Source: Octopus sinensis
Taxonomy: Eukaryota
Direction of reading: 5' to 3'
Assembly (NCBI RefSeq): GCF_006345805.1
Contig: NC_042999.1
Span: 75,764,001 to 75,828,000 of the forward strand
Length of the DNA stretch: 64,000 bases
In this document: positions 1-64,000 of the stretch, piece by piece
Numbering within the stretch: position 1 is the stretch's first letter
Layout: every line of letters begins with the position of its first letter
Notes under the pieces: generated by a model
The model's input: only the letters and a program-made list of their open reading frames with translations
Databases searched by the model: none
Told to the model about the DNA's origin: nothing
Position numbers and translations under genes: made by a program

Positions 1-336
1 CCGAGTAAACTGAGTTCAAATTCCGCCGTAATCTAGAAGTTGATAAAGTAAATACCAGTTGAACACCAGTGTCCAAGTAATCGACCACAAAATTTCTGGC
101 CTTGTTCCTATGGGAGAAAGGATTATACTGGTGTGTGTGTGTGTGTGTAGGACGTATCTTTTATCTGTTTTTGTCTATTAAAACTCACTTATTATCATTG
201 ATAGAAGATACATGTACAAAGTGTTATGCAAAAGGGCTGAACTTGAAACCGCGTGTGGCTAGGAAGTAACTTCCTAAAAACACATCCGTGGTGGTGGTGG
301 TGGTCGTGGTCGTGGGGAGTGTGTATATGTGAGAGG

Positions 337-390
<54 letters not shown>

Positions 391-1028
391 TGTACGTTCA
401 AAGTTCGTGTGAGAGACAGCCGGTAAAAGTAATTTGTGTAAAAAAGAACGTGGCTTTGTCCTTCATGTCTAAAAAAAAAAACATGTTTTATAAAAAAAAA
501 AACGTTTTAAATTAAATTAATCGTAAAATGAAATCACCCGAGGAATAAAATTGTGGAGAGATGAAACACATATGAAAAAGGAAATTGCACTTTTTTTTCT
601 ATATCTTTGATGTTTTTCGTAGTTCTGCGATGAAAGTGTCAATTAAACCAATCAAAATAACGGTAAATTACAAGAGAAGGAAGTCTAAACTTCACAAATT
701 ACTTAAAAGTATTGAAATACGTATAGGGATAAATAAATTACTGAACGAGGGCAACAGGATACGGACTGTTGCCAGTAAACAAAATGATGTATTACGTAAA
801 AGGTCATACTTCATCCATGTCGTTAGGTCATATTAAGTGTCAGCTTGATTCTATAAGATGACACATTCTATCCGATGAGATGCCAATACAGAAATATACA
901 TTACTGCATTACTTATGTTTACACTAGTCCCTATAAAAAAAAGCCGATATGAGTGTTGGTTGATGGGTTGGTTGATTGTATAGTTGGTTACTTTCTCCAT
1001 CCACACTTTAAATCCTATAGAAACAGGA

Positions 1029-1440
1029 AGGCGGCGAGCTGGCAGAAACGTTAGCACGCCGGGCGAAATGCTTAGCAGTATTTCGTCTGCCGCTACGTTC
1101 TGAGTTCAAATTCCGTCGAGGTCGATTTTGCCTGTCATCCTTTCGGGGTCGATTAAATAAGTACCAGTTACGCACTGGAATCGATATAATCGACTTAATC
1201 CGTTTGCCTCTCCTTGTTTGTCCTCTGTTTTTAGCTCCTTCTGGGTGGTAAAGAAATAGGTATTTCGTCTGCCGCTACGTTCTGAGTTCAAATTCCGCCA
1301 AGGTCGACTTTGCCTTTCATCCTTTCGGGGTCGATAAATTAAGTCCAGTTACGCACTGGGGTCGATGTAATTGACATAATCTGTTTTTATGTCCTTGTTT
1401 GTCCCCTCTATGTTCAGCCCCTTGTGGGCAATAAAGAAAT
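1029..1440 (+). mobile_element. SINE family A, partial tandem (dimer-like) copy
   Basis: tRNA-like head aggcggcgagctggcagaaacgttagc...gagttcaaattcc and conserved body gcctttcatcctttcggggtcgataaa. The body occurs twice here and at many other places in the window. Confidence 0.8.
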
Positions 1441-2447
1441 AAGAAACAGGAGGAAGGGTTACGAAGAGTAAAACAGAGATACAGAAGCAGTTATTATAAG
1501 AGATGCGGGATGAGCGCACTTACTGGGCTTGGTGGTAGGCAGTGAGTAAAAAATTCCTTCCAGATATACGCACGCGCACCATGAGAGAGAAGGAACCATG
1601 AGAAAGGAAGATGAGGAGAGGGCGTCAATGACAGAATAGTTAGGGAAGAAAGAAACAAATGACGAATTTGCTTTATTTGATTTAATTTTAAGGTAATAAA
1701 TATTTTTCTTTTGAAAATCAGTATTCATTTCATCACGGTATAAACCATAAGAAACTTAATCAAAGTTAAATTATAATCATAGCATGATGGCAAAAGTATA
1801 CTTCCAATGTTACTATCATATGATGGCTAACTCTCTTGTACATAATGTTAGGTATACTGACGCAACAATTCTTTCTACACTAGGAACAAGGCGTGAAATT
1901 TTGTGGAAGACGGCTAGTCGATTACGCCGACCTCTGTGTTCGATTGATGCTTATTTTATTGAACCCCGAAAAGACGAAAAGTTAAGTCAACTCTGGAGGT
2001 ATTCGAACTCAGAACGCAAATTTAAAGAAATGCCGCTGAGCATATTGTCCAGCGTGATAACGATTCTACCTGTTTGTCGCCTTATACTAACACATAATAA
2101 TAGGCACAAGCTTTCCGTATATTGAATTATTATTTTTACAAAACATATGTCGGTATATATGTCAACACAAATATCCGACCCACTGAATGATTCGAAACAA
2201 ACAAACAAAAAAAAAAACATACGTTGGTTGGAAAATAATACAATTACTGGCCTACAAATTTGTTGTTCCACTCAAATTTCTTTAACGGTTTCCGTTCCTC
2301 TAAATGACTGGGCTGCAAACCATTGCATCTCCTCGTTAAGTCCAGAATTCTAAACACCCTAATAAACGGAACAAACTTTGCTTCCCAGGTATGCAGTCCT
2401 CTAGCACACATGCCTTTAACACGGATTTGATATCAAACTTGAACCTA

Positions 2448-2650
2448 AGGCGGCGTGTTGGCAGAATCGTTAGAAGGCCAGACAAAATGCTTAGCGACAT
2501 TTCATTCGTGTTTACGTTCTGAGTTCAAATTCCGCCGTGGCCGACTTTACCTTGTATTCTTTCGAGGTCGATAAATTGAGTACTGGGGACGATGTGATCT
2601 GCTTGATTGAGCCCCGAAATTGCTAGCTTTGTGCCAAAATTTCAAGCCAA
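2448..2650 (+). mobile_element. SINE family A
   Basis: Same head and body as 1029-1440. Confidence 0.75.
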
Positions 2651-3409
2651 TATCAAACTTGCACCTCTAAGACTTCAAGTCAATCATTAATTGGCACCTA
2701 CCAACGTTGGAAAGATTTTTTTTTAAATGCGCATTTTTTTCTTTGTCGTAGCAAGCTGACATCACTCCTGTTTTAAACTTTGTTTTATGTCCAGCTGGAT
2801 ACCGAATGATCAACTATCATATAAAAGAGAGCATCTCATAATTCTTGAACTACTTCCATTCAACTTGGATAAATTCTTCGGTTACTTATTTCAGCCAACG
2901 TATTTCAGTACAAAATTTAAATTTCCAAAATGAATTTAGATGGTACAACTGTAGCTGACAGAAAACTACCACCAATAGCTTACAACTTAGAAGAAAATGT
3001 TTCTGCAACAATAGCGTTCGATAAAATGCACTCAGTTTATCAAGAATTCAGATCTACGTTGTTACGGCAATACGGAAGACGATGTTACACGAGGATTAAG
3101 TACATCCATTCTAGCAGAACTCCAGTCAATATCTTATGCCAAGAAATATTTGCACTCCAGAAGCTGATTGTCTCAGCTGACAGATACAGATTAAAGAAAA
3201 GTACACAAGTACATTCTGTAACTTTTCTGCGCAATAATGCATTGACTTAATTGAAATGTTGAAAGTCTAAAATATATTCAGCTGAAATGTATGTCCTTTC
3301 AACATATTTTTTACATGAAGAACCTAGACATCATGCTTTGTAGACTTAAGATGCTTTATGGAAAGGTAACTCCTTAAGGAGTGTCTCGAATGAGTGATAT
3401 ATATTATAT

Positions 3410-4726
3410 AATAGCATTTTGACCCAACTCCTTGCAACTTAAATTTTTGTAGGCTCGAAGAACGAACCTAGCCAGCCAGGAGTCTGCAAACCGAGTAAAA
3501 GGATGAGACAAATCCAAAATGGTTTCAACTTTGATCAATTGAGGTCATGTGGTTTTATGTCTCGAAGCGAGATGAGATCTGATCTTTGTTTTTAGGTCCA
3601 CATGGTCGGACAGGATGTCGATAGAGAGTTGTCGCCGCTATGTCTAGAAACTATAGTATGGTTTATTTAGCGACATCAGATCATTACACATTATTGCAAC
3701 GACAGCTTTTTCGTGAGAATAACCAGATTTGGTGGTGGTATTTAATTAAGGAAAACTTTCCCAGAACCCATAAGTAATATAAACTTTTCAACTCCAAGAT
3801 ATCGTTTCCAATATCGCACGCTACAATAGACACCAACATACACCTATGCAGCCTCTAAAATCTACCCTAATCTGTAACTTACAAAATCCTAGCAACTGGG
3901 AGGATACTGCTTTTCAAGGGCTCTGGCTTATAGAGAGCCACTCGCATACCACCCGATGAAATTCTAAGAGAGCACACGGCCGTGACAGCCATTGAAAATC
4001 ACCACTTCCTTATCCCTAGAGACTCTCTAATCACCAGAATGACTTTCCCAACATCGAATTGAGTATCATTAACAGAGCACCTTCGTACTCAACTGGAACT
4101 CGCAGTTGCAACCCCAACGTCTGCGAGAGCCTGCAACTTACAATATTCAACGACAGGTAAATATATGCTCTGTTAATGAACTTCAAAACCACTGGAAGCT
4201 GGCAAATCAGATACACAACCTTCGGTTTGCCTGATTCATACTCTGGGGTGCGGTACTTAACTGCTACTTCTTGTACAGACTACAGCTCTATCCATACTGA
4301 AAATCCAACGTAACACCACTGAATTTTAATCCAGCACCACCATATCTGATCGTACCCACAGAAAGGTTGTCGCCGCTGTAGTGTTAGTTCTCTAGTGACA
4401 GACATACCGCTCCGCTACGAATAGCAACAAACGCAACGAATTGATGTTGCAAAATAAACCATTCTATAGTCTCCAGACAAAGCGGCGACAACCACTTACC
4501 AATATCATATCAGAACATGTGGATCTCACAACAAACATAAGCTCTGATATCACCCCACATCATTAACATCACGAGACCCGAGTTGACCAATAGAGGCCTA
4601 ATATGTAGAAACCCTCTTGGATTTGTTACTCATGAAACCCTCATGAACATATATATCTGACAAGCTAGGTTCGTTGTACGCGCCTATGAAACTTTAAGTT
4701 ACATGGAGCCGAGCCAAACTGTTATT
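3410..4726. mobile_element. Old non-autonomous DNA transposon/foldback with ~270-bp diverged terminal inverted repeats
   Basis: 3410-3677 aligns with the reverse complement of 4443-4726 (e.g. gttgtcgccgctatgtctagaaactatagtatggtttattt vs gttgtcgccgctttgtctggagactatagaatggtttattt). TA-rich flanks, no ORF. Confidence 0.7.
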
Positions 4727-4764
4727 GAATATATTACAGCTGCGTGCGTGTGCACATACACGTG

Positions 4765-5060
4765 AGTGCTGTCCAAATTTCCGACGAGTCACATTCAGCT
4801 AGCTGGCATTCAATTGGCGTATCAAGTTTCGAGCATTTTGATTGGGTTTTGGATAGAAAATTCACAAAAAAGTCACTTCTATTGATTTTTAAATGGCTTT
4901 GCGGGGTGACTGGGGAAATGTAAAGATGTGCACGACCACACTTGGACGGTTTTAAATGACCATAGAAAGTGCGAGCCCTCTGGCCGAAAAATTATGGATT
5001 TGTATAAAGGATACAAACACACACAGACATATATTTTGCCGTTTATATATAGAGAGATGT
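4765..5060 (+). mobile_element. Possible non-autonomous Helentron/DINE-like repeat
   Basis: Ends in acacacacagac...tttatatatagagagat, resembling DINE/HINE 3' ends. Pattern recognition only. Confidence 0.3.
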
Positions 5061-5499
5061 AACACAGTCAACTGTATTGTGTGACGCCTTTTTTTGTTTG
5101 TTCAATCACTCGTATCTATCTATCTATCCTCCCCCTCCCTCTCTCTATATATATACTTACATATGCACATATATATGTATATATACATATATACATATAT
5201 ACAATATTTATATACATATATTATATATATACATATACATATATATATATATATATATACACATATATATATATATGTATATATGTATATATATGCGTGT
5301 GTGTTTGTGTGTTTATGTGCATTGCATGTGTATGCGTGCGTCTATGCACGTCTCAGTGTTTTCCTGTGTGTATGTGTATATAATTGTAGTTAGTGATTCC
5401 GTTAGAAACGGAAAGATCCTGAGAGATGCATGGTTAATTAATTTATGTAATAAGTGATTCTCACAGGACTTATTCTGCTGGAACACTTATCATTTTGTG

Positions 5500-5532
<33 letters not shown>

Positions 5533-6207
5533 ACATGTGTGTGTTAGTGCGTGCGCGCGTGTGTGCGTGTGTATGCTTCTGTATCAAATATCTCCTTCCT
5601 ATTGCGACACGTTCACTTTTTATTTATAAATCTTTTTATTTTCCAAGCAATCACCAAAATGTATGAGTACTTGGTTGACAAATTATTTGCGTAATATTAT
5701 CTACTACTGGAAAAAACTTATAATTAAGTGGACTCATATTTTCGTTCTTTCATTTTTTTCAAGAGCAACTATTATACAGGAGACACAACTCCACAAGACA
5801 GAAACCAGCTGCTAGATGGAACTTGCTTACTTCTTTGTCCTTGGTTCAATCACCGTCAAATATTTGATTAGCAAACTTTTGGTCATTGACCGTTAAAATT
5901 TACGATACTAAACAAGAGCAACAATAATATTTATTCTTGTCATCATCGTTACGATTTCCATGACGAAATCTTTATTGTGGGCCAAAAGATATCGATGCAG
6001 GGCCCTGCCTAAATCATCATATTTTCCCTCTTCCTCGCAGCAGTAAGGGACATGGTCAATGAACTTGTTAGGAATAACAGCCAAAGTTTCCGCAAATAAT
6101 ACTATTCCTTCTTTAAAAGGGAAAGAAGGCTTGCAACTTATAATTCTAAGTTTAGCACAAGGCCAGGATCTTTTTGGGAAAGAAAAGTAGATTACATCGA
6201 TCGTAGC

Positions 6208-6896
6208 CGGTGGGGGCTCCTAGATAAAATTAGAGGTGGTGCTGCTTCAGAAACATTTTAGCCGTTGTTTTAATATTGTGTGAAAGGAAACAAACATATA
6301 AAAAGAATATTTATATATGAACTTGATCGATTCGCGTTTTAGCCACTGCCGGGTAGCGTTTTTAATGTGTTCACTGAACACCACCACGAATTCGCCCTTG
6401 TTTTTCAAAAATTCCCCCTAAATCACAAAATAAAGGTGGAAAACCTGCCCTATTTTTCAAATCCTGGCAGCAACACTGAAGCTGGAAGCAGGATAATAAT
6501 CTAATGCTACACTTAATCGTATTCAAGTATATAAACACGTTTTCAAACACAACACCCACGGAGTCAAAAAGGAACACTACCTTTCACCGGCACTGCGTGA
6601 ACGACAGTGCTCTCTCTCCCTAGCGTGAAGCTTCTTATCTCGGACATGTCAACATGCACACAACAGCCAAACACCCCATCGCTTGAACAGTGAAGCGCAG
6701 TTCTATACAAGGATTTTTGTATTTTTTCAAAAACTAGGGGATAGCTACTGACATTAAAGCTTAAGGATTATATTATGTACAGGTATAAAGAAAGAATTCA
6801 AGGAAAAAGGACTCATTATATTGAATGATATCGAAAACATCGAGTGGAAACAGTGGGTGCTATAGTTCCGAAATGTCCATACACGAGCCGCCACTG
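6208..6896. mobile_element. Non-autonomous hAT-type DNA transposon nested in a SINE
   Basis: Exact 8-bp TSD ATCGTAGC (6200-6207 and 6897-6904). TIRs cggtgggggctc / cagtggcggctc. The flanks are two halves of a decayed minus-strand family A SINE. Confidence 0.8.
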
Positions 6897-7859
6897 ATCG
6901 TAGCACTTGATTCTTACTTTACTTTATCGTGCATGGAAAGCGAAATGGGTTTCAGCGGGTTTTGAACACAAATACAATACCGGAACAAATGATGCTCCCT
7001 TGGAGCACTAACGATTCCGCCAGCTCCCTGCCGTAGCCTATTGCATGATTATATAGTTCTAGATACAGCACATGTGAAAATACAATGGCATAGATTTGTG
7101 ACAATAATTCTGCTCATTCAGAGTTGACCTGACCGGGAACTAAACAATAATAACGGCAACAACAACATTATCGACAACAACATCTATCGGCAACAGACCA
7201 AGAGATATGATACCCGGCAACGTAAAGAACAACTTATAAACAAAAGCATCAACGACGATGATAAAATAGCAACGTAATAACAACAAAGACAACAATAACA
7301 ACAAATACAGCGATAATACAAAACACTTAGCTTAACAAGCTGAAATATCTTTATATAAGTTTCCCACCATTACTTACATATCTTAACCTTATTATTTGTG
7401 CTACGAAATGTGTCTAGTATGACAAATCAGCGGAAGAAACAAACTGGAGCTAACCACACAGCATGGTGCCACTATGACCAGAATATATAGTGTAGTTAAG
7501 AAAATAATTTTGTTGAGAAGATTATTCAAGAAGATTTATTTATTTATACATTTATTTTATTAAATAGGCAAGCTTTATTTATAAAACGAATACAGATCAA
7601 ATGACTTCCGACATTCTATTTACCTGTACGCAAAGAGAACGGCCAAGTCGTGTTAACTACGGTGCCTATCAACTGTAGTTCTATTCATGTCGCACACTTG
7701 AACGTTTTTTTTTCGTCCTTACGATGACACGAAAGTTCAATGTTAGAATAAAACTTTCAAGTTTCCCATGAATGTTTATCAAAGTAGAGGCATTAATCAA
7801 CCAACGAACATAAGAAAATAGACGCTCCCACATACAAAATATACACGTGTATTTGTACA

Positions 7860-8095
7860 CGAACACATACACACATACGCATACGCATACACTCATGCAC
7901 ACACACACAAGAACGCACACACGCCTGATCGCACGCACGCATGCACGCACGCACGCACGCATGCACGCACGCACGCATGCACGCACGCACGCATGCACGC
8001 ACGCACGCATGCACGCACGCACGCATGCACGCACACACACACACACCACACACACACACACACACACGCGCGCGCGCAAACATACACACGTATAT
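7860..8095. repeat. (CA)n/(GCAC)n compound microsatellite
   Basis: Direct inspection. Confidence 0.95.
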
Positions 8096-8799
8096 ACCTG
8101 CACCGATGTATGTATGTTGCCGAAGTGGAGCAAGCTGAAACTTCGACGTCACTGACAACCGTTTCCTTGTAAAAGTTTATTAAATATGAAGCCTGCTAAA
8201 ATATAGAGTAATTCATCACTTAAGCGCAGAATTGTTTTTCGTATATAAATCGACGTAAAAGCAAACATTAATACAGACACACACATACATAACTTATACT
8301 ATTGACGTGATGAGGATTTATAAACTTCCAAGAGAACATAAAATGATTCACTTTTGGAATAGTGGATCTCGAAGCACATAAAGTCATAAATAATAACATG
8401 TGACTTGTTAATGTTAGCACTACAGATTTTTTATAGAAATTACAGCCAGCATAGATTTTGTTACGAATTTTCGTATCATAGACGCCAGAGGTAAACAAAC
8501 AATGACATCGAAGATGAATAATGGATCATGGGCGTTTATGACATATTTCAGGAATTTTTCCTTCCTTCATTAGCACCCATCCAACCAATCAATCATCCAC
8601 GAACTCATTGCTGAAATAGCGGTTATATAAATATAGCGGTTATTGGGTATATCAATTGGGTAATGTTATCAATTTTACGTATTAATCACATTCCTGCAAG
8701 CTGGTACGTAAATATTAATGACTTGTAGGAACACGGTATTTCGTTATGCAAACATTATATTGAACCATAATATAGAACGTGCAATCATAATACAGAATA

Positions 8800-9030
8800 A
8801 GGCGGCGAACTGGTAGAATCGTTAGCACGCCGGGCGAAAGGCTGACCGGTATTTCATCTGCCGTTACGTTCTGAGTTCAAATTCCACTGAAGTCTACTTT
8901 GCCATTCATTTTTTTTGGGTCAATTAAATAAGTACCAGTTACGCACTGGGGTTGATGTAATCGACTTAATCCCTTTGTCTGTCCTTTTTTGTCCTCTCTA
9001 TGTTTAGCCTCCTGTGGGCAATAAAGGAAT
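8800..9030 (+). mobile_element. SINE family A
   Basis: Same head and body as 1029-1440. Confidence 0.8.
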
Positions 9031-9109
9031 AAATATAGAACACGGTATTAACTTATACAAAAACGTTTAATATACACTGTTGTTGGATATTCTCTTTAAT
9101 ATATATAAT

Positions 9110-9365
9110 AATAATAAATGCGCCCTTTTAAAGCCTAGCCAGGCTCATGGACCGGTTTCTCGGTTTCTATGGCGTATGTGTTACCCAGCTGGACGGGACG
9201 CCAGTCCATCGCAGCGTTACTCATTTTTGCTAGCTGAGTGGACTGGACCAACGTGAAATGAAGTGTTTTGCTCAAGAACACAAACGCGTTGTCCGGTCCA
9301 GGAATCGAAACCACAATCTTACGAACATTGTGCTGACACCCTAACCACTAAACCACGCGCCTCCC
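9110..9365 (-). mobile_element. tRNA-derived SINE (family D)
   Basis: Minus strand ggaggcgcgtggtttagtggttaggg...ggtttcgattcc (Pol III A/B boxes); ends in (TTA)n. Confidence 0.7.
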
Positions 9366-9368
9366 CTA

Positions 9369-9421
<53 letters not shown>

Positions 9422-9590
9422 AAGAGGGATCAGCCATCTGAATGTGGCTAGGGTCAGGGCGGGGTGGTGGGGGTGTTACTGATGCATTTAGCCCCAGGCG
9501 AACATCGACGTCACCAGAAGAGCTGACACCATCTCGGTGTCCTTGCCAGCCAGCAAAGGGAGATCAGCCTCCCCGAAGATACGGATACTA

Positions 9591-9633
9591 CACACGGACC
9601 GGTTTCGAGGTTATTGCCTCTTGTCAACGTATG
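9591..9633 (-). ncRNA. Minimal type I hammerhead ribozyme (inverted copy of 10024-10066)
   Basis: Exact reverse complement of 10024-10066. Confidence 0.75.
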
Positions 9634-10023
9634 GTAAGCACCGCTCTTCGTTGAGGGACTTCCTCTGCAGGCTGGATATATATAGATTTTCACAGTAACC
9701 ACAGTCACTGGCGTAACCACAGTCACTGGCTGATCTCCCTTTGCTGGCTGGCAAGGACACCGAGATGGTGTCAGCTCTTCTGGTGACGTCGATGTTCGCC
9801 TGGGGCTAAATGCATCAGTAACACCCCCACCACCCCGTCCTGACCCTAGCCACATTCAGATGGCTGATCCCCCTTATGTTATAGAGCAGTTACTGTTTAT
9901 ATCTCGCCCAGAGATTTATTATTGTTTTCGAACAGATTTTCTAGGCCAGTGACTGTGGTTACTGTGAAAATCTATATATATCCAGCCTGCAGAGGAAGTC
10001 CCTCAACTAAGAGCGGTGCTTAC

Positions 10024-10066
10024 CATACGTTGACAAGAGGCAATAACCTCGAAACCGGTCCGTGTG
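10024..10066 (+). ncRNA. Minimal type I hammerhead ribozyme, U3-A8 core variant
   Basis: CAUACG-[UUGACAA]-GAGG caauaa CCUC-[GAAA]-CCG-GUC^-CGUGUG. Stem I 6 bp, stem II 4 bp, palindromic stem III ACCGGU. Predicted cleavage after 10060. Confidence 0.75.
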
Positions 10067-10284
10067 TAGTATCCGTATCTTCGGGTAGGCTGATCTCCCT
10101 TTGCTGGCTGTCAAGGACACCGAGATGGTTTCAGCTCTTCTGGTGACGTCGATGTTCGCCTGGGGCTAAATGCATCAGTAACACCCCCACCACCCCGCCC
10201 TGACCCTAGCCACATTCAGATGGCTGATCCCTCTTATGTTATAGAGCAGTTACTGTTTATATCTCGCCCAGAGATTTATTATTG

Positions 10285-10358
<74 letters not shown>

Positions 10359-11011
10359 CTAAAGACATATCTCTACACATGACAGAATCAACAAGAATCT
10401 TTTTATTGAAAAATTCCAAACGCGTCTTAATATGCAAACTCCACGGTAACCATACTCTTTTTTCTAGCATCCTATCTGACACAAAATTGATATAAGCATC
10501 CTGTTTGACAAAAAAAAATCCACCATTCCAATTAAAGAGCATAAAATCCACAGAATTGTTTCCCCTTACTCACAGGAACTGGATAACTCTTACCTGTTTT
10601 GACACACGATCACCCACTTTTTCAAAATTACACTACATTTAAAACACATGCGTCGTAATCCTCCAAAGAAGTTTTTCCAAGGATTATTATTGAACTCTAA
10701 AAGCATAAAGACTCTACAATGTATTGGTATACTTATTTATTAATTTTGTATATATGTATTATTATTTTTTTGAAAAAACATTGTAAATTTATTTTTCCCC
10801 TTCCTCAATTTAAAAAAAAAATTTTCCCCTTCTAAATCGTGAAAATTTGCCTTCCAATGAAAACTGGTTTGATTTATTATTTTTTCTTTTTTAATTTTTC
10901 ATACACCCATTTTTATTAAAATTTACTTTCAATTTAGCATTCTGCCTTATAATTTTTCCTTTTCTATCATTTCTCGACGTGTGGTTAACACAAGTCCACT
11001 ATTTACTGGTT

Positions 11012-11126
11012 TATATATACATATATATACATATACATATATACATATATACATATATATACATATATATATACATATATATATTATATACATATATAAT
11101 ATACATACATATATATATATATATAT

Positions 11127-11157
<31 letters not shown>

Positions 11158-11172
11158 CATATATATATACAT

Positions 11173-11226
<54 letters not shown>

Positions 11227-11252
11227 TATATATATATATATATATTATATAA

Positions 11253-11304
<52 letters not shown>

Positions 11305-11429
11305 ACATATATATATATATATATACATATATACATATTTATATATATATATATACATATATATATATGTATATATATATACATATATATATATACATAT
11401 ATATATATATCTATATACGAAGGATTATG

Positions 11430-11469
<40 letters not shown>

Positions 11470-11476
11470 TACATAT
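11012..11476. repeat. Long (TA)n/(TACA)n microsatellite
   Basis: Direct inspection. Confidence 0.95.
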
Positions 11477-11477
11477 A

Positions 11478-11690
11478 CAGAGTTGGCCAAAAGTCACAGT
11501 AAATCAAAGCCATTTAATTCCAAGACTTATATATGTTTAACAAGTGATTGAATTGAATAAAAGCATCATGAAAATTGTTCAAACTGAAGTCCTTCTTGAG
11601 CGACACATTTTTCCATTTGATTAAATACAGAATTACAGATAGTATTTATGAAATTTTGATTTACAGTCGGATGACATTTGACCAACCCTG
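11478..11690. mobile_element. Tc1/mariner-type MITE
   Basis: TA|cagagttggccaaaagtca ... tgacatttgaccaaccctg|TA: imperfect TIRs with TA target site, 213 bp. Confidence 0.7.
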
Positions 11691-11869
11691 TATACACACA
11701 CATATACATACATATATGCACATATATTTATTTATATATGTCTATATATGTTAATAGTCATGTAACATATTTTATATAACTACAGTATTATGAAACAGCT
11801 GTAAAGCTATAAAAACTACAATTACACACATCTACACAAACGAAATTTTAAAATATCACCATTACTAAC

Positions 11870-12095
11870 CGTTGTCCGAAAGTTATGGAGCAGATAACAT
11901 TGGCAATGGCTGTTTGCGTGACATCATGAATATCAAATGGTACATTCACCATTTGTTCAATGGCTGCGATGAAAGCTTTTAGTTCAGTTTGTACACGAAG
12001 TTCCAAGTTTGCTTTTCGAAGACCAAATTCTTTTAAAGCACCGAGCGTGAATTTCCTTTGTTCTTTCCAGGTAACACCATTCGTTGAAACAATTC
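11870..12095 (-). CDS. Cytochrome P450 (CYP2 clan-like), coding exon 2
   Basis: Acceptor ccttacag|GA completes the split Gly codon from exon 1. Reads GIVSTNGVTWKEQRKFTLGALKEFG (WxxxR C-helix motif)...ANVICSITFGQR. Donor CG|gttagt, phase 2. Confidence 0.92.
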
Positions 12096-12391
12096 CTGTA
12101 AGGATAGAAATGTATATATGTATATATGTTCGCACATGCACACACGCACACATACATAATACATACATATACATAATATATGTATGTATATATATATAAT
12201 ATATATATATATTATATATTATATATATATATATTATATATATATATTATTATTATTATTATTATTATTATTATCATCATTACTTGCTGCCGAATGTAAC
12301 TGCACTTGCGCGGTGGATTTGAAAAATCAGAATGTATGTGTACGTAGCACGCGAATTCACCATGCTGCATAATTATGCATTAATCTTAGCG

Positions 12392-12461
12392 CCCTTACTG
12401 AAGAAGCACGGATGGCAAATTAATTTATTTGCCCATTAACACAGAAACTCGAATCTAGGGG
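12392..12461 (+). ncRNA. Type I hammerhead-like motif, partly decayed
   Basis: CCCUUA-[CUGAAGA]-...GGCAAAU uaauuu AUUUGCC...-[GAAA]-CUCGAA-UC^-UAGGGG. Stem I is 6 bp, stem III is one substitution from palindrome ACUCGAGU, and the base of stem II is unpaired. Confidence 0.55.
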
Positions 12462-12580
12462 TAACTATAGAGATAATTTTATTTTCATTTTTCATTCACT
12501 GTGAAATTACTCTTATTCGTGGTTTGGGCTGTAACTGCCCTTTCTAGCATATATGTATTGATATGTACACTATTTTACAA

Positions 12581-12673
<93 letters not shown>

Positions 12674-12772
12674 AAATTGTAAAGTTTTCCTGTAATAAAT
12701 TGTGTATTAAACAGTTGAGCCAGTGAAAGATACGATGTTTTCATCTCTATTTCCCTAATATAAAAGTATATA

Positions 12773-12942
12773 TAATTTGGACACTATGAAGCACCAGCTT
12801 TGCTAAAAAGGGGAACCATAATTAACTTCGAAACCACAGTAAACATCATAAAATGTTTACAGGAATGTAGTGATGATTAGCGTGGCTTCGGAGTTTAGTG
12901 TGACTCCTTTTCATTGCAAAGCTGGTGCTTTATAGTACCCAA

Positions 12943-12946
<4 letters not shown>
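12773..12946. mobile_element. Palindromic MITE (~175 bp)
   Basis: taatttggacactatgaagcaccagctttgc ... gcaaagctggtgctttatagtacccaaatta. Complementarity continues inward. Confidence 0.7.
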
Positions 12947-12994
<48 letters not shown>

Positions 12995-13015
12995 ACACAC
13001 ACATATATATATATA

Positions 13016-14015
13016 TCAAGATTAATCAGCCGAAATTACTACGATGATCCGGTTCTTGACTGAAGACTGAGGGTTTCGAATGTCCTGTCCGTGTTTATTG
13101 TATCGTCTTCTTGAGTTATACGTTCTTGTCCATGTTGTATTTTTCTACATACCTTAACATATATTCCAGGCGCCACGTACCCTCTTAACATTAATGTGAG
13201 CACATATTCTTAATAACTGGTACGACTCTTTGTTTGTCTCTCTCTCTCTCTCTCACTTTTACTTGATCTGTCCTCTTCTCTCTCTACTCATCCTCTTTTT
13301 CTCTTCTCTTTCCTCTGATTCTTTGGTCTAATCTTCCACTACCCTCCTATTTCTTTGTCTCGCTCTGCACTCACAGGTCGCTCTCCGACACCCATCCCTT
13401 CTCCTCTCTGATTCCTTCTTTCTCTCTCTTCTCTCTCTTTGTTGCGTTTGTCCCTCCTTTCTCTCTCTCCTCTCTCTCTCTCGTCCGTTGCTTCTCTTTC
13501 TTTTCTTTTCTCTCTTCTCTGTCACGTGACTGCTGGCCGAAATCTGCCTTTCAGCTTCTGACCAGCGTCGTGTTAACATCGTTGTTTTTCGTCCGCCGCT
13601 ATAGGCATCGCCGATAAGGCTCCTTTCCTTGCGCCAGAGAAAAAATTTGTTTGCTTGTTATCAGTCGTAAGACACTTGTTGTTTTTTCACCGTTAATGCT
13701 TCTGTATTTCATGTTTCTGTATTCCATTATTTTTTTGTTTTTTTATATTCGTCCCTTTTGCTGTCCTGGTGTCCGTATGCATTCGATCCTTCTTCCAGGA
13801 AATCTACGCTCCCAGCTTAGTTTTTCTAATGCTCGTTGCTTAGTTTTTCTTGGAGGGCTGGCCGTGATCTAGTAATCTCAAGATTAATCAGCCGAAATTA
13901 CTACGATGATCCGGTTCTTGACTGAAGACTGAGGGTTTCGAATGTCCTGTCCGTGTTTATTGTATCGTCTTCTTGAGTTATACGTTCTTGTCCATGTTGT
14001 ATTTTTCTACATACC

Positions 14016-14019
<4 letters not shown>
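13016..14019. mobile_element. Non-coding element with identical 142-bp terminal direct repeats in (TA)n (pseudo-LTR/TRIM-like)
   Basis: 13016-13157 = 13878-14019. 720-bp CT-rich interior, (TA)n on both sides, no TG..CA ends. Confidence 0.75.
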
Positions 14020-14069
<50 letters not shown>

Positions 14070-15238
14070 ATATATATTTACCTATACGGTTTTATGCTTG
14101 CGGCCACCAATATTATTATTTCTTTTGAAAAATAATGTTATCATATTTATATATATATATATTATATATACCAAAGACAAGACGGCTTGAAACGAAATAT
14201 TGTAAAGAATTTACGCCTGGATTTTACAGTTTCTGCATCATCAGAGCTCTTAAACACCGTATCATGATTCTCTTTACTCTTTAGGAGTCGATAAACATGT
14301 ATTTATTTACAAAGTACTGAGATAGATATAATTGATTATACTCTACCCGCAAAATTTTAAAATCATTATTTTTCAGAGTGCTAGTCAAAATCTTAGGCTA
14401 GATCAAAACCATGTGAAGCTTCGAAGGAACCTGTTGAGTGTACCAAACCGGGTTTCGGGCAATAGATTTAATCCCTTGATAAGCTTAACATCATCATCAA
14501 GTCTTTTACTACATTGTCTACCCTGGTACAAACATTAGCACCAGAGTCCTATTTTAATTAGCTGTTTTAGTCCCTACTACCAGTGCCAGAGGCCCTGAAT
14601 GTGGTCAACGTCATTACTCTTACTCGTTTGACTAAACCATATAAAAACCTAGTAGGAATTTCAATTGACAGTGCCTTATTTGAAAATTCGTAGATCATGG
14701 AGTTAATGGATTAAGTGTATCCCATTATATGCCTTGTACTTATTAAATTGACTTCCAAAGATTATGATATGAGTACGGAGACAAATAAATCGGCCTCAGT
14801 ATTTCTCAAACATATTTTATTACTTAAACTTTATGCTATTTTCTAAAAGTCGTGGAATCCATACCTATATTCTATGGACAACACAACCACGAAATTTTTA
14901 TAAGACATTAAATGAAACAAAAACTGCTTTAAAACTAATAAAAAAAAATTATATAACTTATCCTGAAAATGAGTATCACTTTTTATTTAAAAAAATTTTA
15001 GTAAATTTTATTAAGAGATATTTTTTATAGTGGAGCCCGAATATTTTTTCATAGTACTCTAAAGTTCCACAGAACTGATTTTGGGAAACACAGCTATAAA
15101 TCTTTTGACAGGTACTCTAATGTTTCTGTTGCTCTAGGATTTGTAAAAGTCTCATATTTTAATAATTTAGAGTATCATTAAAAGATCACACACATTCTTA
15201 AAAATGCAGCCGATATAAATGAACGGTGATACAAATAT

Positions 15239-17504
15239 GACTGAAGTATTCAGTTCTTTAGGAATATGTTGGGGTTCCCACATCTTCAGGATGAGGGTGA
15301 AGATACAGGTTTGCAAGGGTAAGCCTCCATGTTTGATTATCTCAAACGGGATGTTATTTGGGTCTGGAGACTCCCTTGGTCTCATTTGCATCAGAGTTTG
15401 TTTGAATTCGTGAAAAGTAGGCTGAGGAGGAAGATTTGGACTGTTTCTCAGGAAGTTCTCAGCTGTGTTCGAATTTCTATTTAGGAAGGTGAGAAAATAT
15501 TCCTTCCAGTGTATGGGTATGTCATGTGGATCGGTCAGGATACTTGTATTGTCAGTCGCTGGAAGGGATCCAGTTGATGGTCGTACTGGTCCAAATAGTT
15601 GTTCCGTTCCAGCATAGAAACTTCTAAGGTCACGTGCATCTGCATAACTCTGAAACTCGACTGCTATTTTTTGCCACCAAATGTTCTGCTGTTCTTAGTT
15701 TTGCTTGTTCCTGTTTTAGCTTCTGGAAATTCTTCTTTTTGAGTCTGGACCATCGGTCTCGTTCGTGAGCCAGTCGAGCAATCTACTTTTGTTTCAATCA
15801 GGTTGCTGATTTCAATGTTGTTTTTGTCAAATCAGCCCTAATTTTTCGTCTTAGTTAAACTGGTGATAGTGTTTGTTGTTTCTGCGACTATGTCGCAAAT
15901 GTTTCTCCTTTCATCATCTATAGATTGGTCGTTGATCGAAAAGCCTGTGGGAACTATAGAGGAATATCTTTACTTTCTATCATAAGAAAGGTCATTGCCA
16001 GCATTCTTCTAAATCAGCTTCAGACCATCACCGAAAAGATCTTACCAGAATCTCAATGTGGATTCCGTGCCTCTCGCCGTACTTTTGACATGATTTTCTG
16101 TGCAATTCCAAGATAAAAGCAGGGAACAATAAAAACCGATTTTTCTTGTTTTCTATTACTTAGAAAAGACCTTTGATAGCGTTCCAAGAGCTGCTATGAA
16201 GAAGGTTCTTCATCGTTTTGGATGTCCTGATCACTTTATTTCTCTGGTTCACGCAATTCATGACAATATGTCTGGATGTGTATTCCACCAAAACTTGCTG
16301 TTAGAAGAATTTACAATCACGTGCGGACTAAAATAAGGTTGTGTCTTTGTACCTACGCTATTCTCCCCGTATCTAGCTGAAATGCTTCCTGAAGTTCCTC
16401 CAGACAATCCAGGAGTTGGCATCTGATATCGATATAGTGGAGGACTTTTCACTTTTAGCAGGCTTCGGTCTAAACATCTAACACACATGCAACAAAGCAA
16501 CCCATCTCAGAACTTCAATATTTGATGACAATGCTGCCCTCTGTCATACCAAAGAACTCAAACAGTTCGTGAACAACATTGCTATGGCCTACCACTGATT
16601 TGGCCTTACAGTAAACATCAAGCAAACCTCAGGTTCTTGCACAACGAGCCCCAAATGCCATCTTACTAGATCTTGATGTTACCAACTTTGATACACCTCT
16701 CAGAAAAGTAGAACATTTTCCATATCTAAGCAGTCTTTTATCAAAACAAGTGCACCTCAGAAAATGATGTGCAACACAGAATTGGAGCTGCACACAGGAC
16801 ACTTTTGGAAAGTTAACTAAAGGAGTCATCAACAAGAAGGATCTTTAAACAACAAAAATTATGGTTTATAATGCTGTTGTCATTTGAACCTTGCTATATG
16901 GCAGCGAAATCTGGACTTTTTATCGTCGCAACATCTAAAAGCGCTTTCACCAACAAAAGCTTCGTTCAATCTTGAGCATCAAATGAGAACACTATGTGAC
17001 CAACAGCAAAGTCTTACAAAGAGCCAGTAATCAAAGTATCGAATCGTCGATCATGAAACTTTGTCTTCGATGGTCAGGACTTGTAGCAAGAATGGAAAAG
17101 TCAAGGTTCCCACGCCAAGAATCATTTAGTGAGCTCACTTCAGGAACAGAACCACGACATTGAGCTCTTCAACGATATAAAGACCAACTCAAAGCAACAC
17201 TGAAAGTCGCTGGAATTGAACCTATATCGTTTGAAACACAAACCCGAAACTGTACCAAGTGGCGTTGTTCCACCACAACCGGAACCAAAAATTCCAAAGC
17301 CACCAAAAGAGAAAATAAAGAAATCAAACGAGAGGAGAGAGAGGCTCGAAAAAATCAAATTCATCCTCCACCAATATTACCATGCAGTCAATGCCATCGA
17401 CGTTTCTATAAAAGAATTGGTCTACAGAGTCATCAACAGCATCACTGTAAAAGACGTTTTCAGCGAAGAAAATAAATACTCGGATACGCGATAAAACCGA
17501 AGAC
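15239..17504 (+). mobile_element. RTE-clade LINE, decayed, 5'-truncated with inverted 5' segment
   Basis: Plus 15925-17500 encodes RT remnants (CGNYRGISLLS, LPESQCGFR, FPYLSS). Minus 15920-15239 encodes the immediately upstream part (SPDPNNIPFEIIKHGG...IPKELN). Probable 17-bp TSD at 15222-15238 and 17505-17521 (15/17 match). Confidence 0.85.
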
Positions 17505-17943
17505 AACGGCGATACAGATATAGCTCACTAAAAGACACTAAATTATTTTTGTTGTATCGTTTTGTTGACCGTAATTTATTTAAAGCAAAGTTGGTTCTTG
17601 AAGAAAGTTTCTGCCACAGTATTTTAATAGTACTTATTTTATCAATCGCCATCCCCTCAAAAAATACCAGAAAAAAATTAAACAGTGTAAAAAATATGAA
17701 TCAAAGGTAAACCTTGGTGAATAACAAATTTAATGCATACATTTGTGTGTACATGTCATTATTTTAGAAAACTGGACAATCTTTCGATTAGCTGTACATG
17801 AAAAGTGAAAGTCTTTCTTCGGTAATTTCCTATTTTTTTTATTTATTTAATTTGATTTTCAGATGAATTGTTTATGTTTATGCATTATTGTGTTGATGTG
17901 CTTATATATGCGTGTATGTATTCATGTATGTATGTATGTGTGT

Positions 17944-18322
17944 GGAGGCGCAATGGCCCAGTGGTTAGGGCAGCGGACTCGCGGTCATAGGATCGCGGTT
18001 TCGATTCCCAGACCGGGCGTTGTGAGTGTTTATTGAGCGAAAACACCTAAAAAGCTCCACGACGCTCCGGCAGGGATGGTGGTGATCCCTGCTGTACTCT
18101 TTCACCACAACTTTCTCTCACTCTTACTTCCTGTTTCTGTTGTACCTGTATTTCAAAGGGCCGGCCTTGTCACTCCCTGTGTCACGCTGAATATCTCCGA
18201 GAACTACGTTAAGGGTACACGTGTCTGTGGAGTGCTCAGCCACTTACACGTTAATTTCACGAGCAGGCTGTTCCGTTGATCGGATCAACCGGAACCCTCA
18301 TCGTCGTTACCGACGGAGTGCT
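17944..18322 (+). mobile_element. tRNA-derived SINE (family B)
   Basis: A box tggcccagtgg and B box ggtttcgattcc; body shared with 19270-19615 and 58697-59022. Confidence 0.85.
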
Positions 18323-18896
18323 TCCATCCCCATGTATGTATGTGTGTATGTATGTATGTATGTATGTATGTATGCATGTATGTATGTATGTATGTATGTA
18401 TGCATGCATGCATGTATGTATATGTTTGAGTTTATGTGCATGTACGTAAATTTTCGTATGTATGTGTATATACGCGTATAATTGAGTATACACATATACG
18501 AATACACATACATATACAATACTTACATACACAACTATACATAAATATACACATAACACGTAATATATACGCAAAAATTGTATAAGCGTAAATGATTCAG
18601 CTGAAAGAAATAAAGAACTTTTACGAAAATTGTCGAAGAAAGACACACATTTTGTATACGGCTATCGAAAGATTGCTGAATTTTGAATTAAACGTGGCGC
18701 TTTACAACCATACATACGTGAGACTTATTATCTATCTTTAAATTGTCAGCGAGAAAGGGATTTAGAGCATAATTTTTACAAATTACAGTATCTAAATTAA
18801 ATGTAACTTTTATTTTTACTGTGAATGTTTATCCCACACGAAATTGAGACTGTTTTTCATTTCATGATTAATGAATGAAAATCTCTGTCCTCTTCT

Positions 18897-18947
<51 letters not shown>

Positions 18948-19269
18948 CATCTCCCCACTCTCTATGTCTCTCACTATATATACGTAGTGGTAATACTCAT
19001 TAGGTTATTTTTGTATTATCTGAAATAGAATACCCGCATATTGATTAATACCCAAAAATTGAATATTGGCTTTTATCGGAAATACTTTGTATATTTATAG
19101 ATAAATATATAAATATTCGATAAATAAGACCCCCAAAGTATGATATGTAGATGCATATAACGCTGTAGGGTTGCACCTGATTGATTTAAAAATTTGTTTT
19201 CACAAATTATATATATATATATATATATATTATATATGTATGTGTGTGTGTGTATCGTGACACTCCCTC

Positions 19270-19615
19270 ATTTACGACGAGTGTTCCAGCTAATCCAATC
19301 AACGGAACAACCTGCTCGTGAAATTAACGTGCAAGTGGCTGAGCACTCCACAGACACGTGTACCTTTAACGTAGTTCTGTGGGAGATTCAGCGTGACTCA
19401 CAGTGTGATAAGGCCGGCCATTTGAAAAGCAGGTACAACAGAAACAGGAAGAGAGAGTGAAAGAAAGCTGTGGCGAAGGAGTACAGCAGGGTTCGCTACC
19501 ACCCCCTGCCGGAGGATCGTGGAGTTTTAGGTGTTTTCGTTTAATACTCACAACGCCCGGTCTGGGAATCGAAACTGCGAGTCCACTACCCTAACCACTA
19601 GGCCATTGCGCCTCT
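19270..19615 (-). mobile_element. tRNA-derived SINE (family B)
   Basis: Reverse-complement homolog of 17944-18322. Confidence 0.8.
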
Positions 19616-19617
19616 AC

Positions 19618-19695
<78 letters not shown>

Positions 19696-19703
19696 CGTGT
19701 GTA

Positions 19704-20563
19704 TTGGGTCATCCCATAAATAATGCGATATTATACTTCTTTTATATTTCAAAACTAGGATAAGCAAAGTCTTTTTTAAATCGAAAATATGCTCTCATTA
19801 TCTACAATGTTCTTCTATATATCTGGTAGATTTGCAAGGCCATCTTCCAAATTTCACTTGTCCGCGATGAAAAATACTCCTCCGGTACTGTTCTGATCTC
19901 GTCTACAGAATTCATATTTTTTTCGTCCAAATGATTTTGAAGACTACGGAATAAATGATAATCAGATTGGGCAATGTCTGGCGAATATGGTTGATGAGTC
20001 ATCATTTCCCATTGAAACTACTCTAGCTTTTGGAATGTCATCCTCGCCGTATTTGTCCGAGCATTATCCTGATGGAAGAACACTTTTGATCTTGAAACCA
20101 AAGATGTTCATTTTTCTTTTAGCGCTGACTTAATCAGCTCAAACTACTCGCAGTAGATCTTTATTATCGTTTGATTTGAGTTTGAAAGTTCAAAGTGAAC
20201 TAAACCTTTCATATTCCACCAAACAGGTAACAAGTTCTTTAGCCTCGGGTGCCGGTAATTTTCCTTTTCCTACCCGCTGTCTTCGGCACTTGACATTTTT
20301 ATAAAAACCCATTTTCTCGTTACTGGCCGAAACAGGTTCATTCATGAGACAACAAATAAGAGCACACATTCACTCTCTACGCGCGGTTAGACTGCAATTT
20401 GCTGACTTATCCGATGGCACGGAGGTGTCGATGAATGGTTGAATGACCAAACCCAAGCTTCTCTGCTAGTTCATCAGCAGTTGCAATGGGATTTTGTTCC
20501 ACCAGAGTTTGCAGGACGTCCTCTTCCAATTGAAAATATCCGCATTATTTATGGAATGACCTA
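19704..20563 (-). mobile_element. mariner transposon, internally deleted/decayed
   Basis: TIRs ggtcatcccataaataatgcg / cgcattatttatggaatgacc with TA flanks. Transposase remnant HQPYSPDIAQSDYHLFRSLQNHL (mariner YSPDLAPSDY motif). Confidence 0.9.
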
Positions 20564-20617
20564 TATATATATATAAATCTACATACATATACACGTGTAT
20601 ATATAATATATATATAT

Positions 20618-20667
<50 letters not shown>

Positions 20668-20697
20668 GCGAGAAAGAAGCAACAAGAATGGATAGGT

Positions 20698-20788
20698 TTT
20701 TAGTACAATCGTTTCATACAAGGACAGGCTTTATTAAAAGTTGTAAAAATTACAGCATATAAACGTGTCCCGTACTCATCAGCTAAAA
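20698..20788 (-). ncRNA. Type I hammerhead ribozyme (inverted copy, sense to the P450 pre-mRNA)
   Basis: Reverse complement of 20868-20958. Confidence 0.8.
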
Positions 20789-20867
20789 TACATGTGAGTA
20801 CTTAATTATCTACATTACTTCATGAGTATAGCCTCAACCACTAGGATGTCTAGAGAACTCACATGTA

Positions 20868-20958
20868 TTTTAGCTGATGAGTACGGGACACGTTTATATG
20901 CTGTAATTTTTACAACTTTTAATAAAGCCTGTCCTTGTATGAAACGATTGTACTAAAA
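20868..20958 (+). ncRNA. Type I hammerhead ribozyme, canonical core, long stem II
   Basis: UUUUAG-[CUGAUGA]-GUACGGGACA...UGUCCUUGUAU-[GAAA]-CGAUU-GUA^-CUAAAA. Stem I 6 bp, stem III ACGAUUGU self-complementary with G.U pairs. Predicted cleavage after 20952. Confidence 0.8.
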
Positions 20959-21126
20959 ACCTATCCATTCTTGTTGCTTCTTTCTCGCTTATAATCACCC
21001 CACATTACTGTATTGTTAAAACAGTATAGTTTTTTTTGGTGCATCTAAGTTAGGTACCATATTCAAGTAAATTCATTTAAATTAACTTGAATCTTTATTG
21101 CTTTTTGAATATATATATATATATAG

Positions 21127-21158
<32 letters not shown>

Positions 21159-21172
21159 TATATAATATATAT

Positions 21173-21332
21173 AGGCGCAGGCGTGGCTGTGTGGTAAATA
21201 GGTTCTTACTAACCACATGGTTCCGGGTTCAGATCCCCGCGTGGCACCTTGGGTAAGTGTCTTCTATTAAAGTCTCGGGCCGACCAAAGCCTTGTGAGTG
21301 GATTTGATAGACGGAAACTGAAAGAAGCCAGT

Positions 21333-21430
<98 letters not shown>

Positions 21431-21619
21431 TGCGTTTGTCCCCCACCATTGCTTGACAACCGATGCTGGTGTGTTTACGTCCCCGTAACTTAGCGGTTCA
21501 GCAAAGAGACCGATAGAATAAGTATTATGCTTATAAAAAATAAGTTCTGGGGTCGATTTGTTCGACTAAAGGCGGTACTCCAGCATGGCCACAGTCAAAT
21601 GACTGAAACAAATAAAAGA

Positions 21620-21620
<1 letters not shown>
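21173..21620 (+). mobile_element. SINE family C with internal microsatellite
   Basis: ggcgcaggcgtggctgtgtggtaa...ggttccgggttcag head. Homologous to 63445-63915 and to 46128-46480 (minus). Confidence 0.8.
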
Positions 21621-21664
<44 letters not shown>

Positions 21665-22415
21665 AACGATTGTGGCGGGATTTGAGCGCCAAATGTAAGG
21701 GTGCATAATTAACTAAAAACAGAAAAAGCATTTCCCCAACCACTCCACGGATTATAGCAACCAGCTGCATCAAGTACAACTGTTAATTATAATACAGATA
21801 ATAACAAAAGGTAGTCTAGTCATTCGCACATCATTTCTAAATGAAATTGTTGAAACAATTGAAAACATTTATAGAGAATCTAATTACATTCCTCATACAT
21901 ATAAACTGACATGGACGTAGGAACATATTGAAATAGGATGTATACATACATACATACATACATACATACATACATACATACATACATACATACATACATA
22001 CATACATACATAGTCTCATTCATGCACAGCACCTACACAATCACGCAAGCGCACACGTGCACAAGGAGACAGTCATACAAACATAGATATACGCACATGT
22101 GAATAATGGAGTTGGGGTTAGAGGGGAAAATGAATAAGTTAAGTAAGTACAAAAGAGTTGAAAAATGAAACTGAAAGAATGAATATTATTGTAAAGTGTT
22201 ACATTAATTGCTAACCTCTGCTAAAGGTACAAGAAAAAGCAGTGAATGAAAAGCCTTACTACCAGCCGAACCGAGCTAACAATAGGCCAGTGACACAAGC
22301 GTAATTCAACAGAATACACTAAATTTACAGGACAGAAACACACACCTATACATACACACAATATCATAAATCCATACATACAGTAATATATTCAAGCACA
22401 CACACACACATAGAT

Positions 22416-22460
<45 letters not shown>

Positions 22461-22556
22461 AACATGCACATATTAAATGTATACGTATATGTATATGGAT
22501 GGGTGTATATAATATACGTGTCTATACATACACACACATATATACGTGTATGTATG

Positions 22557-22599
<43 letters not shown>

Positions 22600-22844
22600 T
22601 TTGTGTGTGTGTGTTTGTGCGATTGTGTGTATATGTGCATGTATATATTTATGTATTCATCTATTGACATACGATTGTGCGCTTGGTGTGTTTGCCTGTG
22701 CGAGCGTTTGTGTGTGAGACTTCCAGATAAGTATGTGTACAAAGGTCTTAATCTTAAGCAAACTAACAGAACTGTACCCTATGCCTGAGAGCCAGAATAT
22801 GTGGAGGCGTTTAAGGCAGGTTTCAGTTATCATTATCGCCACAG

Positions 22845-23186
22845 TTGTCATTGTTGTTGATGTTTAAGTTGACGATGATGACAACAATGACGATGACGAC
22901 AACGACGGCGACGACGATGGTAAAGATGGTGATGATGATGATGACGAGGAGGAGGAGGATGTGGATGATGGGTGACAGTGGTGGCCTTCTTGTTGATGTT
23001 AGTGTCTTTCGTAGTCGTAATGGTGGTGGTAGTGTCGGTGGTGTCGGTGGTGACCTTGTTGCTGCCGGTGATTGATGATTTACGATGGTGATGATGACTG
23101 ATGATTTATGATGGTGATGATGAAGTTAACGACATCCATAATGATTGCGATTAAGGGGATTACGATGACGACGATGAAAGTTGACA

Positions 23187-23233
<47 letters not shown>

Positions 23234-23738
23234 TGGTAGTAGTAGTGATGGTGGTGGTAGTGGTTGAAGTGGTGGTAGTGGCCTTGGGGTGGCGGTGGCT
23301 GTGGTGGTGGTGGTTGTTGTTGTGGTGGTAGTGTTGGTGGTGGCAGTGGTGGAGCTGGTGGTGGCTGTGGTGGTGCTATTGGTGGTGGCTGTTGTGGTGC
23401 TGGTTGTGGTGGCTGTTGTGGTGCTGGTTGTGGTGGCTGTTGTGGTGCTGGTTGTGGTGGCTGTTGTGGTGCTGGTTGTGGCTGTGGTGGCGCTGGTGGT
23501 GGCTGAGATGTCGGTGGAGGTGGTGGTGGTAGTGCTGCTGCTGCTGCTGCTGCTGCTGGTGGCGACCTTGTTGCTGCCGGTGATTGAAATGGGAGTAACA
23601 GTGGCGGCAGGGAAAACGGTGATGACGATGACAACGAAGACGACGATGACTGGTGATTTATGATGGTGATGATGAAGTCAACGACGTCCATAATGATGGC
23701 GATTAAGGTGATTACGATGACGAACATGAAAGCTGACA

Positions 23739-23779
<41 letters not shown>

Positions 23780-23920
23780 CAATGCGGGTGGTGGAGATGG
23801 TGCTGGTGCTGGTGCTGATGCTGGTGGTGGCTGTGGTGATGGTGGTGGTGGTGCCTGTGGTAGTGCTGGTGGCGACCATGGCAATGGTGGTGACCTTGGT
23901 GGTGGTGGTGGTGGTGGTGG
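22845..23920. repeat. Compound trinucleotide low-complexity tract (GAT/GGT/GCT/TAG) with 24-bp minisatellite and internal duplication
   Basis: ggtggctgttgtggtgctggttgt repeated about 4 times at 23385-23480. 23050-23230 resembles 23565-23780. Confidence 0.85.
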
Positions 23921-24107
23921 TAGAGAAAAGCACGCCTTAACGATGCCGTAAACCACAACTACTCTGACAAACAAATAAAGTCGCCTCTCCGTGGACTCTC
24001 GGACTACTAGAAATAGCAACTCATTAAAATTTCCCTCAAATTACACCTAACTGTTTGTAAGACAAGGAATGACGGATTAGATGATGTAGCTCGTAGAACA
24101 CAATCTC

Positions 24108-24610
24108 ATTTAAAAAGATGGAATGACCATGGTCGGAATATCACTGATCGTTTGTCTGCTGACTGCAACGTAATCGTTGACGACTGAAACCAGCAGTTAA
24201 ACAGCTGAAACAGAAGAAAAAGCACCCGACGCGCACTTCCTCATATTTCCTCGATCTGCTAGAAATAGCAGCCAAACCTTTTTTTATTATATATAATTGC
24301 CCTAAGTATAGAATATATAATCTAATACAATATAGCTTTCAACAGGCAGACATAAGGGATGCACATTTAAAAAGATGAAATGGCCATGGTTGGAAAATCA
24401 CTGATCGTTTGTCTGCTGACGGCAAAAGAATCGTTGACGATCGAAACCAGAAGCAGTAAAACAGTAAAACAACTGAAACAGAAGAAAAAGCATTCGACGC
24501 GCACTTCTTCATATTTCCTCGATCTGCTAGAAATAGCAGTCAAACATTTTTTTTTATCGCCCTAAGTATAGAATATATAATCTAATGCAATATTGTTTTC
24601 AACAGACAAA
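24108..24610. repeat. Diverged ~255-bp tandem duplication
   Basis: catttaaaaagatg...gcgcacttcc...ctaagtatagaatatataatctaat...tttcaacag occurs at ~24108-24350 and ~24365-24610. Confidence 0.8.
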
Positions 24611-24689
24611 CATATCAGAAACACCTTTCATATTTGATCAGAGCAAACCAAGGGTTAAACCATAACATCATTGCAAGCAACAATCCTTT

Positions 24690-25606
24690 CTACTGGAAGC
24701 ACGAGGTCTCAAATGTTGGGAGGGGGCGGGGAGGAGATTAGTCGGTTACATCGAGTCCAGTACTCAAATGGTCCTTAATTTTTCGACCCCGAAAGGAATA
24801 AAGGCAAAGTCGACCCCGAAATTTGAACTCAGAACGTAGCAACGGGCAAAATACCGCTAAGCATTTCACCCGGAGTGCTAACGATTCTACCAGCTCGCCG
24901 CCTTCATTATAAGCAACAATAACGACAGTAATAATGGTCTCTAACAGCCAGAACAAATACTGCAAGGCATTTTCCTTGACTCTCTAACAATCCTGCTAAT
25001 TCACAACTTTAATAATGATAATGATAAGTTTTTCTGCTATAGGCACAAGATCTGAAATTTAAGGGGAGAGGTTATTCTATTACATCGACTCCGGTGTTCA
25101 ACTTGTTCATTTTATCGATCCCTGAAGGATGAAAGCCAAAGACTACCTCAGCAGAATTTGAACTCACAATGACGAAATAACGTTAAATATTTTGCCCGTC
25201 GTGCTAACAATTCTGCCAGCTCACCGCCTTAACAATCCTTACTACTATAGACTCAATGCCTGAAATTTTGCGGGAGGATGCTAGTCGATTACATTGAATC
25301 CAGTACTCAAATGGTACCTCATTTTATCGACTTCCAAAAGATCAAAGATAAAGTAGACATCGGTAGGATAAACAACAACAACAACGGTAATAATGGTTTC
25401 AAATTTTGGCACAAGGCCAGTAAGTTCGGGGAAGGGGTAAGTCGTTTAGATCGACCCTAGTGGTCAACTACTTAATTTATCGACCTCAAAAGGATGAAAA
25501 GCAAAAGTCGACCTCGGCGGAATTTAAACTCAGAGCGTCAAGACGGACGAAATGCTGCTAAGCATTTTGCCCGACGTGCTAACGATTCTGTCAGTGCGCC
25601 GCCTTA
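24690..25606 (-). mobile_element. Cluster of about four family A SINEs
   Basis: Repeated gattacatcga...gaaaggatgaaaggcaaagtcgac...aatttgaactcag...cgccgcctta units separated by AAT/AAC repeats. Confidence 0.75.
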
Positions 25607-25699
25607 ATAATAATAACAACAACAACAACAATAATAATAATAATGATAATAATAATAATAATAATAATAATATAATAATAATAATAATAATAATAATAA

Positions 25700-25980
25700 A
25701 ATCGAATGTGGAATCTAAAAACCGAAACAATTCCTATCATAGTAGGCGCATCAGGTATGATAAAAAATATTCAGACGAATATATAACAAAAACACCAGGA
25801 CTTACAAATATATATATAACATACAGAAAATTGCACTACTGGGCACTGCACACATCTTACGCAAAACCCTTTCAATACAGTGACCATAAGAGCATCACAG
25901 CAAACCAGAGCACATACCCAAGGCACACATAGCTGCGCTCGGTAGTGAAGTGAAAGCACGTTATAAAAATAAAACTACTT
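25700..25980 (+). mobile_element. 3' fragment of an R4/Dong-like retrotransposon
   Basis: Encodes MWNLKTETIPIIVGASGMIKK...IQKIALLGTAHILRK (RLE C-terminus); flanked by (TAA)n. Confidence 0.75.
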
Positions 25981-26003
25981 AATAATAATAATAATAATAA
26001 TAA

Positions 26004-26034
<31 letters not shown>

Positions 26035-26228
26035 AAGAAGAAGAAGAAGAAGAAGAAGATAGAGCGCCAGCCTTGACAGCGGCTGGACGTGTTCCTCACT
26101 GCTCTGACAGTTCGGTGGCTGAAAGCCATAGAAACACTAATATGGGCCAGTTTAGCAACGGGGAAAAATAACTCTCAAAGACTGGAACATCTACAATACC
26201 TCGTGAGTATTTGAAATTCTCTTCAAAG

Positions 26229-27138
26229 TGGGTTAAGAAATTTACAAATTTACATATCTGCAGCTTTCAAACATACATCCGATCGGCTTTAAAAACTTTA
26301 ATACCCACAACTGCCTCTGTAAGCACCCTTTTTTTCTTCTCTCTAAAAAAACATCACGCTTTTCTTTTTGTGGACTTGCAAAACCCTAAAACTTTCTATG
26401 AAAATCTGACTTTTCTTTGCTTCCTCCCAGAATATTCAAATATAAATGTAAACATATACTCTTTATTGCAAAACACACCTGTTCTTCTAACTGGACATAC
26501 AAACATCTCTAGAGGGGTCAACTTCAACCTCCACAATATTACCTTGCACGAAATATACAAACACTTTTTATTGCAATAACACAAACGCACATGGAAAAAA
26601 TAATGATGCTAAGATTCTCTCTGGTCGAACACAGCTTCTCTATTCACAAATAATACAGAACAGCCCTTCAAAATAAGTTAAGAAAATTTACAAATTTACA
26701 TATCTACAGTTTTCAATCATACATTCGACCAGCTTTAAAAACTTTGATACCCACAATTGCCTCTGTAAACATCCTTTTTTTTTCTTCTCTCTAAAAACAT
26801 CACGCTTTTCTTTTTTTGTTTTTTTTTGTTTTTGTGGACTTACAAAACCCTAAAACTTTCTATGAAAATCTGACTTTTCTTTGCTTCCTCCCTGAATATT
26901 CAAATATAAATGTAAACATATACTTTTTTATTGTAAAAACACACCTGTTCTTCTAACTGGACATACAAACATCTCTAGAAAAGTCAACTTCAACCTCCAC
27001 AATATTACCTTACAGGAAATATACAAACACTTTTTATTGCAATAACACAAACGCACGTGGGAAAAAAAAATGATGATGCTACGATTCTCTCTGGTCGAAC
27101 ACAACTTCTCTATTCACAAACAATACAGAACAGCCCTT
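26229..27138. repeat. ~445-bp tandem duplication
   Basis: gttaagaaatttacaaatttacatatc...aatacagaacagcccttc at ~26231-26668 and ~26676-27139, highly similar. Confidence 0.9.
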
Positions 27139-27589
27139 CCTTAATTTTTCTTAAGCCTAATAGTAGTAAACATCTGAACTTTTTTTTGACCGATAGAAAA
27201 AAGAGAAAAAAAAAAAAAATCACTGATGGTGATGATGATAATAATGATAGTAATAGTGCTGATAATCTATCTATCTATCAATACACACACACACACTCAA
27301 AGAGTTCAACCAACACAAAGAAAGTATTATTTGACAGGCAAGAACTCTAGTGTTGAAGACAGTCAGCCAGCCAACCACCAAGCCAGCCAACGAGACAGAC
27401 AGACACTACTGTGATGGTGATAATGATAAAAAAACAAAAATAACAATAATAAGATACTGCTGTGACTACACATAAAACAATATCATTGATGATGATGGTG
27501 GTGATGGTGATGGTGATGTTGAAAATGATGATGGTAATGGTGGTGATAATGATGATAGTGATGGTAATGGTGATGATAATAACAATAAT

Positions 27590-30500
27590 AAGCCGACTAC
27601 GGCTGCTATAATGGTACGATTATAATTGTAACGGCAATGATGGCCGTCTCCCCACGAGCCAATCAAAGCTAAAAAATGATAACATTATCGTAGCACCAAA
27701 GTGTTTTTGGAAACTAAAAGGAAAACTAAATCAGTATACCAAATCGCTTGTCCTATGGTTAATCTGGAAGCGCGTCCCCCAGGGAAGAGCCAGCCTGGGA
27801 TGGAAAAGTCATCAACTGGCACAAACTCTTCTCCGAATACGGACATGGATGGTCACTTGAACGGGAAATCCCCCAACTCGAGCCCTCCATGTTCACCACC
27901 ACAACCACCACAGAAAGAAAAATGTAAGCGGAACAAATGGACCCGAGAAGAGTATAAAGAAGTAATATACGCTTATTACTATGCATTAGGTAGGCCATCT
28001 CAAGAGAGACACACCGCAAACTCTTACAGTATATGGAGAACACGGAATCAAGACAGTAGGCCCTATTTGGACGAGAACAAATTAGCAAATGTGAGAGGGA
28101 TATCTTTAGAAATAACGACTCACAGACAGTGAAATAAGCGCGATCAAGCACGCAACGGAAAATGACATAATATAAGACACAAAGGAAATGAAGAATCAGA
28201 TGAACAGTATAGCCCGCCACGAGGCTTAATTGAAAGACTGCCATCTGACCAAAGTACGCAAAGGCCTGAAGATACAAGAAATTCTATTGTACCAGTTAAA
28301 GATAGCCAGGAAAACGAAAAACAACAGTAACTGAAGATCTCGCATTTGCTGAAGAACACAGAGAGTCTATGGCAGAAATGAGGCAGAAAATCCTGAATAC
28401 GCTTGAAGTTGTAAGACATACAGGTATGAATGATACAGAACCGCTTCATAAACTCTCAAATACAAACCAAAATAAAAAACAAATCCAAATTGGCAACTAT
28501 GTAGCAAATGAAATAATACGAGAATTAAAACCTGATTTTACTGAGTTAAATGAAATTATTTACGCTTCTGCTAGGGCAATTGAAACCAGCTGTATGCTCC
28601 CGAAAAAACAAAGAAAACAAAACCTGGGAAGAAATCAAACCTGGAGAAGTAAAATTGAAAAAGTGATTGAATTTATGAGAGGGGAAATATCAATATTAAA
28701 TGAACTAATATGTGGAAATGATGTAAGATCCAGAACAGGAAGAAAGATGAAGAGAAAATTGGATCCTCACCAAGAGAAGAACTGATATCAATAAAAGAAA
28801 CGCTGAAACAAAAAGTCCAAGCAAAAGCCCAAGAATACGAAGATTTGAGAAGAGAAACAAGTTTTACAAGCAAAATAAGCTGTTCACATCCAATGCCAAA
28901 AAATTCTACAGAGAAATAGGGAAGGAGAAAGTAACCGTTAAAGACGACCCCCCTCCATGGAAGAAGTTCAAAACTTTTGGAAAAGGATTTGGAGTGACAA
29001 GAAGACGTACAACATAAATGCAGACTGGATTATACAAACTGAAGGATCCTACCAAAATTTACAACAACAAGCATGGGAAGACATCACAATAGCAGACCTA
29101 AGAAAGGCACTCACGAAGGCCCATAATTGGAAATCCCCCGGTAAAGATAGGGTGCCGAATTTCTGGCTCGCATCGCTCCCGTGCGCACACGGTAAGCTAG
29201 TTCAGAGCTCAATGGAATTATGAGAGACCCAAAGAAAACACCTGAATGGTTAGCAAGTGGCATTACTTACCTACTCCCAAAGAATAACGAAACCAACCTT
29301 CCAAAAAACTATCGGCCTATAACCTGTCTATCCACCACGTATAAAATCCTAACATCTATCCTGGCGGAGAAAACATATGCATTCATGGAGAAACGATATT
29401 TTCCCTATTGAACAAAAAGGGTGCCGCCGAGGCTCTTACGGATGCAAAGATCAACTGCTAATCAATCGTATGATCCTTGAGAACTGTCACAACAAGCGCA
29501 GAAATCTCAGCACCGCATGGATTGACTATAAAAAGGCCTTCGACAGTATACCGCATCATGGATCTCGAGATCGCTGGACATCTTCAAAATTTCCCCTGTG
29601 ATTTCAAACTTCCTGAAGCACAATAGTCGTTGTGGAATACGAATCTCCAATTATACCACTCTAATGGAGTACTTGCTTCAGAAAATATAACATCAACTGT
29701 GGAATTTTTCAAGGTGACTCACTTTCACCTTTCATATTATATCATATCCCTATAACCCTAATCCCCTTACAGTGAATTAAACAGAACAGGGTATGGGTAT
29801 AAAATTGCCAATAAAAAATAAGCCATCTATTTTATATGGATGACTTAAAACTTTATGGTAAAGACAATAATGAACTTGAATGCCTATTGCGCACCGTGAA
29901 AGCATTCAGCGATGACATCGGGATGGAGTTTGGACTTGAGAAGTGTGCCAAGGCCACTTTCCAGAAGGGAAAGTGAAGACCACAAATTCAGTCGTGTTAG
30001 ATGTTGACAAAGTCATAAGAGAGCTTGAGCAAGAACAAACATACAAATATTTAGGGATAAATGAAGGCTCTGGTATTCAGCATGCAAGCATGAAAGAGAA
30101 GATCAGGAAGGAATGTTATAGGAGAGTTCGTGCAGTCCTGAAATCTGAACTAAATGCACGTAACAAGGTGCTAGCTATAAATTCCTTAGCGGTTCCAGTT
30201 GTTACTTATAGCTACAATGTGTTGAACTGGAATATGAGTGAAGTAAAGAATATAGATAGAAAAATACGCAAGCTGCTGAGTTGTAATAGGATGCACCACC
30301 CAAAGGCAGACGTAGATCGCCTTTACCTTCTCAGAGCCCAAGGAGGTCGAGGCCTGATCCAATTTGAACTAGCTTACAAAACAACCACAATTGGACTGGC
30401 CAAATATCTCGAAATATCGAATGACTGGATGCTAAAGCTCGTGGAAAATCACGAGAGACGAAAGAAGCTTCATTCTATCATCAAGGAAAGCAAAAAATTT

Positions 30501-31558
30501 GCTATTGATCTCGTGCAGGATACCCAAACTGAACAACCCGAGGGAAGTACGGCAACTATTGTTGCAAAGAAGGTGAAAATGATGGCAATGAAAAAAGCGC
30601 ACGAGCAATTGGCTGATAGGTGGGAGGAGAAACCTCTGCACGGCAAATATGTGACCCGCAGCAAACAAGCTGATGTTGACCAGAAGCAAAACCATCAGTG
30701 GCTGCGGAGCTCAGGGCTAAAAGCAGAGAGCGAAGGTTTCATCCTGGCTGCTCAAGACCAAAGCCTATTAACCCGGACTACCAGGCCAATGTGATGAAAA
30801 ATGGAGCAGACCCAAAATGCCGATTCTGCAACGACATGATTGAAACAGTGGACCACCTAATCTCTGGATGTAAAGTCTTAGCACCAGTGGAGTATAAATT
30901 AAGACATGACAGAGTTGGCCAATATCTCTACTGGCTAATAAGTCGGCATTACAATATAAAAACTGCCGACAAGTGGTATAATCACCACCCTGAGGCTGTA
31001 ACTGAAGGAGAAAATGTAACCATTCTGTGGGACTTTCCAGTACATACAGACCGAACCATCAAGGCCAATAAACCAGATATTGTTGTGAAAGACCAAAACA
31101 ATAAAGTTTGCTTATTGATCGACATGAGCATCCCCTGTGATCATAATATCTCAGCGAAAGAGTTTGACAAGCTCAGAAAATATAAAGACCTACTCATTGA
31201 AATTGAGAAAATGTGGCATCTCAAGGCGGTTACAATACCAGTGATCGTAGGAGCACTAGGAATGATCAAGAAGGGAACCGAAAATTATATGAGAATGATC
31301 CCTGGCTTACCATCCCTGCAAGAAGTGCAAAAGATTGTCTTAACTGGTACATCACACGTATTAAGAAGAGCATTGTCGATGTGAGAACTGTTGCTGCTCA
31401 TGTATTTTAATTTAACTTAAAAAAAAAAAAAAAAAAAAAATGAACGAACTACTGAGTTTGGTTTAATGGCCTACCAATATGCACTATGAGTTTCTTTGCC
31501 CTAGGAGTCGGGAAGACACTCGGCAAGAAATAGAAGAAAATTTGAAAGAAGAAAAAAA
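27590..31558 (+). mobile_element. Near full-length R4/Dong-clade non-LTR retrotransposon (RT + restriction-like endonuclease), frameshifted
   Basis: ATG at 27755. N-terminal KWTREE motif; RT motifs (KNYRPITCL, WIDYKKAFDS, GIFQGDSLSP, HLFYMDDLKL at ~29824); CRFC..ETVDHLISGC zinc knuckle; RHD; KPD..LIDMS..K..KY RLE. Stop at 31384, flanked by TAA repeats. Confidence 0.92.
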
Positions 31559-32149
31559 GTAATAATAATAATATGTTTCAAATTTTTCCACAAGGACAGG
31601 AATGTTGGGGAGGGGCGAGTTGATTACATCGACCCCAATGTTCAACTGGTACTTATTTTGTCAACCCCGAAAAGGTGAAAGGCAAAGTCAACATCGTTTT
31701 TTTTTATTTAAGTGACTCAGTACAGATGGAGACTGACCACAGCTGTTTTCCTAGGACAGCTTCAGGATATAAGAGGGTAAGGGGAAGGAATTCGACCAGT
31801 AAAAAAAATAGTATAAAGATGCAGAAAGTGAAAGTGAGCCTAAAAGAAGTGGTTATAGAAAACAGATGATAACATTTGGGGTAGCGAAGGGTTTGTTTAA
31901 AGTGGCTAAGCAGAAACTAGTAGACCAAGCTAATGCCATTTGGAGAAAAAAGTGGATGGCTGAATTGGAAGTGGAATGAATCACAAGGGAATTGGAAAAA
32001 AAAAAGACTAAGCACTAAAAAAGCAAAACAACAGTTTACACCGAAGAAGAAACTAAAGGAAAAATAATAATAGCACAGCTGATTGAGGACTAATTGGATA
32101 AAAGCCAAGATAGACAAAAACCAGGTAGGTTCCCAATGTAGGTTCTTTC

Positions 32150-32496
32150 TGCTGGCACAGAAAGAATGCAAGAAAAGACATAACCAATTAGGGAGAATAA
32201 TCCACTGGGAGTTATGGAGAAAGCTAGGATTTAACCATACTGTAGCCCGATGCTAAGAACTTTTCTTTTCCAACAGTTTAATCTGTTGTGCGTCAGTCAA
32301 ATACATAACTCACGCACAAAGACTTACGAATGCATATAACATACAGAAAATAATGCTGTTAGGCACCACGCACATCCTACCTAAGCACTTTCAATAGTGT
32401 GAAAATAAGAGCACTATAACAAACCACAGTACATACTCAAGGCACACAGAGCTACGCTCTCTAGTGCAGAGAAAACACATGATAGATATAAGACTG

Positions 32497-32500
<4 letters not shown>
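32150..32500 (+). mobile_element. Decayed R4/Dong-like 3' fragment (related to 25700-25980)
   Basis: RRHNQLGRIIHW-like remnant and a 3' tail acatac..aaggcacacagagct shared with 25900-25980. Confidence 0.55.
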
Positions 32501-32536
<36 letters not shown>

Positions 32537-32559
32537 TAATAATAATATAATAATAATAA

Positions 32560-32590
<31 letters not shown>

Positions 32591-32741
32591 AAGAAGAAGA
32601 AGAAGAGAGAAGAAGAAGAAGAAGAAGAGAAGAAGAAGAAGAAGAAGCAGAAGAAGAAGAAGAAGAAGAAGAAGAAGAAGAAGAAGAAGAAGAAGAAGAA
32701 GAAGAAGAAGAAGAAGAAGAAGAAGAAGAAGAAGAAGAAGA
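32500..32741. repeat. (TAA)n(GAA)n microsatellite
   Basis: Direct inspection. Confidence 0.95.
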
Positions 32742-33530
32742 ACCTCTCAATGGCAAATACCCAATGAGAGCGAATAATGCCGATGTTGACAAAGACCTTA
32801 CCCATCAATGGCTAATGGCGTCTGGCTTAAAATCAGAAGGGTTTTTCATAGCAGCCCAAGATCAATGCCTACCTACAAGGAATTACCAGGCCAACATATT
32901 AAAGAACGGCAGCTCCCCAATATGCCGTATATGTCAAAAATCAAAATGAGACCATCGATCATGTTTCCGTGTGCAGTTTTCTTGCGCCTACAGAATATCT
33001 TAACAGGCATGATAGAGCTGCACAATATATTCACTAGGTAATTTGCAAAAACCTGGACTTGTCCCATGATAAAAACTAGTGGGAACGCAAGCCACCCCCA
33101 GTGCTTGAAAATGATCACATTTCACTCCTCTGGAACTTCACCATTCAAACTGACAGAAAGATAGATGCAAATAGGCAAGCCATCATATTGAAAGACTTCA
33201 GACAAAAATCATGTCTCCTCATTGATATGACTATCCCAATCGATATAAACGTATCTGTCAAGACCTACCAAAAGCTGAGCAAGTATAAAGATCCTGAAAT
33301 AGAAATTAGCAAAATGTGGAACCTCAAGACTAAAACAGTACCTATTTTCATAGGTGCCCTAGGAATGATAGCAAAAGGGGCTGCTTCCTACCTAGCTCAG
33401 ATACCAGGAAACCCCAAAATGGTAGATATACAAAAGATAGTGCTCATGGGAACTGTCCGTTTCCTACGTAAAATACTATCTATGTTATCTCAAATTTTAA
33501 AACAAAAATAATTTTCTTGCGCAAAACCAA
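32741..33530 (+). mobile_element. 5'-truncated R4/Dong-like copy (same family as 35273-38280)
   Basis: HQWLMASGLKS..AAQDQCLPTRNY..CRIC..RHD..LLWNFTIQTD..LIDMT, near-identical to 37300-38050. Confidence 0.85.
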
Positions 33531-33554
33531 ATATTATTATTATTTGAGCTTATA

Positions 33555-33777
33555 CCTATTTCTTTACTACCCACAAGGGACTAAACACAGAGGACAGAAA
33601 AACGGATTAAGTCGATTACATCGACCCCAGTGCGTAACGGGTGCTTAATTTATCGACCCCGAAAGGATGAAATGCAAAGTCGACCTCGGAGGAATTTGAA
33701 CTCAGAACGTAACGTCAGACGAAATACAGCTAAGCATTTCGCCCGGCGTGCTACCGTTTCTCCCACCTCGCCACCTC

Positions 33778-33811
<34 letters not shown>

Positions 33812-34065
33812 TTAATAATAATAATAATAATAATAAACATAATCGACATAAATGTATCTGTCAAGACCTATCAAAAACTCAGCAAGTTTTGAGAGGAGAA
33901 GACTAGTCGATTACATCGACCCCAATGTTTCATTGGTTTAACGACCCCGAAACGATGAAAGGCAAAGTCCACCTTGGCGGAAGTTGAACTCCGAACGTAA
34001 TGACAGACGAAATGCCGCTAAGCATTTCGTCTAGCTGGCTAACGATTCTGCCGGCACACCACCTT
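33555..34065 (-). mobile_element. Two family A SINEs separated by (TAA)n and a short R4 fragment
   Basis: Reverse complement of the family A head/body at 33555-33778 and 33890-34065. Confidence 0.8.
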
Positions 34066-34076
34066 AATAATAACCA

Positions 34077-34147
<71 letters not shown>

Positions 34148-34148
<1 letters not shown>

Positions 34149-35216
34149 CCCACATTCTACGTAAGATATCAATTCAGTAGAGCAAAACAAATAAAACAAT
34201 CAACAAACACACTCTATACAGTAAATATCCAATGAAATAACCCTCAAAACATGTGTTCAACAGGTCGAATGCCCAACATAACATAACTCATATTACATAC
34301 GCCACACAATACAAACACTAAGACAACAAAAAACTCGGGACAAACCACATTTCTCCAAAAGGAGAATGGCTAGAAAAACCGATGCATGGCCGATACCCAA
34401 GTAGAGTGAACAAACCAGACATAGAAAAACGAGACATTCACCTATGGATGAAGAGCTCAGGACTGAAGGCTGAAACTGAAGGTTTATCATAGCAGCACAA
34501 GATCAAAGCTTGGCAACCAGAGCTTACCACAACAAAATAATGAACGATGGCACTGACCCGAAATGCAGAATGTGTCACGAGCAGGATGAAACAGTGAAAC
34601 ACATCTTAACTGGATGCACAGCGCTTGCAAAAAAAAAACGAATATATTCATAGGTACGATAGAGTAGCGCAATATATCCATTGGAGGATATGTAAAGATT
34701 ACCGGCTACCAACTTCAGAAAGATGGTAGAAGCATAAACCTGAAACTGTGACCGGGAAGGATGATGTAGCAGTACTCTGGGACATGCCGATCAACACCGA
34801 TAAAGAAATTAAGGAAAACAGGTCGGACATAATCATCAAAGATGGGAAGAATAAGAAATGCTTAATGATAGATGTGACAGTACCATCAGAGAGAAATGTA
34901 TCCATTAAAGAAGTTGAAATGTTACTTAAGTACAAAGACCTAGAAATAGAAGTGACCAAGATGTGGGGAAGGAAAGGCAGCACAGCGCCAGTGGTGATTG
35001 GAGCGTTAGAGTTAATTAAAAAGGGCCGTGATAAGCAGCTCAACAAACTCCATTGCAATGTTAACGTGGGAGAACTTCAGAAAATAGTGTTGCGCACTTT
35101 AGGTTCCGCACACATTTTACACCGTGTACTCTCCATGAGATGAGGACCTGCTGTGACCCTAGAGTCAAGGGATGACCCCGGTTCAGCAGAAGACAACGGA
35201 CCATATTTTATTTTAA

Positions 35217-35218
<2 letters not shown>
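34148..35218 (+). mobile_element. 5'-truncated R4/Dong-like copy (third family)
   Basis: HGRYP..WMKSSGLKAETEGFIIAAQDQSL..CRMC..ETVKHILTGC..VLWDMPINTD..MIDVTVP; ends before (TAA)n. Confidence 0.85.
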
Positions 35219-35272
<54 letters not shown>

Positions 35273-35273
<1 letters not shown>

Positions 35274-38200
35274 TAGAAAACGGCAACAGTCCCACAAAAA
35301 GCCTTCTTGGCAAGAGCGTCTGCAACAACAAATTAAAGTATTTAGATCTGACATTGAATATTTGAAAAACTTAAGGCTCACAAGACTACCAAACCTACAA
35401 AAACCCAAAAATTACTGAAAAAATACAATATGAAAACTATACTTGATATTTGCCACCATAGAAACCATCAAACAAAAGGTATCTGCCAAAGCTGCCCGCA
35501 TAGCGAGGTATGAAAAGCGTGTTAGATTTTTCAAGGACAACAACATGTTCAAAAATAACACCAAGAATTTTTACAGGAAGATAGGAAAAACAGCGTTTAC
35601 TGCAGGGTCTGTACCATCAAAAGAAGAAGTGCAGAGATTTTGGAATAAAATCTGGGCAGAAGAAAAAACACAACGAAGAAAGGCCCCCTGGATTGACAGA
35701 ATATCTACAGAACTGGACTCCTTAGAAGAGCAAAAGTGGGAGGGTGTCAAGGTAGAAGATATAAGATCTGCTCTCAGGAGGTCAAGCAAATGGAAGTTTC
35801 CAGGAAAGGATAAAATTCCTAACTTCTGGCTGAAGCCTTCCCAGAGAGCCATGAACTGCTAACAGAACTGTACAATGAGGTTTTGCAACACCCTAGTAGG
35901 ATGCCTCCTTGGCTAGTAATGGGTTAACATTCCTGCTTCCAAAAAGTGAAGAAACAAATGAACCAAAAAACTATAGACCCATAACCTGCTTAACAACTAT
36001 GTACAAAACACTAACATCTGTCCTGACGGAATATACCTATAGTTTTTTAACAGACAGCAGCATATTCCCTAATGAACAGAAAGGATGTAAACGTGGATCC
36101 TACGGCTGTAAAGACAAACTACTCATCAATAAGATGATCTAGAAGATTGTCACAAACGACACAAAAACTTATCAATAGCCTGGATAGACTATAAAAAGGC
36201 TTTTGATAGCCTACCACATAGCTGGATTAGGAAATGCCTTGAAATGTATAAGATAGCACCAACTCTGCGAAACTTCTTGACTGTAAGTATGAGATCATGG
36301 AGAACCACACTAACTCTGAACAGTGACAGTGAATCCCTAAATGCTGGTGATGTAAAAATTTCGTGTGGCATTTTCCAGGGTGACTCACTGTCACCACTCC
36401 TCTTTTGTTTATCCTTAATACCTCTCTCAAAGCTGCTCAATGACGCGCGAGTACGGGTATAAAATGTTTGATAAAAATATAAATCATCTCGTTTACATGG
36501 ATGATTTAAAGCTTTTTGCAAAAAATGTCAACAACTCAAGGGCTTACTAGCGATAGTCAAACAATTCAGTGACGACATCAGAATGCAATTCGGCCTCGAT
36601 AAATGTGCAAAGGCTACCTTTATCAAAGGAAAAATGACAGAAACATCTAAACGTTACCTGACAACACGAATGTCATAAAAGAACTAGACCCAGCGGAGAG
36701 CTACAAGTACCTAGGGGTAATTGAAGGGAACGGAATAAGGCATTCAGAGATGAAGGAAAGGATCAGGAGAGAATGCTATCGAAGAGTAAGAGCAATACTC
36801 AAGACAGAGCTGAATGCAAGAAACAGGATCGAAGCAATCAATGCATTAGCTATACCAGTCGTGACTTACAGTTTCAATATTGTTAACTGGTCAATTACTG
36901 AAATATGTCAGCTCGACAGAAAAATAAGGAAACTGTTGACAATGCATAGAATGCACCACCCTAAGGCAGATACAGAACGACTCTATCTGCCAAGAAAAGA
37001 GGGAGGGCGTGGTCTTTTGCAACTGGCAATAACAATGAAGATTGCTACAATTGGCTAGACTAGACACCTACCTGAAAAACTCTGAGGACTGGATGTTAAA
37101 ACTTGTCTCAAAACATGAAAACAAGAAAGCATCATACTCAGTCACAAAACAGGCAAAGGAATATCTAAGTGAATTCCGAATACAACCAATTTCGGAATTA
37201 GAGATAGACATACAAGAAACAAGCACAGAAAAAGCTAGGCGCATGAAAACCCGTGCCAAAACTGCGGCCTTAGATATTCTGAATAATAAATGGCAAGAAA
37301 AACCTCTCTATGGCAAATACCCAAAGAGAGCGAATAATGCAGATATCGACAAAGCCCTGACCCATCAATGGCTAATGGCCTCTGGCTTAAAATCTGAAAC
37401 AGAGGGGTTTATCATAGCAGCTCAAGATCAATGCCTACCAACAAGAAACTACCAGGCCAACATATTAAAGATCAGAAGCAGTCCAACGTGTCGTGTATGC
37501 AAGCAACAAAATGAAACCATTGACCATGTGGTCTCCAAGTGCAGTCTTCTAGCGCCTACAGAGTATCTCAACAGGCACGATAGAGCTGCACAATATATTC
37601 ACTGCGGTAATCTGTAAAAACCTGGATTTGCCCCATGAAAAAAACTGGTGGGACACAAACCACCCCCAGTGCTTGAAAATGACCACATCTCACTCCTCTG
37701 GAACTTCACCATTCAAACTGACAAGGAGATAGATGCAAATAGGCCAGACATCATATTGAAAGACTTCAAACAAAGAACATGCCTCCTCATTGATATGACT
37801 GTCCCAATCGATATAAACGTATCTGTCAGGACCTACCAAAAACTGAGCAAATAAAAGATCTTGAAATAGAATCAGCAAAATGTGGAAGCTGAAGACTAAA
37901 ACAATACCTGTTGTCATAGGTGCCATGGGAATGATAGCAAAAGGGGCTGATAGCTACCTAACTCAGATACCAGGAAACCCAAAAATGGCAGAAGTTCAAA
38001 AGATAGTGCTCATGGGAACTGCTCATATCCTACGCAAAATACTCTCTATGTAACCTCAAGGTTTAAAACAACCATAATTTTCGGTTTAAAAAAAAAAAAC
38101 AAAAAAAAAAAAAAAACTTCTTTTTTTTTAGACATTCATTAGTAAAACATCCCCACCCCCCCAAATATATGGCACACTAGGCATAACAACAACATGAACT

Positions 38201-38280
38201 TCCAACCCTGTTGTCTCTTGAGGTCTCTGGTGAGACTTGGAGCCAACTTGTACCAAATATAAAGCAAAAGTCAAACATAG
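35273..38280 (+). mobile_element. 5'-truncated R4/Dong-clade retrotransposon with RT and RLE, disrupted
   Basis: KNYRPITCL, GIFQGDSLSP, VYMDDLK (~36490), MHHPKAD..RLYLPRKEGGRGL, CRVC..ETIDH, RHD, RPD..LIDMT. Stop at 38053, (TAA)n on both sides. Confidence 0.92.
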
Positions 38281-38304
38281 AATAATAATAATAATAATAA
38301 TAAT

Positions 38305-38695
38305 AAACATAATCGACATAAATATATCTGTCAAGACCTACCAAAAAACTCAGCAAGTATAAAGATCTTGAAATAGAAATTGGCAAAATGTGAAACCTGA
38401 AGACTAAAGCAATACCTTTTGTCATAGCCGCCCTAGGAATGATAGCAAAAGGGGCTGATTCCTACATAGTTCAGATACCAGGAAACCCCAAAACGGCAGA
38501 AATTCAAAATATTGTGAAATCTCAAATTTTAAAATAAACTTATAATTTCCTTATGTTTTCTTAAACATTCTCTGAAGCAATACTATGTGTAAAACCAAGC
38601 ATAACACCAGCATGAACTTCTAACTTGTTATCTCTTGAGGTCCGTGGGTGAGATTTGGAGTCAACTTTTACAAATACAAAGCAAAAGTCAAACAT

Positions 38696-38698
<3 letters not shown>
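38305..38698 (+). mobile_element. Short 3' fragment of the same R4/Dong family
   Basis: Matches 37806-38280, flanked by (TAA)n. Confidence 0.85.
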
Positions 38699-38745
<47 letters not shown>

Positions 38746-38789
38746 TAATGATAATGGTAATAATAATAATAATAATAATAATTCCTTCT

Positions 38790-39656
38790 TATTGTGGCAT
38801 AAAGCCAGTAATTTTACGTATGGAGAGGGCACATTGACGCCGCCCCCACTTGTATTTATTTCAACAACTCCGAATGAATAAAAGACTAAGTCGACGGTAT
38901 TTCAAATCAGAACATAAAGCAGGAAGAAACGCCATTAAGCAATTTGTCCGACGCGCTAAGGATTTTATCAACTTTCCACCTGTAAACGAGAATGCTTATA
39001 TGCACCACAAAACCCCAACATCCATTTTAAGAGGAAGATAAATATTACCCTTTGGTGTTAGTAATGCTTCTGTCACCATTAATTTTTTAAAAATAATTCT
39101 TTATATTTTTGTTACAAAGCCAGCAATTCTAAGGTGAAGGAGCAAGTTCATTACATCGTGTCCCGTACTTGTCTGGTAGTATATTTTATCTACCTCGAAA
39201 GTATGAATGGTATAGTTGACTGTGGTGTCATTTGAACTCGGAACGTGAAAAGCTGGAAAAAAATGCCACGAAGCGTTTTGTTCAATGTGCTAAACGACGC
39301 TACCAGCTTACTTCCTTAACAACAGCAGCAGCAACAACAACAATAATAATTTCTTTTATTGGCCACAAGGGCTCAAGACATGGAGGACAATATCGAAGGA
39401 CGAGTTACAGTACAAAAAAAATTACAAAAAACATGTGGGGTTAATATCAATCAAATGGGGATACTACCATATTAAAGGATATAACAGAGGATATATAATA
39501 GAAAGCAGAGAAATAAATAATGAATAAATAGAATCGGCCCCAAAAGGATGAAAGGCAAAGTCGACCTCGGCAGAATTTGAACTCAGAATGAAAGGATGGG
39601 TGAAATGCTGCTAAGCATTTTGCCTGGCGTGCTAACGTTTCTGCCAGCTCGCTGCC

Positions 39657-39658
<2 letters not shown>
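38790..39658 (-). mobile_element. Cluster of decayed family A SINEs
   Basis: About three reverse-complement head/body matches, each next to AAT/AAC repeats. Confidence 0.6.
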
Positions 39659-39692
<34 letters not shown>

Positions 39693-40908
39693 GTAATAAT
39701 AATAATAACAATAATAATAATAACAATAATAACAATAATAATAACAACAACAACAACAACAACAATAATGATAATAATAACAATAATAATAATAGTAATA
39801 ATAATGATAATGATAATAACTAGCTGGACCCGTGAAAAATTCACGGACAACAAAAAATGTAAGCATCTGTAAACAGTGTACTGGTGCCATGAGAAATGTT
39901 TGTATATTATGACCGTCTTTCTTTATGTTCTGAGTTCAAATTCTGCCGAGATCGACTTTGCCTTTCGTCCTTTCGGGGTCTATAAATTAAGTATCAGTTG
40001 TGTACTAGGTTGATCTAATCTACTGGCCCCCTCCCCACAAAAAAATCAGGCCTAGAAAAGTATATTGTGACAGTTACAGAATATAGAAAGTAATGTAAAA
40101 GCAATAACTATAACATCCAACCAAAATATCTCAGTTACAACAACATAAACGGAATTACTATTTAACCTTAAAATACATCGTACATATTCAAAGAACCTTA
40201 ATGTATAAATTGAAATGCAAAATAACGAAATAATAAATGGATTTATGAATGAAAATTTAGTAATTGCGTTTATTTCCACCACGCGACATTTATTATTGCA
40301 AACATGTTTTAACTAACCTAAACTATACACACACACAAATACATTCATATACATATGTCTCGAGTTTTAGCTGTAATTACATGACCGGCCTCGTCATATT
40401 CTGTGTGAGACTGAATCTCTCCGAGAACTACATTAATGTTATACATGTCTGTGGAGTACTCAGCCATTTGTGAGTTAATTTTATCCACGTGTGGTAATGA
40501 AAAGTGAAATTGTCATCCAATATTTGCTGTGTATATGTATCTATGTATGAAATTTTCTTTGGATTTATGTATCTACTGTCTCTCTCTCTCTCTCACTTTC
40601 TCTCTTTCACTTTCCCTTCTTTGTGTCCCTCTTCTCTTCCTCTTTTGATTTAACCATGTATAAATGTATCAATATATCTACTTCTCTTGCGATGTGATAA
40701 ACATTTAAAAACACAAAACGAACGCCGTCACCACTCACTGTCACTTTCTCTTTCTCTCTCACTTTCTCTCGCTCTTTCTCCCTGACGTCCTCTCTGAAAC
40801 ATTTAAAACACAAAAAGAACACTGTCACCATTCACTTTCTCTTTCACTCAACAAGGTACGTACAACAGGTACGTACAAAAACAAAAAGATAGCGTATTAA
40901 TATTATTG

Positions 40909-40946
<38 letters not shown>

Positions 40947-40969
40947 TAATAATAATAATAATAATAATC

Positions 40970-41574
40970 CTTCCTACTAAAGGCAAAAGGCCTGAAATTT
41001 GGGGAAAGTGGACTAATCGATTACATCCAACATAATGTTTCACTGGTACTTAATCTATCGACTCCGAAACGCTGAAAGGCAAAGTCCACCTCGGCGGAAT
41101 TTGGACCAAAATGTAACAACAGAGGAAATACTGCTAAGGCAATTTGTCCAGCGAGCAAACGATTCTTCCAGCTCACCGTCTTATAATAATGGCTTCAAAT
41201 TTTGCCACAAAGGTAGCAATTTTGGTGGGAGGGGATAAGTCGATTACATCGACCCCAGTTTTCCGCAGACACCTAATTTATCGACCCGAAAGGGTGAAAG
41301 GCAAAATCGACCTCGGCGGATTTTGAACTCAGAATGTAGCGACGGGCGAAATACCTATTTCTTTACTACCCACAAGGGGCTAAACACAGAGAGGACAAAC
41401 AAGGACAGACAAAGGGATTAAATCGATTACATCGACCCCAGTGCGTAACTGGCACTTATTTAATCGACCCCGAAAGGATGAAAGGCAAAGTCGACCTCGG
41501 CGGAATTTGAACTCAGAACGTAGCGGCAGACGAAATACCGCTAAGCGTGCTAACAATACTGCCAGCTCACTGAC

Positions 41575-41577
<3 letters not shown>
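40970..41577 (-). mobile_element. Family A SINEs including a tandem dimer-like copy
   Basis: 41200-41577 mirrors the dimeric structure of 1029-1440. Confidence 0.8.
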
Positions 41578-41626
<49 letters not shown>

Positions 41627-41941
41627 CAACAACAACAACAACAACACAACACGACGACGAAGAGGATGATGATAATGATGATGAGGATGATGATGATGAT
41701 GATGATGATTTCTTTAGTGGGTACAAGGACTGAAATTAGCTATAAGAAGATATGTTATCCAAAACGACAGCTGCATTATACAATAATGACATCAACGATA
41801 ATAAAAACGATAAGAACACAATATGGAACTGGCGACAACAAAGTAAAAGAAAAAATAGAAAGCACGCGCAGAAGCAGCAAGAGCAATATTATCAACAAAC
41901 ACAACAACAACAACAGCAACATCAACAACAGCAATAACAAT

Positions 41942-41972
<31 letters not shown>

Positions 41973-42260
41973 TTTGCAACAGCAACAACAGAAAGAGCGG
42001 TTAAATTAGCATCAATAATAACAATAGCAAGGAGGACAATAAACATAAAAATTGGTATAAAGCGAAACATGCAAAATAGCAACAACATCAGCAACAACGA
42101 GAGAGAACACTAAGAAGTAGACCAACAACAACAATAACAACAACAACAAAATCAGCAAATGAAAAGAATGAAAAGAATAGGATCAAAAGAATAAAAATAA
42201 AATAAATATTAAAAAAAATATAAGTATAATAAAAAAATATGTGAATGGAAAGAAGCTCAC

Positions 42261-42600
42261 CTTTCCCTTGTCCTAGTTTCTCAGTAATCAGGGTACTCGC
42301 CTTGGTACTAAACACGGCGGCATTTTTCACAAACGCTTCTTTGAAGACTTCATAACCGTTGAAGAAAATCAGAAGTTTATTACCAACGTAGATACTGAAT
42401 ATATCACCATATTGTCGCTGGAGACTTGCTAGTACATCACCCGGATGCGTTCCCGTGAACAGCGCTGTGCTACCCAAAATTGGGATGCGAACCGGCCCTG
42501 GAGGAATGCCCTTTGGTCGTCTCATTAGCATCCAAATGAGAACTCCGGTAAGGATAAAGATAAAAAAGCTAACGACATCCTCAACAGATTGATACCACAT
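42261..42600 (-). CDS. Cytochrome P450 (CYP2 clan-like), coding exon 1
   Basis: MWYQSVEDVVSFFIFILTGVLIWMLM (membrane anchor), RRPKGIPPGPVRIPILGS (basic + proline-rich hinge), then YGDIFSIYVG...GYEVFKEAFVK...LGQGK. Ends at AAAG|gtgag donor, 340 nt, phase 1. Confidence 0.92.
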
Positions 42601-43229
42601 GAGGAATGATATTATAAAAGAAAGAAAAACACAGAACAAGATGAAAAAACAAAAAAGGACACAACTACTGCACCACACTACACGGTGACTGATGTCTAAT
42701 ATTTAGTCAATGTATTTGTTGCGAGTGTATGTGTAAGCTCTGTGTGTGTTTGTGTGTGCGTGTGAGTTTTCCGGGTTAGAATTTCAAATTTAATTTAAGT
42801 TTGCTTCAAGTGAAAGTACTCTCTTCCCGGGCGCACATGCACAAGCATAAATATGTATATATTATGAGAGAAAGAGAAATATATGCATATCTACCTATCT
42901 CTCTCTCTATATATATATATATGTATATATACACATACATACATAAATACACATGCATGCAAATACACAAAGAAATTATCAGCACAAAAAAAATTTAAGC
43001 CACTTTGCACATACACATAAACAATATATATACAGAGAGAGGGGAGAGAGAGAGAGAGAGGGTGACACTCATATAGGACAAACATACACTCATGGGCCAG
43101 GGGGTTTACTAAGACAAGTTAAACTACCTATAAGTCAAAGTGCACTTATTCATAACACCCATTAACACACACACACACACAAGTACACACACACATACTT
43201 ATACACATATATGTACATGGGTAAGTGTA

Positions 43230-43287
<58 letters not shown>

Positions 43288-43963
43288 TATGTATATATGT
43301 GTATGTATGTATTTGTATATCTAAGTATACACACTCGTTCACAAGAAAATAAACATCTAAACAAAATAAAAAAAGAAAAAGAGAAAGAAGGAAGCTATAG
43401 AAGTTGTAATCTACTTTGCATAAATGACATACGTATACGGAAGTTTACAAGATACTGAAACATAAGCAGGCGTATACATATATGAAGACAAAGACACCTA
43501 CGTAGACATACACACACGCACACACACATACACACAGGTTGTATATACGTCTGCTCTAAGTTGAACGGATGAATGAAACGTTGTTTCTGGTTTGCTCGTT
43601 GGTCGGTTTTGACTTAATGACAACCGACCGTATATGATATTCGGTACTAAAGGAAAGAGATTGTGAGAGACGACTGGCTGATATTTACAGGGCACGCGGC
43701 TAAATCCTCACCTCTCAACAGGCGGCTAATTGAAGTTTGTATAGAAAAGCGAGTGGGTGAGAGAGAGAGAGAGAGAGAGGGGGGGGGAGAATAAAATAAT
43801 GAAAATAATATAAAAAGTAACAAAACAAACAAATAAATAAATAAATAAAGCACGACGAGTAGAAAAAATTACCACACAACATAACAATGAAGTGAGGAGT
43901 GAAGTTGGTGGTAGTGGTGATAGTTTTGGGGAGGGGGAGAGCGGGAAAGTGCTGGCGCTTTAT

Positions 43964-43964
43964 G

Positions 43965-44030
<66 letters not shown>

Positions 44031-44102
44031 TATACATATATATATTATATATATATACATATATATATATATACATATATAATATATATACATATAATAT
44101 AT

Positions 44103-44158
<56 letters not shown>

Positions 44159-44414
44159 TATATATATTATATATATATATATATAATATATATATACATA
44201 TATATATATATATATTATATATACATATATATATACATATATAATATATATACATATATATATTCTATATATATAATATATATATATATACATAGATATA
44301 TACATATATATTATATATGTATATTTATATATATTATATATATATATTATATATACATATATATATATACATATATATATATACATATATATTATATATG
44401 TATATTTATATATA

Positions 44415-44447
<33 letters not shown>

Positions 44448-44584
44448 CATACATATACATATATATATATATGTATACAAATATATATATGTATATATGT
44501 ATATATGTATATATATATATATACATACATACATACATATATATACATACATACATATATATACATACATACATACATACATAT

Positions 44585-44617
<33 letters not shown>

Positions 44618-44635
44618 TATATACACACACACACA

Positions 44636-44671
<36 letters not shown>

Positions 44672-44705
44672 TACTTATCACACACACGCGTACACACACA
44701 CATAC
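43964..44705. repeat. Long (TA)n/(TACA)n microsatellite
   Basis: Direct inspection. Confidence 0.95.
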
Positions 44706-45115
44706 ACTGACACAGTGTGTGTGTGTATGGAAGATTGCATGTATAATATTATGTGTGAATGTGTTTGAGTGTTAATGACCGTTTGTAGGGGTGTCAAAAT
44801 CAGCGAAGAAAAGAAACTAACGGTTTCAAATACGATCCAGATACCATAGTAGTACTGTATTTTATTTGTATTTTTATTTTGACTGTTTATATATGTTTTC
44901 ATTTTCCGTTTCTCTTTTTTTCACATATACAGACATACACTCACGCACATTTATACATTCATGCATTCACATACAGATAAGTATGCTTACATGCATATTT
45001 TTACGAACTGTTTTCGTATTCAACTACACAGAAATATTTTTACAAATGTATACGCATATACATACATATCTTCACGAACTCATTCACCCACTCTCTCTCT
45101 CTCTCTCCCTCTCCC

Positions 45116-45164
<49 letters not shown>

Positions 45165-45519
45165 AACAGAGACTTACGTTCAGATAAAAGTACGCACACG
45201 CATGTACATGCTCATCTCGCAACCTCAGTATTGTACTTATGCTATAAATATGTGTGAGAGAGGGGGGAGAGGGGGAGAGATGGAGAGAAAGAGAGGGAGA
45301 GAGAGAGGATGCAATGAGTGATTGCATGTGTGAATGGTTGGTTTTGCATTGTTCCTCTCTTTTATAATATTTGTATTTTTACTCACACCCACTTAAAATT
45401 TCGGGCTTTTTGCCTGAATTAGAAACCATTATATATGTATTAATTAATTTATTTAGATGTGCTTTTCTTTAATGATTAATACCCCCCCCCCCCAAAAAAA
45501 AAACCCAAAAAAATTCCAT

Positions 45520-47060
45520 GATAAATCCGATGTGATACGATCGGATTTGGCGTGATATGATGTATTAACTAAAACAACATAAGTTATTTCGCTGTTTCTG
45601 GTCTTCCATTTTGAGCATGTATATTCTATTGCGTATACCATGTTCCATGAGGGTTATCTATACACAACATATATCGTTGAGTAGTGCGTTGTTTTATGTA
45701 TTTTGTAATCTACTGTAATTTGTCCTGGAGAGATTAGAGGATCGTATAATCCATTATAGATTTACTGTATTGTTTGTATATCCTTGATGTTTCTTTCTGT
45801 TGACAACATTTAGTACGTAAGATTCTCTTAAACATCTGTGCATTGTTTTGCTCCCTTTACTATACCTTCAATGTCAGGAATATTGTGAAGATATTGCATC
45901 CTCTTGGTGTGTTTGTGGTATTCTTATGTTGTTCAGTGTGACGGTTGCTTGTATATGAAGTTTTATGGCCTTCCCAATGAGAAAGAAAGAGGATTTGACA
46001 ACTGCTATATTGAGTCTGTTGTTACGGAGATAAGATCTATGTATTTTCCATAGAACTAGAGTCGTAGTTCTCCTGCAATGTCTGAAGAATAGTAAGATGA
46101 TGTGAGTGATGTTATCTGCATATGAGACTCTTTTACTTGTTTCTGTTATTTGACTGTGGCCATAGTGGAGCACCGCCTTTAGTCGAGCAAATTGACCCCA
46201 GGAATTATTCTTTGTAAGCCCACTACTTATTCTAGCGGTCTCTTTTACCGAACCGCTAAGTTACGGGGACGTAAACACACCAGCATGCTGGGGAACAAAC
46301 ACAGACACACAAACATATACACACACACACAAACATATATATATATACATATATACGATGGGCTTCTTTCAGTTTCCGCCGACCAAATCCACTCACAATG
46401 CTTTGGTCGACCCGAGGCTATAGTAAAAGACACTTGCACAAGGTGCTACGTAGTGTGACTGAACCCGGAACCATGTGGTTTGTGGAAATGTGAGGTCGAG
46501 TAAAAATAAACTGAAAGTAATGGATGAGAATACAGATCTTTGTAGTAGTCCAAGGATATTGCAAGCTTCGAAAATGTTGTTCTTGTACACTATATAAACT
46601 TAGCAACCTGACAAGTAGTTTGTGAGTCTAAATATGTTTGTACATTAGGGTGCTAGACCTAATACGGTCGCCTTTAGTATTACTCATTTTTGCAAGCTGA
46701 AGCTTCGAGAGCATGAATCTAACAACTTTTCATAATTTTTCTCATAAAATGTATACCTTGATTATATTTACTCCCCCTACAACGAAAGTAAAAGGCTAGC
46801 AAGACTTAACAGTTTGATAAGGCTTTAGAGTCCGTAACATGGTTTCTGTTCCTGCTTAGAACCGTTTGATCTCTCACATCGCCAAGGGATTTGATATACC
46901 CGTAAAAATTACAGAATTTCTTTTATAATTGTTAATAGAAATCTATGGTCTTCAATTTAAAAAAAGTTATAAATTTTAACAAAAGAGCTGTTAATTGTTC
47001 AATGAAACAACAGATTGAGACTGCATGTATTACTGTGCGGTAGAAGTTGAGTAGAATTCT
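45520..47060 (-). mobile_element. Decayed LINE RT fragment interrupted by a family C SINE (46128-46480)
   Basis: Minus strand SYADNIT (YADD-like motif) at ~46110 with RT-like flanks. The SINE body matches 21173-21620. Confidence 0.55.
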
Positions 47061-47244
47061 CTCAGGCTTATCTTTGCATTTCAATCTTCAGAGGTCGGTG
47101 ACATAACTATTAGTCGAGCACTGATATGGACCTAATCGATTATACACTTCCTCGAATTGTGTAGATTTGTACTTATAATTATTATTATTGAGTGAGAGAG
47201 TAACGCATGCCATCAAAGTAATATTGGAGTAAAATATACGAAGC

Positions 47245-47755
47245 CCAGTATACCCATCATGACTACCCGTCTGATAAAGGCACACAAGGCACATCCATCA
47301 TAACCATATGGGCGCGACATGGTGATCTCATATCTAGATAAACAACGCATGACCTTGCAGGTGGGGCCCAGTTAGAATTTTCTTCTGGTCGAGTAGACCA
47401 TCCCGCTCAAAAGGACCCTGAATAAGAATTTTTTAAAGAATGTTGAAAGAAACACTCATATTTCCAAAGGTGAATTATCCAAACCCCAAAGAATTCCTCT
47501 CAACACATGGTTATGATGCTCCTACACTACTTCTACTCGTGATCAGAGATGCACATATTGTCAGCCACTAAGGGACATGCTCAACTGGTTTAGATCAAAC
47601 ACCTGACAATCAAATCTGTGACATTGAGCATAATATTTGCTGTAGCCCATCTTTTATACCAAGTCAAAACATGTACATGGGTGTTTCTCTCACACTTCCA
47701 ATCAGTTAAGATTAGAAGCCATGAGAGTCACTGCCTGGTACTGCATCAGGGCATT
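47245..47755 (-). mobile_element. Unclassified SINE-like interspersed repeat next to (TTA)n
   Basis: Discrete GC-richer block starting at the TAA tract; head weakly resembles 5S rRNA (atcttaactgattggaag...cttggta..gatggg). Confidence 0.35.
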
Positions 47756-47778
47756 TATTATTATTATTATTATTATTA

Positions 47779-47814
<36 letters not shown>

Positions 47815-47819
47815 AGTTA

Positions 47820-48765
47820 GTGCTTGTTAATTTCGTGAACAGAAATTTTATCTTGAGTTTTTGGTGACAAGTTTCTTCACATATCAAAATTCTTTCTTAG
47901 GATCCGTGCAGAATATAGGATGGCTCTTATCTACAAGTCGACAATACGAGTCACAGTTCCCAAATCTTTCAGTCTTTTAGGTAGAATTCTGGGTGTTGTG
48001 CCAAAAAAAAAAAAAAAAACAATTACCACAAGAATAATAGTTGTCTTAATCTTCCAAAGTTTCTTCATCTTTCCAGCTGGATCTTGATATTTCTCATATT
48101 TTCCCAATTCTTTAGTACCGACTCGGGTATCATAAGGGGAATGAAAAGTCTATGATCTTACACTGTGGGTTTATTTTGTCCTGTATAATCATATCTCCTG
48201 CAATGTCTGAAGAATAGTAAGATGATGTGAGTGATGTTATCTGCATATGAGACTCTTTTACTTGTTTCTGTTATTTGACTGTGGCCATGTGGAGCACCGC
48301 CTTTAGTCGAGCAAATTGACCCCAGGAATTATTCTTTGTAAGCCCACTACTTATTCTAGCGGTCTCTTTTACCGAACCGCTAAGTTACGGGGACGTAAAC
48401 ACACCAGCATGCTTCAATAGTGTGGTTAGTCTGTATGGAGAAGTCCCACAAGATCCTGTAATCCTCGTTCACTTTCACAGTCCCTGGTTCATGTTCATAC
48501 CACTTTCCTGTTATTTCGAAGCCACGCACTCGAGTAACGTCACAATGCACACTTTTACCTACACAGTTATGCATGCGCTTATACACTTTTATCGCACTCA
48601 CTCAAGCGATGTTTGATACTTTTGTAGATACTACATTTATTGTCTGAGTATTGTTGGTCTTTGCTTTTATCAGATTTCTTCTAACGGCTTGTTTCTGAGC
48701 GGCTATAATTAACATTTTTGTTTCACGTTTCAAATTCCCGTCTATCAACCAAAGCCGGCGATTTT
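47820..48765 (-). mobile_element. Decayed R4-like RLE fragment carrying a 220-bp templated insertion
   Basis: WLIDGNLKRETKMLIIAAQKQA..YKRMHN..KWYEHEP..ILWDFSIQTNHTIEA [insert] DMIIQDK. Confidence 0.75.
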
Positions 48766-49260
48766 TACTTCCAGCTTACGAAAGAATCGAAATTCGTTAG
48801 CTTGGGCTGATCAAAGAGTTGGTGTTTGTTCTGTCTTCAGTGTCTGTATCACTACGACCTGCGAGAGCATCTGCTTGGATGTCAGACTAAATAGCCAGAA
48901 CCGTTGCACATCGCCTCTGTAGGTTTTTTGGTTGAGAATTATAGAAAGTTTTCAAACTTTGCTGATCTCACAGTATAACAAGGGATGACATTGACATTCG
49001 AAACAAGAGGCAAAGAAGAATGCGTAGCCGAACCTGTCTGAGTTACGTCGAAAAACTTTGAGAGAGCAAGGCAGAAGGCTTAGCCGCTACGCATATGATA
49101 GTAAGAACTATAAAAGCAGGAAAAAATTAGCAACAGTAGAAACAACGATAGAGTAGTTCAGAATTTGCTGTTACCAGTTTTTGATGTTTCAAAATATTAT
49201 CTTATGTACTTATCCTGCTCTTCGTCTACATATGCATATCTACACACACACACACACGTA

Positions 49261-49295
<35 letters not shown>

Positions 49296-49503
49296 TGTGT
49301 GTGTGTGTGTTTGGAAGTCTTTGTGACAATTACTTAATACAGTTTTTAAGTATAAAGGGGATTTTTAAAAGAAAATTATTTTTTAGAAAAATTTATAAAA
49401 CCTTTTATCAGGATGTTACTAACCTTTTTGGAAGAAGTTTTTTTCTTAGTGTCTTTTACCCTAGAAGATTTTTCCTATTTACTGTCGGTGACGTCTTGTG
49501 CCC

Positions 49504-49536
<33 letters not shown>

Positions 49537-49565
49537 GATATATATATATATATATGCATATATTG

Positions 49566-50190
49566 GCACAAGACGTCACCGACAGTAAATAACATGAAAT
49601 ACGAAAACAAATGAGTAAATACGCAAATAACGATAGAAAAAAATGGAAAACCGTGAAGTAATACAAAAAACGACCCTCCATCAGTTGTCGGCTGTCTATA
49701 TACTCCCCGTTTCCAGCAACAATACGAGTCTTCGAAGACAATTGCTCCCATAAATACCAAAGTAAAATTTTGGATTTATGGAGGGTCAATGCTGGGGAAA
49801 AAAAGGACAGTGGAGATATGTAGGGAAACCGAATGAAAATAAACCTGGGTCGTTAGACCTGGACGAGGGAAAAATAGTGAACGCTGAGAGAAATATTTTC
49901 TTCGAAAATAGAAAAGATGCAAAAGAGAGATATAGGAGATGTCCAGTCCTTAGAACGTCTGAGCAGGAAAGAAAGATGGAAAAGAAATATGGACGATGGT
50001 CACTTGTGCTCAACGAGAGAGAGAGAAAGAGAAAGGGGAGAGAGACGGCTAGAAACGGTGAAAGGGAGAAAAGGGAATTAGAGATGATGGAGAGAAAACA
50101 ATAGAGAGTAGAGTCACATCCAAAAAGTTAAGATAAACTTACTTGGAAATGGATGCGTGGCGTTCAATTAAATAATAATATAAATAATAT
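49566..50190. mobile_element. Unclassified (TA)n-embedded non-coding element
   Basis: Bounded by (TA)n. Its first 27 nt are an inverted copy of 49476-49502 on the other side of the TA tract. GA-rich interior like the minus strand of 13016-14019. Confidence 0.45.
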
Positions 50191-50206
50191 GTGTGAGTAT
50201 GTATAT

Positions 50207-50274
<68 letters not shown>

Positions 50275-50282
<8 letters not shown>

Positions 50283-50606
50283 AAATGAGGTAATCAGAAG
50301 ATCGGATGGTTCATGTTTATAGATATTTATTTATATATTACATTTTTTACATATATATATCATATCATTCAGATCATATCATTCAGATTATTAGCGCTTT
50401 CTCCCATTCCAGTGGGGTTTTCAAATCAAATTGATTTGATTTGAAAACCCCACAGGAATGGGAGAAAGCGCTAATAATCTGAATGATATGATATATATAT
50501 GTAAAAAATGTAATATATAAATAAATATCTATAAACATGAACCATCCGATCTTCTGATTACCTTATTTCTTCTAATATATAATACCTGTACATCATCTCC
50601 AAACCT

Positions 50607-50611
<5 letters not shown>
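50275..50611. mobile_element. Palindromic non-autonomous Penelope-like element in (TA)n
   Basis: 50275-~50429 is a near-perfect inverted repeat of ~50432-50575, with a ~35-nt extra tail on the right. (TA)n on both sides. Confidence 0.75.
50433..50479 (+). ncRNA. Minimal type I hammerhead-like motif, U3-A8 core (inverted copy at ~50386-50429, minus)
   Basis: GAUU(UG)AU-[UUGAAAA]-cCCCA caggaa UGGGa-[GAAA]-GCGC-UA^-AUAAUC. Palindromic stem III AGCGCU. The stem II closing pair is a C.A mismatch and stem I is bulged. Confidence 0.5.
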
Positions 50612-50671
<60 letters not shown>

Positions 50672-51453
50672 TTATATTCTTAATCAGAGAGAAGTGTTGT
50701 AACCAATTAATGTATTTAGTTTCGTGTCTATTATATCACTTATGCTCTTCCTTGTCCAACTAATGCACTCCGGGGGAATGCATCTACATCCCAATATACG
50801 ATATGCAATCTTCTAAATTATGCAGGATTTTGTTTCCAGTCAAAGAGAAAGTAATATTTCATGTGAACCTAGACAAAATGAGATAATGGAACACACACAC
50901 ACACACAGAGGGGAGGGGAAGAAATGTACGATGGACAACGTAAGTTGTGGTATTTGGTTAATTCCCTCCATGTTATGTGTTCAAATGCAGGCCAAGTTGA
51001 CTTATGCCTTTCAGTCACCCGAGATCAATAAAATAAGAACCACTCAAGTATTGGAGGCAACAGAATCCATTATATTCGTGAAGATAATATCCCAGTATGG
51101 CTACACTTCAATCACAGCGGCTAATAAAAGACAGACAGACAGACAGACAGATAGATAGATAGATAGATAGATAGCCAGACAGACAAATAGTAGTTGAGGT
51201 GGTGGGAAACGTGTATAAGTAAGTTAGGATGTTAATAGGAATGCTCTTGTGTATGGGAGGACTAGGAATAACAATAACAGTATACGCGCGCGCGCGTGCG
51301 GTGGGCATGCGAATATTTCTTTTGTATGCCAAGCTAATATCCACGTGATATCTAGCATAATCGAGGCTTTTGTTTTTGTTGCTTTTCATTTGTAGACTTT
51401 TTGTCATACAGGAACACACACATACATTTGTGTGCATCTGTGTGTGGTCTCTT

Positions 51454-51532
<79 letters not shown>

Positions 51533-51584
51533 ACATACATAAATACATACTCACACATATATGTATGTATATACATTTATGTAG

Positions 51585-52235
51585 GGGCGCCGAACACGGA
51601 CAGGCATTCTCATCACCACATAACTGCTTTACCGAAAATATATGCGTCTTTGAATCTAAAATCCGCGACCTGTTCACTGACAAAGTCCGTGCTGCATCTA
51701 AAATGCTTATAAAATGCTTATGTAATATTGTATTATTTATTTACAAAATAAATATGAATATTTAAAAAAATTGTCAACTTTTATAATATTCACTAACCTA
51801 TCGGGCGGCTTTTAAGCCAGTATATAGATTTTAAGCAACTGACCCCGAATGGGAAGATCTGCAAACAGATCTCTGACTTGTTTTGGAGAATTTGTTGCAA
51901 TTGCTTCCTCCAGAATCCTATTCCATTGATCATTTTCGTCGCAAAGAATCAGGTAAAACAAAAAAAAAATCGCCGAAAACAATCGCAGTAATATAAACAT
52001 AAGTATCCAAAATTTCAGGATTGCAGTTCCGGATTCGGCCCAGAATGTTTTTAATTTATTCACGGAGTTAGCCATTGGATTATAAAAATTGTTATTGTAC
52101 AAAAATATTTGTCGTAAACAGTCACGTAAAAAAATCGCCGAAAGCAATCCCAGTAAGGAAAACTTGGGAATCCAAAATTTCGGAAAAAGAAGAAAAAAGG
52201 GAGTGGTTGTATATGGCGATGAATGTGTCGAATGG
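51585..52235 (-). mobile_element. Helitron Rep/helicase relic
   Basis: DENDQWNRILEEAIATNSPKQVRDLFA matches the Helitron inter-domain motif. LDSKTHIFSVKQL..ACPC resembles a degenerate FSHGQLYVACSR helicase end. Confidence 0.6.
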
Positions 52236-52239
52236 GTGG

Positions 52240-52566
52240 CTGTTTTTCGCTCTTTCTCAAAGGTTGTCATTACTTTCAAGACGGTACTTCTTGATACGCC
52301 AAACATTTCGGCTGTTTTCGTTACGCTAGCGCCTCTCATCCGAGCACCAACAATTTGACTTCTTTGAAAGTCCGATAGATCTGTTATTTTAATTAATTTT
52401 AATTACCTTTTTCTGATGATATCTGAAAAGAAACAGCAATTTTAACAAAACATATTAAGCAACATTAATAATAAATCGAAGAACAAAAATAAACAAGCTT
52501 TTGACGGTTTTATAGATATTTCAAAATTATGATGCTAGGTGTTTCCATTATTTTGTCCAACCCCTG
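52240..52566 (-). mobile_element. Tc1-like transposon, left end fragment
   Basis: TIR caggggttggacaaaataatggaaacacc; HTH N-terminus LSDFQRSQIVGARMRGASVTKTAEMFGVSRSTV. Confidence 0.85.
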
Positions 52567-52964
52567 TGTGTATTTAGACATTAATATTCACATATCTTGT
52601 CCTATTGACTGAATATGTATTGTCTCTACTGACCCATGATAACGGAACTGGTAATATTGTATAGGTGAATGATTTATATGGAAAGCAGATATGTGACATG
52701 TTCTCCCTCAAGTAATTTACGTAACCATTCATCTACAAAATTGCATGTTTTGAAGCTTTACCATATATTTTAATTTTATGAATCATGGATTAACGTTCTT
52801 ATTTTCCAACACTACACATTTATTATCTGTTTAAATTCCAGATGGAATGCTATGCAGTTTAAGTGCTTCAGTGTTGATTTATATAAAGATGATTGTGTAA
52901 CTTGGATACTGAGGTTGTAAAGATCATTATCAATTAGTCATAGATACACTCGTTGCATAATCTT

Positions 52965-53000
<36 letters not shown>

Positions 53001-53189
53001 AAGTTGTTATCCTAGGCAATAATTTATTATTACTAATCTTAAAGGTAGTGGGCCAGCATTACCATTAGAGTATCGGGAGGAGTCCTTTTCCGCTATTTCT
53101 TTTTGACTTTACGTTCTGAGTTCAAATCCTGCTGAGGTCAGCTTTGCCTTTATTCTACCGAGTATCGATAAATGAAGCACCTGGATGAT

Positions 53190-54400
53190 AGATGTGTTGC
53201 CAGAAATAAACACCAGCTACTCAATTCTAAGTATATTTGTGAAAGTTTTGAGATTTTTGCGTTTTTCCAACTTTTCGACACAGGTTACAATAATTGATTG
53301 TAAAAAGAGTAAATTACCTGGTTTGGCTGGTGTGCACTACGAAATTTACGCATGCTTGCCTGTCTTGTTCGCTGGCATTTTAGCAGACGTTTATGCGAAT
53401 GATAAAATAACGTGAGAATTCTTGGTTCTGTAAGCTGAGAACTGGTGGTACTACTGACGAAGGACGCGAACAACGGTGACGTAATAGAAAATTTCTGGCC
53501 AATAAGTCTGCTAAATGTAAAGTTTAAGATTTTGGTCTATGTACTAGCAAATATGTTGGTATTTGACGAGGACGTAGTTGGAAAATCGCAGTCATGTGCT
53601 ACTGTATGCAAGTCTATCCGAGACAACTTCCACTTCAGCGATACATCGTAGAGAAGATTGGTAGTAAATATGGCTTCGGTTGGCTTCTAATCAACTTGGA
53701 TCAATCAAAAGTTTTCGAGTACCGACCATCGTTACTTGACAAATGTTCTCAAAGCAAGCCATTGAATATACAGTTCGTCCTCTAGAGAGACAAGTTCATA
53801 ACGTCAGTTACTGCCATGGGGCGCTGCACGGATGGTCCTGTTAAATTACTTGAAGTTTGTTTTCGTTAAATTTTGAACTGGATTGGAACTGAGACGAAAT
53901 AACTGGCAAGGTGGTCATTCTCATTCAGAAAAGGACTCAAAAGGAGCTATCTTTGAAAGATGAAGCGGAGGTGGAGAATAGATGCGACGCTTCCACTATA
54001 TATTACCGCCTAACCGTTGCGGTAATATACTTTTCATTTGACCAGATTGGAGTGTTTGCTTTTTCGCTTCGTGAGGAAGGGACGTGCTGCAGTAATCAGT
54101 CCGTCCATAAGCTGTCAACATTCTCTAGACGAAGGGTTCGGTTTTTTGTGGCTGCTGAAGCGCAGGCATGTGTTAATGCAACAGTTGTATGGATTCCGTT
54201 GACAGGTACGTTTTGCGTCAGCACGTGTTGTTGATGGCACTGTCGTCCTGAGTGAAACAGAAACTAAAACTGGGCCATAGCTTCAGGAATGCTAACAGGC
54301 GCTCATCAATCGGACAGCGCGGTCGGTGGTACTTTCACTTCGGTGCTCTATAGAGAACTAATTGTAAACAATTGTGAGAGCATTCTCGGGACAGCTCTTG
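53190..54400 (+). mobile_element. Decayed L1/Tx1-like LINE RT fragment
   Basis: KLPGLAGVHYEIY, IENFWPISLLNVKFKIL, SIRDN, LINLDQSKVF motifs across frames. Confidence 0.7.
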
Positions 54401-55099
54401 TGCCCCTGCCTGCAACTCAGTTACTGATTTTCACCACTCAAACCGCTCTATCATGGACGAAACTTGTTGCATATATGATTCTTTTCTATCGTTATTTCCA
54501 TTGAATATGTTCGCATGAGTTTGAGTTTCATTCCCTGGTTCTACCAGTCCAGAGTTTCACTTCGGAACACGGTTAATCAAATTTAGCGAATTACATATGA
54601 GCTTCCTCGCCGACTCACAGCTACACTGCAAGATCTATGCATAAAGCCTTTTCACAGAACAAACCATTTTAAGAATAATCAATCTCCTCATTGTTTTCTC
54701 GTAGAATATGGCTGTGATCTCTTTAAATTCAAGGTTATCAATTACTTTGCCAAATGTTGACACTTTCCTTTCTTTTAATAGCCTTTTAATGGCTCTTTTG
54801 TTACCATTTCATTTTATTCCATTTTAATACTTCCTTTATTGTCATCTCATTTACTGTATTTTATTACCCTTAGCTCTTTGTTACCATTTCATTGCATCTC
54901 ATTTAAAGCATTTATCCATTTTTTTCACAGCCATTTTATATGTATGTATATCTAAATTTTTTTTTATCATTAATGTTTCTTTTAACTTCCCACTATTCTT
55001 CTGACTAGAATTGAAATATCGAACTTGTTTAGGTGGCTTTGAGTAAAAGCAAAAAAATAAATCTATTGACTAAGATCAAGATCCATAAAAGAACAATAC

Positions 55100-57141
55100 T
55101 CTCATGTGTGGTACACAGCTATTGCTACACGCTTTAAAAAAATCTAATACTTCATTTCACAAAAACTAATCCGACTCAGTTACAAAGATTCACTCACCAA
55201 TAAACTCTGGTCATTTTCTTTACTTCGTCTGTTCTATTGCCAGAACCACCTTCACCAAGGCTCACCTGCAAAATCTATGAATACTGCTGCTGCATTGATA
55301 TTCAATTCACTACCATTCGTGCCATCATAGTTAACAAGGGTTCTCTTGCGCGTTGGAAAATTAATGGAAATATCTCTCTTCTTAAAGTACTCCTTAACAC
55401 CAAATAATCTCATTTCACTTCTTTGAATGTGTAGTTGATGGATATCTGAGAGATGTAATGTGTAATGATTTCTAGTGCATTTCTAGTATTATGGTCTATA
55501 GAATCTAGTTCTGCATTTCGCTACTGATACTATATTATCAATAAATCGCTATAAACATCGTCGCCCACGTCGGTATTTCCTTGTAGTCGGAGATGATGTG
55601 AGGTTTCAGAAATACTGAATCATTCCCTAATAAATTTGGTAGGTGAATAGAAAGTGTCATGTGTTCGATCCATGCAGCGCTTGGTTTCCAAAAGTCCCCG
55701 CATCCACGTTTCAGATGGTTACAAATAATGTGAGGTGTGCCAAAGTGCAGAGTGATATCGATACTGTAGACCATTGTTCTCTGACTAGAAGCTTTCTTTC
55801 AGTGCATGAGTAACTAGTTTATCAGTTAGACTGAGGTCAATAAGCGGAGATTTGAACTCTGAAAGCCAATGTAAGGTATCTCACCCCAAGATCTAAGTAC
55901 TCAACATATCTACTGCCTTATACCGATACATTAGTTGTCGATTCCGACAAAATGCATGACAATTTTTACCCAAGGAGGATTTAAAGAGTACCCGAAAAAA
56001 TAACTTATAGACCAGTGTAATTGTCACCAATTTGGCAGCAGAAGTTGCTGCAAGAGTATCCAGCTAAGTTGAACACGTGACTAAATTAGCGGTTCCGCAC
56101 CGGACATATTTTAAGGCTTAGACATTATGTTTTATCTCAAGTTAGTGAGGCCATTTATTTCTAGCTAGGAATCTGTAACTCTGGATGCGAGAAGGTGGAT
56201 ACTAGTTATTGTCAGCTGGTACTAACTGAGCCTGGAATACATATCAAGTAGATTTGTCAAGCCTTGAAGTAGTGACTGAGGTCACTATATACTACATGAA
56301 AACAAAATTAAGCAAACTGACTTGCATAAGAACATTTAGACAATAGTAGAAGGTAGCGGCTGGTTATTGGTAAGAATAGAATCGATATTGAGTAGTTTAT
56401 GAATTAATGCATTTACGAAACCTTATACTATGTGTTTAAAAAGGAACCCGCAGTCTAGAAGTAGAATAGTATCAACAAGTTTCATCTTTCATTAGAAGCT
56501 CACAAGAAAATACTTATCCTGCTTTTTAAAGTGTTAGGCTGAAAAGAGTTAAGTTTAGAAAAGTAAAAAAAATATGTAGGCATAATGATATCTAATGGTG
56601 ATACTCACAGAAATGTATATATAATTATGACATGGGTTGGGTTACAGTTGGCATATTTAAGCAGGAGTATTAGCTATGAGAACTTGAAATAATTATATGA
56701 AGAATAATTAATATCAGTCATAATCTCAAATATTTTTGAGTCTTTCAGCAACACTAGGAGATAGCTTCGGTCATGTTTCGATCTCATTAAACATTTTCAA
56801 AGAAACTTATATTTTCCCATACTTGCCAAAATAGAGATACGAAAATCGTTTCTGTGCAACGATGCAAAATTGTTAGCGTAGATAAATAGAAATCTAGGTT
56901 GACGACTGGATATCTTTAACTCAAGTACACAATGTGGTTGTGAATTTATACAAGCACACAAATACATATGTGTGTACATATATATGTATGTATTTAGATA
57001 CATACATACATACATACATGGATACACAAGTATGTATATGTAAGCATATAAAAACTCTCACACACACACAAACACACATATACATGCATACATATACAAA
57101 TACATGCATATATATATATATATATATATTTATTTATTTAT

Positions 57142-57175
<34 letters not shown>

Positions 57176-60100
57176 GTCATATGCAGTATGTCTAGATATA
57201 TCTAGCAAACATTAAATCTAGTGAAATTCGTCCACATTGTTGTTAAACTACTGCCCCAAATCTCTCTGATGATCTTTAATGATGTCCACACATAATTGTT
57301 TTATCAGCAATTCAAAGGCTAGGCTTCCTTTTCATAGTCATAAAATATTTCAACTCTTATCAGTTATAGACACTCAACAAAGGTCAAGTGGGACCTATGT
57401 TAGGGCTCTACTGATGTATTTCAGACAATGATGCTGCTGTACACACAAGCATTTTAAAGAGCATCATCAAAAATTCCAACTAATTTATTAAAGTACAACT
57501 CCTAGATGAACTATTTCTCTATTCTACCATTAAAACAACGATCTCTGTTCCGAACCAGGAAGCTCCACGGCGCCTTTGATCCGATTCTCGCTACTCCTCT
57601 CGTCCTTACGTTTTCCATAATTTAATCTCGTCCTTCGCACTATTCTTCAGCCTCCTAACTGCAGACACATACTAATAGAAGTTCAAAGTAAGTATCAATT
57701 GCATCGATCTTCTCGCTGTCAATGGTCAGGGCTTTTGGCCCTGGTGGTCGGACTGATTAATAAAAATATACAAGAAAGTAGAGATGACCAATACACTTAA
57801 TTAAGACAAATCTTTTAGTATGGAGCTAGCAATGGTGTAATTTCTTTGTAACCAATTCGTTTCATTTAAACCGTTTGTGTGACTTGAAAAAGTGTGTAAA
57901 TTCTGACATCCCGCCCTAAGTATTTATAGAACCTGGGTATTGATCGTAGTTTTATCTTAAGCTAAAGTGAAATCTCTAATAGCAATCTGAGCTCATAATC
58001 CTATTTTAAGTTCTAATTCAAGTTATCTACGCCAATATTTCCATTCTAAAAATCATAAATGCCACACAACCATATATTTGTCAAATGCAAATTTGTGGCA
58101 TTTAAATTTTGAAATCAGGGAGAAATTATCAAATTTCAAACAGAAAAATGAGAACTTCCAAACATGATTTGGGATTCATACACCATAACCTACTTGTAAA
58201 ACTTAAGATAACACGATCAGGATGCACACTACAAATCGTCTTCTAGTGATAGTAATTTCCATGTTTTGGAGCCGGCGGAACCTTAAAGGAAACTGATGCA
58301 TTTCAGATGAACTAAATTGAATTTCATAGATACATTATTCATGTACACATATCCGCTCTCTATAGTTTTATGCTGATGTAAACCAAATCGTCACTGAATA
58401 GGTCACTTTGAAAAAAAAAATCTACAATAGGAGGAAACAAAGTTTTAAAAAGACATAGCTAAGACACTATGAAAACTACATCATTTGCTAAGATATAGCT
58501 AATGTTAATAGAAATTATTTTCTGAACTACAAAAATCCATTTTTGATTTGAAATACTTGAGAAATAGATTTCCCAATTCCTTAGAATTTATTCTAATCTA
58601 TTGAAATAGCTTTTTCTAAGCAAGGCTGGAATATTCCAGTGACAAGACAAACAGAAGAAATGTATATTTAAATATTACCATGTATACACCATTGAGAGGA
58701 TGCGTGCCTTAGTGATTAGGGTATTCGGCTCACGATAGTAAGGCTTTGAGTTCGATTCCCAATAGTGCGTTGTATCCTTGAGCAAGACAATTTAGTTCGC
58801 GTTGCTCCAGTCCACTCAGTTGGCAAAAATGAATTGTACCTGTGATTTAAAGGGCCAGTCTTGTCACACTTTTTGTCGCGCTGAACCTTTCTAAAAACAA
58901 CATTAATGATACGCGTGTCCGTGGAGTGTTCAACCATTTGCACGTTAATTTTACGAGCTGGCTGTTTTGTTGAGAGAATCAACCAGAACACTCATTGTCG
59001 TCGTCGTAAACGACGGAGAGCCAGGCCATACCCCATTAAACTACATCGAACACACTTGCACCAAATCTTAACTGAAGACTCGCCATTCATCCGTTTTTAC
59101 ATGCGCAGGCATAGGAAAAAATATATCCGCTGATTACTTCCACGGTGTAAGAACACTTATATCTACGTTTTATTAGTTTTCGTAATATTTTACCTCTATT
59201 TTAAAATGCTGTCGGTAGTGTGATATGTTGTGTACAAGGCGATATTTTATCATATGTTGTGTCATGTACAAGCTGATACAATATTCATCACCTAAGACGC
59301 TGTCCCTGTATTAGGACTAAATCAGGTTGCAGAGTCTTACCCACTTCAAACTATATTGTAAGTAGGAGTCAATTTTTGAAGGCCCTGGACACTGAGTCAG
59401 TATTTTTAATGTTAGTGACAATCTTTGATGCTAATTATACCTTTAAACTCACATAAATCCATGTAAGGATATTTCTTTGGCAGCAATAACAGGCACATCT
59501 CAATACCATCTGCAACTCTCTTTTATCACAGTTAACTGGACTTGGACTATTTCTCACATATGTCTTCTAACCTCGGATAAAATTCAACACCAAAGACAAA
59601 ATGCAAACCATCAATTCTTCAACTACTTGAGCACTATCGGCTTACGACAAAATAAAAAAAAAAGTAGTTTTCTTCAACATAGGCTGTGTTTGATGAACGA
59701 TAGATTTGTAAACATTGGAATACCTGATCTATTCAGCCATTTCATATCTTTAAGTGAAAAAAAAAACTGTGCAGTACCGATGATGTGTTCGATGACCAGC
59801 TTCTGCTTTCCCCTACGTAATTAGAAGAAATATTCAACCCAACATTAATCAGAATTGATGATGGAAAATAAAGGGTAAATTTTCTCAGTTTATATGGTCA
59901 GTATCTGAATGTATTTTGTTTTAGAGATTATCAAGGAGAAGGAGCAGCATAAACGAGCATTGAGAGATTCCCAGGCAGATGAGGAATGATGCAGGTCACT
60001 ATCGGTGCGGAGGGAGATGAGTCTCTGCTCTGAATGTTTGCATCAGAATCAACTCCTTTGAAAGAACAATAGACCAAACTGTGGTATTAAACAGGACCAT
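55100..60100 (-). mobile_element. Possible long, highly decayed LINE
   Basis: Scattered weak motifs only (RAKSPD near 57740; CG..IEH near 55690); non-microsatellite, coding-like composition. Confidence 0.3.
58697..59022 (+). mobile_element. tRNA-derived SINE related to family B
   Basis: gtgccttagtgattaggg...gagttcgattccc head; 3' body shared with 18150-18320. Confidence 0.7.
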
Positions 60101-60395
60101 GCATTAGGCCTACCATATATCGCACTTCGTTTGATTCTCGTGTAATCTAATTTTTTTCTTTAGTATAAACTGTAACTTGCTCATTAGACGTCATGTTAAA
60201 TACTGCTAGGACCCATACTTAATAACCAAATAACTTTCTAAAGTAGTAATATTTTGTAAAAATGTTTTTCTGTTCAGCAATCATTTCTAAAATATTTTTT
60301 AGTACTCGGTTCAGTAGTTTCTAAAATATCAAAGTAGACGCTTAAATAATCAATCAAGCAAACAAAAGTTTTTAACAAATTTACACATAATATTT

Positions 60396-60451
<56 letters not shown>

Positions 60452-61233
60452 ATATTTCTGGTTAGATATGTTGAATGCAAAAAATGAAAGTTGCGCTGTG
60501 TTGCTTTAGGGCAAGTAACAATTATTTTGTACCCAATTAATGAGATAAGTTGTAGTCTATGTTTAAAAAGAACGTCATTTTCAGAGAATAATTTGAATAC
60601 CAGGAATTCCGTTCTGTATGAGGAGGAGGGGTAGGGTGGAGGAGAAAAAGAAAGAACAAATGAAAGTGTGCCGAAGAGACAAAGGAAAAGAAAAATCTCA
60701 GGGAAACTTAAGCCATCAGCTACATTAACAAACATGTATAATCCATTTGAATGCATACATTCATACACACGGACACTCATATAAAAATATAGACAGACAG
60801 ATAGAGATATATAGATAGATTTAAGTATGTAATAGAGACAAAAACCAAATGTTGATATTTTGATATTTTGAATGCATTTAATACGCGTCATTCGAGTTAA
60901 TTGTGTAAGAATTCTCATAAGTAATTGCTCGAAACGTGTATTAAATGCATTCAAAATATCAACATATGATTTTATCTTTATAAAATATTGCATGACTTTC
61001 TTCCACACAAGTCTAGCCTGTTCTTGCCTCGATAATACTATTTCTATTCACAAGGATTTAGGAGTAGAATGTTTTAGAAGACACAAGTCAAAAAAATTCT
61101 TGTAAAGTATATAGCATCATTGCACACTTCTCAGCACACACATATATATAGGTCAGGAAAAATGCACTCGTATATTTGTCAGAGTGGGTATATTAGTCGA
61201 AGTGTACAATATTATATATCAAATACGACCGAT

Positions 61234-61310
61234 CGTATCGATCGGTTTCGCATTAGGAGTTTAACGGAGTGCTAAGTCCGATTATGTAACCCAGCGCTCT
61301 TCAGAAATGG
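61234..61310 (-). ncRNA. Decayed hammerhead-like motif with truncated inverted copy (61333-61367)
   Basis: [CUGAAGA]-GCGCUGGG...CCUAAUGC-[GAAA]-CCGA-UC. Stem II base 7/8 paired, stem III one change from ACCGGU, stem I eroded. Confidence 0.45.
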
Positions 61311-61604
61311 CACGCCATATTTCGTTCTATAACTGCCATCTGTGAAGAACGCTGCATAATCGGACTGATTTGATAGCTATACACAAGCATACAATATTAC
61401 TTTTCAGTCTCGTCTTTTCTTTTGTTAAAGCGGTATGGTTTTAAATTGAGAATACTTAGCTATTTCCAGCTAGCCTGCTGATCATGTTGAAGTACTCCCT
61501 GTGCTGATATAAGTACTATCGGTGTGCTAAAGCTAAAAGTGTTCGGTATTTAAATACATAACACGTTTAGAGTTGTACATTGATAAAAAGTAGAATTTTG
61601 TTTT

Positions 61605-61815
61605 CAAATTTTGGCACAAGATCAGCAGTTTCTGCCGGACGGGGCAAATCGATTACATCGACTCCAATGCTCAACTGGTACTTATTTTATCAAAACCCGA
61701 AAGAGGTGAAAGGCAAAGTCCACCTCGGCGGAATTCGAACTTGGAACGTAAAAACGGACAGAAGGCCGCTAAGCATTTTGCCCGGCGTGTTAACTATTCT
61801 ACCAGTTCGCCGCTT
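61605..61815 (-). mobile_element. SINE family A
   Basis: Reverse complement of the family A head/body. Confidence 0.75.
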
Positions 61816-63444
61816 TTGTAGAATATTAGAGGCAGTAAGTGCTTTATGGCTTACTATAAAAAGAAGTGTTTGTGCTGTTGCGATTGGCAGTGTTTACTGG
61901 AGTATGTATGCGGGAATTCGTTAGGTATGACAAAATGTATTCGTTGCTTTTCTATAACACAAAGAACCCTATTGTTACACTTATTCAAGTTTGTTACAGG
62001 CGTTTCTATCGTACTTTTCTTTCTTCCTCCCGCTTCTTCATTACTTTCTGTTTTACTTTCTTTCTTTTTCTTTCTTTTTCTTTCTTTCTTCCTCTCTCTC
62101 ACTCTCTCTCTCTCTCCCTCTCCCTCTCTCTCTCTTCCCGCCTCCCTTATTCCTTCCCACTTTCACTATACCGTAGTGTCAGACTGTTTTACATGCTCCA
62201 ATTCACTTCACTAGAAGAAATAATTATCAGAACTGCGATAGATCTCACTCTAGGCAAAGCATTTGTGTCTCACCTGGATAATGATACATTAAACTTGAAT
62301 AATTAAATATAAGGTTTATGGACTACTATAAATTAAAAACCAGCTCAGTGAGCTATTAAGCTGTTAAATACTTACATGAAGCTAACGCATAGATATGAAA
62401 GCAAATGGTAACACTGGTCTAAAGCACATGGTTTCCTAGATGGACTATAAGTTTTATAGATAGACTTCAAAGTTGTTTTCAGTTGTATGTTCTTGAAATA
62501 TTAATCATATTTGTAATAAGTTTTTAGTTTACATATTTGCTTAGATCATTACTATTTAATCACGCCTTTTAAATTTGATTTTCTACAAGTGAATCCCAAC
62601 AACGAACTATCAGAGTGAATCTCATAAAAATATACCAAATATACTTTGATGGTTCGCGCGCGCGCGTATATGTGTGGATGTGTGTATGTGTGTGAGTGTG
62701 TGTGTGTATGTATAACCAGATCAAGCAGTAGATACAATATCAAATCGGTTCTGCTTGCTGAAGTGCTGAATATGACTGGTTGAACGAAAGAGACAATCAG
62801 TACTTTTGACATATTCATAAGTTGTGAAGAAATAGTATCATACTGGATGTTGTTTTAAACATTATTGAGTTTAAGGCAAGTAACAGACACAAAATTGACT
62901 AATCAACACTTCTATTTTGCACATAGACCAGTCCTATAGTGGACTAGCTTCCAGTGGTGATGAAATAGACAGCAGTGAATATGCAATAGGCTAACGTGCC
63001 AGACTTGTTGCAGCTTCAGTTTCTTATACCTGAAGAAAATTAAAGCAAAACTAATTAATAAGTTATCTCCGTCGAAAGAGAAGGTAGGTATTGTATCCTA
63101 ACATAACGTGTGAGTACCAATTGAATTCGACATTTCTATTTGGTAATGTGCTTTACAATGGATGGTTCTGCCGACGCAATAGCATCAGAATACAAATTTT
63201 TCAACATCCCCATTGCTGAATCTGTACATCCGTTTTTCATTAAAATCTGTATAGAGACCATAAAGTTATTGATATGCTAATAAATTTGCTAGCAGGGCTT
63301 ACAAAATGCTTTTGCTTATGGTGAAGAAATGTGGTACCATGAATCTCTATAAAAAATATTATAGACCACTTAGGTTAGTATATATTCTGTCACCAATTAT
63401 ATTACTAATTACCAAACGTGCACTTTAAAATAAGTGAAGGTTAT

Positions 63445-63612
63445 AGGCGTAGGAGTAGCTTTGTGGTAAGTAGCTTGCTTCCCAACCATATGGTTCCGGG
63501 TTCAGTCCCACTGCGTGGCACCTTGCGCAAGTGTCTTCTTCTATAGCCTCGGGCCGACTAAAGCATTGTGAGTGGATTTGGTAGATGGAAACTGAAAGAA
63601 GCCCGTTGTATA

Positions 63613-63700
<88 letters not shown>

Positions 63701-63915
63701 ATATGTTTGTGTGTCTGTTTGTACCTTCAACATCGCTTGACAACCGATGGTGGTGTGTTTACGTCCTCGTAACTTAGCGGTTCGGCAAAAGAGACCGATT
63801 GAATAAGTACTAGGCTTACAAGTCCTGAGGTCGATTTGCTCAACTAAAAGGCGGTGCTCCAGCATGGCCACAATCAAATGACTGAAACAAGTAAAAGAGT
63901 AAAATAGTAAAGAGC
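63445..63915 (+). mobile_element. SINE family C with internal microsatellite
   Basis: Homologous to 21173-21620. Confidence 0.8.
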
Positions 63916-64000
63916 GAGTTAACAATGCAATAGGTTTTCACTCTGTTTTCTACATTTCTAAAATCGTGATCTTTGCTTTTCTGTTTTGTAATTACGTATA

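Follow-up and report, generated by a model that had tools for sequence, protein, structure and literature searches.

The 64,000-nt stretch of Octopus sinensis DNA analysed here (the window) contains five small loci that a preliminary description took to be non-autonomous hammerhead ribozyme mini-elements mobilised in trans, which raises the question of what these loci are and what moved them. All five, designated E1 to E5, were recovered near their reported positions, and family searches with ranking of the best candidates placed each of them in a multicopy family; none proved to be single copy. Each locus is an insertion in its own right, with the architecture of a Penelope-like element (PLE) copy: an inverted, 5'-truncated arm, a tail at one end, and a (TA)n target. 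Our analysis indicates that E3, E4, and E5 are truncated ends of coding PLEs, whereas E1 and E2 consist of tandem units that encode no protein and probably depend on PLE enzymes for copying in trans; to this reading we assign a probability of about 0.85.

The E1 locus begins with an inverted arm on the minus strand (9414-9715) that ends without a tail and contains an intact hammerhead (9591-9633). On the plus strand this is followed by a partial unit in tandem (9728-9926), which is 5' truncated, begins downstream of the hammerhead, and includes the tail, and then by a complete, ORF-less unit of 360 nt (9927-10286) with its type I hammerhead at 10024-10066 and a 43-nt tail at 10244-10286. The two inverted arms (9414-9715 and 9942-10243) are 98% identical. 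E2 is a lone, decayed, 5'-truncated plus-strand copy (12280-12578) with a hammerhead-like motif at 12391-12462; the best other copies of this ORF-less, tandem family are 78 to 86% identical to it. E3 comprises a minus-strand arm without a tail (20663-20802; intact hammerhead at 20699-20787) and a plus-strand sense arm (20803-21108) that is the terminal repeat of a 4.65-kb Hydra-type PLE, with a hammerhead at 20869-20957 and a 115-nt tail (20994-21108) pointing toward the ORF start in full-length copies; its arms (20663-20802 and 20854-20993) are 99% identical. In E4, a tailless minus-strand arm (50269-50431) precedes a plus-strand sense arm (50434-50611), which carries a degenerate U3-A8 hammerhead-like motif (50436-50478) and a 30-nt tail (50582-50611). 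The main arm of E5 lies on the minus strand (61189-61311), is 84% identical to its consensus, and is a decayed terminus from an old, Hydra-like PLE. The opposite arm (61313-61367, plus strand) holds the 5' half of the motif only, with C3 changed to G and GAAA absent. Inverted copies had been claimed for four loci; this stands for E1, E3, and E4, the opposite arm at E5 is incomplete, and E2 is single, with no inverted arm.

A strict type I hammerhead descriptor identified four motifs, which fall at two of the five loci: E1 and E3 have one on each strand. The same descriptor returned 0.01 motifs per window in 100 dinucleotide-shuffled windows and none in a further 60 shuffles. The plus-strand hammerheads of both loci are supported by this descriptor, by narrow Rfam scans, and by covariation. 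The E1 hammerhead has a 6-bp stem I, a U3-A8 core (UUGACAA), a 4-bp stem II with a CAAUAA loop, and the palindrome ACCGGU, and is predicted to cut after position 10060. That of E3 has a C3-G8 core, a long stem II, and the near palindrome ACGAUUGU, with a predicted cut after 20952. The window copies of E2 and E5 fail both strict and relaxed settings, and the fold is restored in the family consensus. E2 has kept a 7-bp stem I and the core CUGAAGA, with damage to the base of stem II and to the stem III palindrome, which reads ACUCGAGU in the consensus. In E5, stems I and III are damaged; the consensus stem III is A-CCGAUUGG-U with predicted cleavage after GUA, and the stem originally proposed (ACCGaU) was in the wrong register. 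The E4 motif passes the relaxed setting only (stem I 3/5, stem II 3/4) and is degenerate even in the family consensus. Its stem I is just 2 bp long, and almost every listed copy has a C.A mismatch at the stem II base, so this motif may not cut. The type I fold described at five loci is therefore intact in the window at E1 and E3, recoverable from the consensus at E2 and E5, and not upheld at E4.

An Rfam scan of the whole window reported no hammerhead; its matches were low-scoring microRNA- and snoRNA-type hits, mostly over microsatellites and inverted repeats, and were set aside. Narrow scans matched E1 to Hammerhead_HH9 (26.9 bits, E 3.3e-5, below the gathering threshold of 52) and E3 to Hammerhead_1 (18.4 bits, E 0.03), with no match for E4 or E2. 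In 400 kb of unselected genome DNA we counted 6 hammerhead motifs compared with 0.13 in shuffles, which bears out a dense and diverse hammerhead population genome-wide and means that the window is only modestly rich in them.

Covariation, which had been proposed as a check, was evident in the stems of both the E3 and E1 groups. Across E3 and its sister families, both partners have changed in 6 of 8 pairs and pairing is kept at 98.6% (slid controls, 32 to 41%), and the core columns of the alignment are invariant. In the E1 superfamily 5 of 13 pairs covary, and stem III, as first described, is palindromic in 66 of 74 motifs of the E1 type, with four distinct sequences among them. The N3-N8 pair occurs in all four Watson-Crick forms across families. 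The expectation that the core would be better kept than the rest held only slightly for E2 (conservation of 0.905 versus 0.883) and E5 (0.964 versus 0.908); this is what is expected of dead copies and is no proof of selection. In circular folding against shuffles, the E1 unit did no better than chance (z -0.55), an E1 sister subfamily scored z -6.9, and E2 scored z -0.87.

E3 and E4 are 5'-truncated terminal-repeat ends of coding PLEs of 4.65 kb and ~5.2 kb, respectively, which encode a reverse transcriptase (RT) and a GIY-YIG endonuclease. E3 pseudo-LTRs (pLTRs) flank an ORF on both sides in three loci (L303 to L305), and in two of these (L304 and L305) the repeats are 98 to 99.6% identical and lie 4.6 to 4.65 kb apart. 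In L302, an ORF of 947 amino acids with YRDD and endonuclease motifs lies upstream of the repeat; Pfam matches to the E3-type ORF are weak (GIY-YIG, E 0.002; RVT_1, none), and its motifs were read by eye. The E4 parent ORF (751 amino acids; RVT_1, E 1e-8; GIY-YIG, E 0.004) lies between two E4 copies in L318, and E4 also is found downstream of RT and GIY-YIG sequence in L141 and L137. E5 is the decayed end of a third coding PLE: remnants of RT, linker, and endonuclease lead into the E5 end in L145 and are shared in part with L142 to L144. This link rests mainly on the one long decayed copy, L145, and no copy examined had an E5 pseudo-LTR on both sides of an ORF. An inverted arm within 1.5 kb was present at 13/24 E3, 10/25 E4, and 2/25 E5 loci. 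The Penelope connection suspected at the outset was thus found for all three families, with the linked RT/GIY-YIG ORFs sought with it present for E3 and E4 and decayed remnants of them for E5.

E1, with its 360-nt unit (48% GC), and E2, with a unit of ~465 nt (33% GC), are protein-free head-to-tail units resembling retrozymes. A head-to-tail junction is present in 27 of 29 E1 loci, and alignments span the unit junction in many of the 25 E2 loci. Two same-strand hammerheads fit the strict pattern in just 8 of the 29 E1 loci, the window locus having one per strand. All 18 two-armed E1 loci carry the 43-nt tail at one end only, and such a one-sided tail is a hallmark of reverse transcription by PLEs. 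Neither the 30 best matches nor the 90 pattern-picked loci (sets that overlap in part) contained a PLE ORF in register with E1. Three pattern searches for an E1 helper (257, 483, and 386 matches, first 30 places each) gave only ORF-less relatives, and BLAST revealed none for E1 or E2 in 32 loci chosen for long PLE ORFs or in 321 collected loci. Trans-mobilisation therefore rests on insertion anatomy. In-depth examination covered the best 25 to 30 matches per family and could have overlooked an infrequent long parent of E1 or E2. Two candidate partners of E2 were rejected: a GIY-YIG ORF upstream of one copy (L147) is part of a different PLE family, which has an end of its own (among 30 loci of that family, E2 is carried only by L150, which is the same locus, and by one partial match), and the RT beside E2 in L100 falls beyond the inverted arm. 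The idea of a SINE piece inside E1 also was dropped; the high depth of the E1 3' half fits truncated sister subfamilies. At 9920-10206, contigs from a presumed RNA run reach a depth of 219; contigs reveal neither ends, strand, nor level, and this depth weighs neither for nor against expression.

The view that all five loci are mini-elements moved in trans draws on the window copies, which indeed are ORF-less (tblastn gave no match in the window), and on the shortness of most top E4 and E5 matches. The families of E3, E4, and E5 are not ORF-less, however: their longer copies continue unbroken into RT and GIY-YIG coding sequence rather than forming short head-to-tail ORF-less units, their 5' ends are ragged, and complete pLTR-ORF-pLTR copies refute this view for E3 and E4. 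We regard it as highly improbable for the five loci together; its non-autonomous, trans-mobilised part fits E1 and E2, for which no helper was found among the loci searched, and does not fit the three coding-PLE ends.

Conversely, E1 and E2 also might be truncated coding-PLE ends whose parents simply went unsampled. Partial tandems are normal for PLEs (PMC8557442), and the E1 and E2 searches scored the best 40 candidates. We nevertheless consider this unlikely: past its tail, E1 returns to the start of its own 360-nt unit in 27 of 29 loci, and does so also in subfamilies down to 67% identity, whereas the E3 and E4 tail leads into an ORF, and any RT or endonuclease near E1 or E2 copies belonged to other families. 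Copying of E1 and E2 as retrozymes by a non-PLE enzyme such as a LINE, or their spread as satellites via recombination, would agree with the lack of a helper among the loci searched; LINEs and PLEs both are named as candidates in PMC7229834, and local tandem amplification has been proposed (bioRxiv 10.64898/2026.07.22.740005). The copies are dispersed, comprise 1 to 3 units, carry 5' arms in inverted orientation, end at two fixed points, and lie in (TA)n targets, which is the PLE pattern, and no poly(A) tail was seen, making such an origin very unlikely. Copying of E1 and E2 by PLE enzymes remains our preferred reading.

As reported at the outset for three window loci, E1, E3, and E4 lie in (TA)n. 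(TA)4+ adjoins the 3' end at 21/29 E1, 22/24 E3, and 24/25 E4 loci (background, 5%), at 16/25 E2 loci (background, 17%), and at 8/25 E5 loci (background, 6%); target-site duplications are unreadable inside (TA)n. We propose that a PLE protein would bind the element RNA and that its GIY-YIG domain would nick (TA)n DNA (the bias is observed; the chemistry is taken from PMC11167929). Two fixed positions downstream of the hammerhead would then serve as alternative internal start points for reverse transcription, yielding ends with or without a 30- to 115-nt tail; both fixed ends are observed, and the cause is suggested by PMC11167929. Synthesis would mostly stop early, so that most insertions retain only the hammerhead-bearing end, and a second, inverted copy would be joined head to head, steps reconstructed from the observed structure. 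For E1 and E2 the template may be a short multimer or a putative circle, so that the enzyme would pass the unit junction and leave the head-to-tail units whose junctions are observed. Dimers joined through the palindromic stem III are the predicted cleaving form of the hammerheads. Window copies with two arms are probably inert, because fold-back of whole loci predicts that the arms pair with each other and sequester the ribozyme. In published work, PLE hammerheads show poor cleavage and are dispensable for insertion in vitro (PMC4209133, PMC11167929), and eight of nine frog retrozyme dimers did not cut (bioRxiv 10.64898/2026.07.22.740005).

Penelope families are already annotated as abundant in octopus repeat studies (PMC13282606, PMC8967140), hammerhead-bearing PLE ends number thousands in invertebrate genomes, retrozymes are known from corals, mussels, and amphibians, and a giant squid paper lists 235 Rfam hammerheads. 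Our literature search turned up no publication dealing with PLE hammerheads or retrozymes in octopuses; Repbase, Dfam, or supplements may hold these families. Both kinds of element are already known from other animals, and the result is mostly a catalogue. E1 is of use as a retrozyme-type unit with a PLE integration signature in every informative copy, and the natural covariation set (N3-N8 in four Watson-Crick forms and many stem III palindromes) is of use for the study of dimeric hammerheads. The chances are about even that E1 represents a large, still young octopod retrozyme superfamily (354- to 360-nt units, 67 to 98% identity) with a canonical, tertiary-stabilised hammerhead on a U3-A8 core, a circular RNA, and insertion by PLE enzymes from two fixed internal sites. 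The link between PLEs and retrozymes has been argued so far from co-occurrence and terminal-repeat homology; if this view of E1 is true, its one-sided 43-nt tail would be direct genomic evidence for PLE proteins moving retrozymes in trans, and E1 would provide a small RNA with which to test such movement in vitro.

Among known systems, the minimal hammerheads of metazoan PLE pseudo-LTRs (Cervera & de la Pena 2014, PMC4209133) share with those described here the type I fold, palindromic stem III, U3-A8 variant, and long stem II, as well as many sequence families per genome, a majority of motifs in truncated copies, and opposite-strand pairs 100 to 700 bp apart. Here the host is an octopod, in E3, E2, and E5 the palindromes are 6 to 8 nt and the stem II regions 40 to 65 nt, and the E4 motif is degenerate. 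By motif comparison, the E3 parent agrees with the Hydra clade (Craig et al. 2021, PMC8557442) in RWK, DKT, the CxCx5C linker, CxxC and CxH, absence of CCHH, a C-terminal GIY-YIG, a hammerhead, and the (TA)n target; unlike that clade, it is 4.65 kb rather than under 3 kb and has Asn-rich insertions. The E4 parent, likened by motifs, resembles Neptune/Nematis-type PLEs (PMC8557442) in GLKF, DKG, the CX4CX2C linker, and a GIY-YIG with two Cys and then His, and differs in its ~1.3-kb microsatellite-rich 3' region. As in Poseidon of Anolis (Frangieh et al. 2024, PMC11167929), an optional tail is delimited by two fixed end points that lie downstream of the hammerhead, the tail of E3 and E4 falls within the 5' portion of the element body, and the target is AT-rich; the tails here are 30, 43, and 115 nt, the E3 ORF begins after the tail, continuing from it in longer copies, and E1 has no ORF. 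E1 and E2 resemble animal non-LTR retrozymes (Cervera & de la Pena 2020, PMC7229834; Li et al. 2026, bioRxiv 10.64898/2026.07.22.740005) as ORF-less tandem units with one type I hammerhead each, and the E1 motif does so further in its canonical helix sizes and its subthreshold match to Rfam HH9. No homology of E1 or E2 to the terminal repeat of a coding PLE was found among the loci examined. Unlike known retrozymes, E1 has a U3-A8 core, the arrays comprise just 1 to 3 units, and the copies combine a PLE inverted arm with a one-sided tail; the word "inverted" is absent from the main text of PMC7229834.

The five hammerhead-like repeat loci of the window (E1 to E5), whose structure, ends, targets, coding links and covariation we could observe, are real and explained, and mostly ordinary; they belong to two known kinds. 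Judged by sequence, three of them (E3, 20663-21108; E4, 50269-50611; E5, 61189-61367) are ends of coding Penelope-like elements (PLEs), and two (E1, 9414-10286; E2, 12280-12578) are ORF-less, retrozyme-like units. The preliminary description had taken all five to be ORF-less and non-autonomous. This probably holds for E1 and E2, for which the loci examined yielded no coding parent, and fails for E3, E4 and E5, whose longer copies continue into, or are preceded by, reverse transcriptase (RT) and GIY-YIG sequence.

In longer copies, E3 leads into an ORF that encodes YRDD and a GIY-YIG domain. Two further loci (L304 and L305) have the order pseudo-LTR, ORF, pseudo-LTR over ~4.6 to 4.65 kb, with repeats 98 to 99.6% identical to the window E3, and a third (L302) carries a 947-amino-acid frame of the E3 parent. 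The element body begins with the 115 nt found on only one of the two inverted E3 arms, and its ATG lies 54 nt further on. The E3-parent protein contains RWK, DKT and CxCx5C, and it shares these with the Hydra clade of PLEs, of which they are marks (PMC8557442); the supplements of that paper list molluscan Hydra families, which may include the E3 parent. A 751-amino-acid RT and GIY-YIG frame lies between two E4 copies ~5.2 kb apart (L318), with the same order of E4 and RT/GIY-YIG at L137 and L141, and its DKG and CX4CX2C linker suggest a parent of the Neptune/Nematis type. E5 is preceded at L145 by decayed Hydra-like RT, linker and endonuclease sequence, parts of which are common to L142-L144. 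Relatives of the element RTs carry Argonauta and Octopus names. PLE RT sequence was also seen in two public protein records (P0018 and P0003; 68% and 43% identity), models named ankyrin-repeat or GATA zinc-finger that probably are mis-annotated or chimeric.

A hammerhead fold at all five loci, as proposed, was borne out in the window for E1 and E3, and in consensus only for E2 and E5; E4 passed the descriptor only at a relaxed setting. The strict descriptor (N3-N8 core, GAAA, UH and stems I and II) gave four motifs in the window, namely E1 and E3 on both strands each, against 0.01 in one set of shuffled windows and 0 in another. Stem I of E4 is 2 bp, and stem II has a C.A mismatch at its base in nearly all copies listed (the top 25 variants of 41 motifs); a sister motif (L103) has the GAAA-GCGC-UA-AUAAU end in common with E4 and perfect stems. 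The window copies of E2 and E5 are decayed. A consensus drawn from 25 loci per family brings the fold back, with a 7-bp stem I and ACUCGAGU in E2 and with ACCGAUUGGU in E5, where cleavage is predicted after GUA; this replaces the stem III register earlier assigned to E5.

The aligned families indicate that the hammerhead fold is under selection. Covariation, named earlier as a check, was present: in alignments cut around descriptor- or pattern-picked motifs, a choice that favours pairing, and with a small number of independent changes, E3 and its sister families (9 sequences) show two-sided changes at 6 of 8 pairs in stems I and III, and the E1 superfamily shows them at 5 of 13 pairs (11 distinct rows; 2 of 13 in a narrower set). 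The E3 group pairs in 98.6% of cells versus 32 to 41% with slid partners, and its 19 invariant columns include 14 that make up the catalytic core and cleavage triplet. Of 74 E1-type motifs, 66 have a perfectly palindromic stem III (CCGG, CUGCAG, CCGCGG or CUAG).

First-look genome candidates, which are not copy numbers (40 were scored per family), came to 1860 for E1, 637 for E2, 1308 for E3, 2296 for E4 and 319 for E5. The best matches were identical to the window copy at 100% (E3), 93 to 98% (E1), 91 to 99% (E4), 78 to 86% (E2) and 73 to 82% (E5); these identities mark E3 as very young, and both E2 and E5 as old.

The interest of the loci is carried by E1. Over 29 loci it ends at two positions only (~317 and 360), and in 27 of them the same 360-nt unit starts over after the tail. 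The 43-nt tail stands at exactly one end in 18 of 18 two-armed loci, which are best matches to a tail-containing query, a choice that forces a tail somewhere and not its one-sidedness. Pattern searches revealed subfamilies with identity down to 67% and units of 354 to 360 nt, and none of the relatives at the first 30 places each of 257, 483 and 386 matches was linked to a PLE ORF on the same strand. The E2 unit repeats every ~465 nt, and its copies end at two positions on the doubled unit, near 405-410 and 490-500. Coding pieces near two E2 loci were rejected as an E2 parent, since they belong to other elements, and no helper for E1 or E2 was found among the loci examined. A distant relative of E1 (L328, L340, L348-L351) has the same stem II, loop CAAACA, stem III CUAG and inverted arms, with different flanks.

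(TA)4+ follows the 3' end at 21/29 E1, 16/25 E2, 22/24 E3, 24/25 E4 and 8/25 E5 loci, over backgrounds of 5% (E1, E3 and E4 each), 17% (E2) and 6% (E5). Hammerhead elements also insert into (TA)n where other PLE-type copies end (L147:7870-8143, L303:1192-1398), and such nesting makes clusters able to mimic a parent-child link. A (TA)n core enclosed by a ~35-nt inverted repeat (49476-49591) is possibly a small palindromic element or insertion remnant.

The claim of a dense and diverse hammerhead population was upheld. Forty 10-kb stretches at round coordinates (400 kb of unselected DNA) held 6 strict motifs versus 0.13 in shuffles, and the strict motifs of a biased set of 321 loci formed 25 sequence clusters. 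Extrapolation to the 2.72-Gb genome gives ~40,000 strict motifs, PLE-linked or not (Poisson range, 15,000 to 89,000). The window is modestly rich, at two strict loci against ~1 motif expected. In the O. sinensis genome, the 3-8 pair takes every Watson-Crick form (C3-G8, U3-A8, G3-C8 and A3-U8). An abundant repeat (L266:226, L276:8001 and 5 more loci; two copies within the unselected 400 kb) has a strict hammerhead-like motif whose core is G3-C8 (GUGAACA) and whose stem III is AUAU; a PLE family that encodes RT and GIY-YIG (L300:2780, minus strand; 3' ends in L150-L179) has a hammerhead motif with an A3-U8 core, AUGAAUA, and ACCGGU.

A CYP2U1-like gene lies on the minus strand (exon 1, 42259-42600; exon 2, 11866-12096, with 84% identity to a protein of Argonauta hians). 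Its 30-kb first intron contains E2 and E3, and E1 probably lies inside intron 2; no further exons turned up within the window. Since the gene is on the minus strand, E1 and E3 each have their minus-strand hammerhead in its sense. Cleavage of the pre-mRNA by them is unlikely, because a predicted hairpin of 140 or 300 bp at each of these two-armed loci would bury the hammerheads. The P450 intron also holds a long A-rich stretch (~35400-35900; 26000-42000), whose RT-like open frame of the plus strand (~35434-35859) is probably a LINE.

Published work describes minimal hammerheads by the thousands per invertebrate genome, in many families and with U3-A8 cores, as well as opposite-strand pairs and truncated PLEs (PMC4209133), and tandem, inverted and tail structures of PLEs (PMC8557442). 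From vertebrate data, animal retrozymes are argued to be non-autonomous PLE derivatives (bioRxiv 10.64898/2026.07.22.740005). Nicking of AT-rich DNA with two internal starts would be expected from PMC11167929, dimeric cleavage of low activity from PMC4209133, and circular RNAs of E1 and E2 from PMC7229834. The giant squid has 235 counted hammerheads (PMC6962438). In the available text, two octopus repeat papers describe Penelope as abundant (31 families being recently active in O. vulgaris) and leave ribozymes unmentioned (PMC13282606, PMC8967140); our literature search turned up no paper about hammerheads in octopus.

In narrow Rfam scans, E1 matched Hammerhead_HH9 at 26.9 bits (E 3.3e-5), short of the gathering score of 52, E3 matched Hammerhead_1 weakly, and E4 and E2 gave no match. 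The Schistosoma ribozyme is a hammerhead whose loops make tertiary contacts. Given that ribozyme and the HH9 match, we infer that loop 2 and the stem I internal loop of E1 would form such contacts. Unlike E2 to E5, E1 resembles HH9 in its canonical helix sizes, its 6-nt loop 2 and the internal loop in stem I.
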